Shown: piece after piece, positions 1-64,000 of the stretch | Position numbering within the stretch: position 1 is the first letter of the stretch | Layout: each line of letters begins with the position of its first letter | Virus record (IMG/VR): IMGVR_UViG_3300027977_000009 | DNA length: 64,000 nucleotides | DNA from: a virus | Direction: 5' to 3' (one strand) | Made by a program: the position numbers and the translations under genes | The notes under the pieces: generated by a model | Databases searched by the model: none | Told to the model about the DNA's origin: nothing | The model's input: the letters and a program-made list of their open reading frames with translations, nothing else

Positions 1-1
1 A

Positions 2-1114
2 GGAACTGTTACGAGTGTAGCATTGGTTCCTTCTGCAAGACTGACTGTTTCCGGATCTCCTGTAGTCTCGTCCGGCGTTATTAATATTGATTTAGCTGCA
101 AGCGGAGTCTTGCCGGGCACATATGCAAATCCAACAATGACAGTTGATGCTTATGGAAGAGTTACATCGGCGACCGGTGGCTCCGTATCAGGCACAGTAA
201 CTAGCATAGGACTTACCCCCGGCTCTGGTATTCAAATCAACGGCGGTCCAATCACTGCTAACGGAAACATAACAGTCACGAATACAGGTGTACTTAGAAT
301 CAATGCGGGCGCCGGTATCGCGCTTTCAAGTGGCAATGGTAATGTAACCATTTCTACTACTTCTGTTGGTGGCACAGTTACTAGCGTTGGTGTTTCGAGC
401 AGCCAACTAGTCGTTACTAATAGTCCGATCGTTTCAGCAGGAACAATCGCTATCAATCTTCCATCTAGTGCTACGTTTGCAGGTACGGTCACCGCAAGTA
501 ATATTGCCGGAACATTAACAACAGCAGCGCAGCCAAACATTACAAGTGTCGGTACGTTAACATCATTAGCGGTTACAGGCAATGTAACTGCTGGTAACTT
601 ACTTGGTATTTTTGCCAATGGCAACTCAAGTGTTCGTATTCCTGCAGCAAATGGTAACGTTAACATTAGTGCAGTAGGCAATGCTAACATTCTTGTTGTA
701 ACCGGTACTGGTGCCAATATTGCTGGTACATTAAATGCAACCGGTAACGCAAATGTTGGCAACATTGGTGCTGCTTCTGGTGTATTCACTACTGTTGCAT
801 CAACTACTGCTATCTCAGCAGCAGGAAGTGAAAATCTATTAACTGGAAGTGCAGCTAATTTAGCAGTAACTTCAAGTTATTTTACTACATTGGCCCCATC
901 AACTGCTACTCTTGCTGCCGGGACAGCTGGCCTAATCAAAACATTTATGCTAGTGGCTGATAGCGGTGACATGGTTATTACGGTAACCAATGCAGGATGG
1001 AAGAGTTCGGGCACGGGCACGATGACGTTTGATGATATAGGGGACGGATGTACTTTACAATACATCAATAATAAATGGTATTGCATCGGCAACAACGGTG
1101 TAGTGTTCGCATAA
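2..1114 (+). CDS. Virion fibre/structural protein with Gly-Thr-Ser-Asn repeats (5' partial)
   Basis: Frame open from position 2; GTVTSV and AAQPNITSVGTL repeats; fibre-like composition. Confidence 0.6.
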   Translation, partial: GTVTSVALVPSARLTVSGSPVVSSGVINIDLAASGVLPGTYANPTMTVDAYGRVTSATGGSVSGTVTSIGLTPGSGIQINGGPITANGNITVTNTGVLRINAGAGIALSSGNGNVTISTTSVGGTVTSVGVSSSQLVVTNSPIVSAGTIAINLPSSATFAGTVTASNIAGTLTTAAQPNITSVGTLTSLAVTGNVTAGNLLGIFANGNSSVRIPAANGNVNISAVGNANILVVTGTGANIAGTLNATGNANVGNIGAASGVFTTVASTTAISAAGSENLLTGSAANLAVTSSYFTTLAPSTATLAAGTAGLIKTFMLVADSGDMVITVTNAGWKSSGTGTMTFDDIGDGCTLQYINNKWYCIGNNGVVFA

Positions 1115-1136
1115 CAACAATAAGAGGAAAAACAAC

Positions 1137-2309
1137 ATGGTCGACAACATTAAAATTACAGCACTTACTTCGATAGGCGCAAATATTGCGTATACTACGC
1201 TTGTTCCGGTTGTCAACATGACCGGAACGCCGTTGACACAGAAAGCAACTGCACAAGATTTAGGAAATTTGATTCTGAGCGGAGCAGGTGGTTCGTACTT
1301 TACTCGTGCTGCCCAATCTAATTTAGCGTTATCAGTAGCTAATGCTGCACAGCCTAATATCACTAGCGTCGGCTCTCTTACTTCTTTAACTGTTACTGGA
1401 AACATCACAACTGGGAACATTAACGGTGCAAATATTGTTGCAGCAAACTTCTTTTCTGGTGACGGGGGATTCTTGACAAACGTTTACAGTAACAGTAGTG
1501 TTGCAAATTATCTACCTACATATACAGGTAATTTGTCTGCCGGAAACTTAAACGTAACCGGTAATGTTTCTGCTGGTAACTTACTTGGTATTTTTGCAAA
1601 TGGCAACTCAAGTGTTCGTATTCCCGCTGCAAATGGCAACGTTAACATCAGTGCAGTAGGGAATGCTAATATTCTTATTGTAACTGGTATCGGTGTCAAC
1701 GTAACCGGTACATTAAATACAACCGGTAACAGTAACGTTGGTAATTTGGGTACGGCACAGGTACTCGCAACTGCAAATATAACCGCACCACAATTGATCT
1801 CTAACGTAACAACTGGTACTGCTCCATTCGTAGTAACTTCAACGACACAAGTAGCAAATCTAAGTGTGGCTACTGCCGGCACAGCAACAAGTGCTACCAC
1901 AGCAGGTACTGTAACTACAGCAGCACAACCAAATATTACATCAGTCGGTACATTATCAACCGCAACGATCACAACTGGTAACATCACTACCATCAATAGC
2001 GGATTATTGCAGAACGGCAATTCGAACGTTACTATAACAGCAAATGGCAATGTTAACGTCAGTGCAGCCAGTACCGCTAATTGGACATTCGGTACTAATG
2101 GCGTATTTTATCTAGCCGGCAACACTGTAGCAATTAATTTTGCTAACGGTAGTGCCGCGTTTAGTAACATGGTTGAATGGACTGCTTCTCCGATTGCAAA
2201 CACTAGTGCAGGAACAGCAGGACAAGCTGCGTATGATGCAGGAGGAAATCTCTATGTTTGTGTAGCCACAAATACATGGAGTAAGTTCTCAGGTACAACT
2301 AGCTGGTAG
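1137..2309 (+). CDS. Virion fibre/structural protein, paralogous to upstream gene
   Basis: GAGG RBS; two AAQPNITSVG repeats; shares GNLLGIFANGNSSVRIPAANGNVNISAVGNANIL block; C-terminal YVCVATNTW. Confidence 0.6.
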   Translation: MVDNIKITALTSIGANIAYTTLVPVVNMTGTPLTQKATAQDLGNLILSGAGGSYFTRAAQSNLALSVANAAQPNITSVGSLTSLTVTGNITTGNINGANIVAANFFSGDGGFLTNVYSNSSVANYLPTYTGNLSAGNLNVTGNVSAGNLLGIFANGNSSVRIPAANGNVNISAVGNANILIVTGIGVNVTGTLNTTGNSNVGNLGTAQVLATANITAPQLISNVTTGTAPFVVTSTTQVANLSVATAGTATSATTAGTVTTAAQPNITSVGTLSTATITTGNITTINSGLLQNGNSNVTITANGNVNVSAASTANWTFGTNGVFYLAGNTVAINFANGSAAFSNMVEWTASPIANTSAGTAGQAAYDAGGNLYVCVATNTWSKFSGTTSW

Positions 2310-2469
2310 AATGAAGTAGTAGTTTTGATTTAGCTAAGCTACTCATGTCACTATTTCGGCGGCGATGATGACGACTAGGGCGATGAAACCGAGGGCCCAG
2401 GCGATTCAGGCCGTGATTAGGCGGCCACGGTTGCTACCGTCGCCAACCACTTTCGGTCTTTTCGATCCT

Positions 2470-2835
2470 TCATTGCACTGCCTCTAAAATATCATTAACC
2501 GAAACATTCTTGCGAGGCCTATTCTTAATTGCATCAAGTGAAACTGCACCCTTCATCTTGATTGTTTTCGAACTCTTACGAGCTTCGCGTTCCTTGTCCT
2601 CAAGCGTATCTTTAATCGTAGCCTGATCTTCGGCTGACGAAAACTCTTTGCACGTAAGCATATACTTGAGAGCCTCGATTTTAGTCATCTTATTAGGAAG
2701 ATCAATGAAATCGATACGGGAAGCCCTGCCCTTAGAAAACTGTTTTACACGGCGACACATGTCATCAGTGAAGCGAATCTTAGCGTCATTACCATGAACA
2801 GTGATGCCGACTACAGTAAATAGTTGTTCTGTCAT
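2470..2835 (-). CDS. Hypothetical phage protein
   Basis: 121-aa ORF with AGGAG RBS. Confidence 0.7.
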   Translation of the reverse strand: MTEQLFTVVGITVHGNDAKIRFTDDMCRRVKQFSKGRASRIDFIDLPNKMTKIEALKYMLTCKEFSSAEDQATIKDTLEDKEREARKSSKTIKMKGAVSLDAIKNRPRKNVSVNDILEAVQ

Positions 2836-2859
2836 ACTATATCTCCTTAAATAAATGTG

Positions 2860-3021
2860 TTAAGCTGGGATTACAGATTCTGAAAGCAGTGCGGGCCCGT
2901 ACATTGCTCGCGCCGTATCGATTGCGCGATTCATGTTGTTCTCAGCCATAAATTTAACCAGAATCTGAGAACCAGACGAAGTACGAATCCAAACTTTCCA
3001 AGCACGCATTTGATTACTCAT
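2860..3021 (-). CDS. Small hypothetical protein (53 aa, MSNQMRAWKVWIRT...)
   Basis: Read manually; AGGAG RBS; below ORF-track cutoff. Confidence 0.6.
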   Translation of the reverse strand: MSNQMRAWKVWIRTSSGSQILVKFMAENNMNRAIDTARAMYGPALLSESVIPA

Positions 3022-3148
3022 GTTATATCTCCTTTAATATGCAAAAAAAGCAATTACAATGACTGCTACAGCCCAGCAAATCAAATCAACTTTGAGCCAA
3101 AACGTCATATCTTTATTATACGCCCAAATTTTAAGCTTGTCAAGCATT

Positions 3149-3499
3149 TTATGCCTCCACCTTGTAAGCGTTGTTCCACTTACCGATGTTGATGTCAACA
3201 TAGTAAGCAATATCATAATGATCGATTTCCGAGCGGGTGTTGTTGTACCAGCCTGCACTCTTGAGAGCAGCAAAAGCTTCAGTAAGAAATTTCTTAGCAA
3301 CACCTTCGTAGTGTTCGTGGAACCAGTAGGGGTTCACTTGATTGCAATCAGAACTGAAGTCAATCTTGCCGGACTTGAGAGTCAACACGATGCTAGAATG
3401 GTCGCGGACAGAAAGAGTGCCTTTAACACCGAACTTCTTGAGAACAGGCTTCAAGTTAGAAGCGATGATTGCCTTCTTTTCGGAATTCATATAAGCCAT
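3149..3499 (-). CDS. Hypothetical early protein
   Basis: GGAG RBS, directly downstream of early promoter. Confidence 0.7.
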   Translation of the reverse strand: MAYMNSEKKAIIASNLKPVLKKFGVKGTLSVRDHSSIVLTLKSGKIDFSSDCNQVNPYWFHEHYEGVAKKFLTEAFAALKSAGWYNNTRSEIDHYDIAYYVDINIGKWNNAYKVEA

Positions 3500-3537
3500 T
3501 TTCGTCAGCTCCGTTCGTTTGTTTCTGTCTATAATTC

Positions 3538-3566
3538 AATATAGCAAAACGGGTAATTGATGTCAA
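3538..3566 (-). promoter_or_regulatory. Sigma70-type early promoter
   Basis: TTGACA-N17-TATATT preceded by TTGC. Confidence 0.75.
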
Positions 3567-4171
3567 CACTTATTTTCGTATTCGGACAAAATAATGTTGA
3601 TAAAGATTTCAGATAGGTCTGCGTCAGCAGAAGCCCGAGCAGCATCAGCAGCAGCAGCACGAGCAGCATCAGCAGCAGCAGCATAAGCAGCAGCACGAGC
3701 AGCATCAGCAGCAGCAGCATAAGCAGCAGCACGAGCAGCAGCATAAGCAGCACGAGCAGCAGCACGAGCAGCATAAGCAGCAGCACGAGCAGCATAAGCA
3801 GCATTAACAGCAGCAGCATTAGCAGCAGCATCAGCAGCAGCATTAGCAGCATCAGCAGCACTAGCAGCAGCCAAATCACCATTACCATTCAAGGCATCGA
3901 TGACCTGTCGACAGGCATCTTCTACCGGTTGCCAGTAATCAGGCAGAATAGTTGGTTGTACTTTTCTCGCCTTAGCTAAGGCATATTCGATACATGCGAT
4001 ATGAAACTTGCGCATCACTATATCTATATCGATAGTATTCCAAGTAAACGAAGTTCTGTTGAACTTTTTCTTGAATTCTACTGTATCGAAATGGCGTATC
4101 AGGTCGTTGAACTGCTCGGGCGGTTCACAGAGAACCGCCCACATCTCAGCTTGATGGTCTATATTCAACAT
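3563..4171 (-). CDS. Hypothetical protein with Ala-rich (AAAYAAAR/AAADAAR) repeat tract
   Basis: GCT-codon repeat array 3631-3872 inside an open frame. Confidence 0.65.
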   Translation of the reverse strand: MLNIDHQAEMWAVLCEPPEQFNDLIRHFDTVEFKKKFNRTSFTWNTIDIDIVMRKFHIACIEYALAKARKVQPTILPDYWQPVEDACRQVIDALNGNGDLAAASAADAANAAADAAANAAAVNAAYAARAAAYAARAAARAAYAAARAAAYAAAADAARAAAYAAAADAARAAAADAARASADADLSEIFINIILSEYENKC

Positions 4172-4502
4172 AACTTATGTCACCTATTTTTCAACTAAGA
4201 GCGAATTATTTTTAGAGGTTAAATATCAACGCCGCGCCGAATTAAAGCAACAGTATTATTCTTTGTCCTGAGATTCATCTTGTCCGCGACTATCAGCCCA
4301 ATGAAAGAAGCCAAAAAGAATAGCAATAGTTATCACGGTAAGAACGATTTCTAGTAAGGTCATGAGGTATTGTTCCGTAGTATTAAAAAGTAAACTTATT
4401 GCGCGCTGATTGAGATCCAAATGGTTATCGCTAATACTAGGATTGCGATAACCATTCCACCGTTCAAACAATTGCGGATAATAAAGTTAATTATGGCCTC
4501 CA

Positions 4503-4826
4503 TCAACGATGCGCCCGGACTTCGGCATCAGGATTACCCACACAAGCCTCCAGATAGTCCTCCACGAACGGAACGAAATGCTCATACATTCCCCAGCCGT
4601 TAGGCGCATTGAACTGCTTATAGTGTTCAGGTTCGGCCTTCAGCTTCTCCAGCCCCTCAGTCAGCGGCGCGATCAGTTGCTCGGCCTTTTCGATGCCAAT
4701 TTCTTCGGGACGCCACAGATGCATATAAATGCCCGCAGCTTCGGCCATCTTGTTCAGATTGTGGGTGATATTACGGCTGTACACTTCTGTGGGACGAACA
4801 GCAGTCAGATAAACATCCAGAGACAT
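4503..4826 (-). CDS. Hypothetical phage protein
   Basis: 107-aa ORF with AGGA RBS. Confidence 0.65.
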   Translation of the reverse strand: MSLDVYLTAVRPTEVYSRNITHNLNKMAEAAGIYMHLWRPEEIGIEKAEQLIAPLTEGLEKLKAEPEHYKQFNAPNGWGMYEHFVPFVEDYLEACVGNPDAEVRAHR

Positions 4827-4890
4827 ATCATAAGTTCCTTTAATTGATCCTATAATTTAATATAGACTCTTTATGAGAATAAAGCAACTG

Positions 4891-5259
4891 TTATTCAGAG
4901 ACCCAAGCATTGCCAGAGACCCTAGCATTGCCAGAGACCCTAGCATTGCCAGAGACCCTAGCATAGCCAGAGACCCAAGCATTGCCAGAGACCCTAGCAT
5001 TGCCAAAGACCCAAGCATTGCCAAAGACCCAAGCATTGCCAGAGACCCTAGCATTGCCAGAGACCACAGCATCGTCATAGACCTTAGCATTGCCAGAGAC
5101 CCAAGCGTTCTCTTGGAGGTTCTCGAATTTTTCGATAAAGCCACCAAGATCACCAGCCTTAACATCATGAATAGGCATATCTACAAGCGCACGAATGCGA
5201 TGCAGGGTGGTACCGGTATGTTCGATGGTTTCATCGGTCAGTTCGTAGTTCATGATCAT
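4891..5259 (-). CDS. Hexapeptide-repeat (left-handed beta-helix) protein
   Basis: Tandem VSGNAR/VSGNAW/VFGNAW repeats (18-nt unit) after GDLGGFIE motif. Confidence 0.75.
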   Translation of the reverse strand: MIMNYELTDETIEHTGTTLHRIRALVDMPIHDVKAGDLGGFIEKFENLQENAWVSGNAKVYDDAVVSGNARVSGNAWVFGNAWVFGNARVSGNAWVSGYARVSGNARVSGNARVSGNAWVSE

Positions 5260-5283
5260 TTCCTATTTCTCAGCTTATAATTT

Positions 5284-5312
5284 AATATAGCAAAATAGAT
5301 AGCCGAAGTCAA
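5284..5312 (-). promoter_or_regulatory. Sigma70-type early promoter
   Basis: TTGACT-N17-TATATT preceded by TTGC. Confidence 0.7.
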
Positions 5313-5440
5313 CTTTTTTTTGCCAAAATAATAATTATTTTGGTTCAGGTTACCGCCCAAATCAGTAACCATTAGAATTCAGGAAATGCTGACTTTAGCT
5401 AATTCTTTTTCTCGAAATAACACTAATGGGTATATCACTT

Positions 5441-6025
5441 TTATCGAGAAACAAGAACCTTATCCGCTAGTCCAAACTCGACAGATGCTTGAGCGTCCAT
5501 ATAGTTGTCACGTGCCATAGCAATCTTAAGTTCTTCGACGGTCTTGCCAGTATTAGTTGCATAAATCTCAGTGAGAAGATTATTCAATCGAACCATTTCT
5601 TCCATTTGAATTTCAGCGTCCCATATCGTGCCACGAGAACCGCCGGACACAGAGTGCACCATGTGGCGAGCCCTAGGAAGAATGAATCTCTTTCCTTTGG
5701 TGCCGGAACTTGCTAGAAGTGATCCCATTGAACAGACACTTCCGATTGCGATAGTAGAAATGTCTGACTTGACAAATTGCATAGCATCAAGAATAGCTAA
5801 TCCAGCAGTCACCGAACCACCTGGGCTGTTGATGTAAAGTGAGATGTCGGCGGAGGGATTTTCTGATTCAAGATAGAGCAATTGCGCAACGATGAGATTA
5901 GCCATATAATCATTGACTTCCCCCTCTAAAAGAATCACCCGGTCCTTTAGTAATCGACTGTAGATATCCATTACTCTTTCGCCACGACTGGACTGTTCGA
6001 TTACCATTGGAACTAAGTTAGACAT
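5441..6025 (-). CDS. clpP: ATP-dependent Clp protease proteolytic subunit
   Basis: [24 protein letters not shown] (catalytic Ser), MVH, RDNYM. Confidence 0.95.
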
Positions 6026-6112
6026 ATTTTTTTTACCTTCATTGTTAATGTAAGTGTATGTTACTTCATCGCAACCACAATGTCAATGACTTTGGGATAA
6101 ACAAAAGTGTTA

Positions 6113-7660
6113 TTACTTTCGTAATGAACGTCCAACATTTCCCATAGTAGATATGCGCTTTTCTTTTGGCTTTTTTCTACCAAGGGCAATGTCGGCTGCT
6201 TGTTTGGTAAACTCAGATGAAGTGGGAATACGCTTTTCTCTACCTATCTCGGCATCTATAATAGGTTGATCTTTGGCTACGCCCTTGCCGCTGTCGATCT
6301 TAAATGTGAAGTTTCCCTTGATGCCTGTACTGTAATATGTCTTGCTTGCCGAAAGATAAACACCCTTGATACTATCACCTGGGTAGACTGTGTTGAATTC
6401 GTCAAGAGTCCATTGACCTTTGCTTTCTTTAGCTTTAGTATAAACCTGAATCAACGCCCCTTGATTGAGGATGTCTGCCGCAGCTTTGCTGAAGTCAGTT
6501 TTCTCGTTGACTTCCTCTGCTGCTTTATGGGCTACAGCAGCAAGCAAGAGATAGTAAAAATTAACTTTGTCTCTATCCAATGATTTTCTGGTCTGTGCTA
6601 GCTTTAGCAGATTGTCAGATAACCCGAGATTATCTAATTCACTCATTGTCAAAGGACTATCATTCTTGAGTGATAATATCATCCTAGCATCTGTTTCATC
6701 GATGATGTCAAATTTCAGTCCCAAATAGATAGGCGCGAGTGCTTGGCCCCGACGTTTTATCTCGCGTATAATCTCAATCGTGTCAGCATATTTTTCACGT
6801 AATTTATTGCCCCCTTCAGTCTGAGATAATTCGTCAACGCTGTTGATTAGATTAGTCGTACTCGCAGTAGCTCCTTTGCCACCTTTAGTACTGACCTTGA
6901 TCGACTTGCCTTCATCACTGGTCATGATGCTATCGCTTAGTCCAGCAGTTTTCGTAGAATCAAACGAGATAAGGGTGTTTTTAAAATTTCCATTTAGAAA
7001 AATTTCAGCAGCTTCTCCTGCATTACCTTCGTATTGCCCCATCTGCAATGCGATCGGCTGCAATATCTCACAAAAATAATCTCTAAATGCAGAGAAGCTA
7101 AGATTCTCGGGTGCGTCAAACGTCATCGGAAGGGGTTCACCTGCTACTAATCGGTATGTAACGTCATATAATATATTATCGGTACCCAATTTCTCGGCCA
7201 ATTGCTTAAGGATGTCGTTAGCAGTCAAATCATTTTTATTTGTCAATAGATCCTGAGGGCTCAAGCCAGCTTGAGCCTTCTCAGCCGATTTGCTAGCTAA
7301 TTTATAGTCTCCTACTAAATTGGGAACATAGTTGTCTGTGAAATTTGGCTTGATCTGTTCTAGATATCTACCGAAATACAAAGGACCGTCTGTACCGGTG
7401 AACGTAGCGAGCGCAAATCCTCCCATTCTAATAGTGCGAGTATTCATCCATTGAATATTATGATCAGTCTGACTATTGATATCTAACAACACATGATCTA
7501 ATTGTTCAGGAGTATATCTTCCGATTTTTTCTGGAAAGAACTCAAGTTTGTCAAATATGATTTCTTCGCCGGCTGAATTACGAAATACAGCACCGGCTTT
7601 CCTACCAGCAAGGCCAGTACTTTCGGCTAGAGTTTCAATTTTATCAAGAAGATCACGCAT
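6113..7660 (-). CDS. Late hypothetical protein with CTS-like N-terminus; possible PD-(D/E)xK-like nuclease core
   Basis: TAAATA upstream; MRDLLDKIETLAE; E...SD...VSTK pattern is only weakly suggestive. Confidence 0.45.
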   Translation of the reverse strand: MRDLLDKIETLAESTGLAGRKAGAVFRNSAGEEIIFDKLEFFPEKIGRYTPEQLDHVLLDINSQTDHNIQWMNTRTIRMGGFALATFTGTDGPLYFGRYLEQIKPNFTDNYVPNLVGDYKLASKSAEKAQAGLSPQDLLTNKNDLTANDILKQLAEKLGTDNILYDVTYRLVAGEPLPMTFDAPENLSFSAFRDYFCEILQPIALQMGQYEGNAGEAAEIFLNGNFKNTLISFDSTKTAGLSDSIMTSDEGKSIKVSTKGGKGATASTTNLINSVDELSQTEGGNKLREKYADTIEIIREIKRRGQALAPIYLGLKFDIIDETDARMILSLKNDSPLTMSELDNLGLSDNLLKLAQTRKSLDRDKVNFYYLLLAAVAHKAAEEVNEKTDFSKAAADILNQGALIQVYTKAKESKGQWTLDEFNTVYPGDSIKGVYLSASKTYYSTGIKGNFTFKIDSGKGVAKDQPIIDAEIGREKRIPTSSEFTKQAADIALGRKKPKEKRISTMGNVGRSLRK

Positions 7661-7728
7661 GAAGTATTTATTCTAATCAAATATTAAACAATCATAAATA
7701 CTAGCAGAATATCAACAATAGGAGATTC

Positions 7729-7923
7729 ATGATGTTATTTTTGAAAAAGCTGCTAACTAAATTTACGGCTACTGTTGCTTCCGCAAAAGTTGAACCCGTA
7801 ACTGAAGTAAACGAGCCTGCAACAGTAGAAGAAGTAGAACCCGCGCAAGAAAAAACGAAAACTAAGAAAGCAACAGGTAAAAAAACAACCAGTCGTAAGC
7901 CAAAGTTAAACATAGCTAAATAA
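7729..7923 (+). CDS. Small Lys-rich hypothetical protein
   Basis: TAAATA promoter and AGGAG RBS upstream. Confidence 0.55.
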   Translation: MMLFLKKLLTKFTATVASAKVEPVTEVNEPATVEEVEPAQEKTKTKKATGKKTTSRKPKLNIAK

Positions 7924-7933
7924 AATATATTTT

Positions 7934-8632
7934 ATGCAAGACATTGGCTTTGACATAATAGGCGACCTGCATCTTGCGCCCGATGACCATTTTAATTGGG
8001 AAAACAAAGCGACCAGTTTGTATTGTATTATAGCAGGTAATGTTAGTTCTGATCTACGAACGATCATACAAACACTCTCTCATCTTAGCAGATTTTACCA
8101 AGGCGTGTTTTATGTTCCTGGTCCACTCGAATATGTTGATGCAGTCGATATTTCTACTAAAACAAAAGAACTTATTGCTATTGCAGGTAGTATTCCTAAT
8201 ATCTGTTTGTTGCATCAACAAGTAGCTATTATTGATGGTATTGCCTTGCTAGGCTCGAATGGCTGGGCCGATTCGGGAGACACATCAACGATCGGAGAAA
8301 CAGTAAGAACGGTAGCCAGAGACGAAGATATGTTCTATCTTCGCAAGTCGATTGAAAAACTGCAAAAACACTTAGATGTCAAAAACATAATAGTGATATC
8401 GAATGCGGTACCGTTGGAAGAACTTTATTTTGGTGAGGCTCCTCACCAAATGAATGATCAAATACCTCTTAAAGAGGTACTAGGTAGCGATACTGAACAT
8501 AAAGTCACTCACTGGGTATTTGGTACTTACCGCAAAACTGTTGATACCTATATCAATGATATCAACTTTGTCAATAATCCTTATTTAAGTAAGAATCCCT
8601 ATTGGGCAAAAAGAATCACATTAGTTGTGTGA
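7934..8632 (+). CDS. Calcineurin-like metallophosphoesterase-fold protein (degenerate motifs)
   Basis: IIGDLH, IAGNV, YVPG, WVFG and NNP at the expected motif positions. Confidence 0.65.
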   Translation: MQDIGFDIIGDLHLAPDDHFNWENKATSLYCIIAGNVSSDLRTIIQTLSHLSRFYQGVFYVPGPLEYVDAVDISTKTKELIAIAGSIPNICLLHQQVAIIDGIALLGSNGWADSGDTSTIGETVRTVARDEDMFYLRKSIEKLQKHLDVKNIIVISNAVPLEELYFGEAPHQMNDQIPLKEVLGSDTEHKVTHWVFGTYRKTVDTYINDINFVNNPYLSKNPYWAKRITLVV

Positions 8633-8680
8633 GTCATCATGAAAGAGGCATTCTGTCGCTACAACAAATCTATAAGAATT

Positions 8681-8711
8681 TGCGGCTCTGAATTTTAGAC
8701 TCAGAGCCGCA
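8681..8711. terminator. Bidirectional hairpin terminator
   Basis: TGCGGCTCTGA...TCAGAGCCGCA between convergent genes. Confidence 0.7.
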
Positions 8712-8716
8712 ATATA

Positions 8717-9025
8717 CTAACTGTCGGCTTCAACCTTAACTTGAAGCGGATACCCTTGGGCACGAGCATCAAGCGTAACTTCAATGCCGCGCTGTTCCGC
8801 AATCTCATAAGGTAGAACAGCAACGATTGCACTGCCCTTTTCATGTATTTCAGTCGTGATGTGACTAGCAGTATCTGGGTTATAATTGAAATAGTCTATC
8901 AGTGACCCGACCACAAATTCCATCGAGGTCACCTCATCGTTGATGTAGATGATCCTAAAAAGCGGCGGCTCCTTTAAGGCAATATTAGGCTTGATCTTGC
9001 TACGGGTATCTGTGTTCGCTGACAT
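8717..9025 (-). CDS. clpS: Clp protease adaptor ClpS
   Basis: PPLFRIIYINDEVTSMEFVV, IHEKGSA, GYPLQVKVE. Confidence 0.92.
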   Translation of the reverse strand: MSANTDTRSKIKPNIALKEPPLFRIIYINDEVTSMEFVVGSLIDYFNYNPDTASHITTEIHEKGSAIVAVLPYEIAEQRGIEVTLDARAQGYPLQVKVEADS

Positions 9026-9043
9026 TATTATCTTCCTTTAAAT

Positions 9044-9070
9044 GTGCTAGCAGTCAATGACTGCTAGCAC
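9044..9070. terminator. Hairpin (terminator or processing site) between hsp20 and clpS
   Basis: GTGCTAGCAGTCA-A-TGACTGCTAGCAC inverted repeat. Confidence 0.55.
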
Positions 9071-9089
9071 GGTTGTTGTGTGTAGTATA

Positions 9090-9548
9090 TTATTTCTGCT
9101 GTATAGGTATATTCTTTGGTTTTTGCTCTTCAGGTATTTCACGCTTCAAGTTTATATTGAGGATGCCGTGTTCTGCTTCCGCACTTATCACTTCAACATG
9201 TTCTGCAATCGTAAAAGTACGAACAAAGTTACGCGCCGAAATACCCCGGTGCAAGTATTCAGTTTCTTTTTCTAAATCATCTAGGGGTTGACGTTGCTCG
9301 CCCTTGATTGTAAGAATTTTCTTCTCTAGCGTGATGGAAACATCTTCTGGCGTAAATCCTGCAATAGCTAGCGCGATAGAAAAGTGATCTTCATCGTGCT
9401 TTATGATATTATATGGAGGGTAGTTGGGAGCATTTGCTTGTTGTGCATTGATTCGCGATAGTTCATCAAAGATGTTATCAAATCCAATTCCAAATTTATG
9501 CAAGTTCGGAATATCCAAAGAACGAAGGGTTAGTTGTGAATTAGTCAT
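9090..9548 (-). CDS. ibpA: Small heat-shock protein Hsp20 (IbpA family)
   Basis: NYPPYNI, LAIAGF, YLHRGISARNFVRTF, C-terminal IPI motif. Confidence 0.93.
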   Translation of the reverse strand: MTNSQLTLRSLDIPNLHKFGIGFDNIFDELSRINAQQANAPNYPPYNIIKHDEDHFSIALAIAGFTPEDVSITLEKKILTIKGEQRQPLDDLEKETEYLHRGISARNFVRTFTIAEHVEVISAEAEHGILNINLKREIPEEQKPKNIPIQQK

Positions 9549-9613
9549 ATTATTTCTCCTTTAAGCAAATAATGACAGTAGAGCCTTTAAAAGCACCCTA
9601 CTGTGTTATTTAT
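9549..9613 (-). promoter_or_regulatory. Late promoter plus ROSE-like RNA thermometer leader
   Basis: TATAAATA, 5' hairpin, then AUUAUUU-G-CUU paired with GAGAAAUAAU over the SD, with UUGCU motif and bulged G. Confidence 0.6.
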
Positions 9614-9668
9614 ACAAGAAATTTCGGTAGTTGTAAAGTATTTTGGGTCAAGTTATTTGCTTTTCGAG

Positions 9669-10886
9669 TCAAACACCAGTTTTAGGTAAAAGATATTTTG
9701 CTATTACTAAACTAGGATCCTTGATGTGTTCAGTAGTGATTATTAATTCAGTGACCCCGTGTTCTCTAAACTTGCTAACGTGGAACATCGCTGGCATCAA
9801 TACTCGCTCTATCTCAGTATGAAGACCACGCGCCCCAACGTTTAACTCTATACACCGCTGCGCAAGCTGTGCTATAGCTTCGTCAGTGAAAGACAATTTA
9901 ATGTTGTCTATCTTAAATAGATGCGTGAATTGGTCGATAAAATTGTTTTTTACTGAGGTCAGTACCAAAATCAATTCGTCTACTGTAAGTTCGTTCAATG
10001 CAACAGTCGTAGTGAATCTGCCGATAAATTCAGGAATCATTCCAAATTTGATCAGATCATCTGGAGTGACAGCACTACTTTTCTTATCCTTAGTCTTTAT
10101 ATTTTGCACGAACCCGATCGAAGCACCCTGAATTCTATTTTTGATTATAAGATCAAGGCCCGTAAAGGCGCCTCCGGCAATAAAGAGAATATTTTTAGTG
10201 TCGACCTCAATCATATCTCCTTGTGGATTCTTGCGTTTGCCGGTTACTGGCACACGGCACGTCGTCCCTTCGATCATCTTCAATAGTGCTTGCTGAACGC
10301 CTTCTCCGCTTACGTCGCGCGTAACAGAAGCATTTTCACTTTTACGTGACACCTTGTCAATCTCATCTATGAAGACGATACCTCTCTCTGCTAATGCAAC
10401 ATCACCGCCTGCACTAGCCAAGAGCATACTAATCATACTTTCTACGTCTTCGCCAACATACCCTGATTCAGTTAAACTAGTCGCGTCAGCAACCACGAAC
10501 GGAACACTTAGATACTTCGCAACTGCTCGGGCGATCAAGGTCTTGCCGGATCCTGTAGGACCAACAAGCAATACATTTCCTTTTCGAATCTCTAGGTCGG
10601 TTGACGGATATGTGATTCTTTTATAATGATTAGCTATAGCAACTGCCAACACTTCTTTAGCAGCGTCTTGGCCAATAACATGTTGATCTAAATGTTTCTT
10701 AATACTATATGCATCAAAACTTTCAGGTTCAGCGGCTACTGGTTCCTCTGCTTGCTCGTTGATAACAAGTTGGTTACATAATGCAATGCAATCGCTGCAT
10801 ATAGCCGCGTCGTCGCCCACAATCAATTTAGTTACATTGTCTTTGTGCGTCCCGCAGAAAGAACAATACTGAAGTTTATCTGGCAT
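9669..10886 (-). CDS. clpX: ATP-dependent Clp protease ATP-binding subunit ClpX
   Basis: CSFC..C..C zinc domain, GPTGSGKT, GYVGED, DEIDK, RDVSGEGVQQALLK, IGF loop. Confidence 0.95.
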   Translation of the reverse strand: MPDKLQYCSFCGTHKDNVTKLIVGDDAAICSDCIALCNQLVINEQAEEPVAAEPESFDAYSIKKHLDQHVIGQDAAKEVLAVAIANHYKRITYPSTDLEIRKGNVLLVGPTGSGKTLIARAVAKYLSVPFVVADATSLTESGYVGEDVESMISMLLASAGGDVALAERGIVFIDEIDKVSRKSENASVTRDVSGEGVQQALLKMIEGTTCRVPVTGKRKNPQGDMIEVDTKNILFIAGGAFTGLDLIIKNRIQGASIGFVQNIKTKDKKSSAVTPDDLIKFGMIPEFIGRFTTTVALNELTVDELILVLTSVKNNFIDQFTHLFKIDNIKLSFTDEAIAQLAQRCIELNVGARGLHTEIERVLMPAMFHVSKFREHGVTELIITTEHIKDPSLVIAKYLLPKTGV

Positions 10887-10919
10887 TATTTTACTCTACT
10901 CTTTGATGACTGAAACTGC

Positions 10920-12500
10920 CTAGGTATCTTTTTTGATGTATTCTTCTATTTGTAACTTTTCGTTTTCGGTCAGCAAGTCAACATCATATTCGCCTCGTTC
11001 GATTTGGGCAATAAGGTGTTTTATATAAGCATCATCATACAAATAAGAATCAGATTGTTCTTTGTTAATTTCTATCCATTTATAGCTATCAAACTTATAA
11101 ACACGATTCGGTAACATATCTACACGCACAAACACGTCTCCTTTTTGTGCAATCTTGGGAAACTGTGTTCCAAAATTAGTATTGATAGGATGATCTATAT
11201 CCGCAACAATGGCAAATAAATCAGGGCGCATCGTCTTTAGTGCTGCTGTACTCATAGATTTTCCGTCATATTCTACATAGTCACCACCGGTAGACCGTAA
11301 AGTTACCCCTTCAGTCTTGATGCTGGGTTCTGCTAGTCTATGTCGTTTTTCAGTTTCGTTTTTAGGCTCACCCAATCGTTCCACATCTTTACCTGAGACG
11401 GCCAAAGATGTTTCGTCAGGCTCTTCTCTAATTGGTTCATCGAAATCAACAGGTAGCGCTTCATTGCGCTCTGGTATAGGTTTAGCATCATTGTATGCAT
11501 CCTCTGCATAAGGGAAAATATCGTTTATAATTAATACCGGCTCTGGTATTAATTCTATCTCGGTTGTTTTTAGAAGTTCGTGTTCTAGTGATTCCGTTTT
11601 TTCTTCCTTCGGAACAACATCCTCCTGAACTTTAGGTTTAGACTGTTCTGCGGATGGCAAAACTTCTATACTATCTGTGGATTTATCTTCATTTTGATTT
11701 TTTGCTAAATCTTCATTTAACCATTTATAGCTGCTCTGTGCAGCTACCATAAGTGCAAGCGCCAGTGGATCAAACACTAGTACGAGAAGAATGATAACCC
11801 AACGTACCGCGCGTTCTAATAAATTAGTATCTGGGTCGTCACCGTATATCATTGCGGCGATGTACTTGATCGGACCTATTTCGGCCTCAACTTTGCGAAT
11901 CTCGGCACGAATGGGCGCAACTTCTTCGTTAAGTTTTGCTATTTCAGCTTGTTCAGCTTCTATCTCTTGTATTAATCGATTGCGTTCGGTGGCTTGTTGC
12001 CTACGAACCTGAATCGCACGATTAGCACCCCTGTCATCGTCGGTTCTACCCAATAACTGATCAACCTGACTGTTCATTTGCTCAAGAGCCTTTTGGCTCA
12101 TGGCAATGTTTTCGCGCGAAATCTTGATCTTTTCATCAACTAGCTCAACTTTAGCAGCGGTGTCGCCACTTACTAAAGTCTGGTCACTGTGAGCCTTTGC
12201 CAAATATCCATATGTCCCCATAGAGGTGATTAGCATCAATGACACAACTGCCAGCACTAGATACGATTTCAGCGCCCATCCGGCTTTGGTCCAGTATTTG
12301 TGAAGCCATACCACCGCCGTGATTTTACCTAACTCTAATGCACTTCCCATAACCATCACTGGCACTGCTGCCGCTGAAAAGATGACGGCCAAACCAGTGA
12401 TGGAATAGAAAGCACTAATTGCGGAAATAAACAGGGCAACTAGCAGTACGATGGCATTAAATATCATTTGTGTTTTCCCTGCTGGAGCAACGATATCCAA
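10920..12500 (-). CDS. Multi-pass membrane protein with coiled coil and acidic linker
   Basis: N-terminal TM helices, heptad region, further TM; start probably the ATG of MIFNAI. Confidence 0.6.
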   Translation of the reverse strand: MDIVAPAGKTQMIFNAIVLLVALFISAISAFYSITGLAVIFSAAAVPVMVMGSALELGKITAVVWLHKYWTKAGWALKSYLVLAVVSLMLITSMGTYGYLAKAHSDQTLVSGDTAAKVELVDEKIKISRENIAMSQKALEQMNSQVDQLLGRTDDDRGANRAIQVRRQQATERNRLIQEIEAEQAEIAKLNEEVAPIRAEIRKVEAEIGPIKYIAAMIYGDDPDTNLLERAVRWVIILLVLVFDPLALALMVAAQSSYKWLNEDLAKNQNEDKSTDSIEVLPSAEQSKPKVQEDVVPKEEKTESLEHELLKTTEIELIPEPVLIINDIFPYAEDAYNDAKPIPERNEALPVDFDEPIREEPDETSLAVSGKDVERLGEPKNETEKRHRLAEPSIKTEGVTLRSTGGDYVEYDGKSMSTAALKTMRPDLFAIVADIDHPINTNFGTQFPKIAQKGDVFVRVDMLPNRVYKFDSYKWIEINKEQSDSYLYDDAYIKHLIAQIERGEYDVDLLTENEKLQIEEYIKKDT

Positions 12501-12623
12501 ATTTTGGATAGGTCACGGCCATAGTGAGGGATCCTACATACCATTTGTCTGTAGATAGGCGAGTCCATTTGTATGCATAAAGTGTCATTAGCTATTTAGT
12601 CTAATTTTCTGTTTCTGTTGGAT

Positions 12624-12866
12624 TTAAAACAGATGACCATATGTAATATGAAATTCGTCGAGCATCATCAACAACTTTCTGGGAATACCCGGTCCTTGCT
12701 GAACATGATATGTTACCCATGGACCAGTCTCTCTACGTTTGATCTGCACGATCTCAATACTGTCACCGTCTTCGAAAACATATTTCTTACCGACCATCTT
12801 TTGAAGTTCTAGGTAATCGACTGGATCTTCTTCCCAACCTTCTATATTGTCAGTGTTCTCGTTCAT
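12624..12866 (-). CDS. Hypothetical protein
   Basis: 80-aa ORF coupled to upstream ORF via ATGA. Confidence 0.6.
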   Translation of the reverse strand: MNENTDNIEGWEEDPVDYLELQKMVGKKYVFEDGDSIEIVQIKRRETGPWVTYHVQQGPGIPRKLLMMLDEFHITYGHLF

Positions 12867-13042
12867 TCTTCGTCACCAAACAAAAACTCCTTCATGCGTA
12901 TCTGGGTAACCGCTTCATCCTTCATAGCACAATCAAAGCAGATTTCTTCATGATTGATGCCAAACGGTCGAGTCTCTGCAATAATACCACAACCTTCGCA
13001 GCGTTGAGGTAGTTCTTCGAAAATAATATTTAAACCAGACAT
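12863..13042 (-). CDS. Small Cys4 zinc-finger protein (59 aa)
   Basis: Read manually: RCEGCG...ICFDCA; GAGG RBS. Confidence 0.6.
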   Translation of the reverse strand: MSGLNIIFEELPQRCEGCGIIAETRPFGINHEEICFDCAMKDEAVTQIRMKEFLFGDEE

Positions 13043-13051
13043 TTTAGTTCC

Positions 13052-14014
13052 TCACTTGTCATATCGAAATGATTTAAATCTAGGAAAACGTAGACTATAA
13101 GTGCCGTTTTGATTAAGAGTTATCGCATCTGCCATAATTACCACCGATCGCCCGATCAGATCGTTTCGGTTATCCCAATATTCTTGTCGTTCAGCATCAG
13201 TAAACCCGCTACCCACATTGACTACAATGTGTTTTCCGTCGTCCATTCCTTCACAGACCAATGCTCCCATTCTGTCCTTGTTCTTTCCGGTACCGGATTC
13301 CACACCGATTACAGTGAGGTCGTAATCATGCACGGGCTTGTACTTCATCCAGGCGGTGTTACGCTTACATTCATACGAGGTCGCAAGATCCTTGATCATG
13401 ATGCCCTCAAATCCAGCAGTAACCATATCTTTTGCATAACGATCAAGCTGATTTCTGCCCTCGAGTGTAGTAAGATCAACAAGTAGATGTGGAAGTAATT
13501 CTAGGTTGGACATCTTGTCAATGGCAGACTTCATTGCGTCAAGCAATGCGAGACGTTTGGTCAGGGATGCGTTCCAGTATCCCCTGCTAAAATCAAGAAT
13601 AGGAATAATGTCAAATACGTGAAACACACTGTCCTCGCTCGCAACATTTTCTTTACGACGAGCCTGGCGCATCAGTTCTTGAAAACTATTACCCACAACT
13701 TCACCATCAAGCACAAATCCAAGAGTTAGGTCTGCCCCAAGGCCTCCTACCTCATGCCTAGCAGCAATCATTTCAGGTAAGTTATCAAGTACTTGTTTTT
13801 CGATGTGGTTAAAGTTTTCAAATACCTTACCATTACGGCTATAGCATGTGACATGTGCCCCGCTGTCAAGAACTTGCACTACTAGTAGAACACGGCAGTT
13901 GTGGACTAGCACCCCATTTGCAAAAAAGTTTTCGGTATTCTTTACTTGTATGTCATACCGTGCCATTTTGGTTGGAGGTAGTTTTTTAATACTTTTGATT
14001 TTTAGGGTGGTCAT
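13052..14014 (-). CDS. lig: ATP-dependent DNA ligase C-terminal fragment preceded by 39-aa C-intein
   Basis: YDIQVKNTENFFANGVLVHN|C then SRNGK, LDGEV, FDI, EGIMIK, WMKYK, VGSGF, LRFPRF. Confidence 0.92.
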   Translation of the reverse strand: MTTLKIKSIKKLPPTKMARYDIQVKNTENFFANGVLVHNCRVLLVVQVLDSGAHVTCYSRNGKVFENFNHIEKQVLDNLPEMIAARHEVGGLGADLTLGFVLDGEVVGNSFQELMRQARRKENVASEDSVFHVFDIIPILDFSRGYWNASLTKRLALLDAMKSAIDKMSNLELLPHLLVDLTTLEGRNQLDRYAKDMVTAGFEGIMIKDLATSYECKRNTAWMKYKPVHDYDLTVIGVESGTGKNKDRMGALVCEGMDDGKHIVVNVGSGFTDAERQEYWDNRNDLIGRSVVIMADAITLNQNGTYSLRFPRFKSFRYDK

Positions 14015-14865
14015 GTCAATCTTTCAGTTAGCATTAGTTTGATGTCTTCAAAGTGATATTTGATATCATATTCCCAAATTACAATTATGTCAACCCCAAA
14101 ATAGCGGATATGGTTATTTCGTATTTCATCACCTAACCAGACCTCAGCGGCCGTACACGGACCGTCAAAAAACACGACAACATCAGACTCGTGGTATATT
14201 CTTGGATTCATGTGCCATCTATCACCGAATATTTCTATTACGACATTTTTATCAGGAATAAAAATATCAGGGATAGGTGAATACGTTCTTTTTAACTCGT
14301 CATTAAATTTTCTAAATAGACCAGCTTTGTCATTGTCGTGTTCTATAGTCAGAGTATGTAGGAAATCTGATATTTTTTTGTGAGGTTTAGAGAATCTCCC
14401 ATTGTTTTTGGTATACTATGGCAGTTCAACTGGGTTAAGAACTCCGTATTTTTTATATAGGGTTTCTTTTGATTTTTGCTTTACTTCTTCTCGTTGAAAC
14501 GGATTTATTACTCCATACCTATCTAAGTTTGTATTATTTTTCTTTTCTTTGATTAGTTTGGATTGAGATACATTGGTTATTCCATGACCATATGTTTTTT
14601 CTACAGTAGACTTATACAAATCTCGTGTTATTCTACTGTTTGCAGTATCTTTTAAACTGGGTATTTTAATACCGTGGTGCTTGCAGGTTGTAGATATCAT
14701 GTCATATGATATTTTCTCTCCGAATAAGGTCAACGAATTCTTGGATAGGTACAAGATAGAATATCCTGCTAGTATCATATCACTGATCTTATCCTTATAC
14801 TGTTCACCTATTAGGTGATAGTCAATGTTCCTCACTATTTTTCCACATATATGACATACCGGCAT
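14011..14865 (-). pseudogene. Vsr-like (EDxHD-type) homing endonuclease with one in-frame TAG at 14416-14418
   Basis: ORFs 14416-14865 and 14011-14211 are in frame; past the TAG the frame reads PDIFIPDKNVVIEIFGDRWHMNP. Confidence 0.8.
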
Positions 14866-14913
14866 AATAATCTCCTATAATAGTTATTTATGCCTGTAGC
14901 AGAAATTAGATGG

Positions 14914-15738
14914 TTAAATGTGCTCTAATAATTCATCATTGTCAGTTAGCAAGTCTACTCTACGATAGCATTTTAACTTAGGAAGATAGACCAAATGATT
15001 ACCCGTTAGCGGTGGCAAAGTTTTACCGTTCTCTAATGTTATCTCGTACCATTCATAATCATCGACCGAGTCATCAATTCCGTCCACCGCCCAGCCGGTA
15101 ATTTCGTTAAATTCGACCTTACCGGTAATCATATTGTATGATTTGACCTTACCTGCTAATTTGTTGTCAACTACTTCCTTGATTGTGACTTTACTGCCAT
15201 CTTCAAACTCAACTACCCAATCTGAACTTAAACAGCCATCAAGTTTAGGTTCGAGACGTTTGATACCGGTCATCTCGGGTCTGCCTTCAGAATTGGTTGC
15301 CAGTTGACACCCAAAAACTGAAATTTCGTACTCTGTCTTTTTGCAAACTTTGTTGATTGTGGTTGACGATATGCCACAGCGTATGTCGCGCCGCAAAACG
15401 GGAGCAAGAAAAGTATTCCACTCGTCACTGTCGAATCGGTCTGCCATTGTTTGGATAGCGTCACGTGCATCATGTCCGGTGAGTTCACGAGTGCCGAGCT
15501 TTACAGTAAGATCGCCAAACTCGTCCCAAGGGTTTTCTGCATCAGTAATTCCAAAAGTTTCTGGTATCTGTCTTACCCCAAACACGATGTATGGATCATA
15601 ACAAAGCTTCAGCATATTAAGAAAAAACTTAGCAGTTGTGTTGCCAAGTAATGCTGCTGTTAGCGCCTGACTGATAATGTGTTCTTTGTGAATGCGAGAA
15701 TCGCTACTGTTGAGTGCGTTAATCCACGATGCCGACAT
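14914..15738 (-). CDS. lig: ATP-dependent DNA ligase N-terminal fragment followed by 106-aa N-intein
   Basis: EPKLDG adenylation motif followed by CLSSDWVVEFEDG (block A) and LTGNH (block B). Confidence 0.92.
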   Translation of the reverse strand: MSASWINALNSSDSRIHKEHIISQALTAALLGNTTAKFFLNMLKLCYDPYIVFGVRQIPETFGITDAENPWDEFGDLTVKLGTRELTGHDARDAIQTMADRFDSDEWNTFLAPVLRRDIRCGISSTTINKVCKKTEYEISVFGCQLATNSEGRPEMTGIKRLEPKLDGCLSSDWVVEFEDGSKVTIKEVVDNKLAGKVKSYNMITGKVEFNEITGWAVDGIDDSVDDYEWYEITLENGKTLPPLTGNHLVYLPKLKCYRRVDLLTDNDELLEHI

Positions 15739-15787
15739 GAGTGCTCCTTGAATTATAGTATACTATCAAATTAGGTTGATGTCAAGT

Positions 15788-15997
15788 TCAAAGATCGGGT
15801 ATGCGCCAGCGATTAAGCTTATTGCACGAGGCGCATCGACGTTCCTGGATATGACTCGGAACGTATACATTTTCGCGGACTTTTTCAGGTTCACGATATT
15901 TGGTCCAACTGTGCCAACCAAACCTACACCAAAAACTGCTCACAAGCAATTCCTCATCACGCAAGGCCCTAAATGTGTTTTCTTTGCTGTTGTTCAT
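15788..15997 (-). CDS. Small hypothetical protein (CRFGWH...RCASC)
   Basis: 69-aa ORF with Cys/His pattern. Confidence 0.55.
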   Translation of the reverse strand: MNNSKENTFRALRDEELLVSSFWCRFGWHSWTKYREPEKVRENVYVPSHIQERRCASCNKLNRWRIPDL

Positions 15998-16024
15998 GGC
16001 TGTTTTAATAATATAAATGATAGT

Positions 16025-16117
16025 TGGGTGTTCGTCAAACAGTCCACTTAGGGAATTTACAACCCTTTAAAGGGAGACCCACTTTACGAAAGACCATTCG
16101 TGTTTGACGAACACCCA
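16025..16117. ncRNA. Putative structured intergenic RNA closed by perfect 17-bp inverted repeat
   Basis: TGGGTGTTCGTCAAACA...TGTTTGACGAACACCCA enclosing 59 nt with small hairpins. Confidence 0.45.
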
Positions 16118-16126
16118 CTTTAAGGT

Positions 16127-16786
16127 TCAGAGAACCTTAACACGGGAAAGCTGAGAAGACCCATCACAATGAGACTTAACAGTACCCCTAACATTCAGCG
16201 ACTTGCCGATATCAATCTGATTACGGCTGCTGAAAAACACAGACTTATTATTTTCAGTGATCGCAGTAATGAAATATACGTTCCAGTTACGAGAATAAAA
16301 ACACTTCACTACGTTAACTTTGAGATCAACCCTATCACCCATGTCACCAACAAAACCATTCGTGTCACGGACACGGCGATCAGTTTCTGCACGAGCTTTA
16401 TAACGCTCATACGAAGCAGGGAGAGACGAAACAACAGCAATCTCGTAGAAGCTGTCAACAGTCTCTTTGTCAGCAACACTGAGCATAACTTGCTCAAAAT
16501 CACTCAGAGTCTTTCCCTGCAGGATCTTGAACGTCAGGGAGTTACAGTACTGACGCACTTCTTGTCCCAGTGCACGGTCCTCATCGTTGATGTCAAAGTC
16601 ACCGCGAAGAAACTGAGAAGTCAGCTTCTTGTTAGCGATCTTCTCAACCTTCTCGACATGCCCATCAGTATCATACAGAATCTTGTCGTCCTTAAGATAT
16701 TCGCCGTTGATGCGCTGTGCTGCACAAGCAGCGGCAAACACTTCGTCAGTCGAATAAGAAATCTTCGGAGCCTGATAACGAGCCAT
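16127..16786 (-). CDS. Hypothetical early protein with probable C-terminal OB-fold
   Basis: Beta-rich C-terminus (VRGTVKSH...LSRVKV); early promoter upstream. Confidence 0.55.
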   Translation of the reverse strand: MARYQAPKISYSTDEVFAAACAAQRINGEYLKDDKILYDTDGHVEKVEKIANKKLTSQFLRGDFDINDEDRALGQEVRQYCNSLTFKILQGKTLSDFEQVMLSVADKETVDSFYEIAVVSSLPASYERYKARAETDRRVRDTNGFVGDMGDRVDLKVNVVKCFYSRNWNVYFITAITENNKSVFFSSRNQIDIGKSLNVRGTVKSHCDGSSQLSRVKVL

Positions 16787-16818
16787 TTGCTAGTCCTTTG
16801 CTTCAATCTATGATCTTA

Positions 16819-16847
16819 AATATAGCAAAGGAGATTCAGAATGTCAA
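16819..16847 (-). promoter_or_regulatory. Sigma70-type early promoter
   Basis: TTGACA-N17-TATATT preceded by TTGC. Confidence 0.75.
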
Positions 16848-16879
16848 CCAAAAACGACCCATTAAAGAAATTCTTTTAC

Positions 16880-16907
16880 CACCCTATCAGGCATTGCCTG
16901 ATAGGGT
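16880..16907. terminator. Hairpin terminator
   Basis: ACCCTATCAGGCA-T-TGCCTGATAGGGT. Confidence 0.6.
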
Positions 16908-16922
16908 ATGGCTGGAGTAAAT

Positions 16923-17186
16923 TTATTCGGAAGACTTCTTGTTATTCACGAAGTCATACATCTTCTGTGCAGCTTCTAGGACCTTATCGAGCCCTGGAAA
17001 TTCTGGAGCTGCAACCTTAGTCACAATTTGACCAGTTTTTGGATCACGTTCCCGAGATACTTCCCATCCCATGTATTTGGCATGATATTCTTCAGTAACT
17101 AATTGCTTCGCCATCTCTAGTACGTCAGCACGGATCTCATATCCGTTCTTTGTTGTTCGGAATTCAGGAAATTTTGGAAGTTCCAC
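16923..17186 (-). CDS. Hypothetical phage protein (KNGYEIR motif)
   Basis: AGGAG RBS, GTG start. Confidence 0.65.
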   Translation of the reverse strand: MELPKFPEFRTTKNGYEIRADVLEMAKQLVTEEYHAKYMGWEVSRERDPKTGQIVTKVAAPEFPGLDKVLEAAQKMYDFVNNKKSSE

Positions 17187-17444
17187 TTAAGTCTTCTCCT
17201 TAATATATTAGGCTTGTGAAAACAAATAACATGTATACGCATATAGCACCCATAACAGTGCCTCCGGCGCAACTTGTCAGTTGAGTTGCTTTATAAGTAG
17301 TCATTATTTTAATTATCTTTCTTTGTGCCTTGGTTAAAAATTTTCTTTGACTCTGACCACATCGCTTGATGCATAAAAGCCTGATTCTCTCCGTTGATTA
17401 TCAATCCACGGAGGTAAAACTCTAGTGCCCGTTTGAAAAACTGC

Positions 17445-17723
17445 TTAATCATTTTGCTTTTCTTTTTTAGGCAAAACAGTTTTTACGCTTTCTTGGGCAG
17501 TATTAACCAAATCAGTATAAAAATCCTTATCAGTAATTAACTGAAAAAGTGAAGACCCGGCTTCAGACATGGCTGTAACGGCATTCTTGGTATACACGGT
17601 TTGTGCATCTACGAATTTGTTGAATGAATTAGCAAGGGGTTCGTGTTTGACAAAAGAGTCAATGGCAATCTTTTGCATTGCCTGCACCGATTCAACGGTG
17701 TTGTTGATTAAAGTTTTAAACAT
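17445..17723 (-). CDS. Phasin-like small helical protein
   Basis: Amphipathic helical pattern (FVDAQTVYTKNAV); family call is tentative. Confidence 0.4.
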   Translation of the reverse strand: MFKTLINNTVESVQAMQKIAIDSFVKHEPLANSFNKFVDAQTVYTKNAVTAMSEAGSSLFQLITDKDFYTDLVNTAQESVKTVLPKKEKQND

Positions 17724-17810
17724 AGTATTCCTTTCTGTGTGTGTGGTAGTAGATCGACTACAGTGTCAGTCTACGATACTATTTAGTGTAAGTAAACTGG
17801 TTCGGGTTAA

Positions 17811-18221
17811 TTATGCTATGACAGATTCGACATATTCAGTTAGTGACCCAAACAAACCTAGCATCATCGCGATACGATGATCATATACCCATACACGTAG
17901 ATGTTGTTGTTCTATGCTAGAAGAAATAAAATATGGACAGTGTAGTTTCTTGTTGACGAAAACTGAATACCTCTCCCACGCCGCTGCCGTCCAAACTTGT
18001 CCACTATTGTCAACTGGAAAATCGTAGTGTGCGATCTGTGCATATGCGAAAGCTTTTGATCCTTCTACTGTTAGTCGTAATCCAGATCCCGTACGCCCGC
18101 TAATAAACCAAGAGAACACAAGTTTATCCACTGGTATATTTTTCCAAGGATTATCGGGGTCGTCACCTATCGCCGCTAAGATAGTTTTTACTATCTCTGT
18201 CTTCGATTTGGGATAGGTCAC
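17811..18221 (-). CDS. Hypothetical protein
   Basis: 136-aa ORF in operon. Confidence 0.6.
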   Translation of the reverse strand: MTYPKSKTEIVKTILAAIGDDPDNPWKNIPVDKLVFSWFISGRTGSGLRLTVEGSKAFAYAQIAHYDFPVDNSGQVWTAAAWERYSVFVNKKLHCPYFISSSIEQQHLRVWVYDHRIAMMLGLFGSLTEYVESVIA

Positions 18222-18232
18222 AATCGGATTAC

Positions 18233-18538
18233 CTACTCATCAGTGATGGATTCTGGGTAAACCGTTCTACCTTGGTTTAAAAAACAAACAGTAAACTTGT
18301 CAGTCTTAAACTGTGCATTCAGCTTGCGACATAGGTTCCTAGCATGACCAGGATTTGAGAAACTAGTCTTTTTATACTTGGGAGCAGAATCGTTAGTGAG
18401 GTAATGTGATGACTTGAGATTGATGGGTTGACCATCAAGAAATACAGCCCATATTCCAGCAGCCTCTACAATCTGATCACATTTATAGGTCTGTCTATCT
18501 ACATGTTCGAGCAAAATATTAGGTTGATTTCTAGACAT
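18233..18538 (-). CDS. Hypothetical protein (KYKKTSFSNPGHA motif)
   Basis: 101-aa ORF in operon. Confidence 0.65.
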   Translation of the reverse strand: MSRNQPNILLEHVDRQTYKCDQIVEAAGIWAVFLDGQPINLKSSHYLTNDSAPKYKKTSFSNPGHARNLCRKLNAQFKTDKFTVCFLNQGRTVYPESITDE

Positions 18539-18547
18539 TTAGATCAT

Positions 18548-18760
18548 TCATTTAAATGAACCTCCTCTTATTTGTATCTCAAACACTTCATTTTTTCGAT
18601 CTTCATCATGTTTCGTACTATGCTCGTACAGTTCCGCTAATAGCTTAGTAAGCTCATCTCGCAATCCACGTGCTTCGGCGATCGGAATAACCACATCTTT
18701 GGCATTCTTTGTTTCGACTACTGTCATCTTTTCCATGAATCGCTTTATATGAAGGAACAT
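18548..18760 (-). CDS. Hypothetical protein
   Basis: 70-aa ORF in operon. Confidence 0.55.
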   Translation of the reverse strand: MFLHIKRFMEKMTVVETKNAKDVVIPIAEARGLRDELTKLLAELYEHSTKHDEDRKNEVFEIQIRGGSFK

Positions 18761-18762
18761 CG

Positions 18763-19218
18763 CTAGATATTTATCTTATTAAGAGCTTCAGTTTCCGTTT
18801 TAAACGGACCCTCATATGGGTAACGTTGAATGAAAATATACTTTGGGCAGAACATGACTGTCTTGATTCCGTTCTGCTCTAACAAGAACCATCCTGCAGC
18901 GTGTAAACATTTACTTTTCGTAGAGGTAGTAAACAGATGTAAGCCACGCGTGATGTCAAAAATAGAATTATATACATGTTCTGGCGTAGGATATTCAGGG
19001 TAGGGCAGAGATATCTTCGTACGATCTGACTTGATAGGGTCGAAACGAATCCTAGTCTTTTTCTTTAACTCGACTGCATTGTCAAACTGGAACAAATGTC
19101 CGTTAAGTTGAACACCGTAACCAGAGTTATTAGCTTCGATATTTCCTACCTTTTTAGTACCATCCGTAACGATCCAAAATTGGTCTTTGACGATTGTTTT
19201 CGCGATTAGATCAGTCAT
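18763..19218 (-). CDS. Hypothetical protein
   Basis: 151-aa ORF with AGGA RBS. Confidence 0.65.
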   Translation of the reverse strand: MTDLIAKTIVKDQFWIVTDGTKKVGNIEANNSGYGVQLNGHLFQFDNAVELKKKTRIRFDPIKSDRTKISLPYPEYPTPEHVYNSIFDITRGLHLFTTSTKSKCLHAAGWFLLEQNGIKTVMFCPKYIFIQRYPYEGPFKTETEALNKINI

Positions 19219-19534
19219 GGTGTGTTTCCTTTGTCAACATTTTAAATAAATCTTTCTTGTGCTTTGGTGCCCACATGATTGCTGCGGGCTTGCAATCCCC
19301 ATAGTTTGCCCTGTTTGAATTACAAGAACGATATGTACCTTTGACATTTTGATTGCCGTATACGGGGTCAAAAACGACCCTATTAGGCTTAAACGCTTTG
19401 CGACATCGATGCATATCCGAAGTAGGAAACCCAAATGTAAAAAATAGGTTACCTAATGAAACGAAAGAATACTTACAGTCTTTGCACAGAAGTTCAATCT
19501 GGTTCATTGCATATTCTCTCCGCAGTAAGAACAA
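19211..19534 (-). CDS. Cys-rich hypothetical protein
   Basis: CKDC...C...C...C; true start probably MNQIEL. Confidence 0.55.
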   Translation of the reverse strand: MFLLRREYAMNQIELLCKDCKYSFVSLGNLFFTFGFPTSDMHRCRKAFKPNRVVFDPVYGNQNVKGTYRSCNSNRANYGDCKPAAIMWAPKHKKDLFKMLTKETHHD

Positions 19535-19754
19535 TCCAGGACATTTTTTTTAATTCTTCTTCATTCAGAAATCGTAGGTCGCCTCCGCGATGTTTGAAAT
19601 ACTTGAACTTACCATCAGGCGTTTTTTCTATCGCAATGTCGGCATGCCAAACTTCATGCATCCGTGTATCTGTTTTATATACCCACAGTCCGCCGATGCG
19701 CATCCAAAGTGTATGACTTCGCGAGTAACGGCCGTCATCATACCGACTCGTCAA
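19494..19754 (-). CDS. Hypothetical protein
   Basis: 86-aa ORF overlapping neighbours in operon fashion. Confidence 0.45.
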   Translation of the reverse strand: MTSRYDDGRYSRSHTLWMRIGGLWVYKTDTRMHEVWHADIAIEKTPDGKFKYFKHRGGDLRFLNEEELKKMSWIVLTAERICNEPD

Positions 19755-20742
19755 GCAAAACTCCCTTGTAGGTGTTGTTGAGCCACTTAGAATAAGTCTC
19801 GGCTTGCTCGCTTATTTTAGTAAGCTCATACTTACCGCAGAATTTCATAAGTTGCACGCCGACTTGCGGTACATGTTCGGTCTTTACTCCTGTGCGTATT
19901 GATTGATCAACCATATCTTTAATTTCTTGCGGTTGTGCTGTCAGATCGATCAGGGTACGATTACGCGCGTAATCATCCCTAACTCGATGCTCAGCGCCAT
20001 CGTGGTCAATCCAGCTTTGCAACATCAGATTGTTCCAATTAAAGCCCTGTTTGTTGCGATCAGCATATGCTTCGACAATGCCGATCTTATTCTTTGTGCC
20101 CTTCTCACGAACACCAGGATATGCAGAGAACACGTTGTCAGATGCATCACCACGAATGATTTTCTTGAACAATAGATATTCAGGATCCTCAAGCAATTTA
20201 GGTTCCTTAGTCTTCTTATCTTTGACAGGCTTACCGCGATCATCGAAGTAACCCTCAAGTGTGATCAACTGACCAGCAACACCGTTGTACTGCTTTACGT
20301 TAGGTGCGATCAGTTGAACAAAGTCAGTGTCGGAAGAAATAATGAAATGCTCGTCTTCGGGGTGCAGTGCGATGAAGCGGGCGATGAGGTCATCTGCTTC
20401 AGCAGTAGGATGACGTAGTAAGCTAGCGTTTGTGCGCTCACGAATGAACGTAGTAAACGATTCGTACGTTTCCCAGAACATCTGATTTTCTTCGATCTCA
20501 GCCTCGGTCGCGTCAGTTTTTACTCGATTAGCCTTGTATGGCTTGTAGAAGTCCTTACGCCAAGAACGACCCTCGAGACAGAACACGACATGATCGATGC
20601 CAAACTTACGTACCATCTGATTGACAGACGACAATGTAAGGTGCATCGCCATTCCTACTTTTTCCCACGTGTCAGTGTTGCGAGACGCAACGTGCCTAGC
20701 GCGAAAGAAGGTATTAGCCGTGTCGATCAGTGCATATTTCAT
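19738..20742 (-). CDS. rnh: T4-type RNase H / 5'-3' flap exonuclease
   Basis: LIDTAN, SWRKDFYKPYKANR, EADDLI, SSDTDFVQL, GDASDNV, RNRTLIDL. Confidence 0.9.
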   Translation of the reverse strand: MKYALIDTANTFFRARHVASRNTDTWEKVGMAMHLTLSSVNQMVRKFGIDHVVFCLEGRSWRKDFYKPYKANRVKTDATEAEIEENQMFWETYESFTTFIRERTNASLLRHPTAEADDLIARFIALHPEDEHFIISSDTDFVQLIAPNVKQYNGVAGQLITLEGYFDDRGKPVKDKKTKEPKLLEDPEYLLFKKIIRGDASDNVFSAYPGVREKGTKNKIGIVEAYADRNKQGFNWNNLMLQSWIDHDGAEHRVRDDYARNRTLIDLTAQPQEIKDMVDQSIRTGVKTEHVPQVGVQLMKFCGKYELTKISEQAETYSKWLNNTYKGVLLDESV

Positions 20743-20768
20743 ATGAGGCTTTCTCTATTTATACGCAT

Positions 20769-20797
20769 ATTATAGCAAGGATTAGGCTGAATGTCAA
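20769..20797 (-). promoter_or_regulatory. Sigma70-type early promoter for rnh
   Basis: TTGACA-N17-TATAAT preceded by TTGC. Confidence 0.8.
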
Positions 20798-20800
20798 CCA

Positions 20801-21217
20801 TTATTTTTTGTTGTAGTGATACACGCCTTGATTCTTAAAGTCACCGGTAAGCATACCTTTGTATTGATGACAGAGAGGACAAAGTTCAACCACATTTTCT
20901 AGAATATTATTTAAATGGTTACCGTCAATATGATCAATGTGCGTTTTGCCTATTACCCACGGTGCCTTTTTGTAATCAATAGCGCACGGAAAACCCAAAT
21001 GACTATCAGTGTTAGTGCAATAACCGGTTCGAAATGGGGTAACGCCGAAAGCAAAAGTACCTTTCCCATACCCTGCTTTATGGCATCGATAACAGGTAGG
21101 CCTCCAGCGACTTCCGTCATTAGCAACTGGGCGATTGCAGCCGTGATTAATACAAGTAGGACGAATTTGCATATCAATTAAACTTTCATTTCTGTGTTCA
21201 ATTTTTAATACACGCAC
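20801..21217 (-). CDS. HNH endonuclease
   Basis: HIDHIDGNHLNN...LCPLCH plus N-terminal Cys cluster. Confidence 0.8.
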   Translation of the reverse strand: MRVLKIEHRNESLIDMQIRPTCINHGCNRPVANDGSRWRPTCYRCHKAGYGKGTFAFGVTPFRTGYCTNTDSHLGFPCAIDYKKAPWVIGKTHIDHIDGNHLNNILENVVELCPLCHQYKGMLTGDFKNQGVYHYNKK

Positions 21218-21241
21218 TTAATGGATAGGTGTCAAGTCTTT

Positions 21242-21823
21242 TTATCCGATTTCAAACAAGTCTAAAAAGGTGCTTTTTCTCAACCCCCGATATGTTTTAT
21301 TTAGGGTAGGATCTACAATGTTTAAATGCGGGAGACGGCCGTGATGTTCGACATACTGTTCACACAACTCGCTTTCAGTATATGCTGCAAGTTCTTTTCT
21401 AGTTAACGGGTATCCCGAGATGTTAGTACGTTTGTCAACCGACCAAATTGCAATTTCAATATCAGTGTAATTTGTATCTTTGGGGAGAATTTCTTGATTA
21501 ATCAAAGAGGTGCAACCGTGCCAAAATTCAAATCCATGAGAACTTGACACATTAACATTCCAGCCTGGAAGCCAAGCAATTTGCCGAACCAACCGTTCAC
21601 CTTTTTGAATAGCCTTTACATTTGGTTCTGGGGCACTAAATCCAAATTTAAGCTGTTTGGTTAAATAACTGTTACGAACAAACCTAAACCCATATCCAAA
21701 ATGAGAAATATTGTTAGTTCTGCAAAAATTATATATGTCCGTAGGACTTTGAATATTTCGTAATGGAATTACGAAATCTGGAGCATCAAGTTCAATTGGT
21801 CGGTCAAACATTTTCTTCATCAA
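21242..21823 (-). CDS. GIY-YIG-superfamily-like protein
   Basis: GYGF...KFGFS...ERL...ESEL...LPHLN pattern. Confidence 0.45.
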   Translation of the reverse strand: MMKKMFDRPIELDAPDFVIPLRNIQSPTDIYNFCRTNNISHFGYGFRFVRNSYLTKQLKFGFSAPEPNVKAIQKGERLVRQIAWLPGWNVNVSSSHGFEFWHGCTSLINQEILPKDTNYTDIEIAIWSVDKRTNISGYPLTRKELAAYTESELCEQYVEHHGRLPHLNIVDPTLNKTYRGLRKSTFLDLFEIG

Positions 21824-22242
21824 CTTACCTCAGTAAATCCGCCACCAATATCACGTTGTCTAATGATACGTAGTTCTGATTCACGCTTTTCAGGATCAGC
21901 AATCTCTTGCTCATACACTTCTAAAGCGATATTCCTGCACACGGTCTGGAACCAACGATCAACGATCATTGAATCAGTATCTTTAGGTGAGAACTTATAT
22001 CCCTGCTTGACTAGATTAAGCACGAACTTATCATTCCAATCTAAGTCGAATGATCCATTGTTGATATCGTTAGGATCAAGCTCCACACTCAAGATAGAGA
22101 TATAAGGCTCGCCTGCAAGTGTTGCCTTTTCCTTAGGAGTTAATTCAGGCTTTTTAACCTTGGGCTCTTTCTTTACTTCGGGTTCAGGAACCGGGATAGG
22201 TGGGGGAGGGGGACTGATCCAGTCTTTGATTGCTTTAAACAT
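21820..22242 (-). CDS. Hypothetical protein (FDLDWN motif)
   Basis: 140-aa ORF, RBS and early promoter upstream. Confidence 0.65.
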   Translation of the reverse strand: MFKAIKDWISPPPPPIPVPEPEVKKEPKVKKPELTPKEKATLAGEPYISILSVELDPNDINNGSFDLDWNDKFVLNLVKQGYKFSPKDTDSMIVDRWFQTVCRNIALEVYEQEIADPEKRESELRIIRQRDIGGGFTEVS

Positions 22243-22304
22243 TAATTACCTTTCTTAATATATGTATACTATCATAATAGTATATATGTTGTCAATCAAA
22301 AAGA

Positions 22305-22384
22305 TAAATAAAGATGTAGTTCGCGGTACTGCAAATACCCAACTACTCTAATGCTAAGAGGAGCGATCAGCATGACTATTTATA
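22305..22384 (+). ncRNA. Conserved endonuclease-leader element, copy 1
   Basis: TAAATA; GTAGTT-CGC-GGTA-loop-TACC-C-AACTAC-TCTAA-TGCT-AAGAGG-AGCG-ATCAGC-ATG; covaries with copies 2 and 3. Confidence 0.75.
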
Positions 22385-23040
22385 CCCACCATCTTTATTG
22401 GATTCATCTTCCAGAGCATACTGACTACACTAAGGAAGGGTACATAGGCGTTTCTAATAACCCAGCCAGACGACTTTACGAGCATAAGAATGATTCTAAA
22501 AACCGCAACGACAAAAATCCTTATTTCGGTAGAGTCCTCAAAAAACATCAAGATAAAATAATCCAAACAATATTGTTGACCGACACCAAAGAAAATTGTT
22601 ACAGACAAGAGGAAATACTAAGACCTGAAAAAAACATAGGATGGAATGCTAATAAAGGCGGAACAAAACCTCCGTCTAAATTAGGCTGGAAACCAAGTGA
22701 AGATACCTTAAAGAAAAGATCAGAATCATTAGCAGGCATTCCTAGGAATGATGTTTGGCGTAAAAATTTATCAAAAGCTAAAAAAGGCGAAAGGAACGGA
22801 ATGTATGGGAAAAAAATATCCTGCACCGACAAGAGAAAATTATCTATTATAGTAGCAAAATATAAAAACAGGGGCGAAAATCTAAGGTTAGCACTTGATT
22901 TGCTAGAAAAAAGCAATCACCGAATACGAGAAATTTCAAAACTAACAGGTATCTCTACTGGCGTTATATGTAAGATAAAGAAAGAAACAGAGTTATATAA
23001 TTTAGCTCTTCCAATAATCATACAATCTAAAGCTAGCTAG
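22372..23040 (+). CDS. Free-standing GIY-YIG homing endonuclease with NUMOD3-like repeats
   Basis: LYWI...GYIGVS...RRLYEH...GWN; KGERNGMYGK; antisense to neighbours. Confidence 0.85.
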   Translation: MTIYTHHLYWIHLPEHTDYTKEGYIGVSNNPARRLYEHKNDSKNRNDKNPYFGRVLKKHQDKIIQTILLTDTKENCYRQEEILRPEKNIGWNANKGGTKPPSKLGWKPSEDTLKKRSESLAGIPRNDVWRKNLSKAKKGERNGMYGKKISCTDKRKLSIIVAKYKNRGENLRLALDLLEKSNHRIREISKLTGISTGVICKIKKETELYNLALPIIIQSKAS

Positions 23041-24018
23041 GTTCTTGGCCTTTGCCTCCACCATAACATCTGCCCAATCCCAGTGCCCTTTAGCCCAATC
23101 ATTGACTGCTTTATTCCACATATAGTCAGAATGTGCCCGCAACTTCTGCTTGTTCAACCCTTGTTCTAGCAGAAGTTGAAGGTTAGGCAATTCATTAGTA
23201 AGATGTGATGACAAATATTCTTCACGACTTACACTGTAATGAATGACAGGACGTACACCACGCCAGCTATCGATCACGCGCTTGATACGGTCGTCATTGG
23301 GTTCGATATATTCACCAGTCATTACATAGTGATGATGGATATCTAGTACGAGAGCGCAGGTATCAGCGAGTTCTAGACTGCTATCGATACCCCAAGTCAT
23401 CTCGTCATTCTCGATAGTGATGCAATTACGAGCCTCGGGGCTTAGTCGAGACATTACCTTCTTGATACCGTCGGGGCCCTGACGACCACTGATATGAACA
23501 TTGATCTTCATGTCCTGAAAAGTCTTGCCATAGCCCATCCAACGTGCCATGTCAACATGATATTCGAATTCTCGGATACTGTTTTCTACGACTTCTTCGC
23601 GATCACTAGCAAGGACTACAAATTGATCGGGATGAAATGATAGACGGACACTGTTCTTGCGTGCAGTCTCACCAATCGGAGCCATCCAACGTGCTAGACT
23701 GTCTTGCACATCTTGCCGCGACCAAAAATAATGATAATCGGGATGCGTGTAGAAACTCAACATATCACTGGTGATACGCAACATGCGTAGTTCGACAGGA
23801 AGAGTCGCAATTTTTTTGACGAGTGCGTGAGTGTTTAGGATGTTACGCTTTGCGACATCTAGGATCTTTTCTTCGACCACACGTGAGTTGTTCTGACGTT
23901 TTGCCCATGCGAGTGTGGTACCGCCTGTATTGAATCCATCGACACTAGCGATCTCACCCTTAGTATTGATTTCTGCAAACTTACATGCGAAACCAATTCG
24001 TTTGACACCATCATTCAT
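23002..24018 (-). CDS. uvsE: UV damage endonuclease
   Basis: RLSFHPDQF, INVHISG, IENDE, LDIHHH, IHYS, RAHSDY, MVEAKAK. Confidence 0.9.
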   Translation of the reverse strand: MNDGVKRIGFACKFAEINTKGEIASVDGFNTGGTTLAWAKRQNNSRVVEEKILDVAKRNILNTHALVKKIATLPVELRMLRITSDMLSFYTHPDYHYFWSRQDVQDSLARWMAPIGETARKNSVRLSFHPDQFVVLASDREEVVENSIREFEYHVDMARWMGYGKTFQDMKINVHISGRQGPDGIKKVMSRLSPEARNCITIENDEMTWGIDSSLELADTCALVLDIHHHYVMTGEYIEPNDDRIKRVIDSWRGVRPVIHYSVSREEYLSSHLTNELPNLQLLLEQGLNKQKLRAHSDYMWNKAVNDWAKGHWDWADVMVEAKAKNLASFRLYDYWKS

Positions 24019-24051
24019 AGATAAATACTCTCATAATATAAGGAACCGTTA

Positions 24052-25278
24052 ATGGATATTCGTAACATCTTAGATATCATAAGTGAAAATTCTCGGCCTG
24101 TCAAGCAAAAAACACCTGTTTCGGGTGGGTTGCCGGCGATGTCTCTTGAAGATTTTCTTCTCAGTGCAGGGGTAAACCCACAAGAAGTAGAAATTGACGA
24201 AGCAAAATTAGCGGCCCCCGCAAGACCTTTTCCAAAAGACGAATTAACAAAATACTTAAGCAGGACTGTAGGTACCGATACAGGCAAGGTCAACAAAGCA
24301 GGCGGCAAGATTCGCAAGAGTGAAAAGACTAAACAAGATAAGTTCAATATGCCATACATTCATAATAAGAATGTTCCCATCGTCGATGAAGCAAATAAAG
24401 AATATGATCTAGAAAAGCTAAGAGCTATGATTACCAAACGTCCGGCAAAAGTTCTCAAGCAAAATGAAAAGATGCAACATAGTGATGGTACTGCTAGTGC
24501 GTTTTACAACATTGGACTTCCTGCTCTGAAAGGCCTAGCAGTTGATGAAGATACCGGTGAGTTCGTGATCATTGACACTTGTCCTGGCGCCGGCGAATGC
24601 CAGACATATTGCTATGCAATGAAAGGTGACTATATCAGGTGGACGAGCCCATCACTCGAACAGTCTAAGCTATTGAACTTCTTGTATAATGATCCGCAAG
24701 GATTCATGGATATGCTAGGAAACGAGATCGAAGAACAATATAAAAAGCTAAAAAAAGTCGATAAGAAGAAAGGTACTGAAACTAAACTTATCATTCGTTG
24801 GCATGATGCTGGTGATTTCTTCTCACCGGAATACCTTAACTATGCGTATACCTTAGCTAAGAAGTATCCTGACGTATCTTTCTATGCGTATACTAAATTA
24901 GCAAACGTTGCTCAAGGTAAATCTCCGGCTAATTTTAAAATGAATTACTCGATGGGCGCGAAGCCCAAAGAAGAACAACAGATCGATTTCGCAACTACTA
25001 AGAATAGCCGAGTTGTTCCTGAAGTATTATTCAAAGACGTTCTTGATAGGGTAGAAGGTAAGCTCGTATATAAAGATCAATCATCGATCAATGTATTGAA
25101 GGCTCGAATCGCTGCTAAATATAGTGTCAAGCCTAATACAATATTGACCTATGACGAGATGATGAAGAAGCCAGTCAGTAATGAAAAGGGTAAGTATAAT
25201 GTCATTGTTAAACCGGGAGACGGAGATGACTCTGCTAACCGCAATGACGTGCTTAACACATTTCTATTAATGCATTAG
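24052..25278 (+). CDS. Gp88-like protein with CTS-like N-terminus
   Basis: TCPGAGECQTYCYA (CxxxxxCxxxC), IRWHDAGDFFS, FYAYTK; MDIRNILDIISE; TAAATA upstream. Confidence 0.65.
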   Translation: MDIRNILDIISENSRPVKQKTPVSGGLPAMSLEDFLLSAGVNPQEVEIDEAKLAAPARPFPKDELTKYLSRTVGTDTGKVNKAGGKIRKSEKTKQDKFNMPYIHNKNVPIVDEANKEYDLEKLRAMITKRPAKVLKQNEKMQHSDGTASAFYNIGLPALKGLAVDEDTGEFVIIDTCPGAGECQTYCYAMKGDYIRWTSPSLEQSKLLNFLYNDPQGFMDMLGNEIEEQYKKLKKVDKKKGTETKLIIRWHDAGDFFSPEYLNYAYTLAKKYPDVSFYAYTKLANVAQGKSPANFKMNYSMGAKPKEEQQIDFATTKNSRVVPEVLFKDVLDRVEGKLVYKDQSSINVLKARIAAKYSVKPNTILTYDEMMKKPVSNEKGKYNVIVKPGDGDDSANRNDVLNTFLLMH

Positions 25279-26126
25279 GAAAGTTTCAACAACTCGTTAA
25301 ACGAATATAGATTTTTCATATAGGGGGACACTTCTTCTAGTACGCTACAAGATATGTCCCCTTTTCTGCGGGGTCCAATCTTTATCTTGATACCTGCTTC
25401 GTCATCATCAGAATAAATGGTTTCTGCGTTTACCATTTCAAATTTCTCAAAGATTTCCAGTACCGAATATCCTACACCATGACCCAAGCATTCTACTTTA
25501 TTGGCAGGTTGCTCGATAGCCATCTTGATTGCTTCACATACTTCGTCTACGTGAACATAATCTCGAATGCAGGTACCGTCTGGGGTATCATAATCATCAC
25601 CAAAAATAGTAAACTCTTTCGTGTCAGCAGCCTTCATCAGGTTGTACATCAACCCGTCTGGATTAGTAGGAGGATAACCCGATGAACCGATCACGTTATA
25701 GAATCTAAAAATCGTATATGGCATAGTCTTATGCTGGGTACAATATTCACGAACCACATCTTCTGCTGCTCGTTTCGAGATTCCATATGCACTCTTGCAA
25801 TGTTCTGCTGCACCGGTCGATGCAAAAATAAAGTTCTGTGTCTTTACTTTATTGATTACATTCATCGTCCCATTCAAATTAGTAATATAATACTGAATAG
25901 GCATATTTTCACTCTCGCCAACATTTACAAGTGCAGCAAGATGCACAACTATATCGAATTCTAAATCAATATTCAACGGACGATTGATATCAAGTTGAAA
26001 GAATTCCTTGACTGGATGCAATGGCTGCCTAATGTCAAGTCCATATACTTCGTAATCTTTCTCAAGCAATTTACAAAGATGTGATCCAATGTAGCCCGAA
26101 CATCCTGTTACTAATATCTTTTTCAT
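25275..26126 (-). CDS. galE: NDP-sugar 4-epimerase (GalE-like)
   Basis: GCSGYIG, HLAA, YGISK, RFYNV, DGTCIRDYVHV. Confidence 0.85.
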   Translation of the reverse strand: MKKILVTGCSGYIGSHLCKLLEKDYEVYGLDIRQPLHPVKEFFQLDINRPLNIDLEFDIVVHLAALVNVGESENMPIQYYITNLNGTMNVINKVKTQNFIFASTGAAEHCKSAYGISKRAAEDVVREYCTQHKTMPYTIFRFYNVIGSSGYPPTNPDGLMYNLMKAADTKEFTIFGDDYDTPDGTCIRDYVHVDEVCEAIKMAIEQPANKVECLGHGVGYSVLEIFEKFEMVNAETIYSDDDEAGIKIKIGPRRKGDISCSVLEEVSPYMKNLYSFNELLKLS

Positions 26127-27466
26127 AGTCCCTCGAATAATCCCAATCCAACCATTTCCTCAGCTGGTTCAAAGTTGGGTTCTTTAGTCAGATATGTATT
26201 GGTATCTGTATAAATCACCCTAAACTTATTCTTGTTCATCAACACCGACTTGATGTCATCGATGCATAGGATACCCCGATTCAATCCATTTATAAAATCT
26301 ATGTACTTAATAGTAGTTTCTTTACAAATCTTAGCCGTATTGCTATTAGACGTTTTTGGTTTGAATGAATTGAAACACTCATTCCATTTATGGAACACTT
26401 GGCTTTCGATCTTATTCGCATTTACCAAAGCTCCCTTAATATACCATGCTTCAGCGGTATCGAACATCTCATATGCCTCTCGCACGTCGTTTGCCATGTT
26501 TTTCTTGTCGGTTTCAAAGAAAAACTGAGAAGAAAAGTTTTGAGTCCATCGTTGATTCATTAAGCAGAAAGTAGGTAATTGCATAGTCTGTTCATAGAAA
26601 GCCATACCATAGCTTTCGACTGTGCTGGGGTTAAATGCTATCCTAGCACTCGTGATGAAGTCTACTTTTTCTTTGCCGATAATGCCCACCTTGATCTCAT
26701 AAGTAGCATTGATTTTCTTCAATCGTTCTTCAAACTTCTTAGCTCCGGCTGCGCTTGTCATTACCTTAGCTGGCAAGTTAGTCTGTTCGATCAGATCGAT
26801 AAACAACTCGGGGTTCTTCCCTTCTTCCCAACGTCCAATGAACAACACACCTTCTCTAGGCTTGACGTACTGATTTAGTAATTCTTTCTCAGTTACTGGA
26901 ATAGGAAGATGAGTAGCTGTATTATCGAACTGAAGTTCATTGAACTTGCTTTGTGTACCGATAGTGATGTTATTCATCTGCAACTGCAATCGCATCATCT
27001 CATTGGTGCTATGAAAGAATGGATTCTTCGTATCTTTGAAAATCTGACTCTCAAGATGAGTATATGCGATGACCTGTACGCATTCATCAAGTCCCATAGT
27101 ACTCGCTACTTGAATAGTTTCATAGGTATTACATACTAGTACGTCATAGATGTTGGTAGTGAATGCTTTAACGATAGCATTACGGAAATTGGCCATTCTT
27201 TCATAGCAAAAACTATCTTCATACATAAAGATAGCACTATGATCGGTATACTTGAGTGGGATGTCTGGATAGATCACCCTAGCATCGAATGATTCTAAGA
27301 ACTCTGTGCTAAGTCCTTGCGGAGCTTTGTCGGTTATGATATCTACTTTAATTCCATGACTATTCATCGTTTCACAGAAACTCTTAGCGAACTGTCCTAT
27401 TCCGCCGTGTGGAATTAAGGTCTGAGAACTGACTAGAAATCCAATACGTTTGTTATAGGTATTCAT
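26123..27466 (-). CDS. GT-B (family 4-like) glycosyltransferase
   Basis: GGIG, FIGRWEEGKNP, PSTVESYGMAFYE (ExxGxxxxE). Confidence 0.8.
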   Translation of the reverse strand: MNTYNKRIGFLVSSQTLIPHGGIGQFAKSFCETMNSHGIKVDIITDKAPQGLSTEFLESFDARVIYPDIPLKYTDHSAIFMYEDSFCYERMANFRNAIVKAFTTNIYDVLVCNTYETIQVASTMGLDECVQVIAYTHLESQIFKDTKNPFFHSTNEMMRLQLQMNNITIGTQSKFNELQFDNTATHLPIPVTEKELLNQYVKPREGVLFIGRWEEGKNPELFIDLIEQTNLPAKVMTSAAGAKKFEERLKKINATYEIKVGIIGKEKVDFITSARIAFNPSTVESYGMAFYEQTMQLPTFCLMNQRWTQNFSSQFFFETDKKNMANDVREAYEMFDTAEAWYIKGALVNANKIESQVFHKWNECFNSFKPKTSNSNTAKICKETTIKYIDFINGLNRGILCIDDIKSVLMNKNKFRVIYTDTNTYLTKEPNFEPAEEMVGLGLFEGL

Positions 27467-27475
27467 ATTTTACCT

Positions 27476-28330
27476 TTACGTTCCCCAGCGGTTACCAAAC
27501 AAAGGTAGATGTAGTCGATCACTATATCTGACACCATACTTCATTGCTAACTCGGCAACTGTAAGGTTATTCAATTGATATACACTCTCTACTCCACCGA
27601 CGGGCATGAAATATACAGGCCCCTCAAAACCCTCATCACGATATAGCTTAGATACTTCAAGTGCTTCCTGAGCATCTTCTTCTGTAGAGATCACAAACTT
27701 GAGGTATGCATAGCCAAATTTCTCATATTCACGCACAACCTTAGGTTTGATCGCACTCTTATGAGACTCACCGGAACAACTTAACTTAGGACTGACGCTA
27801 AAAGTGATTTCTCGTTCAAATCCCGGATATACTTCTGGCCAGCTCCAGTCTTCAAGATAGTGTGCGAACTCAGGTGAAAGTTCCTGTGTACCATTAGTCT
27901 CAAAAGTAATCTCTTTGAGACCCGCCATCTTAGGATGACTCAAGAGTTTTGGGAAAGCTCGCTGCCATCCAAGTAGTGGTTCTCCTCCTGTGATGACAAG
28001 ATGTTCGTTTTTCCATTCTTTAAACGGTAGTAGTTCCATGATGTCATCAACAATGGTATCAATGTCCTTACTAGGAGAAAGATGCTTAAATCGAGGGTCC
28101 CATGAGGCGTAAGAATCGCAACCAGTGGTGACGAGTGGGAGAGAATTGTAATCTTTGTAAACTTTCGGGTCGATCTTTTTCCGTTCAACAGACGTTTCTC
28201 CCTTAGGCATACCAAATCCTCCACACGTGAAGTTGCAGCCAAACGTTCTTAGGAAAATGCTAGGTACGCCTTGATACCTGCCTTCACCCTGAATAGAATA
28301 AAATAGTTCACTAATCTTGATTTGCGTCAT
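27476..28330 (-). CDS. queE: 7-carboxy-7-deazaguanine synthase (radical SAM)
   Basis: ELFYSIQGEG, FLRTFGCNFTC...CDS, ITGGEP, ETNGT, SVSPKL. Confidence 0.92.
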   Translation of the reverse strand: MTQIKISELFYSIQGEGRYQGVPSIFLRTFGCNFTCGGFGMPKGETSVERKKIDPKVYKDYNSLPLVTTGCDSYASWDPRFKHLSPSKDIDTIVDDIMELLPFKEWKNEHLVITGGEPLLGWQRAFPKLLSHPKMAGLKEITFETNGTQELSPEFAHYLEDWSWPEVYPGFEREITFSVSPKLSCSGESHKSAIKPKVVREYEKFGYAYLKFVISTEEDAQEALEVSKLYRDEGFEGPVYFMPVGGVESVYQLNNLTVAELAMKYGVRYSDRLHLPLFGNRWGT

Positions 28331-28476
28331 TGTCTCGTTCTTTTAGATATTCTTCATATGTCTTATATTTGTCGCCCGATTTGTAAATCCAACCTTCATA
28401 TAAGTTATCTGGATCGTAGAAAGGAATAGAATACAAATGCCTACCATTCTTAGCATCTATATAATTCACAATTTTA

Positions 28477-28899
28477 TTATGCATCTATGCATTCTTCTCT
28501 TAGGTATCGCACTAATTCTTTATCAGTAGGTTGTACAGCATAGTTGTTCTTAAAGAAAATCTCATAACTATCACTGCCATACTTTCCTATACCATAAAGA
28601 ACTTTAGCATCACTCTTGTCCCATGTCAAGTATTGATTGGACATCCTTCTAATTCGGTTTTCCCGAACAATGACTAATCCAAGCGGACGTATAACTTCAT
28701 ATACTTCTTCGCTCGTACTTGTCAAGAACTTCTCACATGTGTCCCATCTAGATAAGAATTCAGGAAGGACCCTTTTTACCAACAACCTATGAGTCTGGTT
28801 CAGCATGATCACCCCTACCATATGTTGCCACTCGGATGTAATCTGTTGTTGAACCATTAGCTCGTCACATAACGGAACGATATTCACTACTTCCACCAC
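28477..28899 (-). CDS. HhH-GPD DNA glycosylase, MBD4-like
   Basis: IMLNQT, IRPLGL...R, LYGIGKYGSDSYEIF, PTDKEL. Confidence 0.8.
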   Translation of the reverse strand: MVEVVNIVPLCDELMVQQQITSEWQHMVGVIMLNQTHRLLVKRVLPEFLSRWDTCEKFLTSTSEEVYEVIRPLGLVIVRENRIRRMSNQYLTWDKSDAKVLYGIGKYGSDSYEIFFKNNYAVQPTDKELVRYLREECIDA

Positions 28900-29441
28900 C
28901 GCTCCCAGGGAAATCGAATAGCGACCGGATCTTCAATTTTGTTTATGGCTTCCCCAAAATAGTCGATTCCTTCAAAATCACTTGCTTCGTTCTCTACCAA
29001 AACAGCAAACTTCACATTATGATTCCAAACTGAATCCCAAGCTTCTTTTTGATCCGGGAAGCAGCTATTAATCCAATCTTGTTTAATCCAATCAAAGGTC
29101 ATGCCGCTATCATTGATGTCATCCACGATCAGGATATTTTTACGCTTTTTGGTATCCCAACGACTTTTTATGACAGGGCGATCATCCGACGAAACATACC
29201 CAAATGCATCTTCAGACATCCAGGCATTTAGTTCAGTATCAGGGGGATCGCTGCGCAAACTGACTTTTAGTGTATGCATTGGAATATTCAAATAATGGCT
29301 AATCATTAGAGCAGGAACTAATCCTCCTCTGGTAATGCCTACAACATAATCAGGTCGAAACTGGTCTACAGTAATCTGTCTTATGATGTTATGAACCATA
29401 CCGTCAATCTGTTTGTCAGTGTAATATACTTTCTTAGTCAT
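28887..29441 (-). CDS. Type I purine phosphoribosyltransferase (Gpt-like)
   Basis: VGITRGGLVPA, ILIVDDINDSGMT PRPP motif, FPWE. Confidence 0.88.
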   Translation of the reverse strand: MTKKVYYTDKQIDGMVHNIIRQITVDQFRPDYVVGITRGGLVPALMISHYLNIPMHTLKVSLRSDPPDTELNAWMSEDAFGYVSSDDRPVIKSRWDTKKRKNILIVDDINDSGMTFDWIKQDWINSCFPDQKEAWDSVWNHNVKFAVLVENEASDFEGIDYFGEAINKIEDPVAIRFPWERWWK

Positions 29442-29470
29442 TATATACTTTCTTAGTCATTATATACTTT
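29424..29470. repeat. 19-bp tandem duplication over the PRTase start codon
   Basis: ATATACTTTCTTAGTCATT x2 plus partial ATATACTTT. Confidence 0.9.
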
Positions 29471-29523
29471 TTATATCAATAAATTATTATATACTATTTA
29501 GGTTAGGTTGTCAAGAAAAAAGA

Positions 29524-29602
29524 TAAATAAGCGTGAGTCACGGAACTCCCATTCCCACTCACTCTAATAGTTGAAAAGGAACTACCAGCATGTCTATTTA
29601 TT
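29524..29602 (+). ncRNA. Conserved endonuclease-leader element, copy 2
   Basis: TAAATA; GTGAGT-CAC-GGAA-loop-TTCC-C-ACTCAC-TCTAA-TAGTT-GAAAAGG-AACTA-CCAGC-ATG. Confidence 0.75.
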
Positions 29603-30288
29603 CTGTCTTTACACCCTATACTTACTTTATTATGTGGCGAGGCACCAATACCAAATATTATGGCTGTCAGTACGGCAAAAAAGCTAACCCAGAGAACATA
29701 CTGACCGGTCGATATACTACATCGTCAGTTAGTGTCAATGAACATTGGCAAAAGTACGGGCCTCCAGATATAGTTGTTATTCATCGTACTTTTACTACAG
29801 CAGCAGAATGTAGATTATATGAGCATACTTACATAAAAAGAGTAAAGGCGGTGTATAAGGAAGATTGGCTTAATAAATCCGATAGTAAAGCAATTTTAAC
29901 AGACAACTACTCGGATTCTTCATGGAAGAATAGTCACAAAAGTAGGCGGAGGCACATGGAAGAGGATCCGGAATTTCGGAAATTTATGGTAGATAGATTC
30001 GTTAACCTGATGCAATCGGATGCAGCAAATTTAAAACGAAAAGAAACGTTCGTCCGAACAAAGCATTCGCAAGGAGAGAACAATCCTAGATTTGGTGCTA
30101 TACTGACCCCTGAAATTTTAACAAAAATCTCAGAGGCCAGAAAGAAACAATATTCTTTAAATAAATCATTGGCAAATAAGCTAAACCAAAAGAATCGTTC
30201 GTGTGAATATTGCGGCAAGTCAGGACTTAATGCTGGAAATTATAAAAGATGGCATGGAAATAAATGCAAAATAGCGGGAAATAAATAA
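29590..30288 (+). CDS. Free-standing Seg-like (GIY-YIG) homing endonuclease
   Basis: PYTYFI...KYYG, YE...WLNK, GENNPRFG, CEYCG...YKRWHGNKCK. Confidence 0.8.
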   Translation: MSIYSVFTPYTYFIMWRGTNTKYYGCQYGKKANPENILTGRYTTSSVSVNEHWQKYGPPDIVVIHRTFTTAAECRLYEHTYIKRVKAVYKEDWLNKSDSKAILTDNYSDSSWKNSHKSRRRHMEEDPEFRKFMVDRFVNLMQSDAANLKRKETFVRTKHSQGENNPRFGAILTPEILTKISEARKKQYSLNKSLANKLNQKNRSCEYCGKSGLNAGNYKRWHGNKCKIAGNK

Positions 30289-30307
30289 TTATTCCCCACT
30301 GATTCTA

Positions 30308-30787
30308 TTATAGAAACTCGCCGTCTTCTCTATGGCCTTGCCTGTATGCCATGTTTGATGGGGTTTCTCTCACTTCTACTTTCGCACACCAAACTCTTGC
30401 AGCCTCTGCCTCGCCGCAGGATGGAAGGAAAATAGTATTCACATATTCATACAGGTAATCTGCAAGTCCCTCGCATCCGGTCTTTTCAACCTCAATTATC
30501 TTTGCCAATCCTAATTCTCCTAGTTGCTTAATGGTATCATAGTATGGATCATCTTGGGCTAAAAGTAATACGTGGTCAAAATTATCTTCTAGGAAATCCT
30601 TAAGTGGCCGGAGCCCACCGTAATCAAAACACCAATTTCGGGCGTCAAGGTCATCGCATTCAAATTCAAATTTGAAAGACAATGCATAGCCGTGTATTAA
30701 ACGACAGTGACTATCCGCTCGCCATTGCCGATACGCCAGAGGCGCAAGGTGTGAATATTCTTTAGTTGATACATATTTTTTTGTCAT
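30308..30787 (-). CDS. queD: 6-carboxy-5,6,7,8-tetrahydropterin synthase
   Basis: HCRLIHGY, DYGGL, FDH, GCEGLA, VEVRET. Confidence 0.9.
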   Translation of the reverse strand: MTKKYVSTKEYSHLAPLAYRQWRADSHCRLIHGYALSFKFEFECDDLDARNWCFDYGGLRPLKDFLEDNFDHVLLLAQDDPYYDTIKQLGELGLAKIIEVEKTGCEGLADYLYEYVNTIFLPSCGEAEAARVWCAKVEVRETPSNMAYRQGHREDGEFL

Positions 30788-30851
30788 CTTTTTTCTCCTT
30801 TAGATGACACGCAGAATGTTTATAGTGGGAATGAGTGTCAAAGACCACTGT
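30782..30851 (-). promoter_or_regulatory. Pseudoknot riboswitch candidate, copy A (queD leader)
   Basis: P1 AGUGG/CCACU, P2 UGACAC/GUGUCA; alternative 8-bp hairpin UGUCAUCU/AGAUGACA over the start codon. Confidence 0.65.
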
Positions 30852-30993
30852 TAATAAGCATACCGACGATTGATGTAGTCAAGGATATCCTCAACTTCAC
30901 AAAAGCCTTCTGCATTATAAATCTGATTTAGATCAAGACCATGATCCTGATATCCTTCTCCGAGCATATTTGATAATAGTTGCCTGGTTGATT

Positions 30994-31071
30994 TGCCATA
31001 TTTTAATCTCCTATATTAGCATAACATAGGCGGCAGAATTTGTCAAGCGGGAATGACGCCAAGACCGCTGT
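30994..31071 (-). promoter_or_regulatory. Pseudoknot riboswitch candidate, copy B
   Basis: P1 AGCGG/CCGCU, P2 GGCG/CGCC, same UCUU, UCAUUC, UUCUGC linkers; alternative hairpin CCUAUGUUA/UAAUAUAGG over the SD. Confidence 0.65.
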
Positions 31072-31308
31072 TTATTTGATACGCTGAATAACTATGAATC
31101 CATGTCTGATCATAGTTGCATCGCATCCAATCCTATTTATCGTATTCTCAACCAGCTTAATCATTTTAATGCTGTTACCGCAGATGATAGTTAGTGGGAA
31201 CTCATTCTGGTTCATTAGAACGAAGTTCTCCACTAACAGATCAACATCCTGGTGTCTAACACCGTGAAGGTCTAGCTGGGCCATTGATATGATAAATTCC
31301 GTTAGCAC
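31072..31308 (-). CDS. Small Smr-domain-like protein
   Basis: LDLHG...IICGNS. Confidence 0.55.
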   Translation of the reverse strand: MLTEFIISMAQLDLHGVRHQDVDLLVENFVLMNQNEFPLTIICGNSIKMIKLVENTINRIGCDATMIRHGFIVIQRIK

Positions 31309-31982
31309 TTACTCATGCGAGCGATACTAAGAAACTCTGCACGAGCAGCAGGGTCAGACTTGAATCCGCCGCCCAGCTTACACGTTACTGTGCTTGACCC
31401 TGTATCTTCTACACCGCGCGACTTAACACAATAGTGCTGGGCATCAATCATGACTGCAACATCTTCGGTTTCAAGAATGTAGCAAAGAGTGTGAAATACC
31501 TGTTCAGTCAAACGCTCCTGAATCTGTGGCCGCTTGCTGAAATATTCAACAATACGATTGATCTTGGATAGACCAAGAACCTTTTCGTTGGGTACATACG
31601 CAACAGTAGCAAGACCGTCAATTTGGACAAAATGATGTTCACAGTTACTCATAACAATAATGTTACGCTCTACTACCATTTCATCGTAGTTCATCTTGTT
31701 GTCAACTGTAGTACACTTGGGAAATGCTTCGTAGTCGAGGCCCCAAAAGATTTCACCTACATACATTTTGGCAACACGCTTGGGAGTTTCAATAAGACTA
31801 TCATCACTTAGGTCAAGCCCTAAGGTTTCCATGATATCCTTAAACTTGCGTTCAATGATCTCAATTTTGTCGGTTCTGCTGAGATTGTTTTCGATAGTGG
31901 GAGTTTCAACCCCCATCTTTACAAGATGTTCATGGACGAGACGACCCAATTCGGGGTCACATTTATTTTTATTAAAAGACAT
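31302..31982 (-). CDS. folE: GTP cyclohydrolase I
   Basis: ETPKRVAKMY, CEHH, GLSKINR, PQIQERLT, HYCVKSRG. Confidence 0.95.
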   Translation of the reverse strand: MSFNKNKCDPELGRLVHEHLVKMGVETPTIENNLSRTDKIEIIERKFKDIMETLGLDLSDDSLIETPKRVAKMYVGEIFWGLDYEAFPKCTTVDNKMNYDEMVVERNIIVMSNCEHHFVQIDGLATVAYVPNEKVLGLSKINRIVEYFSKRPQIQERLTEQVFHTLCYILETEDVAVMIDAQHYCVKSRGVEDTGSSTVTCKLGGGFKSDPAARAEFLSIARMSKC

Positions 31983-32065
31983 ATTTTTTTCCTTTCAAAG
32001 TATCTAACGTTAATACCCAACGGAGAGTTCACTCTCACTTTGTAGCCTTTGTGCTACATTATTAT

Positions 32066-33130
32066 TTATCGCTTGACGTATGTATCATTAAATTGTTTAT
32101 TTACCCGAACAAAGGTTGTGCATTTACTTAAGTGTTTAAGTTCGGAAGCCCCGGTATACGTACACGCACTTCTTAAACCGCCTAGAATATCCTTAACAGT
32201 ATCTTCTACCGGACCCTTATAAGGAATCTCTACCGTTCGTCCTTCACTACTACGATAGTCAGCAACACTGCCGTGATGCTTACGCATAGCCGAATCGGAA
32301 CTCATACCATAGAACTGTACTCGATATTCGCAATCGCGAATGGGTTTACCTAGTTCACTAGAATATTCAGTTTTTACCCAGCGTTTGAATATTTTTCCGC
32401 CGCCCTCGTCGTGGCCAGCAAGCATACCACCTAGCATCACGAAATCTGCACCGGCGCCGAATGCCTTAGCAACATCTCCTGGACAGGTGCAGCCTCCGTC
32501 GGCAATGATATGGCCACCAAGACCGTGAGCAGCATCACTGCACTCCACAATAGCACTAAGCTGAGGATAACCAACGCCAGTTTGAATACGAGTTGTGCAA
32601 ACGCTCCCTGGCCCGATGCCCACCTTAACAATATCTGCTCCACGTAAAATTAACTCCTGTGTCATGTCTGCGGTAACAACATTGCCCGCGATAATTGTGT
32701 GGCTGGGGTATTCTTTTCTAATCTTAGTAACAAAGTCACCAAAGTGTTCGCTATATCCGTTAGCAACATCAATACAGATAAAATGAATATAAGGATGCTT
32801 GTTTAATAGCATTTGTAAGCGTTCAAAGTCTCTGTCGCTTGTACCAGTGCTGATAGCATATCTATCAGAATTTAACCCAGGGGGAATTTCAATATTATCT
32901 TTGGTTAAGCAAGTAAATATGTCTTGAGTTTGCAATGCCAAAGCCATTTCGACGGTGCCTACGCCATCCATGTTAGCAGCCATAATAGGGATACCATTCC
33001 AAACATGACCGCTATGCTTAAATGTATAGGTTCGATGCAGATGTACGTCTTTACGGCTAGCTAGTGTTGACCTTTTTGGCCGAATCAACACGTCACTAAA
33101 GTCTAGTAGAATTTCGTTTTCAATATGCAT
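32066..33130 (-). CDS. guaC: GMP reductase
   Basis: [52 protein letters not shown]. Confidence 0.93.
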
Positions 33131-34317
33131 TAGTACTTTGCTTCCTTAGAATACTTACGATAGTCAGTTGACATGCGTAACCACCCTTCACCTTTACCTT
33201 CGATGATATCAACGATGCGATCAACAGTACCATTAGTCCAATCACTGATCTTGCCCATGTTGACATGAGGTTTCCTGAGAAGAGGATCCAACTTATTAAC
33301 TGCATCTTCTAACGACCATGGCGTATAGAGACGTTCATGATCATTTGCGAATGTTTCAGGGAACGAGCGATACGCTGGATAAAGTACGTTACAACCTAAT
33401 GCATCTGCTTCGCTTACCGTGTTTGAGACCCAATCTTGCAATGCACAATTGAAGACTACACGACTATCGTTAAGAATCTCGTAATACTGATCCTTTTCGA
33501 GGTTTTCGTAGATAGTCAGCTTGCCGCTATCTTGCATCTTACGAGTACGGACCATGTAACTTTCATTGTTTGACTTCAGTGAACTACCACTACAAACAAC
33601 GAACTCAACATCTTTACTGGGATATCTTTCACTCCATGCTTCAATCAAATCCATATAGAAGTCTGGCTGCTTCTCCTGATCCCAGCGGGCGCTAAATACC
33701 ACTCGCATACGACGATCAGTAAAAGCCTTAATCTTTTCTACTCGTCCAATAACTTCATACTTGCCAAAAGCAAGTCCTGAGATATTGTAGATAGGAGCAG
33801 TCCAACCTGCGACCTTCATGTTCATGACCATTTCTTCACTAGTTGCGAGAATTGCACCCTTAGAGAAAGAAACGATGTCATTAACCATATGTTCGTAGTT
33901 GCTCATCCACTTGTTCATGCCCCAGACATGAACAAAGTCATCGGGGTCGATAGTCTGTGCTAGACAACGAACAAAGATGCGTGGACGTAGTTTATCAGGA
34001 ACCTGATTCAAGATATACCCAAGACTCTCAAAGCCCGGCTGAAACATATCTTCGAAGTAGATTACGTCTTCGTTAGTAATTTCACCTTTTTGCATCATCG
34101 CTACCAGATTCATCATCTGACTCATGGCAAAATAGCTGCGACCATGTGCATCTAGTACTTGTCCAACAACGATCTTTTGCCTATTATCGAGCGTTGTTCC
34201 GGGAACATACACGACCTTGAGTTTACGGTCATGAAATACCCGACTGTTCCAATCGGTCAACTGTAGCGTGTAACGAGCGGTATAGGCCTCAAGCCCCATG
34301 TAGTAAAGTTTACGCAT
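33130..34317 (-). CDS. GT-B glycosyltransferase
   Basis: [28 protein letters not shown]. Confidence 0.7.
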
Positions 34318-35074
34318 TGTGTTTTCTCTCTATGTCTTCTTCGTTGCATTCTGTGCCATATTGAATCTCGATGATCTTTAATGGAACATCTGGTGATGCA
34401 TTTGATAGTTGGTGCCAACTATCTTTGGGAATATGAATAATATCAAACTGCTTGTGTACTGTTGTAACATCAGCTAGGCTTTTTAGCAGAGCTACTCCTT
34501 CTGCAACAAACCACAGTTCTGACCTATTTTTATGCCGCTGCATACTCAAACATTTGCCTGGATCGATCACAAGTTCTTTGAGTTTTACTTCGGGGTGCTG
34601 CTCGTGTAATACTCGATAGTATCCCCAGCTACGAGTTGTTTTGGGCACTTTCCATTCGTGTAGTAGCTGGCTTGAACTATTGACTTTGTTACTGCCGCCA
34701 ACACCAAATACAAATTCGATATTGTCATCATCTATATCCATTTCAGGAATATTTTCGATAGTACGGTCGCCTCCATTAGCAAAGATTAGTTTCGAATTTG
34801 GAAACATGTTTCTTGCTATTCGAATAGCATCTTTTCCGCTACCATCGGTATCATCGAATGTCCACACATAATCTACACCTAGTAAAGCTGCCATGATAGC
34901 CGATCTTTCTTGGTGTGACATGAATGGCCGATCCTTCTTACGTATCAGCCACTCATCACTGTTAATTCCCACAACGAGAATGTCACCTAATGCACGCGCT
35001 GCATTGATATAACTCAAGTGCCCGCTATGCAGTGGATCGAAGCCTCCCGTTACGATGACAACTACTTTATCCAC
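34310..35074 (-). CDS. Cytidylyltransferase-family nucleotidyltransferase fused to PMI-type cupin
   Basis: GGFDPLHSGH, NSDEWL, FANGGDR; RSWGYY, LSMQRH..RSELW, WHQL, IEIQYG. Confidence 0.85.
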   Translation of the reverse strand: MDKVVVIVTGGFDPLHSGHLSYINAARALGDILVVGINSDEWLIRKKDRPFMSHQERSAIMAALLGVDYVWTFDDTDGSGKDAIRIARNMFPNSKLIFANGGDRTIENIPEMDIDDDNIEFVFGVGGSNKVNSSSQLLHEWKVPKTTRSWGYYRVLHEQHPEVKLKELVIDPGKCLSMQRHKNRSELWFVAEGVALLKSLADVTTVHKQFDIIHIPKDSWHQLSNASPDVPLKIIEIQYGTECNEEDIERKHNA

Positions 35075-35309
35075 GACGACTGGTTGTCGCCTGTTCTTTA
35101 AATCGTGCTAAATCAATCTCCCATTGATTCTTCACTGGCTTACCAGCAATAAATTTCTGATATTGCCGATAAACATAGCTCTTATTACTATATAGATCAC
35201 GCTCATCGAATCCATAACCGAAATCTCGGCAGAAAGTACGATAAGTATCAAGGTCATCAAAAACCTGACGAACACGGACGGCATTAGACTTAATTGGGCT
35301 CTTAGACAT
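35067..35309 (-). CDS. Hypothetical protein
   Basis: 80-aa ORF with AGGA RBS. Confidence 0.65.
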   Translation of the reverse strand: MSKSPIKSNAVRVRQVFDDLDTYRTFCRDFGYGFDERDLYSNKSYVYRQYQKFIAGKPVKNQWEIDLARFKEQATTSRRG

Positions 35310-35320
35310 TTTATATTCCT

Positions 35321-35797
35321 TTAGATGGGGATTGATTGAGAAGGACGAGTTGCATTATAGTAGATAGTGGCACCGTTCTCACCGTCTTCTGAAACAGTAA
35401 TCTCAATGTCACGTTTTGGATAGCGAGTCGCAATCATATCATAGAGTTCATCGCTAACCATTTCACACGAACGATAGTCTAGTTGCATCAGTCCATCATT
35501 GAAACTCTTTTCGAGCCAACGCTTGAACTGAATAAACTCTATATCTCGGTCGTTATGAAATACTTGTATTCCCACTGTAAAGTGGAAAATATGTCTGTGC
35601 GGGAAACCTAGAAAACTGACATCATATTCGTCTCCCGTTGCCAGACTCGGATCAGTGTCTGCTCCCGGATACTTGTGGATACCTTCTCGCTGAAAAGTTA
35701 CCCAGATCATGCGCTTTGCATGTTCCCTGATACGAACACGCTTTTCAGCCTGTGCTTGTTCTCTAACAGAGAGTATAGTTGTTACAGTATTTTCCAT
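35321..35797 (-). CDS. dpdL: QueD-like T-fold protein, probable DpdL (CDG decarboxylase)
   Basis: LGFPHRHIF matches the LxxxHRHxF signature as I recall it; RDIEF, SCE, VSEDGENG; adjacent to dpdA. Confidence 0.7.
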   Translation of the reverse strand: MENTVTTILSVREQAQAEKRVRIREHAKRMIWVTFQREGIHKYPGADTDPSLATGDEYDVSFLGFPHRHIFHFTVGIQVFHNDRDIEFIQFKRWLEKSFNDGLMQLDYRSCEMVSDELYDMIATRYPKRDIEITVSEDGENGATIYYNATRPSQSIPI

Positions 35798-35861
35798 TAG
35801 TAATATCTCACTACCATATTTTTAATATAACACGGAGTCGTGTCGATTGCAAGTGTTTTAT

Positions 35862-37448
35862 TCAATCTAGTACTTCCAAAATCGCATCGTCGCTATCTTC
35901 AACGACTTCTTCGATCTCTGGTTCCTCTTCTATAGTGAACAATTGACTGAACATCGTTTGTGCGTTGACGGTTTTCTTACCTGAGAAACCTTGACCAGCT
36001 TTAATCTGCTGCCAAAATGTATCATAATTGTCGATCATGTCAAGACTTTTTTGACGATCCTTCAGAGAAAAAATCTCATCAACAATGTCAGCAAATTTAA
36101 GGTGTCCGAGAGGATCCATAACCATCTTAGGTTTGACCCCAGTTTCATACCTGCGATTAGCTTCTTGAACAGCACTCATATGCTGGTAAACGTTGTGAGC
36201 CTGAATCAATGTATAACTCAATGTATCCCAACTAGTCTTGGTCTCTTTGCCATGCTGACCCAAGAATCCTTGTCCGCGATAGCAAATGTCTTTCACAGTT
36301 AATAGATCAGTTACCGGACTGTCAGTAAACAACATATGAATACCATCAGCTAATACACCGTCACTGAACTTGCGAGTATCTGTTGCATACTTCTTGTTTT
36401 CAGCAGTCTTCTCCATTGCATACGCCCATTTCTTATCATGCTCAAACGTATTGTTGTTGTAAGCAAGACCCTTAGCAGCCGCAAAGAACGGACTAGCACA
36501 GTCAAAGGTGATCTGTAGTTTAGGATTGTGATACTTACGTATTGCTTTCTGGATATCAGTAAACAATACCGCATATTCCATAATCGAAGTTCCAAGACAG
36601 TGAACTAAGTCCTGCTTACCTTCTTCAAGATAACCATCATGAATGATGCCAACAAGACGCTTGAGCATCAGGTGGATATCGATCTTGTTTTGGCCGCCGA
36701 ATGCCCAACCATTGAATGCACGATCTCCGTACACTGTTGTATCGCAGTACTTCTTCATCTCTTCATACCAAACGTCTGACTGAGTATGATTGCGACCCTG
36801 TAGAACGTTTAGAAACTTGCAACGACCGTCACGATTAGCAACAAAATACTCATTGTTGATATGGGTAGCGGTGATAGCATCTTGAATAGTTGCAATGCCA
36901 TGCATAGATATACCCGTACCCGGTATAGGCTTTTTAGTTACCGGGTCTTTTTTCTGAGTTTTTGGATCTTCAATGTGATAAGTCGTAAGAGACTGTGATG
37001 GAATATCAAGACACATGCCATAGTCAGCATTGTCGTCCATCCACTTAAGAACTTCTGTGCGCTTCTTCATCGCACGGGGACAGCTAGGGTTCTTCCAGTC
37101 AGCGGGCCACTGACACTTTAATATTTGAAACCCTCCCGAGTCTGCTAACATAAATGTGTTATTACGGTCTCTATTAACAACTAGATGTTCGTTGGGATTA
37201 GTTTTATAATTTACTAAATCAGCATGTCCTGCGCTGTATAGTACCCATTTATAACTAAAAATGCCATTTTTTTCGTCAAGAAAGTTTAGTCTATTAGTGT
37301 TTTTTAATCCACTCGGGACTCTTTCTGTTGGAAAATAGTTACCTTCTACTTCTTGTTTACCCAATCCGGATATAAAGAAACTACTCAGTGCAGGTAAGAA
37401 TAGGGCCCATTCTGGATCATGTGACGCCGAGAGATTAATTTGTTCCAA
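35862..37448 (-). CDS. dpdA: TGT-family DNA-guanine transglycosylase (DpdA-like)
   Basis: DSGGFQ, LDIP, NVLQG, WAFGG, HCLG, TFDCASP in deazaguanine gene context. Confidence 0.8.
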   Translation of the reverse strand: MEQINLSASHDPEWALFLPALSSFFISGLGKQEVEGNYFPTERVPSGLKNTNRLNFLDEKNGIFSYKWVLYSAGHADLVNYKTNPNEHLVVNRDRNNTFMLADSGGFQILKCQWPADWKNPSCPRAMKKRTEVLKWMDDNADYGMCLDIPSQSLTTYHIEDPKTQKKDPVTKKPIPGTGISMHGIATIQDAITATHINNEYFVANRDGRCKFLNVLQGRNHTQSDVWYEEMKKYCDTTVYGDRAFNGWAFGGQNKIDIHLMLKRLVGIIHDGYLEEGKQDLVHCLGTSIMEYAVLFTDIQKAIRKYHNPKLQITFDCASPFFAAAKGLAYNNNTFEHDKKWAYAMEKTAENKKYATDTRKFSDGVLADGIHMLFTDSPVTDLLTVKDICYRGQGFLGQHGKETKTSWDTLSYTLIQAHNVYQHMSAVQEANRRYETGVKPKMVMDPLGHLKFADIVDEIFSLKDRQKSLDMIDNYDTFWQQIKAGQGFSGKKTVNAQTMFSQLFTIEEEPEIEEVVEDSDDAILEVLD

Positions 37449-37812
37449 ATTTCGGCTCTTCTCTAACTAAGATTTGTACCATCTTGATCTTGTCATCAAG
37501 ATTTTTTTTCTGTTCGATTAAGCCAGCGATAGTAGGATTGTGTTTTGCTAATCTATCAAGTTCAGTTTCTTCATGCATCTTTTTCTTAGCCCAATCAAGG
37601 ATATTCGCCGCTTCAGGAGTTAGACTCACACTAGTATGCCCTTGCACAATCGATATCCAAGATATACCATCGTATACTTCAAACCATTGAAAGTTAGTAT
37701 TCCATCGCACATTCCCCGCGCCCAAAGCACTCGACGAGTGAGTGAAGTAAGTTCCTCCCGGAGACCCCCCCTCGACCGTTATATATCTATTACCAACGAC
37801 GGTCTTGATCAT
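37435..37812 (-). CDS. Hypothetical protein
   Basis: 125-aa ORF coupled to the clamp gene. Confidence 0.6.
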   Translation of the reverse strand: MIKTVVGNRYITVEGGSPGGTYFTHSSSALGAGNVRWNTNFQWFEVYDGISWISIVQGHTSVSLTPEAANILDWAKKKMHEETELDRLAKHNPTIAGLIEQKKNLDDKIKMVQILVREEPKFGTN

Positions 37813-38543
37813 TACTTAGCCTGTGCGGGAAGATAATAGTGATACTTAGAGATTGGGTTATCAACCACAATCTGAGCAACACCCTGATCAGAAAAACTGA
37901 CGGTCTTGTCACCGGGAAGATCCATAATGGCAAGAAACACCTTCACGGGCCAATTCCAAGGCCGTGCAAGACTTCCAGAGACACCCGACTGAAATACAAA
38001 ATTGCCAGAGTGTGAAGACGGATCACCAAAGTACACAACTAAATTGTTGTTTTCTGTCTTAGTTTTGAAATGAAGGTCTTCACTGTGAACTGACGACTGC
38101 TTCTTAAGACGCTGGACACCAGCTATACTAGGATCGAACGAAACGTCCCAGCCTGCGCCATTGAATGTTACTTTCTTGATCTTGTCTTCGACCAATGTCT
38201 TTGACATCAGCCGATAGTCATTAACGAAATCACCCGTTTTCGTTTCGAAGTGAATACTTGCAGGAGCTTGTGGATCTTCCTTAGTTCCTCGCCCCACGTT
38301 GATAGTAGAAGTGTCGTCGTAGTCATCGAACGACAAGATAGTCCTCAACTTCGACAAATTAGGCATGCCGAAGGTACCAATAAATTCTGCGATCGGGGCC
38401 TTAAACGTGCCGTTAACAATAACAGTCTTGTCGTCTGATACCGCAGAAACTAATGTTTCTGTATCAGTACCGACAATCTTTACGAGATCAACAACACCCA
38501 GACCATGAGTGTGTTGGATCAAATCAAGCAGATAATCCTTCAT
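37812..38543 (-). CDS. DNA polymerase sliding clamp (gp45-like)
   Basis: 243 aa from MKDYLLD with AGGA RBS; FGMPNLSKL; C-terminal YHYYLPA; next to PolB. Confidence 0.7.
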   Translation of the reverse strand: MKDYLLDLIQHTHGLGVVDLVKIVGTDTETLVSAVSDDKTVIVNGTFKAPIAEFIGTFGMPNLSKLRTILSFDDYDDTSTINVGRGTKEDPQAPASIHFETKTGDFVNDYRLMSKTLVEDKIKKVTFNGAGWDVSFDPSIAGVQRLKKQSSVHSEDLHFKTKTENNNLVVYFGDPSSHSGNFVFQSGVSGSLARPWNWPVKVFLAIMDLPGDKTVSFSDQGVAQIVVDNPISKYHYYLPAQAK

Positions 38544-38619
38544 TTCTTTTTCCTTTGTAGTATTTAGGTATCTATAATGTGTATAATATCGGAAGTTATT
38601 ACGATTGTCAAGGATGTTG

Positions 38620-39603
38620 TTAACCGAAACTGAACAGATCACTGAATGTACTGTTAGTGTTAGTATCTGTTCTGATATCCCAGTCAAGTACACCTAATAG
38701 GTTATCGATTTTCTCATCGACTAGCTTACGTTCCATTTCATTATCATCAAAAGGAAGTTCAAGGAACCATTGTGGTAGCCTAAGCTCATCAGTTGGATAT
38801 GCAATCGAAGTCAACCCTAATGGATTTGATTTGAGAGTACACACAACAACCTTCATACCATCTACGATCTTCTGACTATACTGGTCACCGTTCATCTTAC
38901 GCAAGTAGTTATAATTGATAGCAGCTTTCGCATGTCCAACACTACACTGACCGGTCTTCTCATACTTGATCGTATGTTTAGTAAGATTGTTAACTGACTT
39001 AGGAGAACCTTTAGTCCAACTATCTTGTTCAGAAAGCCAAGTCTTGAATTCTCTGATCTTAGTGATAACTTCGGCGCGAGGAACGCCACCCAATACCTGC
39101 TCAAGTACTTCCATCAAGAACGTCTGAACATACTTAGGAGTATCTGCTCGTTTCAAGTCAAGACCCATAGCCTTGATCTCACCCATCTTACCATTCACAT
39201 CTTTACGCTTGCCTTCTTTATCAAAGATATTGATTGCATAACGCTTCTTTGTGATGAATAGAGTACGATCCCCGATCAGTTCACGACCAGCTTTGATGAT
39301 CTCACCGTTCTTGCGGGGACAATGAAATGCCTTCTCCATGAAGCCTGGAAAACTATCGTTTGCGATATCAGCAATATTATCGTATAATTGGATGCATACT
39401 TCCTTGTTCCATTCAATCTCACCCTTATCGATCTGTGGTTTGATCGCGTGATATGCACTGAAATAACAGCTATCAGTGTTATGAACTAGGATATCATTTG
39501 CAAAGAAAAACGGATCACTATCTACAATACTCAAGTCGTATACATAGTCATCAACTTCACCAAGACATTCTACCTTTTTTATTTTTGTCCACTCTGCATC
39601 CAT
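38620..39603 (-). CDS. polB: Family B DNA polymerase C-terminal fragment preceded by 42-aa C-intein
   Basis: VYDLSI...FFANDILVHN|TDSCYF, KKRYA, MGLDLKRADTP; C-terminal DLFSFG clamp motif. Confidence 0.93.
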   Translation of the reverse strand: MDAEWTKIKKVECLGEVDDYVYDLSIVDSDPFFFANDILVHNTDSCYFSAYHAIKPQIDKGEIEWNKEVCIQLYDNIADIANDSFPGFMEKAFHCPRKNGEIIKAGRELIGDRTLFITKKRYAINIFDKEGKRKDVNGKMGEIKAMGLDLKRADTPKYVQTFLMEVLEQVLGGVPRAEVITKIREFKTWLSEQDSWTKGSPKSVNNLTKHTIKYEKTGQCSVGHAKAAINYNYLRKMNGDQYSQKIVDGMKVVVCTLKSNPLGLTSIAYPTDELRLPQWFLELPFDDNEMERKLVDEKIDNLLGVLDWDIRTDTNTNSTFSDLFSFG

Positions 39604-40541
39604 GCTTTCACCTTATTAATTGTATTTTGTTTATCTAATTTAAATTCAGATTCCCACACCGTATACGTGCGAAACCCAAGATCAGTTGCTGTCTTCAATT
39701 TTTTACTATCATATTCTTGAATCTCTAATGCAGTACGACCCCGAATAACTGCATCATTTTTATATAAAGACGGATTCGCATGCCAGTAATCACCGTTAAA
39801 TTCAATTATACAGTCTTTGTGTTTTATATCGTATATCACATATGTTCCTAAGAAAGAAGACCATCTTCCGTAGGGTCTAGTAAACGTAGTATACTCTAAT
39901 GATCCATAATTGTCAATCAGCATGGTCGTAAATTCTTTTTCTATGTTGGAACCCCAAATATTACCGGGATATACTACCCGGTTTAAAATTAGTGTGACCG
40001 CTTCATCAAGGGATATTCCCAATTTAGTTGCTACTAATTGCGGATTAAATGAGCTACCTTTTTCGATATTTAACTGTAGAAATCTAGACGTACCCTCTTC
40101 AGTTCCATACTTGTTAACGAAATAGGTTTTACTATTGGTGTATGCTTGTCGTTCACAATACGCTAGCCACTTAGTAGTACCTAACTTTTCCCCATGACGG
40201 GCAATCATTTTTTCTAAGGTCTGTGCCCTAGACGAATTATACTCATTATACTGTTCAACTGTCCATCCGTGTTTTTTACGTTTGTACTCAAATGAATTAG
40301 AATCCGCTTGTTTAACTTTGTATTGGTTCCATCGAATCGTACCCTCTTCTATCCCATACTTTTCAATCAATCTCTCTTTTGTAATAGCCGTTTTTGCGGC
40401 AACATCCGCTGATACTAACACGGCTTGAGGATATGCCAACTTGTATTCTTTGGAATTAGAAAATTTACCTGTGCAGTTATACTTAAAATGAGTCCACTGT
40501 AGTCTACTAGTTTCCATTCCACATTCTAAACACTTTATCAT
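39579..40541 (-). CDS. Vsr-like homing endonuclease between split-intein halves
   Basis: CLEC..H; KYGxEEG repeats; YDI...IIEFNGDYWHANP...VWESE. Confidence 0.85.
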   Translation of the reverse strand: MIKCLECGMETSRLQWTHFKYNCTGKFSNSKEYKLAYPQAVLVSADVAAKTAITKERLIEKYGIEEGTIRWNQYKVKQADSNSFEYKRKKHGWTVEQYNEYNSSRAQTLEKMIARHGEKLGTTKWLAYCERQAYTNSKTYFVNKYGTEEGTSRFLQLNIEKGSSFNPQLVATKLGISLDEAVTLILNRVVYPGNIWGSNIEKEFTTMLIDNYGSLEYTTFTRPYGRWSSFLGTYVIYDIKHKDCIIEFNGDYWHANPSLYKNDAVIRGRTALEIQEYDSKKLKTATDLGFRTYTVWESEFKLDKQNTINKVKAWMQSGQK

Positions 40542-40574
40542 ATGCTGATACTCCTATCAGCATATATTTATGCG

Positions 40575-42773
40575 TTATGGCACAAAAGTAATAATTCCAT
40601 CAGTTTCAAGAATTTCATTAGGTTTACATTCTACTAAGAATCCATCCCGATCGACCATTATACTATGATCTTCAGTGACAGTTACCTGTTTCCCGTTCTC
40701 TGTTGTGATTTTATAAAGTTTTTTCCTAGTTTTATGTCGCATAACGTAACTAATTTTTGCCCCAGTAGGTTGCATATCATGTGAATTAAATCCAAGCACA
40801 GTGGAATCATTCCATACTCCATACTCTTTTTCACCCACAACTGAATGCTCAATGCACTCATCAAAAAGTTGCGCTATTGTTTTATCACCATCGGTTGTTC
40901 TAATAATAGAATCACCAGTAACACTGTCACCGTATACGATTGCATCACCGTCATGTTGATATTTTTCGGTGATAGTCTCGTTGATCTGACTCATCATGTG
41001 CTTTACGATCTGTCTACCGGACAACGTAACTGACTGCCCGATACGCTTATCATAGAACCTACAATGCTCATTGAGAAGCGCGCCGTATGCAGAGTTAAGC
41101 AAAATCTTACGAACAAGCTGTCGCTTGTCATAATATTCGTACATATCAGTGCCATACGCTTCTTTAGCTTGCTTCTGAAGTATTTTACGTTCAGAATACC
41201 AACGTGAGAGCAATCCGGGAATAATGCCTTCTTTCTCATAGGTAAAGATGGTCCCGTTCGCCGATAGCATATAAGGCTTGTGACTATCAAAAATCATCTT
41301 CCAAATTTCAGCAGCAGACATCTCTTTTGATCGACCATCTTCATAATCGATGGTGAGCATAGTGCCGCGTTCTTGGTTCATGATAGCGGTATATTCTAAT
41401 GAACCGAATAGGTTTTCCCAAAGAATAGCACCAATCACAGCTTCTGCATCGTCGCCGTTCTTTTTCTTACGCTTTTCTTTAGCAAGAGCAATACTCTTTT
41501 CATGCATATACTGATCAGTAAGTGTTTGACGAACCTGCCCGATAATAGTTTCTGGAGCCATGTTAAGGGCTCTGATGGCAGAGGGGTAGAGTGAGTTGAT
41601 ATCAACTGCGCCGACGTATTCGTGAATCCCCGTCTTCGGTACAGCAACATATGCACCTGCTGCTTGTTGTCCGTCACTAAACGAATCCCTACGCTTCTTG
41701 TCAGGGACGATAAATCCTCGTTCATGTGCTTCATTATAAACTGCCATTTCAATCATGGCCACCGAACCCATAACAGTTGGTAGCAGTACTGTGTTTTCAT
41801 GCGCTAGTGCATTCGCAAGATCAAGAAATTTGAGTTTGTTGTGGATCTTGAATACAAGCATAGTGTCTTGCCTGTTGTATTCTACGAAAGTTTTGAAGTC
41901 TCGGTTGTACAATTGATCCAGTGTGCCCTCATACTGAGTCTTGCGCTCGCCTAGTTCATATTCACCGATAGCATCGAGTGAATAACTATGTCGTGACTCG
42001 TAGTTATACTTCTTATACAATTGAAGATAGTCCATATGAATTCTACCAACTAGATCATAGGTCTGTTCTTCTTTACCGAATCTCTCGTATGTGCGAGTCT
42101 TTGGTAGTTGTCCCATGAGGCAGAACTTGCGAGTATCATCTTTAGACATCACACGAGTAATACGATTTACCATATATGGAATGTCGTATCCTTCTGAGTT
42201 CCAACCAGTCAATACATCTGCATCTTCGATCAGATCAAAAAATGTCTCGAACATTTCTATCTCACTGCGATATAGGAAAGTGTTCGGGAAATCTTTGATC
42301 AGTTCTTGGGCAGTCTCATCCGTCATGTGTTTCGGTGGAATAACTAACGTAACAAGCTGATCCAACCAATCTAGATAACAACTGATCGCTGTTACTGGAT
42401 TGAATGGATCTGAAGTTGGACTGAAACCCTTTTCAGGATCAAAGTCCACTTCAATATCGAAGAAACAAGTGTGAAGCTTTGGAGGTTCTGCTCTTAGGTA
42501 GTTTTCAGACAAACATCTGAAAATTACGTTGACATCACTTTCGAAAAGCTTTTTATTAGAATGAATCCTGCGCTCTTTTTCGAACTCACTGCGTTTACGG
42601 CTAGAGAAGCGAGTTACAGGATCACCGTAGATAGAGCGATGCTTCCCTTTAGGATCCTGGTAATAAAGAACATAATTGGTATGATATTCTTTATACGCTC
42701 GTTTCCCGTCGGCGCCCCGCTCAACTACACGAATGCGGTCAGAATTGCTATCTAATATCGCATCAATATACAT
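40575..42773 (-). CDS. polB: Family B DNA polymerase N-terminal fragment followed by 116-aa N-intein
   Basis: FDIEV, GWNSEGYD, DINSLYPS, KILLNSAYG, YGD|SVTGDS (block A), VTEDHS (block B). Confidence 0.95.
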   Translation of the reverse strand: MYIDAILDSNSDRIRVVERGADGKRAYKEYHTNYVLYYQDPKGKHRSIYGDPVTRFSSRKRSEFEKERRIHSNKKLFESDVNVIFRCLSENYLRAEPPKLHTCFFDIEVDFDPEKGFSPTSDPFNPVTAISCYLDWLDQLVTLVIPPKHMTDETAQELIKDFPNTFLYRSEIEMFETFFDLIEDADVLTGWNSEGYDIPYMVNRITRVMSKDDTRKFCLMGQLPKTRTYERFGKEEQTYDLVGRIHMDYLQLYKKYNYESRHSYSLDAIGEYELGERKTQYEGTLDQLYNRDFKTFVEYNRQDTMLVFKIHNKLKFLDLANALAHENTVLLPTVMGSVAMIEMAVYNEAHERGFIVPDKKRRDSFSDGQQAAGAYVAVPKTGIHEYVGAVDINSLYPSAIRALNMAPETIIGQVRQTLTDQYMHEKSIALAKEKRKKKNGDDAEAVIGAILWENLFGSLEYTAIMNQERGTMLTIDYEDGRSKEMSAAEIWKMIFDSHKPYMLSANGTIFTYEKEGIIPGLLSRWYSERKILQKQAKEAYGTDMYEYYDKRQLVRKILLNSAYGALLNEHCRFYDKRIGQSVTLSGRQIVKHMMSQINETITEKYQHDGDAIVYGDSVTGDSIIRTTDGDKTIAQLFDECIEHSVVGEKEYGVWNDSTVLGFNSHDMQPTGAKISYVMRHKTRKKLYKITTENGKQVTVTEDHSIMVDRDGFLVECKPNEILETDGIITFVP

Positions 42774-43030
42774 TAATCAGTACGACCAACAGTCTCCAAG
42801 ATATTATTTAGTTCAGCGTTTTCGTCATTCGTCTCATTCAAACGAGCCTTATGAGCCACTTTAATCGCTTTCTTGAGAGTGCTTGGCTTGATCTCAAGTT
42901 CCTCAGCGATTGCCTTAATTGTGTCATTGAGGCCTTCGTTTAATGCCTCAACCTCTTGTAATACACCCATACCTTCATGGACTAAGTTAGTTAGTTTTAG
43001 TTTAGCTTCGGAATTGAATACTCTAGACAT
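42773..43030 (-). CDS. DsbA/GapR(DUF2312)-like dsDNA-binding protein
   Basis: 85 aa from MSRVF with AGGAG RBS; helical pattern IKAIAEELEIKPSTLKKAIK. Confidence 0.6.
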   Translation of the reverse strand: MSRVFNSEAKLKLTNLVHEGMGVLQEVEALNEGLNDTIKAIAEELEIKPSTLKKAIKVAHKARLNETNDENAELNNILETVGRTD

Positions 43031-43107
43031 GTTTACTCCTTCTAGTCTGTTCAGTATATAGCAACAGCAAAGCAAGTCAAGGTTTTTATTGAGCAGTGTG
43101 CCCAATA

Positions 43108-43821
43108 CTATTGGAAGATATAATTGTGATCTGCGCCATATATCTTGATGTATTTTCCGGCTAAGAGGTCTGCCATCGCCTCAATAGGACTACCGGGATA
43201 ACTGGAATCTGGCTTGATCATGTTAAGCTCACCTTGTCTTACGTGTACGAGTTCGTGAAAGGTGGTTCTCAATATGTCTACCAGATTACGATTCTTAGCA
43301 TAGACCCAGATACTGTCGGCACCTGGCGTATGACCGCCGGTATGATGGTTGGTTTGGGCCTCTTCGGTGTCCATACTTAATTCGATTTTTACAGGATTCT
43401 GTAGGTTAATTTTCTTGCTGGCCCAATTGGCAAACTTCTGCACTTCATCAGCTAAATCAATTTCACTAGTTGTCTCGTTTAGCTTATTTTTTATCCAATG
43501 ATCAGGTGTAGATTTGAATTTCTTTTTAAACAAGTCATGTAATGCTTTGCTGGTGATTTTGTGCTTACGAGCAATTTTTTTCATCAATGTGTCAATCGCA
43601 TTATAATCATGCTTTGCGAGTGAGGGGAGTCTTTTGGCTAACTCTAACTCTGGCGCCTCGTTGATGCTCTCTCCGCCCCCGCCATCGCCCCCGCCACCTG
43701 ACTCGCCCGAATCACTAACGCCAAAAAAGGTATACCCTGGATAGAAATATCCTCCATACGCCTTTTTCCCGGGCTTTTTTCTTTTACGCTTACGTTCGGT
43801 GATGAATTCAGTAGCTCTCAT
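43108..43821 (-). CDS. CTS-tagged modular protein with C-terminal zincin-like metallopeptidase domain
   Basis: MRATEFITE; internal INE/LNE; HELVH...E. Confidence 0.7.
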   Translation of the reverse strand: MRATEFITERKRKRKKPGKKAYGGYFYPGYTFFGVSDSGESGGGGDGGGGESINEAPELELAKRLPSLAKHDYNAIDTLMKKIARKHKITSKALHDLFKKKFKSTPDHWIKNKLNETTSEIDLADEVQKFANWASKKINLQNPVKIELSMDTEEAQTNHHTGGHTPGADSIWVYAKNRNLVDILRTTFHELVHVRQGELNMIKPDSSYPGSPIEAMADLLAGKYIKIYGADHNYIFQ

Positions 43822-43889
43822 AATATATATATTTATCATTAGATATGGAAATGGCGACAATGTTAATTGCCGCCACTCCGTTAGTCTAT

Positions 43890-44453
43890 TTAGAAATTAC
43901 GAGTTACCGAAACACCGACAGTTTCGTTATCGAAAGTACCTCGAGTACGATAGTATCCTGCACCAAATGAGGTCTTGTCACTAAATGCATAAGAAAGTCC
44001 GAGATTCAAACGATCTTCATTGAGGTAGTCATTCGCAAATCCTTCACGATGACGATATCCAGCAACCACTGACACTGGACCAAATATAGGCCTAGTAAGC
44101 TTCACGCCAGCACCCCAAAACTCACCGTTGTTACCATCAGCGAGAACTCCCCCCAATTCGCCGTATACAGCAGTTTGGACGCCGAAGTAAGACGGACCGT
44201 CGACTCCTGCCTTGACAGAAAAGGCAGCTTGGAGCTCACCTTCACGAGCAGCTTGGTTAGCTTGAAGCTCAGCTCCGACATTAACCTTTCCAATAGTATC
44301 CCAGGCTTCGACCCTATATTCAGTCGAATCAGCACGGGCACCGCCCCGTGCATCACCAAAATGAACTTCACCTGTCACCATCGGTTCTGCTAAAGCAGGG
44401 GTAGTAAAGGCAACTAGCGACATAGCCGCTGCGATTGTAAATAGATTCTTCAT
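43890..44453 (-). CDS. Outer-membrane beta-barrel protein with signal peptide
   Basis: Sec signal ending ALA; alternating beta strands; terminal Phe. Confidence 0.75.
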   Translation of the reverse strand: MKNLFTIAAAMSLVAFTTPALAEPMVTGEVHFGDARGGARADSTEYRVEAWDTIGKVNVGAELQANQAAREGELQAAFSVKAGVDGPSYFGVQTAVYGELGGVLADGNNGEFWGAGVKLTRPIFGPVSVVAGYRHREGFANDYLNEDRLNLGLSYAFSDKTSFGAGYYRTRGTFDNETVGVSVTRNF

Positions 44454-44586
44454 GCTTTTCCTTTGTTTAAATCTGACTACGATTATCGATAGTCAGTAAT
44501 AGTATATAGCATTGGCCCATGCTGTTGTAAATTTTTATCGGGTGATTGGGATAATGCCGGTGCCCTTTTTGCGGTAGCCATTTAAA

Positions 44587-44616
44587 AAGTGTCTCAGTTT
44601 TCACCGAGACACTTTC
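44587..44616. terminator. Hairpin terminator
   Basis: AAAGTGTCTC...GAGACACTTT with T-run on - strand. Confidence 0.6.
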
Positions 44617-44640
44617 TAGTTGATAGGAACACGAATAGAT

Positions 44641-44967
44641 TTAGGAATAGATGCTTTTCGGTGCAGGGGGTGCTGAGAAAGTAGCAAGAACTTCGTTGAA
44701 CTTTTCGAGGCTCTGTGAAGCCAGTTCTTGCATTACTTCACGATCTGAAGGTATCATTTTGGAGTACCGATTCAGGAATTGTTGAATGATGTGGCGAGGA
44801 ATTATAGATTTGCTACCGTCCTTAAACGTGATAGGATAGTTCTTAAGGTTAAGTGCTTTCCTAAGCTGCATAACAATATGAGGAATCTTGTCCTGTTCAG
44901 GATCGGGAGCTTCTTCTTCATCCCAATCGTCGTGTGCCGATTCATTAAGCAATTCGTTAATCTTCAT
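44641..44967 (-). CDS. CTS-tagged hypothetical protein
   Basis: MKINELLNE; TAAATA upstream. Confidence 0.6.
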   Translation of the reverse strand: MKINELLNESAHDDWDEEEAPDPEQDKIPHIVMQLRKALNLKNYPITFKDGSKSIIPRHIIQQFLNRYSKMIPSDREVMQELASQSLEKFNEVLATFSAPPAPKSIYS

Positions 44968-45047
44968 GTCTTAATCCTTTGTATTATTTATCAAAGTGAA
45001 GCGAAATGCTCTTAGTAAATTTACTATAGCAAACTTAGTTTCCGAAG

Positions 45048-45527
45048 TCAAGCCTTTTTTATCAATTCTCGCCAAAAAGGACCTTGAATGGGGTCTGCAC
45101 TTCTCTCTGGATATAACTGGCTGTTCAATTTTTCTATCCATTCTGGAGTCATGTGACGATTACGATATTGTCTAGGGAAGATATGCACTTCTTGAACCTG
45201 TGTTCCTTCTAAATCTTGTAAGGCGATCATTCGGTTTCTACCTTCGTGTCCTGAAACTCTAGCAGGACGAGAAAGATCACCGTCTTCCCATTCTTCAGGT
45301 ATGTCTATCAATAGAAACGGAGCAGCAAGTTTTCCACCTTGTTCTAGATGTTGCAAGATAGCTTTTGAACTAGTTGGTTCTGTCAGGCGTGCGGCCAACT
45401 TGAGGAAAACTGATGGACGCATACGGACACGCAGCCCCATATAATCAACGTTTTGGTTGTTAGAGGTAGCTCCCCAACCATTTACGTTGTCCATTTGGTG
45501 TTCAGTTAAAAATTCGTGCGCTCGCAT
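45048..45527 (-). CDS. CTS-tagged ParB/Srx-like protein
   Basis: MRAHEFLTE; PFL...HEGRNRM. Confidence 0.55.
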   Translation of the reverse strand: MRAHEFLTEHQMDNVNGWGATSNNQNVDYMGLRVRMRPSVFLKLAARLTEPTSSKAILQHLEQGGKLAAPFLLIDIPEEWEDGDLSRPARVSGHEGRNRMIALQDLEGTQVQEVHIFPRQYRNRHMTPEWIEKLNSQLYPERSADPIQGPFWRELIKKA

Positions 45528-45530
45528 TGT

Positions 45531-46730
45531 TTATCCAGATGCAGGTTGATTATAAAATTGCATGATGGCATTAAATTTCTCTTCCCGATCGGATAATCCC
45601 CTCAAGCCTGAATTGATTGGTTTAGTGACTTCACGAGTATCTTTAAAATTACTAACTTTAGGTTGTACTCTAGTCTGCCAATACCATAGTGTTGCTTTAG
45701 CTGCGATGTCAGGACGTTCTAACAGTTCGGGTTGATCTTCTAGCGGGAGACCTAATGCTTCGCCTGCTTTCCTATAATTGTAACGACCGGTCAATTGAAT
45801 GTATCCGCGCCCACGATAGCGGGCGCCGTCACCTGGTTCAGTATTCCCGAGCATCTTGGCTTTCTGCGGATCATGTTGTATGTCGTATTTTCTAAAATAA
45901 GTGGGGCCACCAAACTCCTTTAGTGAAGTAAAGTTTTGAGTTTCATGGGCACATTGTGCGATAAGTTGTGCTAACTCTGCGCCCTCGATTCCGGCAATAG
46001 CAGCTTCTCTCCTAAGTGCCTTCGCTATTGGATTATTGATAAGTGCATTAACTCGTTGTGTTATTTCTGAGTCAACTTTTGGTAGTTGTTTGCTGATTGG
46101 TCGAGGAGTAGGAGCAGGTTTATTTGGGTCAGGAAGAAAAGTGTGACCAGCTAAAGCTAGAGCACCAGCAGCCGCAAGACCCTTGGCCGCGCCCTTCCAA
46201 CCTTCTTCTAACTCTGATTCTTTTAATGCCTGTTTGAGAAAATTTGCACCGATGACGACCGTGTCACCGACTTTTACTGATACTTTCTTACCAGGAATTA
46301 TCTCAGCGTTAACGATTTGTATCTTGTACTTTCCTTTAGGTGAGATATCAAGTATCTTACCTTTAAGGATGGAATAATGCGGATAGTTCTTAGTGAGATC
46401 AAGTACTCTACCTACTTCTTCATATATAAATTCATGTAATCTCATAATTTCACCTTCAAACACACTTCCGCTAGGGCTGCCGGTTCTTCTGATAGCGTGA
46501 ATGCCTTTACTACCTGGCTTATTGGTACCGCGTTTTGTCAACGATTGTGTTTCACCAAGTTTTCTAGAACGATGTAGGAAAAGTCCCATTGTTTGTGGAG
46601 TAATTTTATATTCCTTAGCGATATCAGCCCTGCTAAACCCTGACGCATACAGGTCAGCAATCTCTTGTTGTTGTTCAGGTGTTGGGCTAAAGGGAGGCCT
46701 TCCTTCAGTTATAAATTCAAACGCTCTCAT
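45531..46730 (-). CDS. CTS-tagged fusion: HTH + small domain + GH19 chitinase/lysozyme
   Basis: MRAFEFITE; HTH (SRADIAKEY); AQCAHET, LGNTEPGDGARYRGRGYIQLTGRYNY, INSG. Confidence 0.85.
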   Translation of the reverse strand: MRAFEFITEGRPPFSPTPEQQQEIADLYASGFSRADIAKEYKITPQTMGLFLHRSRKLGETQSLTKRGTNKPGSKGIHAIRRTGSPSGSVFEGEIMRLHEFIYEEVGRVLDLTKNYPHYSILKGKILDISPKGKYKIQIVNAEIIPGKKVSVKVGDTVVIGANFLKQALKESELEEGWKGAAKGLAAAGALALAGHTFLPDPNKPAPTPRPISKQLPKVDSEITQRVNALINNPIAKALRREAAIAGIEGAELAQLIAQCAHETQNFTSLKEFGGPTYFRKYDIQHDPQKAKMLGNTEPGDGARYRGRGYIQLTGRYNYRKAGEALGLPLEDQPELLERPDIAAKATLWYWQTRVQPKVSNFKDTREVTKPINSGLRGLSDREEKFNAIMQFYNQPASG

Positions 46731-47734
46731 CGCTGTGCTTGATCAGGACGTCCAAATAGATGATTCATCTCTTCTTGACTAGCAGTATTTTCCGTAGTAG
46801 AGTTGTATGCAGTTGGATACATCCTTTTAATTCTTTCAATTTCTTCAGGAATATTCCAACCGCCCCGTGTACCCATTTGTTCAGATGCATTCTTTAATTC
46901 TTCTGAACGTGACGATAATGCATCGGCGATTTTCTTCATCAAGCCAGGAAACAAATCAGCGAATTGATCTTCGCCCACGTTATAATCTTGTGTAGCATTC
47001 TTTAATTGACGAGTTGAAGTGTGCATCTGCCACTTGCCGTTTTTATCATCCATGTTCTTTTTATCAACGATACTAACGATAGGGCCATCTCTTGAATAAC
47101 GTTCGAACCAAGTTAAGCCGCTGCTGCTTCCTGTGCAGAACTGTCCTTGAGCACCTTCTGCATTATTAAAGATATAGCAAGAACCATAGTTCAACGGAAC
47201 AATAACATAATATCTGTCATCATCAATAAGAACGATTTGTTTAGAATTTTTCTTCATAGATGCCAACTTTTCAGCATCGGCAATTTTTCTTAATGCTGCA
47301 CCATACTTTTCTTTGCGAACTACACTTTGCAGTTGTGCAATAGATGTAAAACGATTGAAGTCTTGATCTACAGGATCAAGTAAGTTGCGAACACTCAATG
47401 CTTTCCACGCACCTAATGCGTCACCGCCTTCGCCGTTAATGTCTTCATAGTCGTTAATGTGATTGATGTACAACTTTGTTAGCCAACTATCAAATTTACC
47501 ATCTCTAGACAAGTCACCGTAGTTAGTGTTTGATAGAGTTCTATCGATCAGATCACTCCACATTTTAACTACATCTTCGTCGCTTGCTTTGGGTCCCAAT
47601 CTTGCTAGCATAGGTCCAGGAATGGTATGATCATGCTTAACAGCAATTGCTAGCATTTTTGCCATCTTGGGATCTCTGAGGACCTTCTCCCCTGGATTGG
47701 CTTCTGATAATTTAGTTCTTGATAGTTGTTTCAT
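46727..47734 (-). CDS. Hypothetical protein with divergent PcfJ-like (W/FCT) domain
   Basis: VIVPLNY...FCTG...WFERYSRDGP...KWQMH, resembling the two WCT paralogues downstream. Confidence 0.5.
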   Translation of the reverse strand: MKQLSRTKLSEANPGEKVLRDPKMAKMLAIAVKHDHTIPGPMLARLGPKASDEDVVKMWSDLIDRTLSNTNYGDLSRDGKFDSWLTKLYINHINDYEDINGEGGDALGAWKALSVRNLLDPVDQDFNRFTSIAQLQSVVRKEKYGAALRKIADAEKLASMKKNSKQIVLIDDDRYYVIVPLNYGSCYIFNNAEGAQGQFCTGSSSGLTWFERYSRDGPIVSIVDKKNMDDKNGKWQMHTSTRQLKNATQDYNVGEDQFADLFPGLMKKIADALSSRSEELKNASEQMGTRGGWNIPEEIERIKRMYPTAYNSTTENTASQEEMNHLFGRPDQAQR

Positions 47735-47745
47735 GTCTAGCCTTT

Positions 47746-48765
47746 TTATGGGTGCAGCAACGATTGTTTTAGGTAATTCATGAGAGTTGTTAGTTTCTGT
47801 TGATCGCCGTTTGCGATATCATCAATCACTTTTTTCACGCCCTCTTGATTTTGTGGTCCGCCTCTGCCATATCTCTCGACCCCTAAAGTAAAATTACCTG
47901 TTTCATCTGGATAAAAATGACTTGCTGTCAGATACAATGCGGGTTTTAATCTGTCTTTTATTTTAGCGGGGACATCTTTTGGATCGTTGATTAATTCTTG
48001 TTTTATATTTTGTAAATTATTTAGGATCTCTAACTTCTGTTTTACTTTCTGGAAAGAATCGTTCTTTAATGCCGTACCAGTGACACCTTTAATGTCAGCG
48101 ATTGCTTTATCTATATATTTTATGTAGAGAGGACGTAATTTATATAATACTGCTTGCATATTCTGTGACTGGGGTGCGTTTGGGTCTAATGTGTTTGGTT
48201 TCGTAATTTTTCTGGCCACTCTACGGTCCGCGCGTAATCTGTCTACAGGTCCTGTTGTATGTGTAGATGCCCCGCGACCCCAGGCTAATTGACCGGCATT
48301 AATAGCAGACCAGTAGTTTCTGATTTGGCCGATAGTTTCTTTGATTTGCCTAAATAAGACATTAATACTACCGTCACTAAATTTTGTTATGCCCTCTTTA
48401 CTAGATAGCACGACTACCCAACGAGAACCATCCCACTTTATCGCACCGGTACCATCTTTACCTTGAATGAGTACATAGTTAGGTGATCTACTTTTGATGT
48501 CTGCCCAGGTTATTTTTTGTTCTTCTCTCCATCGGATATCGTGCGACATAGCTAACTCTTTGTGTACATACCTAACGAGTGCGTCAGCGTATGGACTTTT
48601 GCGAACGGCTGAAGTGATGGTTGAGTCTTCATCTAGAATTTCCTCAAGTAGACTAGTCACAGTAGTGTGCAGTGCTAAACGAGCAGGATCATTCGCCGCA
48701 ACTCTGTGTGTCACTCTCGGCTTGAGGATGTTGATGTTTTCTTTAAATAGTTCTGTACTTCTCAT
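47746..48765 (-). CDS. CTS-tagged hypothetical protein
   Basis: MRSTELFKE; internal LLEE/LDE. Confidence 0.6.
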   Translation of the reverse strand: MRSTELFKENINILKPRVTHRVAANDPARLALHTTVTSLLEEILDEDSTITSAVRKSPYADALVRYVHKELAMSHDIRWREEQKITWADIKSRSPNYVLIQGKDGTGAIKWDGSRWVVVLSSKEGITKFSDGSINVLFRQIKETIGQIRNYWSAINAGQLAWGRGASTHTTGPVDRLRADRRVARKITKPNTLDPNAPQSQNMQAVLYKLRPLYIKYIDKAIADIKGVTGTALKNDSFQKVKQKLEILNNLQNIKQELINDPKDVPAKIKDRLKPALYLTASHFYPDETGNFTLGVERYGRGGPQNQEGVKKVIDDIANGDQQKLTTLMNYLKQSLLHP

Positions 48766-48767
48766 TG

Positions 48768-49208
48768 TTATGCCCTTGCAGTCTTTAGGATACTTCTAAG
48801 CATCCATACTTTTTTAGAATATAAGTCTTGTAAATCCGCCATGTAGTTAGCTATCCCTTGCTCTCGGGTTTCAGTAGCAACGTCAAATATAGTTTTCACT
48901 AATTCAACCATATCAGATGAATCACTCAACAATTCTTCAAACATCAAAGCCGCTCGCGGTATTTTATGTTGTTCCCGTACTATACTAAGTTCCAATAGGC
49001 GAGACAGGTTACCTGGAGTATAGGAATCTAGTGAGCGTATATGCTCACCCACCGTGTCGATTGATTCATATACCTCTGAATAGAATGAGCCTAGAAACTC
49101 ATGGTATTGTGGGAAATCACTACCTTCAACATTGAAATGGAAACCGTGTATCTTAGTGTACAAGACAAACGTGCTTCCTAACAATGTTTTTAAGTCATCT
49201 ACTAACAT
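48768..49208 (-). CDS. dps: Dps/ferritin-like DNA protection protein
   Basis: HGFHFNVEGSDFPQYHEF, IDTVGEHIR, KKVWML. Confidence 0.88.
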   Translation of the reverse strand: MLVDDLKTLLGSTFVLYTKIHGFHFNVEGSDFPQYHEFLGSFYSEVYESIDTVGEHIRSLDSYTPGNLSRLLELSIVREQHKIPRAALMFEELLSDSSDMVELVKTIFDVATETREQGIANYMADLQDLYSKKVWMLRSILKTARA

Positions 49209-49243
49209 TACTTTATCCTTATGTAGTATTTATCATTATGGCA

Positions 49244-49324
49244 TAAATATAGATGTAGTTCGCGGATCTAGGCAATCCCAACTACTCTAATGCTATAGAG
49301 GAGCATCAGCTATGTGTATTTATT
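49244..49324 (+). ncRNA. Conserved endonuclease-leader element, copy 3
   Basis: TAAATA; GTAGTT-CGC-GGAT-loop-ATCC-C-AACTAC-TCTAA-TGCT-ATAGAGG-AGCA-TCAGCT-ATG. Confidence 0.75.
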
Positions 49325-49917
49325 GTGGTACTCAGTACCATCGCTTAATTTATGAGAATCATTTTGGACCTATTCCTTTTGATGAAGAGGATAGAAGTTA
49401 CGAAATACACCACATTGACGGTAACCATAATAATAACTCGCTTGAAAACTTACAATGTGTCTCTATTAAAGAGCATTATCAAATCCATTTGAATCAAGGT
49501 GATCTTAAAGCCTGCCTTATAATGTCTAAAAGAATGAGTTTGTCCCCGAAAGAGAAATCTAGGTTAGCTAAGATATCAAACGCCGGGCCACGCAATCCCT
49601 CATTCGGTACTATATGGATAACAGACGGGGCAACTAATAAGAAGATACAACAAGATGATTCTATACCGATTGGTTGGATCAAAGGCCGGTCCTTTAACAC
49701 CGACTTTGCTGACAAATTTACTAAAAGAAGTAAGGTGGGTAAAAATAATCCCAGATATAACCACACACAGTATCATTTTAGAAATACAGGAACAGGTGAA
49801 GAAGTCACCCTTACCCCCGGTGAATTTTCACTTGCGTACGGAATCAACATTAAGAAAGTGCGCTGTCTGTTTCGCAAAAAGTTAGATTCAATTAAAGATT
49901 GGATTATTATTTTCTAA
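49312..49917 (+). CDS. Free-standing HNH homing endonuclease
   Basis: YEIHHIDGNHNNNSLENLQCVSIKEHYQIH; WITDG...GWIKGR. Confidence 0.88.
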   Translation: MCIYCGTQYHRLIYENHFGPIPFDEEDRSYEIHHIDGNHNNNSLENLQCVSIKEHYQIHLNQGDLKACLIMSKRMSLSPKEKSRLAKISNAGPRNPSFGTIWITDGATNKKIQQDDSIPIGWIKGRSFNTDFADKFTKRSKVGKNNPRYNHTQYHFRNTGTGEEVTLTPGEFSLAYGINIKKVRCLFRKKLDSIKDWIIIF

Positions 49918-49919
49918 TA

Positions 49920-50060
49920 TTACTTTTGGTTTAGAAGATCGCTAGCTTTTGTTTTCCAAACATCAGGGAATATGCCATGCACTATTAAAACAATCGCAAT
50001 TTTCCATGCATGACATAGATGCTCAAAATATCCCTTGTTTACTTCTTTTAAGTGTGACAT
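49920..50060 (-). CDS. Small protein (46 aa), DUF6356-like
   Basis: Read manually: HLKEVNKGYFEHL...VHGIFP. Confidence 0.45.
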   Translation of the reverse strand: MSHLKEVNKGYFEHLCHAWKIAIVLIVHGIFPDVWKTKASDLLNQK

Positions 50061-50062
50061 TA

Positions 50063-53000
50063 TTATTTCTTAAATGTCTTCAGTTGCAACATGTAGTGCT
50101 TGCCAGTCGCTCCCCTTTTCCAGGAATCAACAAGCTCATATTCAGGCAGTCCTCTGTCTAATCGGGCAATGAATGCGTCATATAACTTAACTCTACTAGG
50201 TTCTTCAGCGAAAAAATGTATTTCTATAGGTTCATGCATGATGGTATACTTTTTGACAATATCGATGACGGTGGCAAAGACTCTACGCGCATCACCTGTA
50301 TTTTCGATTCCGGTTTTAGGTTTTCCATTTTTATCATCGATACGAAATGATACCTCAATAGGCTCGCCGTCGGCGGTCAGTGCGGCCTGTGTGTTAGTCA
50401 TACCCAATAGCCTTATAATAGTCTCATATTCAATATTATTAGCAGTCACGAAAGTAGCTATGTAATTATTTCCAATTTGGTAAAAATCATATTTGTATGG
50501 TTTAGAGTCTAGTGATTCATTTGTCATCGCAGTGAGGTGTTCGGGCCCTTTACTCTTGAGACGACCATGCTTTTGTTGATGTGTTCCTGATAACAGTAGA
50601 TCGGTACTTTCTTCTACTGAGTTACTGCCAACCGACATATTAGCAACATCACTTGCTTTGATGTGAACCAATCTTAATGTACCCGTTGCTCTTGCTTCCC
50701 AGTAACCAGTATTATGAATATGCATCATCATGTAGTATAGATACGTAGGATCTAGTACATCAGTAGCAGTGACTTTGATTCCGATATTGTCTGGTGAAAA
50801 GGTTTTAGTTGGTGTGCCAACTGTAGATTCACTACCATTGCGTTGTAGCCAAAAGTCAGCATCAGGGAAATTAGTCTTTACCGTGCATAGGTCCTTGAGT
50901 CTTGCTGATGTTGCTTCGATTAGCTCTTCCTCACCTATATCGATGTACTTGATAGGTCTTTTAGTTAGTGCGGCTGCGATAGCACGATGATTGCCATCAA
51001 CAATATAACCGTTGTCTAGTACAATAATTCTATTTGAAAGATTTGGATCGTTGATGTATTCATCAACAATCTCGTGTTGTTCTTCGCTCAATCTTCCAAA
51101 CAAGTCTTCAATAAACTCTACTCCATACTGCTCGCACAAAAACAAGTCTAGCTTTCTAGGGCCTATTGTTCCTACTTCAAATGGGGTGTCCCAGATACCC
51201 GTGCCGTAATCCCAGATTCTCTCGTCGTTATCTGGCTTGTTATTCTTGTAAATTTGATTTAAGGTGATAGTCTGGTCACTCGTATCTTCATTAGTCATCG
51301 CAATGATTCTACGAGGACCCTTGCTTTTGAACATGCCGTATTCTTCTTCATACGTAGTAGGGCCGCCGACCATTTGTCCTCCATTTGACCCTGCACTTCC
51401 TCCGCCTTGGCCGGTGCTTGCAGTCTCAGATAAAGCATTTCCTGCTCTACCGATTTTCATAAAACGAGTATAATCTGTTTCAGGATCAGCTAGTTCTTTT
51501 TCACCAGTATAATAAGTTTTTTCTAGGGGAAACAGTTCATCAAATTCTTGTAAGTCGTCGGTACTAATCAATACATCATCTACGTTGTTTCTTGCTTGAA
51601 ATGCACAGAGCATACCCTTAGGTATTTTAGTGAGAAATACCGGGCCTGTCTCATTGCAACTTGTATTGATTATTATTCCGGGCTTCTTAAATACTACATC
51701 TTCCGCCTTTTGATGCAGTAAAATTAACTTGCCGTCATCATTTAACGTATCAAGTAATTCTTTGCTACGTGCCAATGATTCTTCGTCTGGTTCAACTAAG
51801 ACAAGCTTATCAAACTGTACGCCGGCTTGTTGTAAGAATATCCCAATATTACCGTACCAGCTACCCAATGCATATATAGTACCTGCATTCTTACCCTTAA
51901 GACCTTTTGCTAACATCTTGCATAACCAAGTCTTACTCTCAACTAAGTCTGGGGTAAAGCTACCCTCTATTGTGTCGGGGCTTGCTTCAACCACAGTGTT
52001 TTCTGTTATTGATCGATAAGGATGATGGACTATCCAACGACGTTCCCCATCACCATTTACCGACTTTGTTACCAGTAACTGACGCACCCATCTACCTAGC
52101 CATACCAAGGCGATGTAGCTGAGCGCGCTGGGCGCCGCTTTTTGTATCTGGGTACCCACTAATAGTGGTATCTGCTCCATGGTAATAGAGTACGGCGAGG
52201 GCGGCTCGTCATCCTCAGAATCAAAAAACGTTCCATCGACTAACTTAGTAAGTTTATATTTCGACAATAATGCAGAAGGGTATTGGTCTAGCACAGATTT
52301 TACGTTGAGAGGGAAAATTTTAGCTTTTTCATTATTATCTAAATCGTTTGCACCTGCTGCTATCATTTCGTCAGCACGAGCTAGTGTAAGCTCGCGTATT
52401 TGCTGTACAACATCGGCTATCGTCTCAACATCTGCAAAATACAGAAGGTTTTTAATTTCAGGTTCATGCTTCTTGAAGAATGGAATCAATTTCGGAAAAC
52501 GTTTATTTAAAAGTACAGGAAGAGGTACTTCAGAATCATCTTCGTCCATGAATTGATTTGTAGGGAAGTGCAATTGATACTTCTCCCCTTCATGTGTCGG
52601 TGTCTTTGGAATAAGAATATACATTTTACCTTGACGATTGTACTGATCAAAATAGTTCTGACCTCTAGTAGCAGCAGTACACCAGCGAGTTCCGCGGCCA
52701 TAACGACATGCGGCTGCGGTGTCTTCCGGGACTATCACAGTTACGGTATCGTCTTCGTATACTTTCGATGCTTTACCTTTTTCTTCTTCTTTTTTGATAT
52801 TTTTTTCGATGTCATCAAACTCATAATTGTCAAACATCATGTTTTCAAATTCGTGATATGTTTTAAAACGATTGATGTCACTATGTTCTGGCTTGATCAT
52901 TCTACGTTTCTTGCCAAGATCATAGATTCCCAACACACCTTGACGATTGATATCCTCAAGATTGAAATTACCATTGGCATACATTCGTGCTAACCACGGG

Positions 53001-53236
53001 GTATAAACTTTATTTGGAGTAGGATCGGAATTTTCAATCGTGCCGAGAATAGTATTGGTCCAAGATCGCAGTTGATCAATTCCCCATCGGGCAATCCCTC
53101 CCCGTAATTTTTGGTGAATTGATATAAGGTTCATTGGAGGTCGGATATCTTTTGCGAGAGCTTGGAGAATTTTATCCCCGACCATCTCAGCAGTTTTAGC
53201 TCTGCTATATTCTATTAAGAATTCACGAAATCTCAT
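50063..53236 (-). CDS. CTS-tagged multidomain polyprotein (PcfJ-like, SAM methyltransferase, ParB-like, HsdS-TRD-like, GNAT-like)
   Basis: Start MRFREFLIE; WCT domain; LGSWYG...VE...INTSC; LDNGYIVDGNHR; RLKDLCTVKTNFPDADFW; domains separated by (I/L/V/T)xE linkers. Confidence 0.7.
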   Translation of the reverse strand: MRFREFLIEYSRAKTAEMVGDKILQALAKDIRPPMNLISIHQKLRGGIARWGIDQLRSWTNTILGTIENSDPTPNKVYTPWLARMYANGNFNLEDINRQGVLGIYDLGKKRRMIKPEHSDINRFKTYHEFENMMFDNYEFDDIEKNIKKEEEKGKASKVYEDDTVTVIVPEDTAAACRYGRGTRWCTAATRGQNYFDQYNRQGKMYILIPKTPTHEGEKYQLHFPTNQFMDEDDSEVPLPVLLNKRFPKLIPFFKKHEPEIKNLLYFADVETIADVVQQIRELTLARADEMIAAGANDLDNNEKAKIFPLNVKSVLDQYPSALLSKYKLTKLVDGTFFDSEDDEPPSPYSITMEQIPLLVGTQIQKAAPSALSYIALVWLGRWVRQLLVTKSVNGDGERRWIVHHPYRSITENTVVEASPDTIEGSFTPDLVESKTWLCKMLAKGLKGKNAGTIYALGSWYGNIGIFLQQAGVQFDKLVLVEPDEESLARSKELLDTLNDDGKLILLHQKAEDVVFKKPGIIINTSCNETGPVFLTKIPKGMLCAFQARNNVDDVLISTDDLQEFDELFPLEKTYYTGEKELADPETDYTRFMKIGRAGNALSETASTGQGGGSAGSNGGQMVGGPTTYEEEYGMFKSKGPRRIIAMTNEDTSDQTITLNQIYKNNKPDNDERIWDYGTGIWDTPFEVGTIGPRKLDLFLCEQYGVEFIEDLFGRLSEEQHEIVDEYINDPNLSNRIIVLDNGYIVDGNHRAIAAALTKRPIKYIDIGEEELIEATSARLKDLCTVKTNFPDADFWLQRNGSESTVGTPTKTFSPDNIGIKVTATDVLDPTYLYYMMMHIHNTGYWEARATGTLRLVHIKASDVANMSVGSNSVEESTDLLLSGTHQQKHGRLKSKGPEHLTAMTNESLDSKPYKYDFYQIGNNYIATFVTANNIEYETIIRLLGMTNTQAALTADGEPIEVSFRIDDKNGKPKTGIENTGDARRVFATVIDIVKKYTIMHEPIEIHFFAEEPSRVKLYDAFIARLDRGLPEYELVDSWKRGATGKHYMLQLKTFKK

Positions 53237-54540
53237 CTTGGTTTTGGTACCGACACCGACGCAGCCGTCCAAGTACTACCGTCTCTTTTCATGAAGATGT
53301 TTCTATTAACAAAGTCCGCCAGGGCCAAGCTGGCGGCTGAGGTTCCGGGCCGCCTTTCCTTCTCTATGTTTGCAGCAATGACATAAGTTAGGTCAGCAAT
53401 AGAAGGCAACTGATGAAAATCTTCAGGATCTACCAAACTGTGCAATTGACTCTTTAAATATTCTGCTGAGGGACGAGTTGCTTGTTGCATGTCAATGCTA
53501 AATCTGCGAGCCTCGTCACTCCACCTTATATAATCGTCGCCGGCGTTATGAACTTTATCCCAGTCAATCTCACCGTCATCGTCACCATATTCTTTTTGCA
53601 TTGCTTGGTAGTAATAATCGTCATTCTGTTCCCAGTCAGATATTATTTCCCACATATGATCTTGGGCAATATCTGCAATCTGATCAATATACTTTTGTAA
53701 CACTTCATCAGGCATGAATAACATACTATTTTTAAGCTCGGGTTCATTCTCATAAAAGAATTCAAGTAATTCTGGAAATCTTTTAGTCAATAAATTAACT
53801 ACATCTACGTCGCTGTCTTTCTCGTCCATGAATTGAGCCGAAGGAAAATGAAGTTGGTATTTCTCTTTAGCATACTTTGGATTCTTTGGAATAAGAATAT
53901 ACAGTTTACCCTGACGATTGTAATGATTAAAGTAGTTCTCTCCTTTAGTAGCAGCAGTGCACCAGTGTGTCTCGGCGCCGTATCGGCAAGCAGCGGCTTC
54001 ATCGTGCGGGACAACTACAAGAACATCACCGTTTTCAAATACTTTAGATGCTTGACCTTTTTCTTGTACTTTTTTCTCAGTGTTATCTATGGCATCCAGA
54101 TCATAGCCCACACGCATTGTTCCTTCAAAGTCTTCATAAGACTTGAAAACGTTGATATCATTGTGTTCCGGTCTGATCATACGTCTTCTTTTACCAAGAT
54201 CATAGATTCCCAATATATTTCCCCGATTCAAGTCTTCTAAATTGACACCGCCGTTGACATACATTCTTGCTAACCAAGGTGTATATTGTTTATTTGTAGT
54301 AGGATCTTTTGTTTCGATGACGCTCAGCAAGTCTTCTAGAAATCTCGCTCTGACCGCAGGGTCTTTGATGAGGAGGCCAGCCTTTTCTCGGTTAACTTCT
54401 CTAAAACTACTTCTCACCTGATCAAGCGGACCCACATTACCTCGATCAGCCATTACAGCTTTTTCAGCTTTCTCGCTTCCAGAGATTATCTGAGCAGTTT
54501 TCTTACGATCATACTCAAGTAGGAATTCACGGGCCCTCAT
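53233..54540 (-). CDS. CTS-tagged PcfJ-like (WCT) domain protein
   Basis: MRAREFLLE; high identity to N-terminus of 50063-53236. Confidence 0.7.
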   Translation of the reverse strand: MRAREFLLEYDRKKTAQIISGSEKAEKAVMADRGNVGPLDQVRSSFREVNREKAGLLIKDPAVRARFLEDLLSVIETKDPTTNKQYTPWLARMYVNGGVNLEDLNRGNILGIYDLGKRRRMIRPEHNDINVFKSYEDFEGTMRVGYDLDAIDNTEKKVQEKGQASKVFENGDVLVVVPHDEAAACRYGAETHWCTAATKGENYFNHYNRQGKLYILIPKNPKYAKEKYQLHFPSAQFMDEKDSDVDVVNLLTKRFPELLEFFYENEPELKNSMLFMPDEVLQKYIDQIADIAQDHMWEIISDWEQNDDYYYQAMQKEYGDDDGEIDWDKVHNAGDDYIRWSDEARRFSIDMQQATRPSAEYLKSQLHSLVDPEDFHQLPSIADLTYVIAANIEKERRPGTSAASLALADFVNRNIFMKRDGSTWTAASVSVPKPR

Positions 54541-54545
54541 AACTG

Positions 54546-56123
54546 TTACTTAGTCAAGCCCTTCATGATAGAACTCTCTTTTTTCATACGAGTGCCGGCA
54601 CTCTTTGGTGTGAACTTACGATATGATTGTCCGGCGTTCCCGCCTTGCCCCATGCCACCTGCGAATGCAGTGTCTTCTTCTATCTCGCCGGCTGATTTGG
54701 GACGATACGTTCTTCTTCCACCCGGCTGAACTCCCACTGGACCTGATGTATCCGGCATCTCAGTTAGAACTTTCTTCCAGAAACGATTAACACTTTCGGG
54801 TAATGCCGGATGATTTTTGTCATACATTTTTTCAGTATCTTTTTCCATTCCTTGTTTCATTACTCGTAATACCGCTTTCTCATTTCCCTGCATCTGGCGA
54901 AGTGCCTGTAAAGTAAGAATTGGATCAAGTGGAATGGGTGAGTCAAATCGAATATATTTGTATAGCTTCGGTGCTACTCTTTTTAATGTTGCATAAGCGT
55001 CATCATGTTCCGGTGTGATGAATCCACCTGTTTGATTAGCAGTTGTCTGTGTATCACTTATTTCGCTGATTGTCCCGTTAAACTGACGATCTCTCGAACA
55101 CCCATCCGTATTAATCTTTATAACCTGCTCTGTCGCGAGTTTTCTATTATAGTCTTCTTGTACGTGTGGTCTAACTCGATCATATACGGCATCAAACAGT
55201 TTATCGGGATCAACACCTGCGTTTTTTGCTTCGGCTTCAATTGCATCGAGAATCATAGAATTGCTAGGGTTTGGACCTATATAATCAACTATATATTGAA
55301 CTAACTGGTCAAACGTCATACGGTTGTGCCATTTTTCTGAGGCTTCTCGCAGTTCTTTCTTGATCTTGTAGGTTTTGTTTGGATGCTTTTTCTTCATCAG
55401 GTTGACACTGTTTTCCGCATCTTTGGGATCAACATACTTGACAGTTGGCTTGCCATTGGCATAGATCACTGAAACTAACTCACTTTCAGATAGCATGATG
55501 CCCTGCAATATGGCGCTTTCATTATTTTTGCTCTTATTTCCCCAGTTCTTTGCGCCCTTCTTGCGGCACTGTACTAAAGCACCACTGGCATAAGCACTTG
55601 GCCATACTTTGTATCGTGCTTTAACTTTATGATAGCAAGCATCCTGCTTTTCATTAATCATTGATTCATGCACAATAGGTCCACGACAGTTTGGGCATTC
55701 GTTGAATGGAATATCTTGATTCATCATGTCTTCGTTCTTTTTCTTTCCGGCACAATGTGCTTTTTGACTAAAGCCTTTTGGATTAGAGCAATTGATACTA
55801 TCTTTGTATGATTGACTCCACTTTTCGTTTAATTGAGTATCTTCGTTTGTCTTTTTCTTAGTAGCTACATTTTTAGCCTGGCCTCGACGTTCTGGGTTTG
55901 GGTCTTCTCTGCGCTTCTTACTAGCAGCATACTTGCGACCCTTCTTACCTAAATTCTGTGCTTTCTTCTGCGGGAGGCACTTCGGCTTACCTTCACTATC
56001 ACTGCCTCTTGCACAAGCTCCGCGAATCTTGCCATCAGGACCAAAACGAACCCACTTCTCTTTGAACCACTTACGTAGATTCTCGTCAAGCTGTTCAATG
56101 TCACCGAATTCGTCACTAGTCAT
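54546..56123 (-). CDS. Polyprotein of short domains separated by LxE/IxE sites
   Basis: LDE-NLRKWFKEKW, LNE-KWS...CSNPKGFSQKAHC, INE-KQDACYHKVK...WPSAYASG, LSE, LRE, LTE, IEE. Confidence 0.65.
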   Translation of the reverse strand: MTSDEFGDIEQLDENLRKWFKEKWVRFGPDGKIRGACARGSDSEGKPKCLPQKKAQNLGKKGRKYAASKKRREDPNPERRGQAKNVATKKKTNEDTQLNEKWSQSYKDSINCSNPKGFSQKAHCAGKKKNEDMMNQDIPFNECPNCRGPIVHESMINEKQDACYHKVKARYKVWPSAYASGALVQCRKKGAKNWGNKSKNNESAILQGIMLSESELVSVIYANGKPTVKYVDPKDAENSVNLMKKKHPNKTYKIKKELREASEKWHNRMTFDQLVQYIVDYIGPNPSNSMILDAIEAEAKNAGVDPDKLFDAVYDRVRPHVQEDYNRKLATEQVIKINTDGCSRDRQFNGTISEISDTQTTANQTGGFITPEHDDAYATLKRVAPKLYKYIRFDSPIPLDPILTLQALRQMQGNEKAVLRVMKQGMEKDTEKMYDKNHPALPESVNRFWKKVLTEMPDTSGPVGVQPGGRRTYRPKSAGEIEEDTAFAGGMGQGGNAGQSYRKFTPKSAGTRMKKESSIMKGLTK

Positions 56124-56552
56124 TTAGTCGGCCTTCTTATTCTTGTCTTTTTCAGTGATTGGGCCGCCGGTTACCCATGCTTTGCAACTACGACTACCTG
56201 CACACTTGAAGTGTAAGAAGTTGCAATATCCCAAATCACTTAAATTGATAGTAGCATTAGGATCAATATTATCTTCATCGCCTTTGATACCACTTGCTAT
56301 ACAGTCACGCATACTATCACTGACATCAAATGCTGCACAATTTCCGCACATCATTGACTTAGCTGTGGGTTCGTCTACTTTAAATACTTTACTCAAGTCT
56401 TTCCAGTAGGAGCCGGGCTTATTTGGATTAGCTGGCCCGTACAAGTATTCATCAATCGCAACTTGACGATTCTTAAGATTTAAATCGATATCATGGGTGG
56501 CACGGGGGCAACCTTTCTCAACTGCTTCTAGTAGGTTGATTATGTCACGCAC
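56124..56552 (-). CDS. CTS-tagged Cys-rich protein (HiPIP-like Cys spacing)
   Basis: MRDIINLLE; CGNCAAF...GYCNF..FKC....SCKAW. Confidence 0.6.
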   Translation of the reverse strand: MRDIINLLEAVEKGCPRATHDIDLNLKNRQVAIDEYLYGPANPNKPGSYWKDLSKVFKVDEPTAKSMMCGNCAAFDVSDSMRDCIASGIKGDEDNIDPNATINLSDLGYCNFLHFKCAGSRSCKAWVTGGPITEKDKNKKAD

Positions 56553-56687
56553 TTATCCTGCCCCTCTGCTAACAATCATGCTTTTACGAATAGAACTCAT
56601 GATTACCTTCCACTATTATTATTTGCCACTGCGGACTCACACCGAACCCACTTCTCTTTGAACCACTAGTGGCTGCTCATGTGACTA

Positions 56688-57980
56688 CTAGCCTTTTTTG
56701 TTCTTGTTAGCTAACATGCCACGTTTGTTAGCAGTCGCCCAAGCAATATTCTCAGCTTCTTTCTTTGACTTGCCTGTTTTTTCTTCAGATTTCTTGATGT
56801 GCTTTACCATTCGGTCAACTTTAGCACCTTCCTCTATATTAGTTCCGGTTAGTTGAGGTTTTTCACGAAGTTTCTTCATTACTTGCGTTTTGTAGTGCGG
56901 AACTTCTCTCTTTGATAACCCCGTAACAGCTGGTTTGCCATCAACTAGAACAGCCCAACTATGTTCATCGTTTCCGCCCCATTTCTTAACCGTGATTCTT
57001 TTTTCGATAGGGTCTGCTGCCTCGCCAACACCGCCACCGGCGATAACACCGCCGGTCATCTCACGAACTTGTTTACCCTCAAGATACTGACGAACTGAGT
57101 TTAGATAATCTGCTGCTTTAGTGATCTTAGCCTGTACCCAGCCTTCGAGTCCTTGATCTTCAGACACACCTTGAAGCATCTCAAATGTCTGCTTAGCATT
57201 CTTTGCTGCTTGGAATAAGTCACTGCGAGCCATCTCGACTTCATGATCTCTACGATCTTGATCGTGAGGAATAAATCCGCTCTTTAATCTATGCCCTTGT
57301 CCTGGCACGATGATCAATTCATCTTCATCTAGGTGTGCTTCCTTGATGCCTTTAGCGTCCGGTGATAGTTTCCCATTAAACATTTTTCTCACTGAATCCT
57401 TAGTAAATCTGCCCTTAGAATCTAACTCAGCATCAAACTCATCTTTACTTTTCTTAGTTTTCGCACTTTCAAACATATTTCCTGTTCGATCTCTGGCTGA
57501 GCCCTGCAGGCGCCAGTCTGACCGAATCCACTTTTCGGCGTCGTTGAAGCCAGACCTAGTATTACTGAATTGCCTAACTTTGCCGGTTGGTAAAAACTTA
57601 ACTTTAATATGGGACTGCCTGCCTGTACTAGGATGTTCAAAACCCGTATATGTGGCTACAACATCTCCATTGTGTATGTACTTACCTGTATTTACTGTTC
57701 CAGACCAGTGTGAAGTATCACCACTACCATACTCGTGAGTCCATTCTTCTGACACACTTTTCTTACCTTGACTCATTCTGGGTAAAGCAGCCGGCGATTC
57801 TGAAATAGAGTCGGCAAGCTTTTTATTAGGCTCTTTACCAGTGAATAAGCTACCTGCTTTTTGATTAGGATAGACGCCTTGTCCAACGTTAGACCGTTTC
57901 AGTACCTTGACAATCATTGGCTGTGCTACAGTTGCGACCGAGCCGGCTGTTGTACTTTCGTAGATATCGTTAATTTTCAT
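56688..57980 (-). CDS. CTS-tagged polyprotein of short domains
   Basis: MKINDIYE; ISE, VSEE, MFE, IKE, VRE, VGE, IEE linkers; LEGWVQAKITKAADYL; IAWATANK. Confidence 0.65.
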   Translation of the reverse strand: MKINDIYESTTAGSVATVAQPMIVKVLKRSNVGQGVYPNQKAGSLFTGKEPNKKLADSISESPAALPRMSQGKKSVSEEWTHEYGSGDTSHWSGTVNTGKYIHNGDVVATYTGFEHPSTGRQSHIKVKFLPTGKVRQFSNTRSGFNDAEKWIRSDWRLQGSARDRTGNMFESAKTKKSKDEFDAELDSKGRFTKDSVRKMFNGKLSPDAKGIKEAHLDEDELIIVPGQGHRLKSGFIPHDQDRRDHEVEMARSDLFQAAKNAKQTFEMLQGVSEDQGLEGWVQAKITKAADYLNSVRQYLEGKQVREMTGGVIAGGGVGEAADPIEKRITVKKWGGNDEHSWAVLVDGKPAVTGLSKREVPHYKTQVMKKLREKPQLTGTNIEEGAKVDRMVKHIKKSEEKTGKSKKEAENIAWATANKRGMLANKNKKG

Positions 57981-58081
57981 TGATAAAATCCATCGTTATA
58001 GAGTATATAGAGTATTTATCACTAGTTGCTTCGATTTACGATTGTCCATCCACGACATTGATTGTACCGAAATAGCCAAAA

Positions 58082-58110
58082 AGGTAGGGAAGATTAAATC
58101 TTCCCTACCT
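58082..58110. terminator. Hairpin terminator
   Basis: AGGTAGGGAAGAT-TAA-ATCTTCCCTACCT with T-run on - strand. Confidence 0.7.
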
Positions 58111-58123
58111 GTATTATAGAAAC

Positions 58124-59023
58124 TTAGATTTCGTTTCCGTTTTCATCAATGATCTTGTAGCCCTTGGCCTTTTGAGCTTCTGCCCACATGGGACCAATCG
58201 TATCCAAAAGATGCTGCTGATTTTCCATGCAAAAAACATATGAACCGGAATGTCTTAACAAGACACGCTTGTCAACATAAATCTTGCCACCTAGGTCTCT
58301 AAAGTTCTCGCAGGCCGTCCAGTCCTCGGAATAATAACGATTTTGACGTACTGCGGTATCAAAGTACGTCTTCAAGTATTGATCATACATCGGGTCAAGA
58401 CCAATATCGTTCTTGTACTGCTTGACTGCTGGATGAGAATCCAGCTTACCGAATACATGCTTCTTCATAAGAAGGAAGCCAGTGCCCGCTTTTGAAACTT
58501 CCTGTAGGCCATCAGCGCCCTCTTCAGCACCTTCAAATCCATTGACGACCCACTTGATTGGCATCGTCTTCATTGGGTAAAGTCCACCAATGACATCAAC
58601 GTCACGATTTAGTAGAACGAGTAGATGCCAAGGTTCCCAACCAATATCTGCGTCCACGAAGAATAGGTGAGTCGCGTCCGGCATTGCCAAAAACTTTGCA
58701 GTGAGAGTGTTACGTGCGCGACTGATGAGTGATTCGTTCACCATAGTCTCAAGCGTCCAATCGATGCCTAACTGACGCGCAGTGTTAGCCCACTTGATAA
58801 AACTCATGAACGTAGATTCAGTCAACATCCCGCCGTAACATGGCATTGCGATGTGAACTTTTGTAGTACGTAGGAAGTCAACGTTAACTTGAATTTGACC
58901 TTCTTGCGGAGCTTGCTGTTGTTCTGTTGCTGCTTGATCAGCAATTTCTTGAATCTTTTCTACGGGAACAGTACGCTCTTCGCCGCTCGGTGCAGTAGTT
59001 GTAATCTTTGGTTTCTTAGCCAT
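58124..59023 (-). CDS. GT-A fold glycosyltransferase-like protein
   Basis: IAMPCYGG, ESLISRARN, FVDADIGW (DxD), AGTGFLL, YSEDW. Confidence 0.75.
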   Translation of the reverse strand: MAKKPKITTTAPSGEERTVPVEKIQEIADQAATEQQQAPQEGQIQVNVDFLRTTKVHIAMPCYGGMLTESTFMSFIKWANTARQLGIDWTLETMVNESLISRARNTLTAKFLAMPDATHLFFVDADIGWEPWHLLVLLNRDVDVIGGLYPMKTMPIKWVVNGFEGAEEGADGLQEVSKAGTGFLLMKKHVFGKLDSHPAVKQYKNDIGLDPMYDQYLKTYFDTAVRQNRYYSEDWTACENFRDLGGKIYVDKRVLLRHSGSYVFCMENQQHLLDTIGPMWAEAQKAKGYKIIDENGNEI

Positions 59024-59143
59024 GAAGTCCTCTTCTAATGTAAGCTATAAAGATATTTACAACAGAACGAGGGTATGGATTTTTTTTATTTGACAGAAAG
59101 TATCATATTTACTGTGTTTTGGCTAGCCTAAGCCAATCATTAA

Positions 59144-60199
59144 TTATCTTTCTTCTAAGTAATCATTGGTTGTGATTCGATCAGCATCGATAACTTTTTT
59201 GATCGCAGCTTCTAGTTTTTCGCGGCTCGGGCCATATGGACTCACCTGCACAAAATTGACGAATGTATACATATCTGTAGTATCAGGAACCTTAGTATAG
59301 ACTGCATAATTTACTTTACGAACATCGTCATCTTCATCGACTTCTTTAGACAGATAATAGTTATTGCCCAAATCTCTAACGATGTCGATATCTCTACCAT
59401 CTTTGTAAATTGGTTCTCTTGTACTTTCACTCTCATAGACACGCTTATTGTGTTTGTAGAGTTGAGTTTTAGCTTCGCTCAATAAATGAACGAATTTTGC
59501 TTTTTGTGCAGGAGTCGCTTCATTGATCAACGGTTTGATAGTAGCAATCAACCTACGAATGCTCTCAGTAATCTGCAGGTTATTGTCGAATGTTTGTTTC
59601 ATCTTTTCTGCTGAATCTCCGTATAAGTCAGTTAGAATTCTCATTTTTTTCTTGGTATCGGCACCTGCATATGCCTTGCGAATAGCACTTGCGTCACGCA
59701 TTGTTTCCCCCGCGATAGGAAACTCGGCTACATCAGTTGATAACACATATGCATGTTTAGTCATCGGCTGTGGGTTTTGCATCGCTTTTGCTGAGTAAGG
59801 TTGCATGTAAGGAGCAGAACCATCTTTCTTGGGCTTGAAACTAAAACGAGGATCCGGAGCGATGCCCATTGACGGGTCACCCTCCATATCTTTTTTGCTC
59901 ACCCCAAACACTAGCATAGTATTATCAGGGTCGCCGCCATTCATTTCTACCTTATCTAAGTATTCCTTTGCCATATATGGATTACTAACTGCCATAATGT
60001 TCTTTGAAGGAATGCCCAAAGCAGAAGCCATCATAGCACGATCTTGTGATGAGAAAGGACTCTTTGGTTGTTCTTGTTTAGCTGAGATAGCAAGATATGT
60101 ATTCGCCAAACCAAACTTCTGCGCCAACTGCTTAAAGCTAGCTGCGTGGCCTTTGTGCAGAGGATGGAATCTCCCGGGATATACTGCTATCACATTCAT
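59144..60199 (-). CDS. HxGH nucleotidyltransferase (cytidylyltransferase/NMNAT-like)
   Basis: YPGRFHPLHKGH, SPFS..DR, ASAIR. Confidence 0.8.
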   Translation of the reverse strand: MNVIAVYPGRFHPLHKGHAASFKQLAQKFGLANTYLAISAKQEQPKSPFSSQDRAMMASALGIPSKNIMAVSNPYMAKEYLDKVEMNGGDPDNTMLVFGVSKKDMEGDPSMGIAPDPRFSFKPKKDGSAPYMQPYSAKAMQNPQPMTKHAYVLSTDVAEFPIAGETMRDASAIRKAYAGADTKKKMRILTDLYGDSAEKMKQTFDNNLQITESIRRLIATIKPLINEATPAQKAKFVHLLSEAKTQLYKHNKRVYESESTREPIYKDGRDIDIVRDLGNNYYLSKEVDEDDDVRKVNYAVYTKVPDTTDMYTFVNFVQVSPYGPSREKLEAAIKKVIDADRITTNDYLEER

Positions 60200-60202
60200 T
60201 GA

Positions 60203-60388
60203 TTAATTTGCTTCTTTGCGTGCATTCTTTTCTTCAGTGATCTCGTTGCGACGAGTCTTGCACAACTTAGCAAGTTCACCTAATGCCTTACGGGCACGAG
60301 TACCAGCAGCACTATTGCCTTTGTTAAACTTTTCGTTTTCTGCGAGGAATACCTCGAACTGTGCTTTGATATTGATTGTAGTTTCCAT
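60203..60388 (-). CDS. Histone H1-like (Hc1-like) small protein
   Basis: GNSAAGTRARKALGELAKLCKTRRNEI. Confidence 0.7.
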   Translation of the reverse strand: METTINIKAQFEVFLAENEKFNKGNSAAGTRARKALGELAKLCKTRRNEITEEKNARKEAN

Positions 60389-60399
60389 TGTAATTCTTT

Positions 60400-60786
60400 C
60401 TAATAGCTTATCTTTACAAAATTTACAGCGCCGCCTTGAAAACCTTCAATCTTCGCTCTGACATAAACAAAATTGCCTTCGACATTTGTGTACACCCTAG
60501 CATTGGACGCGATTTGCGGAAGTGAGTTTGCTGCTGCGTTAGCATTTGCCTCTAACTCATAGACTTTGAACCAATCCAAATCTACGGGCTGAGAAGCTAG
60601 TGTGGCTTCCAGTACAATGTTACCTGTACAGTTGGTTAAACTTATGTTGACCGTTTGCAGGTCTTTATTACCTAGATAATATGCCGCGGCAGGACGTGAG
60701 TCGCCCGTTACTGTATACGGTGCTCCGTTTCCTGGATTAACGTATGCTGTTTGTGGAAATAATATTAGTGTGGTAGAAGCACTCAT
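60400..60786 (-). CDS. Hypothetical beta-rich, probably virion, protein
   Basis: Start MSASTT with GGAG RBS; GNFVYVRA. Confidence 0.55.
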   Translation of the reverse strand: MSASTTLILFPQTAYVNPGNGAPYTVTGDSRPAAAYYLGNKDLQTVNISLTNCTGNIVLEATLASQPVDLDWFKVYELEANANAAANSLPQIASNARVYTNVEGNFVYVRAKIEGFQGGAVNFVKISY

Positions 60787-60862
60787 GCTTTTTCTCCACA
60801 CTGCCCGCAAAATATTGCAGCAGAAGACCAACCAACCAAATATGTGTAGAATACGAAAGCCA

Positions 60863-61027
60863 TTATGTGTTAGCGACCTCTACAATCACTCCCGGGCCTG
60901 CTAATTCCTGTGCCACTTGCTCCAATGCTAGTTGTGCATCTTCCGAAACAATGTGTTGCGTTGTATCTTCGTCTTTTACAAGTTTTGATAACCTAATAAC
61001 GATGGCTTCTTCTATCATTCTAGCCAT
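60863..61027 (-). CDS. Small hypothetical protein (54 aa, MARMIEEAIV...)
   Basis: Read manually; GGAG RBS and TAAATA upstream. Confidence 0.55.
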   Translation of the reverse strand: MARMIEEAIVIRLSKLVKDEDTTQHIVSEDAQLALEQVAQELAGPGVIVEVANT

Positions 61028-61062
61028 ATTAATACTCCAAATTATATAGAGTATTTATCTAA

Positions 61063-61680
61063 TTAGGATGATTTCTTTTCTAATTTGTAGGTTTTACCAA
61101 TGACATTGGGAAACATCAGATGAATGTAGGTTAACATAGCTGGGTCGTTATAATCAATATAGTAATGATCATAAATCCAAATGTATTTGTATCCCCAACT
61201 GCTTAGGGGATACAAACATCGAAGAAAAGGATGATTCGGGCGTAACCCATCAGTTCGTTCTAGATATTCTACAAACGCTGGCCTAAACTCAGCTTCTACC
61301 CTTTTTGTCTTAAGATAGGACCTAAACTTAGCAGGAGGAGTATTCTTAAATAGTTTTACGCCATGTGTCACAATAGCTTCAGTTATGGGGCCGGCATTAG
61401 CCAGTAATTGAAATTGCTCAACCAGTGCTAAATCGTTGCTAAAGAAGGTGATACGGTCCCCTTCTAGCCTGAACTTATTATTCTCTCGATGCAAAGCAAG
61501 GAATATACTGATTTTTTCCCGATCAGTATATGATGTTGTATGCATCTCTGGCAGACTGATGAGGTTTCCCAGCTGTATACTTTCTTGACCTCTGGGTGTC
61601 CGTACACTAACTCTATACTTAAATTTATTGTAGTAAAGGATAGTCCGATCTTCAGCTTTGAATTTCAATGATGCCGTCAT
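61063..61680 (-). CDS. Hypothetical protein
   Basis: Start MTASLK with AGGA RBS inside clpA 3' end. Confidence 0.55.
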   Translation of the reverse strand: MTASLKFKAEDRTILYYNKFKYRVSVRTPRGQESIQLGNLISLPEMHTTSYTDREKISIFLALHRENNKFRLEGDRITFFSNDLALVEQFQLLANAGPITEAIVTHGVKLFKNTPPAKFRSYLKTKRVEAEFRPAFVEYLERTDGLRPNHPFLRCLYPLSSWGYKYIWIYDHYYIDYNDPAMLTYIHLMFPNVIGKTYKLEKKSS

Positions 61681-62860
61681 GGCCAATCCTTGCGTTTTGC
61701 TTTTGAGTAATTTGGAAAACAATCTCGTCATTTTCTAAAACTGCCATGATACTTGAATTCGCAATGCGCTCAAAGAGAATCTTCTTTGAGAGGGGAACGC
61801 GAATCAGTTCATCGATCTTGCGAGCGAGCGGGCGGGCTCCCATCTTACTATCGTATCCTTTAGCAGCTAGGTAGTCAACTACCGATTCGCTCAAATTAAG
61901 AGTGATATTGTGCTTTTCGAGCAAGGGCTTCTTGACCTCGTCGAGGAACTTGATAACGATCTTCTTGATAGCAAGCGTATCCAACTTGTTGAACTTACAA
62001 ATCATATCAAGACGATTGCGGAACTCAGGTTTGAAGAACTGCTTGAGTGCTTTCTCGTCTTCATCGGTTTTTTCTAACATACCGAAGCCAATGTTATTAC
62101 GCTCATTGTCTGCTGAACCAAGATTAGAGGTCATAATAATAATAGTGTTCTTGCATGAGACTTCCTTACCGTTAGAACCGGTGATGCGTCCCTCATCCAA
62201 AATCTGCAAGAAGATGTTGAAGATATCGGGGTGAGCCTTTTCAACTTCGTCGAATAGCATAATCGAATGAGGGTTCTTGCTCAAGTCTGAAATCAAACGT
62301 CCACCCTGCACCTGTGAATCGCTGAAGCCTACATATCCCGGGGGAGGACCAATCAAGCCACTTACGCTGTGCTTCTCTCCGTATTCCGACATGTCATACT
62401 TGAGAAGCGGCATCTCCAAATTCTTAGAGAGCAGCTTAGCAAGCTCAGTATTATGATGAATAAAACCATTTGAAGTTTGATACAGGTGAGAATCCGATAC
62501 TACACTAAGATCATAAAATAACGTATCGTCAATTGGAACAACATCCAGAACAGAAACCTCGGACCCATTTTGCTTGCAAATTATATCTCCAGTCTGCAAT
62601 GAATCAAAATACAGACATTCCTCACCATCGTGAATTAGGTGTTTATCGGCAGCAGAAATCGTGTCTCCTGAATCAAAGGTTATTTTTCTACCCGTAGTTT
62701 CTTTGGTAATAGCAGCATTCACTTCTACCCAATTGTCATTCTCATCTTTGATTTGAATTTCGGAGTTTAAAAATTGCTCATGTTCAGGTACGAATGTGGT
62801 CTTTTCATAAAGACTAATGAGGTTGAAGAGTTTTGCGATAGGTAGAGTGATTTCTTTCAT
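61652..62860 (-). CDS. clpA: ClpA-type ATPase C-terminal fragment preceded by a 137-aa C-intein
   Basis: FYDLSV...SNGFIHHN|TELAK; DMSEY, LIGPPPGYVG, FDEVEKAH, TSNLG, IGF loop, PEFRNRLD, MGARPL. Confidence 0.9.
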   Translation of the reverse strand: MKEITLPIAKLFNLISLYEKTTFVPEHEQFLNSEIQIKDENDNWVEVNAAITKETTGRKITFDSGDTISAADKHLIHDGEECLYFDSLQTGDIICKQNGSEVSVLDVVPIDDTLFYDLSVVSDSHLYQTSNGFIHHNTELAKLLSKNLEMPLLKYDMSEYGEKHSVSGLIGPPPGYVGFSDSQVQGGRLISDLSKNPHSIMLFDEVEKAHPDIFNIFLQILDEGRITGSNGKEVSCKNTIIIMTSNLGSADNERNNIGFGMLEKTDEDEKALKQFFKPEFRNRLDMICKFNKLDTLAIKKIVIKFLDEVKKPLLEKHNITLNLSESVVDYLAAKGYDSKMGARPLARKIDELIRVPLSKKILFERIANSSIMAVLENDEIVFQITQKQNARIGHDGIIEIQS

Positions 62861-62986
62861 ATAATTCCCTTTGTGTTAGTGACAGTGTATTTAATATAAT
62901 ACTATAATACTGTGTTTTTCATAAAAAGTAAAGCTGTTTGTTGATTTTCTTGCCCAAATGATAAATAAACATAGGAGCAACATGTT

Positions 62987-64000
62987 ATGGCAAGACGTTT
63001 AGAAACAAGACTCGAAGGCAGCAAGCCCTTTAAGGACAGAATCGGAAGACCATTAATTTCCGTTGAAATTGAAAGATTATATGAATTTCATCATAGAGTA
63101 GGCTACACTCCGGACAGGATACATGCGATAGTCCAATTTATTTTATTAGGATACGATGATTGGAGTAGTATTTGGAATAAATTAAAGACCTTGCACAACG
63201 GTACATTAGAATACCAAACTCTACTTTACGGAGATGTTATGGGCAAAACCAAATATTTGGAACTTAACAAGAAAAAAACTAAAGGATTTGACCATTCGTC
63301 TGATGCTCAAAGAGAGAAGGGAAAAAAATCAGCCAAGCTATCAAAAGGAAATAAAGAATGGAGTGTGCGCGGGTTGGGGTATTGGATCAAAAAAGGATAC
63401 ACAAAAGACGAATCATTAGAGAAAGTGAAGGCAATACAAATAACTAATTGCTTAGATAGATACATAAAAAAATACGGTATTGATGAGGGGACCCAAAAGT
63501 TTAATGATAGGAAGAATACTTGGAAAAAAACGATGAACTCTTCGATTATTGGCAAAAAAAGAAGTCTGGGACTATGGAGATACGTAGAAAGATACGGTGA
63601 AGCTGAAGGAGAGAAAAAATATATCGAAATGCGTATTAAAAGAAATTCTAAATGCAGTATAGGAAGAGCGTCTGCCGAGTCGCTAGATGCACTTTCCCCA
63701 ATCATACGTATCTTAGATCAAAATGGTATTAATTACTATATAGGAATAGAAGGAAATAAAGAATGGTTCATATTCAATAAAAAAGAAAAAAAGATGTTTT
63801 TCTATGATTTAACTATACCTTCATTGGGGATAATAGTAGAATATCACGGTGAGGGATTTCATCCTAATCCAAACTGGGAAGAGAAGATGCTAACTGAGTG
63901 GAGACAAGTTAGAACAGGAAAAGGCGCTAAAGAAGTGATGGACTATACTAAAATGAAAAATCTTACTGCAATAGAAAACAGATGGACCGTATTTGAAATC
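62987..64000 (+). CDS. Vsr-like homing endonuclease (3' partial), inverted within the fractured clpA locus
   Basis: Frame read manually from ATG 62987 (AGGAG RBS, TAAATA); KYGIDEG/RYGEAEG repeats; FYDLTI...IVEYHGEGFHPNP; missing from ORF track because no stop in window. Confidence 0.85.
   Translation, partial: MARRLETRLEGSKPFKDRIGRPLISVEIERLYEFHHRVGYTPDRIHAIVQFILLGYDDWSSIWNKLKTLHNGTLEYQTLLYGDVMGKTKYLELNKKKTKGFDHSSDAQREKGKKSAKLSKGNKEWSVRGLGYWIKKGYTKDESLEKVKAIQITNCLDRYIKKYGIDEGTQKFNDRKNTWKKTMNSSIIGKKRSLGLWRYVERYGEAEGEKKYIEMRIKRNSKCSIGRASAESLDALSPIIRILDQNGINYYIGIEGNKEWFIFNKKEKKMFFYDLTIPSLGIIVEYHGEGFHPNPNWEEKMLTEWRQVRTGKGAKEVMDYTKMKNLTAIENRWTVFEI

Follow-up and report, generated by a model that had tools for sequence, protein, structure and literature searches.

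A covarying ~80-base cassette heads homing endonuclease genes of several families in uncultivated T4-like phages and may encode a cis-antisense RNA

Large lytic phages carry homing endonuclease genes as their main selfish elements, and to our knowledge the way these genes keep their cost low is understood only for a handful of T4 examples, every one with a different hairpin. A stretch of viral DNA of 64,000 nucleotides (the window; IMG/VR record IMGVR_UViG_3300027977_000009) raises the question of what one structured leader is doing in front of three nuclease genes, and on which strand it acts. A first-pass annotation, made from the letters alone, had noted three copies of a promoter-like box followed by the helices P1, P2 and P3 (the last over the Shine-Dalgarno sequence, SD), the motif CAGC and an ATG, and all of these were found where it had placed them. 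A covariance model built from relatives identified exactly three sites in the 64-kb window, with scores of 79–93 bits and E values of ~1e-19 to 1e-23. The resemblance of the three copies is thus beyond chance and the observation is confirmed. The features of the three sites, including predicted ones discussed below, are as follows.

22304..22310, + strand: site 1, forward late-promoter-like box ATAAATA (NATAAATA type)
22316..22346, unstranded: site 1, bipartite hairpin P1+P2 (hairpin B on the - strand)
22316-22321/22341-22346: site 1, P1 arms
22325-22328/22336-22339: site 1, P2 arms
22348..22370, unstranded: site 1, SD helix, P3 with the TCTAA/CAGC extension (on the - strand hairpin A, anti-SD in the loop)
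22372..23040, + strand: site 1, GIY-YIG + NUMOD3 homing endonuclease gene, ATG at 22372
22377..22383, - strand: site 1, reverse late-promoter-like box TATTTAT in codons 2-4
22300..22371, - strand: site 1, predicted cis-antisense RNA of two hairpins and a U-rich tail, ends predicted; two-hairpin MFE -16.1 kcal/mol
22266..22295, - strand: site 1, sigma-70-like promoter (TTGACA and a -10-like hexamer) adjoining the cassette and facing gene 21820-22242
29523..29529, + strand: site 2, forward box ATAAATA
29533..29562, unstranded: site 2, bipartite hairpin P1+P2 (hairpin B)
29533-29538/29557-29562: site 2, P1 arms
29542-29545/29552-29555: site 2, P2 arms
29564..29588, unstranded: site 2, SD helix, extended P3 (hairpin A), 9 continuous pairs on the - strand
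29590..30288, + strand: site 2, putative homing endonuclease gene, ATG at 29590, weak PHROG matches
29595..29601, - strand: site 2, reverse box TATTTAT in codons 2-4
29519..29589, - strand: site 2, predicted cis-antisense RNA, ends predicted; MFE -19.6 kcal/mol, z -1.73
29486..29514, - strand: site 2, perfect sigma-70 consensus promoter (12/12) facing gene 28887-29441
49243..49249, + strand: site 3, forward box ATAAATA
49255..49285, unstranded: site 3, bipartite hairpin P1+P2 (hairpin B)
49255-49260/49280-49285: site 3, P1 arms
49264-49267/49275-49278: site 3, P2 arms
49287..49309, unstranded: site 3, SD helix, extended P3 (hairpin A)
49312..49917, + strand: site 3, HNH_3 homing endonuclease gene, ATG at 49312
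49317..49323, - strand: site 3, reverse box TATTTAT in codons 2-4
49239..49310, - strand: site 3, predicted cis-antisense RNA, ends predicted; MFE -19.7 kcal/mol, z -2.08
49227..49233, - strand: site 3, late box belonging to resident gene 48768-49208, 18 nt ahead of its ATG and back to back with the cassette

In IMG/VR the ~80-base cassette occurs on hundreds of contigs from uncultivated T4-like phages, in front of nuclease genes that belong to several families. A first pattern scan of this database recovered 76 loci, all of them true instances, and a second added at least 120 further stretches, which together gave at least 192 loci and at least ~200 distinct leaders. All leaders had a common layout of a late-promoter-like box, a bipartite hairpin, an SD hairpin, CAGC, the start codon, and TATTTAT. 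Consistent with the earlier view that this is not a named RNA family, no Rfam 15 family matched anywhere in the window at the gathering score, and none matched at E <= 1 in three loci bearing the element, HEARO-type families included. No match was found among 50,697 cultured phage records, either by megablast with the region or by blastn with the leader, and prokaryote genomes searched for host assignment yielded only a few short MAG contigs from unrelated phyla, which were probably mis-binned.

Among the loci examined the downstream genes were all nuclease-like, with NUMOD3, HNH, HNH_3, GIY-YIG and Endo VII represented, and identical hairpin sequences precede at least four protein families. 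The suggestion of a portable, truly covarying cassette common to nuclease genes of different catalytic families is supported. Of the "two GIY-YIG, one HNH" nucleases assigned to the window, the GIY-YIG gene at 22372-23040 and the HNH gene (HNH_3, 49312-49917) stood, while the second GIY-YIG did not, as Pfam gave nothing for ORF 29590-30288 and its PHROG matches, to homing endonucleases, were weak. Each product starts with M-x-I-Y, or else the same nucleotides are kept in another reading frame, which places the cassette/ORF junction at codon 4. The leader was intact at least six times despite a truncated nuclease ORF. Within the window all three genes lie opposite to their operons, but this did not hold across loci: among 52 cassettes, 26 opposed both neighbours and 21 were co-oriented with both. 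The cassette is thus orientation-independent.

Covariation was tested on 110 distinct leaders, none of which had been used in building the model. Standard pairs filled 97.3% of cells, compared to 68.4% in shuffles and 29–46% with slid partners. Double-sided changes numbered 418, and compensatory change was seen at 13 of 13 pairs, so that the covariation first seen in three copies extends to independent leaders. Two parts of the original model had to be redrawn. TCTAA and CAGC, described as fixed linkers, are the two sides of one helix that extends P3, and since they pair with each other they are not fixed spacers. The "CRC / C internal loop" is an R:Y pair between two bulged C, C21 and C23, both invariant in 110/110 leaders. 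Mutual information indicated no partner outside the helices, and a pseudoknot between the P2 loop and CAGC was rejected, as the third loop base varies and CAGC is invariant. An alternative P3 with the CAGC-AUG region was also discarded; on sequence inspection it was available to the commonest P3 allele only and lacked covariation.

The forward box was present at all three sites and in most leaders, 5 nt before P1 in 91 leaders and 3 nt before it in 50. In the window the box also occurred 8–32 nt upstream of at least ten resident ORF starts, a position from which we infer that it acts as a late promoter. NATAAATA is the late promoter of T4-like cyanophages (PMC2984593). The first-pass annotation had placed the whole structure downstream of the promoter and missed TATTTAT, the reverse complement of the forward box, which forms a second, inward-facing late box inside the ORF. 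TATTTAY was found in 52 of the 55 leaders whose 3' part had been constrained by no pattern, and in 43 of these 52 it lay 5 nt after CAGC. It was kept when the ATG shifted frame, its spacing from CAGC staying constant across three reading frames, and it was retained in 4/4 unconstrained leaders without a forward box. Codon 3 was ATT in 45/45 ORFs, compared to 38.5% of the Ile codons in the rest of these ORFs. The reverse box shows nucleotide-level conservation beyond coding needs and is a putative outward-facing promoter. At the other end of the cassette, hairpin B had a mean energy of -10.4 kcal/mol and was followed by a U-tail in 154 of 161 leaders by a simple criterion; of 12 leaders with no forward box close by, 9 kept the U-tract. 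Other bases interrupt the U-rich tail and the stem contains bulges, and a simple terminator scan made no call on hairpin B plus tail.

To compare the two strands, we counted the non-Watson-Crick cells in free columns, a census of column statistics that ignores phylogeny. Read on the gene strand, there were 203 A·C cells (G·U on the opposite strand) versus 34 G·U cells. The ratio of A·C to gene-strand G·U was 19:0 in P1, 4:0 in the P3 core and 76:1 in outer P3, and at pair 22:46 the counts were 29 and 0, respectively. Gene-strand G·U does occur at the apical P2 pair (10 cells) and at the loop-closing position (23 cells). Folding energies pointed in the same direction, with a lower MFE for the opposite strand in 148 of 155 leaders (mean -16.3 versus -11.2 kcal/mol, ~5 kcal/mol better), and the gap survived dinucleotide shuffling (z of -1.57 for the opposite strand and -0.59 for the gene strand). 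For the same 48 regions, RNAalifold predicted 19 pairs at -19.99 kcal/mol on the opposite strand and 10 pairs at -13.17 kcal/mol on the gene strand. The opposite strand folds into two hairpins and then a U-rich tail. By these measures the structure appears to be stable and selected on the antisense strand. Pairs in the core helices are nearly all Watson-Crick, so selection may act on the gene-strand RNA as well, and the A·C excess could partly reflect selection for a weak SD hairpin in the mRNA rather than for a strong antisense hairpin.

Because the cassette folds best opposite the gene, a small antisense RNA throttling the nuclease is predicted. The observed anatomy, covariation, strand asymmetry, nucleotide-level conservation of the reverse box and terminator-like tail suggest convergent late promoters and a ~65–75-nt cis-antisense RNA over the nuclease 5' UTR and SD, a reading to which we assign a probability of roughly 0.45. 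On this reading a self-contained cassette of ~80 bp, serving both expression and control, would stand at the head of each nuclease gene and carry a convergent pair of T4-type late boxes. If both boxes fire, the forward box, 3–5 nt before hairpin B, would drive the nuclease mRNA, and the reverse box, in codons 2–4 and 5 nt from the invariant CAGC, would drive a short RNA from the opposite strand, starting with the complement of CAGC. This RNA would fold into hairpin A, a helix of 8–9 bp with the anti-SD in its loop, directly followed by hairpin B, and would end at an intrinsic terminator formed with the U-rich tail (the complement of the forward box and the A-rich spacer). Over its predicted ~65–75 nt it would be complementary at every base to the 5' UTR of the nuclease gene, SD included, as far as the start codon. 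It may then limit nuclease translation or mRNA life by loop-loop pairing and by forming a duplex, and so repress the gene, like RNA-OUT of IS10 and art200 of IS200.

The structure may instead work in the nuclease mRNA itself, as a sense-strand cis-regulatory leader of the T4 kind. P1 and P2, at the extreme 5' end of a late transcript, would stabilise it or bind a phage protein via the bulged C, and P3 would tune access to the SD; in longer transcripts, which start further upstream, the forward box would pair with TATTTAT, closing a three-way junction that covers the start codon and restricts translation to late transcripts, following the logic of I-TevI, mobE and segB. All three helices form on the gene strand also, the forward box stands directly before P1 at one of two spacings, the invariant C21 and C23 fit a protein-binding role, and the box and TATTTAT are perfectly complementary, with the outer helix present in MFE or centroid folds of 3/3 window copies. 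Where the cassette is co-oriented, the preceding ORF stops at the box, so transcripts reading through from it would occur. The T4 paradigm (PMC2988022) and the similar hairpins described by Dassa et al. 2009 (PMC2677866) are further points in its favour. Against it, partition-function folding gave nearly identical modelled pairing in long and late transcripts for the SD (0.49 versus 0.47) and the AUG (0.56 versus 0.58), and only TATTTAT was more paired in the long ones. The wobble census and the energies favour the opposite strand, TATTTAT persists without the forward box, only one of five box variants was compensated, and with the 3-nt spacing a transcript starting at the usual distance would fall inside P1. 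We consider a sense leader unlikely.

Less probable still is an opposite-strand device that serves the neighbours, with the reverse box as the late promoter of the next resident gene, hairpin B and the U-tail as an insulating terminator, or both. Phages would keep such a device because deleting the start of the nuclease gene would remove it, and the intact leaders before truncated ORFs would fit. Promoters for downstream host genes are known to be embedded in the T4 seg and mob genes (PMC2988022), at sites 1 and 2 the reverse box is the sole late box ahead of the resident gene, and a sigma-70-like -35 hexamer lies just past the tail on the same strand in the window and in 43 of 165 leaders, 23 of these 43 also having a -10-like hexamer 16–18 nt further. 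In the 21 of 52 cassettes co-oriented with both neighbours, such a promoter would only run antisense to the upstream gene, and the box, helices and tail are equally conserved there, which contradicts the late promoter of a neighbour as a general explanation of the reverse box; a terminator between the reverse box and the neighbour also contradicts a promoter role. The first-pass annotation had further proposed a nuclease-bound RNA or an ssDNA mobility signal. A DNA-level or nuclease-bound element of this sort, whether a mobility hairpin, a nuclease operator or a guide or scaffold RNA in the style of HEARO or omega-RNA, would account for the constant association with nuclease genes, and an operator covering the I-TevI late promoter is bound by I-TevI itself (PMC2988022). 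Yet the partners come from unrelated catalytic and DNA-binding families, and with GIY-YIG, HNH and Endo VII among them a guide role is unlikely. An operator in duplex DNA would not give compensatory changes, the Rfam search showed no similarity to known families, HEARO type included, and the element is only ~80 nt long with no transposase or HUH gene among the neighbours examined; the mobility signal found no support. We regard this whole group as very improbable.

Antisense control of this kind has precedents in insertion sequences. In the RNA-IN/RNA-OUT system of IS10, the mobile-element gene has convergent promoters at its 5' end, separated by a few tens of bp, and RNA-OUT, a ~70-nt stem-loop antisense RNA over the SD and start codon, acts on every copy. 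The cassette would share with this antisense precedent (PMC5006887) the convergent promoters at the gene 5' end and a predicted stem-loop antisense RNA over the SD, but its predicted overlap is ~60–65 nt and comprises two hairpins. The left end of IS200 carries the antisense sRNA art200, an SD stem-loop and a terminator hairpin (PMC4513863), and in both cases a selfish nuclease or transposase gene stands behind two hairpins, one terminator-like and one over the SD. In contrast to IS200, the cassette belongs to phage homing endonucleases and has T4-type late boxes, the putative antisense promoter lies in codons 2–4, the antisense RNA is a prediction, and the sequences are not similar. The T4-like cyanophage S-PM2 also has an antisense RNA, CfrI (~225 nt), that covers a homing endonuclease gene and links it to psbA (PMC2984593), but CfrI does not form a conserved 5' cassette.

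One element with strong covariation in front of at least ~200 nuclease genes represents a general, testable regulatory module and a candidate addition to RNA family databases, and its covariance model gives a sensitive means of marking both late promoters and the cassettes of free-standing endonucleases in T4-like phages that have not been cultivated. If the antisense reading is true, mobile nuclease genes of phages have converged on the self-limiting logic of insertion sequences, with a promoter embedded in the universal M-x-I-Y start at which new nuclease ORFs are captured by recombination. Although we lean slightly against so broad a claim, it is possible that the cassettes form a conserved family of antisense RNAs devoted to homing endonuclease genes, the first of its kind: a modular "IN/OUT" cassette of convergent late promoters and a two-hairpin antisense RNA, its promoter encoded in the first nuclease codons, onto which unrelated ORFs have repeatedly been grafted at codon 4, a phage counterpart of transposase antisense control that possibly acts in trans among copies in one genome.

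Control hairpins of the T4 type have been described for I-TevI, I-TevII, I-TevIII, segB and Aeh1 mobE (PMC2988022). They resemble the cassette in having a late promoter directly upstream of the endonuclease gene and an RNA structure round the SD, with expression confined or damped. Each is idiosyncratic and has its late promoter inside the SD-sequestering hairpin, whereas the cassette is one conserved three-helix element common to at least ~200 genes from several families, with the box upstream of its main hairpin and a structure that fits the opposite strand better. Dassa et al. 2009 reported hairpins upstream of free-standing GIY-YIG and other endonuclease genes, in the 5' UTR, in "fractured genes" of ocean metagenomes, with TATAAATA and two complementary conserved motifs (PMC2677866). 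Compared by description, these are probably the same element; that paper treats them solely as hairpins acting on translation and does not analyse family, covariation or strand. A split-intein "fractured gene" context was found at 0/5 of the co-oriented loci tested here, where the flanks were ordinary phage genes encoding TnsA-like, T4 gp15-like, NUDIX, AhpC and carbamoyltransferase proteins.

Re-inspection of the window matched exactly the positions given by the first-pass annotation for three structured leaders, ~80-bp cassettes ahead of homing endonuclease genes (sites 1, 2, and 3). Each comprised, from 5′ to 3′, a late-promoter-like forward box ATAAATA, a 6-bp P1 helix around a 4-bp P2 helix, TCTAA(T), a P3 helix of 3–5 bp holding the SD in its loop and 3′ arm, CAGC, and the ATG. 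All three were on the + strand, flanked by − strand genes.

Nuclease ORFs and promoters at the window cassettes
22266–22295, − strand: sigma-70-type promoter beside the site 1 cassette, facing a resident gene
22372–23040, + strand: ORF of site 1, GIY-YIG + NUMOD3 protein
29486–29514, − strand: sigma-70-type promoter, perfect TTGACA-17-TATAAT, beside the site 2 cassette, facing a resident gene
29590–30288, + strand: ORF of site 2, without Pfam match, weak PHROG similarity to homing endonucleases
49312–49917, + strand: ORF of site 3, HNH_3 protein

Of the annotated families, two GIY-YIG and one HNH, only one GIY-YIG was verified, at site 1. Genes adjoining the cassettes were unrelated residents, encoding a virion protein, UvdE, a phosphoribosyl transferase, and QueD-like and ferritin-like proteins. 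The window DNA polymerase was ~47% identical to the enzymes of PA5oct-like jumbo phages, with broad matches to T4-like phages. Among 50,697 cultured phage records, none resembled the cassette region by megablast of the region or blastn of the leader.

A pattern built from the conserved P1/P2 letters recovered 76 IMG/VR loci, all of which contained the whole cassette, including the parts left unspecified. A second pattern, from the 3′ part of the cassette, matched at least 120 stretches. One regular expression extracted at least 165 distinct leaders from both scans; a covariance model added more and found two or three copies on several contigs. The model was built on the first-scan set and then run on the second-scan loci, giving 110 distinct sequences among the matches listed. 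In these, standard pairs made up 97.3% of pair cells, all 13 pairs showed double-sided changes (418 cells in total), and slid-partner controls paired in only 29–46%. The top-ranked mutual information signals were the pairs of P1, P2, and P3. The cassette is real, widespread, and strongly covarying: the core observation of the first-pass annotation was confirmed, and its interpretation in part. The annotation recognised no named family, and Rfam searches with the window and three cassette-bearing loci returned no similar one; the cassette is uncatalogued as a family. By description, it is probably the hairpin of Dassa et al. 2009 (PMC2677866). That study of ocean metagenomes describes hairpins ahead of free-standing endonucleases, many of them with TATAAATA, that carry a pair of complementary conserved motifs, and reads them as translational. 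Compared to the setting in that study, no split-intein locus was found among five co-oriented cassette loci tested.

The annotated anatomy required revision. The "CRC / C" internal loop is actually an R:Y pair between two bulged cytosines. Among the 110 sequences from the matches listed, this pair was G:C in 69, A:U in 12, A·C in 29, and G·U in none, and both cytosines were invariant (110/110). TCTAA and CAGC, described as fixed linkers, base-pair: TCTAA(Y) matches the complement of (R)(Y)CAG, which lengthens P3 to 8–9 pairs. Immediately 3′ of the ATG is NNT-ATT-TAT, whose TATTTAT (the reverse box, codons 2–4) is the reverse complement of the forward box. Of the 55 leaders in which the pattern put no constraint on the 3′ part, 43 had it at 5 nt from CAGC, and it was kept when the ATG moved one or two bases, so that the product then starts M-I-F-I or M-Y-L. 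Codon 3 was ATT in 45 of 45 ORFs, whereas ATT accounted for 38.5% of the Ile codons in the rest of these ORFs. TATTTAT is conserved as nucleotides rather than as protein. The forward box was 5 nt from P1 in 91 leaders and 3 nt in 50, among the matches listed. Beyond the annotation, this analysis contributes the second promoter box, the finding that the supposed linkers pair, and consistent opposite-strand evidence for structure.

A helix selected in RNA tolerates G·U and not A·C. The gene strand showed the reverse, with A·C exceeding G·U.

Non-standard pairs on the gene strand (A·C there equals G·U opposite)
All free columns: A·C 203, G·U 34
P1: A·C 19, G·U 0
P3 core: A·C 4, G·U 0
Pair 22:46: A·C 29, G·U 0
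Outer P3: A·C 76, G·U 1

One pair within the extended helix was A·C in every sequence, that is, U·G opposite. Of 155 leaders among the matches listed, 148 folded with lower energy as the reverse complement (mean −16.3 versus −11.2 kcal/mol), which is not a composition effect because z relative to dinucleotide shuffles was −1.57 for the opposite strand and −0.59 for the gene strand. For 48 diverse regions, RNAalifold gave 19 pairs and −19.99 kcal/mol on the opposite strand, compared to 10 pairs and −13.17 kcal/mol on the gene strand. On the − strand, each of the three window copies folded as a pair of neighbouring hairpins with a U-rich tail after them. These sequence patterns consistently favour the opposite strand as the one that carries the structure.

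Read 5′ to 3′, that strand has the reverse box, a 5-nt spacer, the G-CUG that opens hairpin A (extended P3, with an anti-SD loop), a single unpaired base, hairpin B (P1/P2 and their two bulges, mean energy −10.4 kcal/mol), and a U-rich tail complementary to the forward box with its A-rich spacer. Among the matches listed, 154 of 161 leaders had at least 5 U in 8 in this tail, and the U-run beside the hairpin was kept in 9 of 12 leaders without a nearby forward box. In the window, ten or more resident ORF starts with an SD had the box 8–32 nt on their 5′ side, and it appears to be used like a promoter; in T4-like cyanophages, NATAAATA is accepted as the late promoter (PMC2984593).

The simplest model, to which we assign a probability of about 45%, is a pair of convergent late promoters with an antisense RNA over the nuclease 5′ UTR and SD. 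The promoters would lie ~75 bp apart, one producing the nuclease mRNA and the other a ~65–75-nt RNA complementary to the entire 5′ UTR and SD. Both RNAs would form mirror-image hairpins, the mRNA SD loop would kiss the antisense anti-SD loop, and complete duplex formation would obstruct the ribosome or attract RNase III. A·C mismatches would keep the mRNA SD helix weak, and the mRNA thus translatable, while G·U pairs would make the antisense helix strong. IS10 RNA-IN/RNA-OUT follows the same principle (PMC5006887), although the antisense RNA of the cassette is predicted; in cyanophage S-PM2, antisense RNA over a homing endonuclease gene was observed (PMC2984593).

On the classical T4 reading (PMC2988022), pairing of the box with TATTTAT would close the leader in read-through transcripts, and both RNAs may matter. 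However, the modelled accessibility of SD and AUG was equal in long and late transcripts, and TATTTAT outlasts loss of the forward box. Alternatively, the cassette could serve its neighbours, with the reverse box acting as an embedded late promoter or the hairpin as a terminator that insulates, as a sigma-70-like promoter follows the tail on the − strand in the window (perfect at site 2). This is unlikely, since co-oriented cassettes are left unexplained: the antisense placement noted for the three window copies was correct, but across loci 26 cassettes opposed both neighbours and 21 were co-oriented with both. Nothing supports a guide-RNA or ssDNA role.

The 52 distinct downstream proteins included NUMOD3 (20), HNH (9), HNH_3 (6), GIY-YIG (4), HNH_5 (4), and Endonuclease VII (1) proteins, with no cargo other than homing-type nucleases apparent among them. 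Identical hairpin sequences preceded different nuclease families. In at least six cases an intact leader stood before a truncated ORF, and on several contigs the cassette has persisted longer than its cargo. Loci L006, L010, L011, L047, L002, and L027:8701-8808 had full model scores and nuclease ORFs shortened to 9–48 codons. On one contig, a T4 gp15-like tail gene adjoined the cassette.

A leader sub-clade (loci L008, L025, L039, L097, L164, L173) had an intact reverse box and no forward box; an A5-6 run abutted P1, followed at once by a − strand −35 hexamer. Of the 165 leaders on other contigs among the matches listed, 43 had such a hexamer at the same position, with unrelated spacers, and 23 of the 43 also had a −10-like hexamer; the cassette either inserts beside early promoters or carries one. 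Of two further loci (L039:10616-10686, −; L061:4688-4773, −), one held a simplified leader-like element of 27 bits with a box, one plain hairpin, SD, start, and near-box, and the second a remnant in which the box and hairpin B stayed and the SD helix and ORF were replaced.

Elsewhere in the window, the resident gene that follows the DNA polymerase had, at 40541–40571 (−), a late box and then a perfect hairpin of 7 bp whose loop contains GGAG, in a AUCAGCAU-AUG context resembling the SD helix of the nuclease leaders; the SD-in-loop design may be a general trait of this phage's late genes. A fourth + strand gene among − strand genes (24021–25278) encoded a protein of the GP88 family (408 aa); this gene has a late box of its own 24 nt 5′ of the ATG and lacks a structured leader. 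A direct tandem repeat (29424–29465; ~19-bp unit, two copies and a partial third) lay in the promoter/5′ region of the − strand gene 28887–29441, just upstream of the site 2 cassette. The − strand residents at 23002–24018, 28477–29441, and 30308–30787 included a UvdE-type UV endonuclease, an HhH-GPD glycosylase-like protein, a phosphoribosyl transferase, and a QueD-like 6-pyruvoyl-tetrahydropterin synthase, which hint at phage DNA repair and 7-deazaguanine-type base modification.

Follow-up and report, generated by a model that had tools for sequence, protein, structure and literature searches.

The minus strand of the 64,000-nucleotide (nt) viral DNA analyzed here (the window) carries two copies, A and B, of an RNA element for which comparisons across many phage loci strongly support a real family of covarying H-type pseudoknots, ~45 nt in length. 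There is equally strong support for this being an uncatalogued cis-regulatory RNA family of phages. We lean toward viewing it as a cis-acting ON element that gates translation of QueD-family proteins in 7-deazaguanine-modifying phages, presumably in response to a ligand. QueD is the first committed enzyme of the 7-deazaguanine pathway.

An earlier note on this DNA had read both copies from the minus-strand letters at 30782-31071, and both are present there as it gave them. A pattern linking the two conserved boxes of the element matches only copies A and B in the window, with 0.01 matches expected by chance. The new covariance model that the note had called for was built in two versions, R1 and R2, which recovered copies A and B as the sole two in 64 kb (R1, 70 bits for copy B and 54.6 bits for copy A; R2, 58.3 bits for copy A and 41.8 bits for copy B), and a large family was found. 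The coordinates of both copies and of neighboring features are collected in the table.

Table. Features of the two leader copies and of their surroundings in the window, in the direction of the minus strand
Feature	Position	Strand	Basis or detail
IMPDH/GMP-reductase-like gene	32066-33130	minus	
folE	31302-31982	minus	
78-aa ORF	31072-31308	minus	
Copy B aptamer	31029-31069	minus	sequence, model matches
Copy B P1	31065-31069 with 31046-31050	minus	
Copy B L1	31061-31064	minus	
Copy B P2, variable part	31057-31060 with 31029-31032	minus	
Copy B P2 extension	UCA 31054-31056 with UGC 31033-31035	minus	
Copy B L2	31051-31053	minus	
Copy B L3	31036-31045	minus	
Sigma-70-like promoter on copy B	31018-31046	minus	promoter scan, 10/12 matches
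Promoter elements on copy B	-35 TTGACA 31041-31046; -10 TATGCT 31018-31023		-35 in L3; 17-nt spacer; -10 in hairpin loop, TG before it
Copy B platform	30997-31030	minus	predicted folds
Copy B hairpin	CCUAUGUUA (31022-31030) / UAAUAUAGG (31010-31018)		SD AGGAG 31008-31012 covered; start codon 30997-30999
Stub ORF behind copy B, 23 codons	30928-30999	minus	alignment with L182
Copy A aptamer (pseudoknot core)	30805-30850	minus	sequence, model matches, family covariation
Copy A P1	30845-30849 with 30824-30828	minus	
Copy A L1 (UCUU)	30841-30844	minus	
Copy A P2, variable part	30835-30840 with 30805-30810	minus	
Copy A P2 extension	UCA 30832-30834 with UGC 30811-30813	minus	U.C mismatch, C-G, A-U
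Copy A L2 (UUC)	30829-30831	minus	
Copy A L3 (AUAAACA+UUC)	30814-30823	minus	
Copy A platform	30782-30809	minus	MFE fold, energies, family-wide overlap
Copy A hairpin	UGUCAUCU (30802-30809) / AGAUGACA (30782-30789)		queD AUG 30785-30787 buried
Copy A SD AAGGAG, in hairpin loop	30795-30800	minus	
queD, QueD/PTPS T-fold protein, 159 aa	30308-30787	minus	Pfam PTPS 5.9e-15; putatively controlled by copy A

IMG/VR pattern scans, together with a protein-based retrieval of queD loci, yielded at least 349 instances with at least 202 distinct cores on uncultured phage contigs, most instances having come by way of patterns that fix some nucleotides. Because RNA patterns bias the sample, we also picked 80 loci solely by similarity to a second QueD subfamily (the protein-retrieved sample), and the motif lies just upstream of the gene in 77 of them. 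At least 600 genes of this one subfamily were matched in IMG/VR, and nearly all of those sampled carry the motif. Across unrelated loci of phages and bacteria totaling 0.9 Mb, model R2 returned one true match and nothing else; from each of 100 member loci, it returned a single copy, save the window and L183, which hold two each. A pattern scan of 185,579 bacterial and archaeal species, represented by one genome each, gave 40 matches, of which a single one was genuine: L530 (CAYVBV010000018.1), a 25-kb contig in a Polynucleobacter MAG, in which the motif stands upstream of a QueD gene. The contig probably comes from a phage and was binned together with that phage's host, and it may offer a clue to host identity. 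The matches from our first loose pattern scan were for the most part chance matches, and blastn of two aptamers of the family against cultured phages returned chance matches only. The motif is missing from the six cultured phages whose QueD proteins are nearest, and these mostly have no room for one. Among close homologues of the window QueD, the leader was found in ~20 of 50 loci, leaving ~60% without it; given these loci and the six cultured phages, the control must be dispensable.

P1 (AGUGG/CCACU in copy A, AGCGG/CCGCU in copy B) and the variable part of P2 (UGACAC/GUGUCA and GGCG/CGCC, respectively) pair as the earlier note had described. Across the family, P1 has 5 bp of the form AGNGG/CCNCU, occurring as AGAGG/CCUCU, AGUGG/CCACU, AGCGG/CCGCU, ACCGG/CCGGU, and rarer others, with A-U, U-A, and C-G all seen as the middle pair. 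It is followed by L1, (U/A/C)CU plus 0 to 6 nt, and by the 5′ strand of P2, a helix of 7 to 10 positions made up of a variable part of 3 to 7 bp (69 distinct complementary pairings), a conserved U.C mismatch, a C-G pair, and then A-U or G-C. L2 is N(N)C, 2 to 3 nt long, with an invariant final C adjoining P1, and L3 is an A-rich 7-mer, NUANAAA, followed by YUC. The segments UCUU, UCAUUC, and UUCUGC, which had been called invariant, are so between copies A and B, but in the family they relax to (U/A/C)CU, UCR-N(N)C, and YUC-YGC. Nor are UCAUUC and UUCUGC wholly single stranded: UCA pairs with UGC, and since UCR abuts the 5′ strand of P2 and YGC abuts its 3′ strand, both boxes extend P2. In distinct cores, the third base of UCR faces the fourth base of YUCYGC as A:U (132 cores), G:C (41 cores), or A:C (1 core), and the sole A:C exception lies in front of a decayed gene.

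The compensatory change in P1 and P2 first noticed between the two copies is borne out as strong covariation across the family in three alignments. A MAFFT alignment of 109 diverse cores, made with no fitting to structure, has 90.9% of cells paired and 265 compensatory cells; sliding the partners reduces pairing to 36 to 54%, and none of 500 shuffles reached the observed value. The model-fitted alignment has 95.4% of cells paired, and that of the protein-retrieved sample, also model fitted, has 94.8%, with nine pairs varying on both sides. For both helices overall, ~95% of cells are paired, compared to 30 to 55% with slid partners, and G.U pairs are common in P2. The protein-retrieved sample shows no variation at C28, A36, A42, U44, C45, G47, or C48, and conservation stands at 98% for U23 and C24, the U and C of UCR. 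The invariant positions comprise the L2 junction C, three L3 A's, the U-C that precedes P2, and the G-C in the P2 extension. The C at the end of L2 is present in all 61 distinct sequences of this sample, and positions 3, 5, and 7 of L3 are A in all distinct sequences; the first L1 nucleotide varies (U in 34, C in 15, and A in 10), and the end of L3 is an invariant U-C. A mutual-information scan for additional tertiary covariation recovered the known pairs and subgroup effects only.

The tie to queD-type genes that the window had suggested holds across the family, with ~97% of the at least 349 instances preceding a gene of the QueD/PTPS family. For 321 of 349, the downstream open reading frame (ORF) has a QueD signature, and most of the other 28 also precede QueD genes, which are of the canonical CxxxHGH type, cut by a contig end, or visibly decayed. 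In L487 (5004-5345), L492 (55-456), and L496, the motif stands before non-QueD-like genes with no NCBIfam match, and there the controlled gene may have been replaced. The downstream proteins belong to at least seven QueD subfamilies that match QueD/PTPS models, all under the equivalog cutoff. Several paralogous subfamilies occur, sometimes in tandem, and most phage QueD-like proteins, that of the window included, have SHCxxxHGY in place of the canonical CxxxHGH. The upstream genes fall into 44 unrelated clusters, and hence the element is tied to the downstream gene alone. It is typically intercistronic: where a codirectional upstream ORF is present, its stop codon lies a median of 10 nt before P1, with distances from -2 to >100 nt, while ~45% of instances have no same-strand upstream ORF of at least 60 codons ending nearby.

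Within the window, the minus strand reads, in order, the IMPDH/GMP-reductase-like gene, folE, the 78-amino-acid (aa) ORF, copy B, a short ORF, copy A, and queD, beyond which lie phosphoribosyltransferase, HhH-GPD glycosylase-like, and radical-SAM genes. The window QueD matches the NCBIfam QueD model at 4.5e-7, under the equivalog cutoff. A terminator-like hairpin with a T-rich tail (30273-30300, minus strand) directly follows the queD stop codon. The transcription unit may thus close with queD, and the next ORF (29590-30288) is on the opposite strand. An identical QueD within the same gene order was found on at least 24 contigs, up to ~80 kb long, in public assemblies, and these represent the same phage. 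In L629/L630 (1-2168), from the same phage, a gene for a family-B DNA polymerase adjoins the cluster; precomputed Pfam matches indicate that this gene carries intein-splicing domains and is apparently split into pieces.

Both copies had been placed upstream of queD, which is correct for copy A; copy B instead precedes a 23-codon stub with a five-codon QueD remnant. Through the copy B leader and 15 nt into the stub ORF, 92 of 93 nt match L182, and the sequences are unrelated beyond that point; on the L182 contig the matching leader is followed by an intact QueD paralogue of 167 aa. The stub matches this paralogue over its first five codons (MANQP), after which homology ends. Since identity to L182 ends after five codons and the window ORF stops at 23, copy B is, to judge from the sequence, the orphan relic of a recently deleted second QueD gene rather than an additional control on queD. 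Between copies A and B, an ORF of 38 aa (30854-30967, minus strand) looks by eye like the C-terminal end of an unrelated ORF found ahead of the motif in L408, and it seems to mark the opposite boundary of the deletion in which the second QueD gene was lost. We also considered this ORF as the C terminus of the deleted QueD paralogue and rejected the idea, as BLASTP against that paralogue gave no match.

We asked whether the helices of the pseudoknot compete with structures around the start codon, as had been proposed for both copies. In copy A, the predicted minimum-free-energy (MFE) fold includes the 8-bp UGUCAUCU/AGAUGACA helix that covers the AUG, and the 5′ arm of this hairpin has 5 nt in common with the 3′ strand of P2. 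The two structures are close in predicted energy, with -8.5 kcal/mol for the AUG hairpin (platform alone) versus -8.0 kcal/mol for the extended P2 duplex. Folding of copy B likewise predicts CCUAUGUUA/UAAUAUAGG over the Shine-Dalgarno (SD) sequence, with outer pairs to AUGGCA. When the platforms of 218 distinct leaders were folded alone, the 3′ strand of P2 was predicted to pair with the zone from SD to AUG in 208, and SD or AUG was paired in 215. Among 600 control leaders of other genes, taken from the same loci with the same lengths, pairing of the corresponding segment with this zone was predicted in 29.5%, versus 95% of motif leaders, and the median platform MFE was -3.8 kcal/mol, versus -6.9 kcal/mol for motif leaders. 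At least three unrelated platform designs occur, namely, CCUAUG/CAUAGG over the SD, ACUCC/GGAGU over the SD, and GUCAUC/GAUGAC over the AUG. P2 is located ~18 to 38 nt upstream of the AUG, and its formation is predicted to free the SD or AUG, so the claim that different platforms serve one ON logic, P2 against an occluding hairpin, extends from the two copies to the family at the level of predicted folds. Riboswitches are usually recognized by this combination, a conserved aptamer joined to variable platforms that share a logic. We regard as shown the structure of the element, its gene association, and the competition between helices in its predicted folds.

We infer that the element binds a ligand, on which the word "riboswitch" depends, and which way expression would respond. 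In the mechanism we propose, the ribosome-binding site would be free (ON) as long as the pseudoknot is held, and loss of the pseudoknot would allow the slightly more stable hairpin to close it (OFF). The most likely trigger would be a small molecule that presents a guanine-like face and locks the pseudoknot; 7-deazapurines and pterin intermediates such as H2NTP and CPH4 are candidates. QueD would be made only when this signal is present. In the window, copy A would gate queD, copy B being a deletion relic. Points against this mechanism are that ON control of biosynthetic genes is less common than feedback OFF control, that many related loci do without the leader, and that one subgroup carries a promoter inside the element (see below).

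The anatomy described would also suit a protein activator or QueD itself. In that case, the pseudoknot might be a binding site through which a translational regulator encoded by the phage, or QueD bound to its own message, activates or times QueD synthesis with no direct sensing of a small molecule. Phages do use such controls (Com of phage Mu on mom mRNA; RegA, gp32, and gp43 of phage T4), a QueD-family gene is the sole constant partner of the element, and the conserved loop nucleotides could equally be protein contacts. We nonetheless find this explanation unlikely, given that the genes served by the element span at least seven divergent QueD subfamilies, of both HGY and canonical HGH types, in very different neighborhoods and that no single co-conserved partner besides QueD is apparent. 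Autoregulation, moreover, is normally negative, yet the stabilized fold is predicted to open the ribosome site. Compact pseudoknots in which the C at the helix junction is invariant are also typical of small-molecule aptamers (PMC10622847). Nor does a ligand-independent device, whether an enhancer or standby site, an mRNA-stability element, a thermometer, or coupling to ribosomes on the upstream gene, seem to us at all likely. It is true that an upstream stop codon a median of 10 nt from the element would bring terminating ribosomes close enough to disturb P1 and that two folds so close in energy could be shifted by temperature or ions. However, a generic device would not be expected to keep many unpaired nucleotides invariant, to conserve a mismatch, or to be tied so strictly to one enzyme family, and the wide range of upstream distances and the ~45% of instances with no nearby same-strand ORF also count against this reading.

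The promoter on copy B raises a different possibility. An overlay of this kind, with TTGACA or TTTACA, 17 nt, TATAAT, and an upstream TG, is present in 44 of 54 distinct AGCGG-type copies (L119 to L214) and almost never in other types. Because this promoter lies inside the element, its transcripts would lack the aptamer; AGCGG DNA may serve both as an aptamer on read-through transcripts and as a promoter for aptamer-less ones. One could therefore ask whether a DNA-level signal, a promoter with an inverted-repeat operator, explains the conservation in place of RNA, as L3 and the hairpin loop of the AGCGG subgroup together spell out the promoter and P1 and P2 are inverted repeats in DNA. We consider this very improbable. 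It is largely excluded by the ~158 distinct AGAGG and AGUGG copies, copy A among them, that have no promoter yet keep every other feature, by the frequent G.U pairs in P2, and by the interleaving of the repeats, which makes a pseudoknot and not a palindrome; P2 also has a third partner, in the ribosome-binding site. A T4-type late promoter in L3 was considered and rejected: TATAAATA is carried by only 16 of 174 cores, and in the window it is not enriched (3 occurrences versus 5.5 expected), which also speaks against a DNA-level signal.

To our knowledge, the riboswitches known so far from phages copy bacterial classes. Phages seldom carry riboswitches (PMC9004378). The element described here is abundant in uncultured phages and is predicted to control the entry step of 7-deazaguanine DNA modification. 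Such modification is an anti-restriction system. Should a ligand be found, it would mean that phages sense metabolites in timing DNA modification, and the element would represent a new pterin or deazapurine aptamer with ON control in its pathway and a compact ~45-nt part for synthetic biology. If the ON mechanism is also true, this would amount to a viral case of feed-forward metabolic sensing.

A search with Rfam 15 gave no match at gathering score in the window and none at an E value of ≤10 at 30700-31150, and 11 other member loci had no match at an E value of ≤1. Identity with a known family, for which the earlier note had suggested this Infernal search, was thus not found at any threshold tried, and we found no description of the motif in the full-text literature. 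The loose likeness to preQ1-I that had been remarked on is a fair one, and this riboswitch (RF00522; types I to III, e.g., Bacillus subtilis queC, T. tengcongensis, and Escherichia coli) is the nearest by architecture. The two share an H-type pseudoknot, a 5-bp P1, an A-rich L3 after the 3′ strand of P1, translational control of genes of the same pathway, and an invariant C at the end of L2 adjoining P1, which in preQ1-I is the specificity base (PMC10622847). In preQ1-I, however, P2 is short, includes or abuts the SD, and acts to turn expression OFF, whereas P2 of the phage element is much longer (7 to 10 positions with a conserved U.C mismatch), lies apart from the SD, and is predicted to act in the ON direction. 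Furthermore, the phage L3 ends in YUC and not in a ligand-reading A, the first L1 nucleotide varies where preQ1-I has a conserved U, no RF00522 match was obtained even at an E value of ≤10, and the phage family is virtually absent from bacterial genomes.

Control of mom in phage Mu, where the Com protein opens a hairpin that locks the ribosome site, offers another parallel, in that a DNA-modification gene of a phage has its ribosome site locked in a hairpin until a trans factor opens it; there, however, the factor is a protein, and there is neither a pseudoknot nor a link to QueD. THF-II (the folE motif) resembles the phage element in regulating a pterin branch-point gene via translation but differs in being a rod-like hairpin with OFF control, found in bacteria upstream of folE, and the phage element has no sequence or model similarity to it. 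In THF-II, a pterin ring, 7-deazaguanine, or dihydroneopterin is held between a facing conserved C and U, between stacked helices (PMC9881143). By analogy, the conserved U.C in P2 could be a second candidate pocket beside the preQ1-I-like junction. We see about an even chance that the element is a new riboswitch class, seemingly confined to phages, with a preQ1-I-like pseudoknot, a long P2, and a U.C site, that binds a pterin intermediate or 7-deazapurine and turns QueD synthesis ON. It displays the general features of riboswitches, namely, a covarying aptamer, association with genes of one pathway, and a platform predicted to be mutually exclusive with the aptamer. Among known riboswitches, the PRPP and ZTP classes provide precedents in which a precursor or shortage signal turns biosynthetic genes ON, in place of OFF control by an end product; their folds and ligands are unrelated to those considered here, and the analogy is a functional one.

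Follow-up and report, generated by a model that had tools for sequence, protein, structure and literature searches.

How can a large, uncultured phage make a ClpA unfoldase when its clpA gene is broken inside the second ATP-binding loop, its downstream half opens on a piece of an intein, and the gene next to it encodes a nuclease on the opposite strand? This arrangement lies at one end of a 64,000-nucleotide stretch of viral DNA (the window). The reading that explains it best, with a probability of about 0.88, is that clpA is a "fractured gene," interrupted by a split intein and an inverted nuclease cassette, and that its halves are rejoined by trans-splicing.

The downstream half (the C-gene) is a 402-aa ORF on the minus strand (61652–62860); its ATG is preceded by in-frame stops at distances of 5 and 10 codons and by the sequence AAGGGA 8 nt away. 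Residues 138–402 (the 265-aa C-extein; 61652–62449, minus strand) run from the Walker A Thr of ClpA D2 (TELAK...) to the stop codon, match the Pfam domains AAA_2 (E = 1e-42) and ClpB_D2-small (E = 3e-20), and contain the ClpP-docking IGF loop, read as NNIGFG. The C-extein is 98% identical to the C-terminal part of an uninterrupted 725-aa ClpA, L001, with 752 of 798 nucleotides shared. L001 reads GPTGTGK/TELAK, and comparison with this intein-free relative places the insertion precisely at the Lys/Thr boundary of the second Walker A motif; in DNA, the intein-free junction is GGTAAA followed by ACAGAATTG. The uninterrupted GPTGTGKTELAK was read in 66 IMG/VR loci, and all 80 matches in a search with the C-gene start at residue 138, i.e., in the extein. 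The uninterrupted relatives (725–755 aa) are named ClpA by JGI, and the domains that identify a ClpA (Clp_N, D1, D2, D2-small, and an IGF/IGL ClpP-docking loop) are all accounted for. Megablast against phage records gave no match. The GK/T junction is known as a "classic" P-loop intein site (PMC5050341).

The first 137 residues of the C-gene (62450–62860, minus strand) form the C-fragment of an atypically split class 1 intein, as indicated by conserved residues, a profile search of PDB sequences, an AF2 model, Foldseek, and VIA-align. The earlier note had described these residues as an intein segment with block B (ISAADKH) and blocks F/G (FYDLSV...HHN/T) and with no block A, after which TELAK resumes the second Walker A; the first part of this observation was confirmed in the sequence and the second by the intein-free L001. 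The fragment lacks Cys1 and carries His74 in block B (where the usual Thr is replaced by Ala), Asp117 and His125 in block F, His136-Asn137 in block G, and Thr at +1, and these His, Asp, and Asn residues are invariant in 17 homologues of 36–77% identity. Block G followed by Thr or Ser at +1 recurs in 41 of 49 intein-family proteins, the 41 being those matched by a motif search. A profile built from three sequences (the window and two copies from the relative L081) found CatC (6dsl_B, E = 3e-5) as its best PDB match. The AF2 model (pLDDT 94) folds confidently as a HINT domain that lacks only the first 10–13 residues, and at E≤1e-3 Foldseek matched it to 47 entries, every one an intein or a related HINT/intein-like domain. 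VIA-align superimposed the model on solved inteins, starting from their residue 11–14, with Z scores of 15.9 to 11.4; the top scores include 7qss (Z = 15.9) and 4e2t_B (Z = 15.7, rmsd 2.0, 135 residues aligned), and Npu DnaE scores 13.8. Among Foldseek's best 1000 chains, 74 reach Z≥8, and the 50 of these that were listed are all inteins or other HINT domains. Pfam reports no intein domain in residues 1–137, and the intein family TIGR01443 scores 13.2 bits, under its cut-off of 15.6. The assignment of residues 1–137 as an intein is far above chance.

The escape of the intein part from Pfam would also be expected of a dead gene, in which a nuclease cassette destroyed clpA and left the intein remnants to decay, with no working ClpA produced; among the relatives, one L081 nuclease gene and the C-extein of L088 do look broken. 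We consider such decay very unlikely, because the catalytic residues do not vary in any of the 17 sequences, even at 36% identity, block G and its +1 residue persist across the family members matched by motif, and the exteins are intact and 97–98% identical to the uninterrupted allele. In addition, starts, stops, and ribosome-binding sites are clean in both genes, and the exact C-gene protein occurs on 10 contigs from three sources (JGI, Logan, and ENA).

If the gene is fractured rather than dead, its upstream half should exist, and the earlier note had predicted a minus-strand clpA N-gene ending in GxGK, Cys, and a short tail. The 488-aa protein P0003 fits this prediction. Its N-extein is 97% identical to that of L001, its best family is TIGR02639 ClpA (E = 7.5e-136), and it lacks the D2 Pfam domains, ending instead in GPTGTGK and a 28-aa fragment that begins with Cys1 (CLAGEQEVTVKITDDMYNFAVKNGLISV, starting CLAGEQ...). 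The N-extein (460 aa) and the C-extein (265 aa) add up to 725 aa, the length of the L001 ORF. Cys1 directly follows the N-extein in P0003 and, on contigs that carry both halves side by side, in the three relatives L081, L090, and L092. P0003 is found on 9 contigs versus 10 for the C-gene, and the longest contig of each measures 152,413 bp. These exact-sequence counts, the matching longest contigs, and the relatives support the pairing of P0003 with the C-gene in the window genome, where the N-gene probably starts just past position 64000. Scans of IMG/VR and of JGI metagenomes did not recover the contig to which the window belongs.

The two genes thus divide the intein into 28 and 137 aa, an atypical split. 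The earlier note had expected the N-intein to be little more than block A. This holds structurally, in that the C-fragment aligns with other inteins from their residue 11–14, but the actual N-fragment is longer and has a conserved helical tail, [ST]D[DE][ML]Y; the N-fragments of relatives measure 24, 26, 26, and 42 aa. Searches of PDB sequences with the 28-aa fragment and with a three-sequence N-fragment profile returned chance matches only. Contiguous versions of the intein in ClpA D2 (P0308) and in ClpX (P0315) show that the tail of the N-fragment and the head of the C-fragment belong to one intein, and the alpha-1 site may be filled by either the tail helix or the head helix.

We propose that a mobile cassette, composed of an intein split after ~28 residues and an opposite-strand Vsr-like homing endonuclease gene, interrupts the D2 Walker A motif at its Lys/Thr junction. 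Protein 1 would consist of the N-domain, D1, the start of D2, and the 28-aa N-fragment, and protein 2 of the 137-aa C-fragment and the remainder of D2. The C-fragment would provide a near-complete HINT fold without its first strand(s), into which the N-fragment would dock. Class 1 trans-splicing by Cys1, His74, Asp117, His136/Asn137, and Thr+1 would then rebuild GPTGTGK-TELAK and release a full-length ClpA whose D2 could bind ATP and whose IGF loop could dock on ClpP. Alternatively, the intein fragments could simply hold the ClpA pieces together non-covalently. There is precedent in the nuclease-fractured NrdA of phage Aeh1, whose halves are reported to assemble by interaction domains (PMC3045599). 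AAA+ structures suggest that a 165-aa intein retained inside the P-loop, between Lys and Thr, should block nucleotide binding by D2, and docking alone needs none of the conserved residues Cys1, His74, Asp117, His136, Asn137, and Thr+1; we therefore regard assembly without splicing as very improbable and favor trans-splicing.

The nuclease gene (62987–64000, plus strand; 338 aa seen) runs off the end of the window, with ~20–25 aa missing by comparison with full-length relatives, and lies opposite to clpA as had been described. We assign it as a free-standing Vsr-like (EDxHD) homing endonuclease gene, as defined in PMC2677866 and PMC3239194, on the basis of family, conserved residues, and fold. 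The family comprises 1556 representatives; in an alignment of 44 sequences, Asp274, Glu285, His292, and Asp321 are invariant or at least 90% conserved. Their spacing, 11/7/29, compares with 11/7/28 in Vsr, where the counterparts are Asp51, position 62, His69, and Asp97 (PMC2677866). In the AF2 model (pLDDT 93.5), residues 1–245 are all-helical, with a repeated YG-x-EG helical module in the N-terminal region, and residues 227–338 superimpose on Vsr (1cw0_A, Z = 7.2, rmsd 2.5, 84 residues aligned; 1vsr, Z = 7.0) and on I-Bth0305I (3r3p_A, Z = 6.2, 73 of 97 aligned). Scores of Z 6–7 are middling and are consistent with a predicted Vsr-like nuclease fold. The protein had no match among PDB sequences, no family in Pfam or NCBIfam, and a single unnamed PHROG; Foldseek with the whole model returned nothing at E≤1e-3, and DUF559 matched 3 of the 44 family members. 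With I-Bth0305I (PMC3239194) it shares a long N-terminal part made of helices and a C-terminal Vsr-like domain in which the Asp, Glu, His, and Asp residues are spaced as in Vsr; it differs in having no significant sequence match to 3R3P, with a structural Z of 6.2 only, and in being antisense to its host gene.

Homing would account for the cassette: the nuclease would most likely cut intein-free clpA in co-infecting phages, and repair would copy the cassette in. The sporadic distribution, with uninterrupted alleles in 66 IMG/VR loci versus 49 intein-bearing clusters, fits such mobility. We also considered whether a cluster of synonymous changes at the junction (4 differences between the window and L001 in the first 9 nt) marks immunity of the nuclease site; other intein-free alleles use the same codons, so that the cluster is only suggestive and was set aside.

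Between the C-gene and the nuclease gene lies a divergent intergenic region of 126 nt (62861–62986), which contains weak promoter-like matches as well as both ribosome-binding sites (AAGGGA for the C-gene and AGGAG for the nuclease gene). The earlier note had placed promoter-like motifs of the C-gene's own at 62880–62930, a proposal that found no support above chance: sigma-70-like matches facing the C-gene score only 9/12, the 11/12 match (62879–62908, plus strand) faces the nuclease gene, and the total in the region equals that of shuffled sequences. The region contains no T4-type late motif (TATAAATA), and an alignment of four divergent intergenic regions revealed no common promoter.

The relatives show the layout in full. 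L092 carries both clpA halves on one contig with an inverted ORF between them; for this 267-aa ORF, assignment as GIY-YIG-like was dropped, having found no support in Pfam or PHROGs. L081 carries two inteins on one contig, with ClpA in three pieces, and L090 carries both halves without a nuclease gene. Since the source of the window is uncultured and metagenome-like, a chimeric contig that brought unrelated pieces beside a truncated clpA might be suspected; the same arrangement recurs, however, in the window and in L081, L088, L090, and L092, five independent contigs in all, and the identical C-gene protein is found on contigs from three sources, which makes an assembly artefact scarcely conceivable.

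The fractured-gene layout (PMC2677866) is seen directly in L081 and L092, where the N-gene converges on the 3' end of the nuclease gene or overlaps it; the window itself shows the C-gene and the nuclease gene, with the N-gene expected past 64000. In the fractured genes described in 2009 by Dassa, London, Stoddard, Schueler-Furman, and Pietrokovski, all three ORFs lie on one strand, the split is canonical and gives an N-fragment of ~100 aa, and terminase and enzymes of DNA synthesis/repair serve as hosts (PMC2677866). The ClpA loci differ in host, a Clp unfoldase, in N-fragment (24–42 aa), and in strand, the nuclease gene being inverted in all five nuclease-bearing loci (the window, both L081 copies, L088, and L092). 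Two classic fractured-gene examples are present elsewhere in the same window, PolB (38620–42773) and, as far as its two intein-bearing halves go, a DNA ligase (13052–15738).

Among atypically split inteins, whose N-fragments span ~15–37 aa (PMC13014065), the ClpA intein resembles AceL-TerL, GOS-TerL, and Cat (PDB 6DSL) in having a short N-fragment (25, 37, and 30 aa, respectively) and a long C-fragment (104–115 aa in that group). Cys1 is common to AceL-TerL, Cat, and the ClpA intein, whereas GOS-TerL has Ser1. By sequence, the split in the ClpA intein comes after the first hairpin and the helix behind it, as at the "S2" site (PMC13014065). It differs from the same group in host (ClpA rather than terminase), in its +1 residue (Thr rather than Cys), and in its longer C-fragment (137 aa), whose extra head helix superposes on alpha-1 of ordinary inteins. 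In VidaL (16-aa N-fragment) and PolB16 OarG (15 aa), the split follows strand beta-2 ("S1"). The alignment of the ClpA C-fragment model with these two covers the C-fragment of each (6vgv, Z = 14.6, residues 20–141; 8cpn, Z = 11.6, residues 16–182), so that what the fold lacks is equally short, ~10–15 residues, and the remaining ~15 residues of the 28-aa N-fragment ([ST]D[DE][ML]Y) have no counterpart in VidaL or PolB16 OarG. Mycobacteriophage TerL1-a (PMC5050341) has the same GK/T insertion point in the P-loop; inteins of its type are contiguous and reside in terminases, whereas the ClpA intein is split and resides in an AAA+ unfoldase.

Pfam domains identify 38 of the 49 intein-bearing clusters as ClpA pieces. 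In most hosts, the family sits at GK/T or GK/S, and the hosts comprise ClpA (D1 and D2), ClpX, RecA, DnaB-like proteins, and other P-loop ATPases. It takes three forms: contiguous, nuclease-free split, and nuclease-bearing split. A broader and more tentative reading, which we hold to be less probable than its negation, is that the P-loop coding sequence is itself the target of a single mobile lineage of short-front inteins, which hops among unrelated ATPase genes of large phages (ClpA D1/D2, ClpX, RecA/UvsX-like, DnaB-like, clamp-loader-like, MoxR-like, and perhaps TerL). All stages would be preserved, from contiguous inteins through splits without a nuclease to splits that carry at least two kinds of inverted nuclease cassette; the three-piece ClpA would need two mutually orthogonal copies, and the N-fragment would dock by means of its conserved helical tail, an element absent from known atypical inteins.

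Full-text literature searches pairing split intein with ClpA, or with opposite strand, returned nothing relevant, as far as their coverage goes; the original atypical-intein papers may nonetheless mention a Clp host or an inverted nuclease gene. The earlier view that a protease ATPase is an unusual host stands in that no ClpA host appears in the searchable literature, but the case is not isolated, as the same intein family occurs in many P-loop ATPases. A new host and a new layout for a rare and useful kind of element are well supported. Few natural inteins have short N-fragments (AceL-TerL, GOS-TerL, VidaL, and PolB16), and each is now a tool for protein labelling or semisynthesis, because a short N-piece can be made as a peptide. 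The present locus adds a short-N intein with Cys1 and Thr+1, of whose 28-aa N-fragment only ~13 residues seem needed to complete the fold, and its ~50 relatives are a source of possible orthogonal pairs, including the two in one L081 gene.

For the phages, the locus extends fracturing by split inteins beyond genes of DNA metabolism and packaging, and it would make a phage's own proteolysis motor dependent on trans-splicing inside its ATP-binding loop. Because the inverted nuclease gene separates the halves transcriptionally, the two would need different promoters, which would leave room for control of timing. With its contiguous, nuclease-free split, and nuclease-bearing split members, the intein family offers direct material on the long-standing question of how split inteins arise.

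The clpA C-gene occupies positions 61652–62860 on the minus strand and encodes 402 aa; its ATG, preceded 8 nt upstream by AAGGGA, is the first start after two stops in the same frame, located 5 and 10 codons before it. By Pfam, residues 138–402 are a Clp ATPase D2, its second AAA+ module (AAA_2, E = 1e-42; ClpB_D2-small, E = 3e-20), and an NNIGFG ClpP-docking loop can be read directly in this region. Pfam finds no family in residues 1–137, where the intein motifs that an earlier note had read from the sequence (ISAADKH, FYDLSV...H, and HHN followed by Thr) are indeed present. Among 80 IMG/VR relatives, the match is confined to residues 138–401. The closest of these, L001 (98% identity), carries a single uninterrupted 725-aa ClpA reading GPTGTGK-TELAK, whereas the window junction reads HHN followed by ACT GAG CTT (TEL); thus, the foreign 137 aa interrupt the Walker A motif of D2 exactly between Lys and Thr, a position described by Kelley et al. 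as the “classic” P-loop intein site (PMC5050341). The insertion site is spanned by GPTGTGKTELAK in 66 intein-free loci. The C-extein DNA (61652–62449) displays mosaic divergence from L001 (10001–10798), with 4 synonymous changes in nt 1–9, 3 in nt 10–296, and 39 in nt 297–798. This pattern would place the edge of a recombined tract ~300 nt from the insertion site and would fit recent recombination around that site, but it is at most suggestive because the codons at the window's junction are shared with other intein-free alleles.

Several comparisons identify residues 1–137 as an intein C-fragment. His74, Tyr116, Asp117, His125–Thr129, Asn131, His136, and Asn137 are invariant across 17 homologues (36–77% identity). 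A three-sequence profile matched solved inteins in the PDB, best of all CatC (6dsl_B, E = 3e-5), the C-fragment of the consensus atypically split intein, with the Pho RadA intein (E = 5e-4) ranking next; the TIGR01443 model of the intein C-terminal region scored slightly below its cut-off. The AlphaFold2 model of the fragment (pLDDT 94, pTM 0.84) retrieved only inteins or related HINT/intein-like domains in Foldseek (47 of 47 matches at E≤1e-3), and VIA-align superposed it on inteins with Z scores of 15.9–11.4. In these alignments residue 1 of the model corresponds to residue 11–14 of full-length inteins (spans: RadA 14–172, Npu DnaE 11–137, gp41-1 11–125), so the fragment comprises the intein fold without only its first 10–13 residues, the strand bearing Cys1. 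Against the naturally short-split inteins PolB16 and VidaL, the alignment begins at their residues 16 and 20, respectively.

A search of 5.8 billion proteins with the L001 N-extein recovered, among thousands of full-length ClpA proteins, a candidate for the missing half. This 488-aa protein, P0003, is 97% identical across all 460 of the 460 query residues, lacks the D2 Pfam domains, and terminates in GPTGTGK followed by CLAGEQEVTVKITDDMYNFAVKNGLISV and a stop, that is, in Cys1 and a 28-aa N-fragment. The 460-aa N-extein and the 265-aa C-extein together make up the 725 aa of L001. Exact copies of P0003 occur on 9 contigs and those of the window's C-gene on 10; the longest contig is 152,413 bp in both cases, which, although short of proof, strongly suggests that both halves reside on one and the same contig. 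The clpA ORF of this lineage starts with TTG (L001 8621 and the P0003 N-terminus) and lacks about 30 N-terminal residues found in L002, a related locus, and others (MQPSPEIENI...).

Between the C-gene and the window end, a nuclease ORF on the plus strand (62987–64000) runs off the window after 338 aa. Its family numbers 1556 representatives at E≤1e-3; since full-length members are about 360–372 aa long, some 20–25 residues are cut off. Across 44 aligned members, three of which match DUF559, four residues are invariant (Glu285, Gly288, His292, Lys324) and a further three are at least 90% conserved (Asp274, Trp305, Asp321). The spacing of Asp274/Glu285/His292/Asp321 (11/7/29) resembles that of Vsr Asp51/position 62/His69/Asp97 (11/7/28), with position 62 an invariant Glu in the homing family (Dassa et al., PMC2677866); these residues make up the EDxHD motif of I-Bth0305I. 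Residues 227–338 of the AlphaFold2 model (pLDDT 93.5) align with Vsr (1cw0_A; Z 7.2, rmsd 2.5) and with the nuclease domain of I-Bth0305I (3r3p_A; Z 6.2). Given the inverted orientation of the nuclease gene, the C-gene probably needs a promoter of its own. The earlier note had listed promoter-like motifs for it at 62880–62930, which are not supported beyond chance, as sigma-70-like matches are as numerous in shuffled sequence; the best match (11/12, 62879–62908) lies ahead of the nuclease gene on the plus strand, and the two facing the C-gene each score 9/12.

The same arrangement recurs in related contigs. L081 carries clpA as three pieces (5782–11173, plus strand). The Walker A motifs of D1 and D2 (GEPGCGK|C...T and GKTGVGK|C...T) are each interrupted by an atypically split intein; the two inteins are related, with 37–39% identical C-fragments and N-fragments of 24 and 26 aa, and each gap contains a nuclease gene on the opposite strand. 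The first nuclease gene consists of two ORFs (7086–7436 and 6475–7089) and may be decaying. A short 2.7-kb contig, L088, carries the inverted nuclease gene and a C-gene whose extein (750–1987, plus strand) is broken into two overlapping ORFs (750–1673 and 1646–1987), reflecting either a frameshift or a sequencing error. In L092, an N-gene ending in GPSGVGK+C... is followed by an inverted 267-aa ORF (8615–9418, minus strand) and then the C-gene; this ORF is unrelated to the Vsr-like nuclease, matches no family in Pfam or PHROG, and looks GIY-YIG-like at its N-terminus only by eye. The N-gene of L090 ends in GPTGTGK and a 26-aa fragment, and only 113 nt (1126–1240) separate its stop from the C-fragment ATG; this gap holds a 9-bp hairpin without mismatches (AATAAGCAC...GTGCTTATT), a TAGGAG ribosome-binding site, and no nuclease gene. 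N-fragments share the motif C-L-x-x-[DES]-[EQ]-x-[VIL] and, further on, [ST]D[DE][ML]Y.

A profile search among longer proteins extended the intein family to 49 clusters, 38 of which are ClpA pieces by their Pfam domains, with the C-fragment at D2 or at D1; the D1 type comprises middle pieces of ~450 aa and 676–693-aa pieces with an uninterrupted D2. The C-fragment also precedes ClpX, RecA, DnaB-like, clamp-loader-like (PF13177), MoxR-like, and unassigned proteins. Among members with a readable P-loop, nearly all have the Walker A Lys directly before the +1 Thr/Ser; the MoxR-like protein carries its intein before TGKS. Two members are contiguous, P0308 (a 919-aa ClpA, at D2) and P0315 (a 583-aa ClpX, at Walker A): an N-fragment-like segment continues directly into the C-fragment, and both retain the Met with which it starts in split forms. 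These proteins may represent either the state before the split or halves that were fused again once the nuclease gene had been lost. With two unsplit members, the nuclease-free L090, and nuclease-bearing loci, the family includes contiguous forms as well as split forms with and without a nuclease gene. By motif, P0315 has two consecutive helix-like segments after the first hairpin, and the break in split forms falls between their equivalents. Natural atypical inteins are split after strand β2 (VidaL, PolB16) or after helix α1 (AceL/GOS TerL) (PMC13014065); by sequence, the clpA site resembles the latter, but VIA-align of the AlphaFold2 model superposes the head helix of the C-fragment on α1 of ordinary inteins, and either this helix or that of the N-fragment tail may occupy the α1 position in the complex.

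Besides clpA, the window contains one classic fractured locus and most of a second. At the first (38620–42773, minus strand), which has the layout of Dassa-type fractured genes, a family-B DNA polymerase N-part (40575–42773) ends with an intein segment of ~100 aa (Pfam Intein_splicing, aa 632–728), followed by a 320-aa Vsr-like ORF on the same strand (39579–40541) that overlaps by 25 nt the C-gene (38620–39603), in which an intein C-fragment precedes the rest of PolB. The Vsr-like ORF is a distant relative of the clpA-locus nuclease (E = 5e-4). The second is an ATP-dependent DNA ligase in two intein-bearing halves, also on the minus strand: an N-gene terminating in a Hint module (14914–15738) and a C-gene with ~40 aa of intein C-terminal region before the adenylation and OB domains (13052–14014). 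The phage also encodes ClpX (9669–10886, minus strand; zinc finger, AAA_2, and D2-small), and the fractured ClpA therefore belongs to a phage-borne Clp system.

We conclude that the clpA gene of this phage is fractured at the P-loop of D2 by an atypically split intein and that an EDxHD homing endonuclease gene lies inverted between its two halves, an arrangement that is real and well supported; the halves would be joined by protein splicing, and the nuclease would act in homing. Fractured genes as defined by Dassa et al. in 2009 have three ORFs on one strand, canonically split inteins, and gp41, IMPDH, DnaE, NrdA, NrdJ, ligase, or terminase as hosts (PMC2677866). In contrast, the clpA intein is atypically split, its host is a proteolysis ATPase, and the nuclease gene is inverted at all five of the five nuclease-bearing clpA-type loci seen. 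A literature search with partial coverage of the primary atypical-intein papers returned no paper linking split inteins to ClpA or to a nuclease gene on the opposite strand. The P-loop-associated intein family, the clpA intein included, merits a description of its own.
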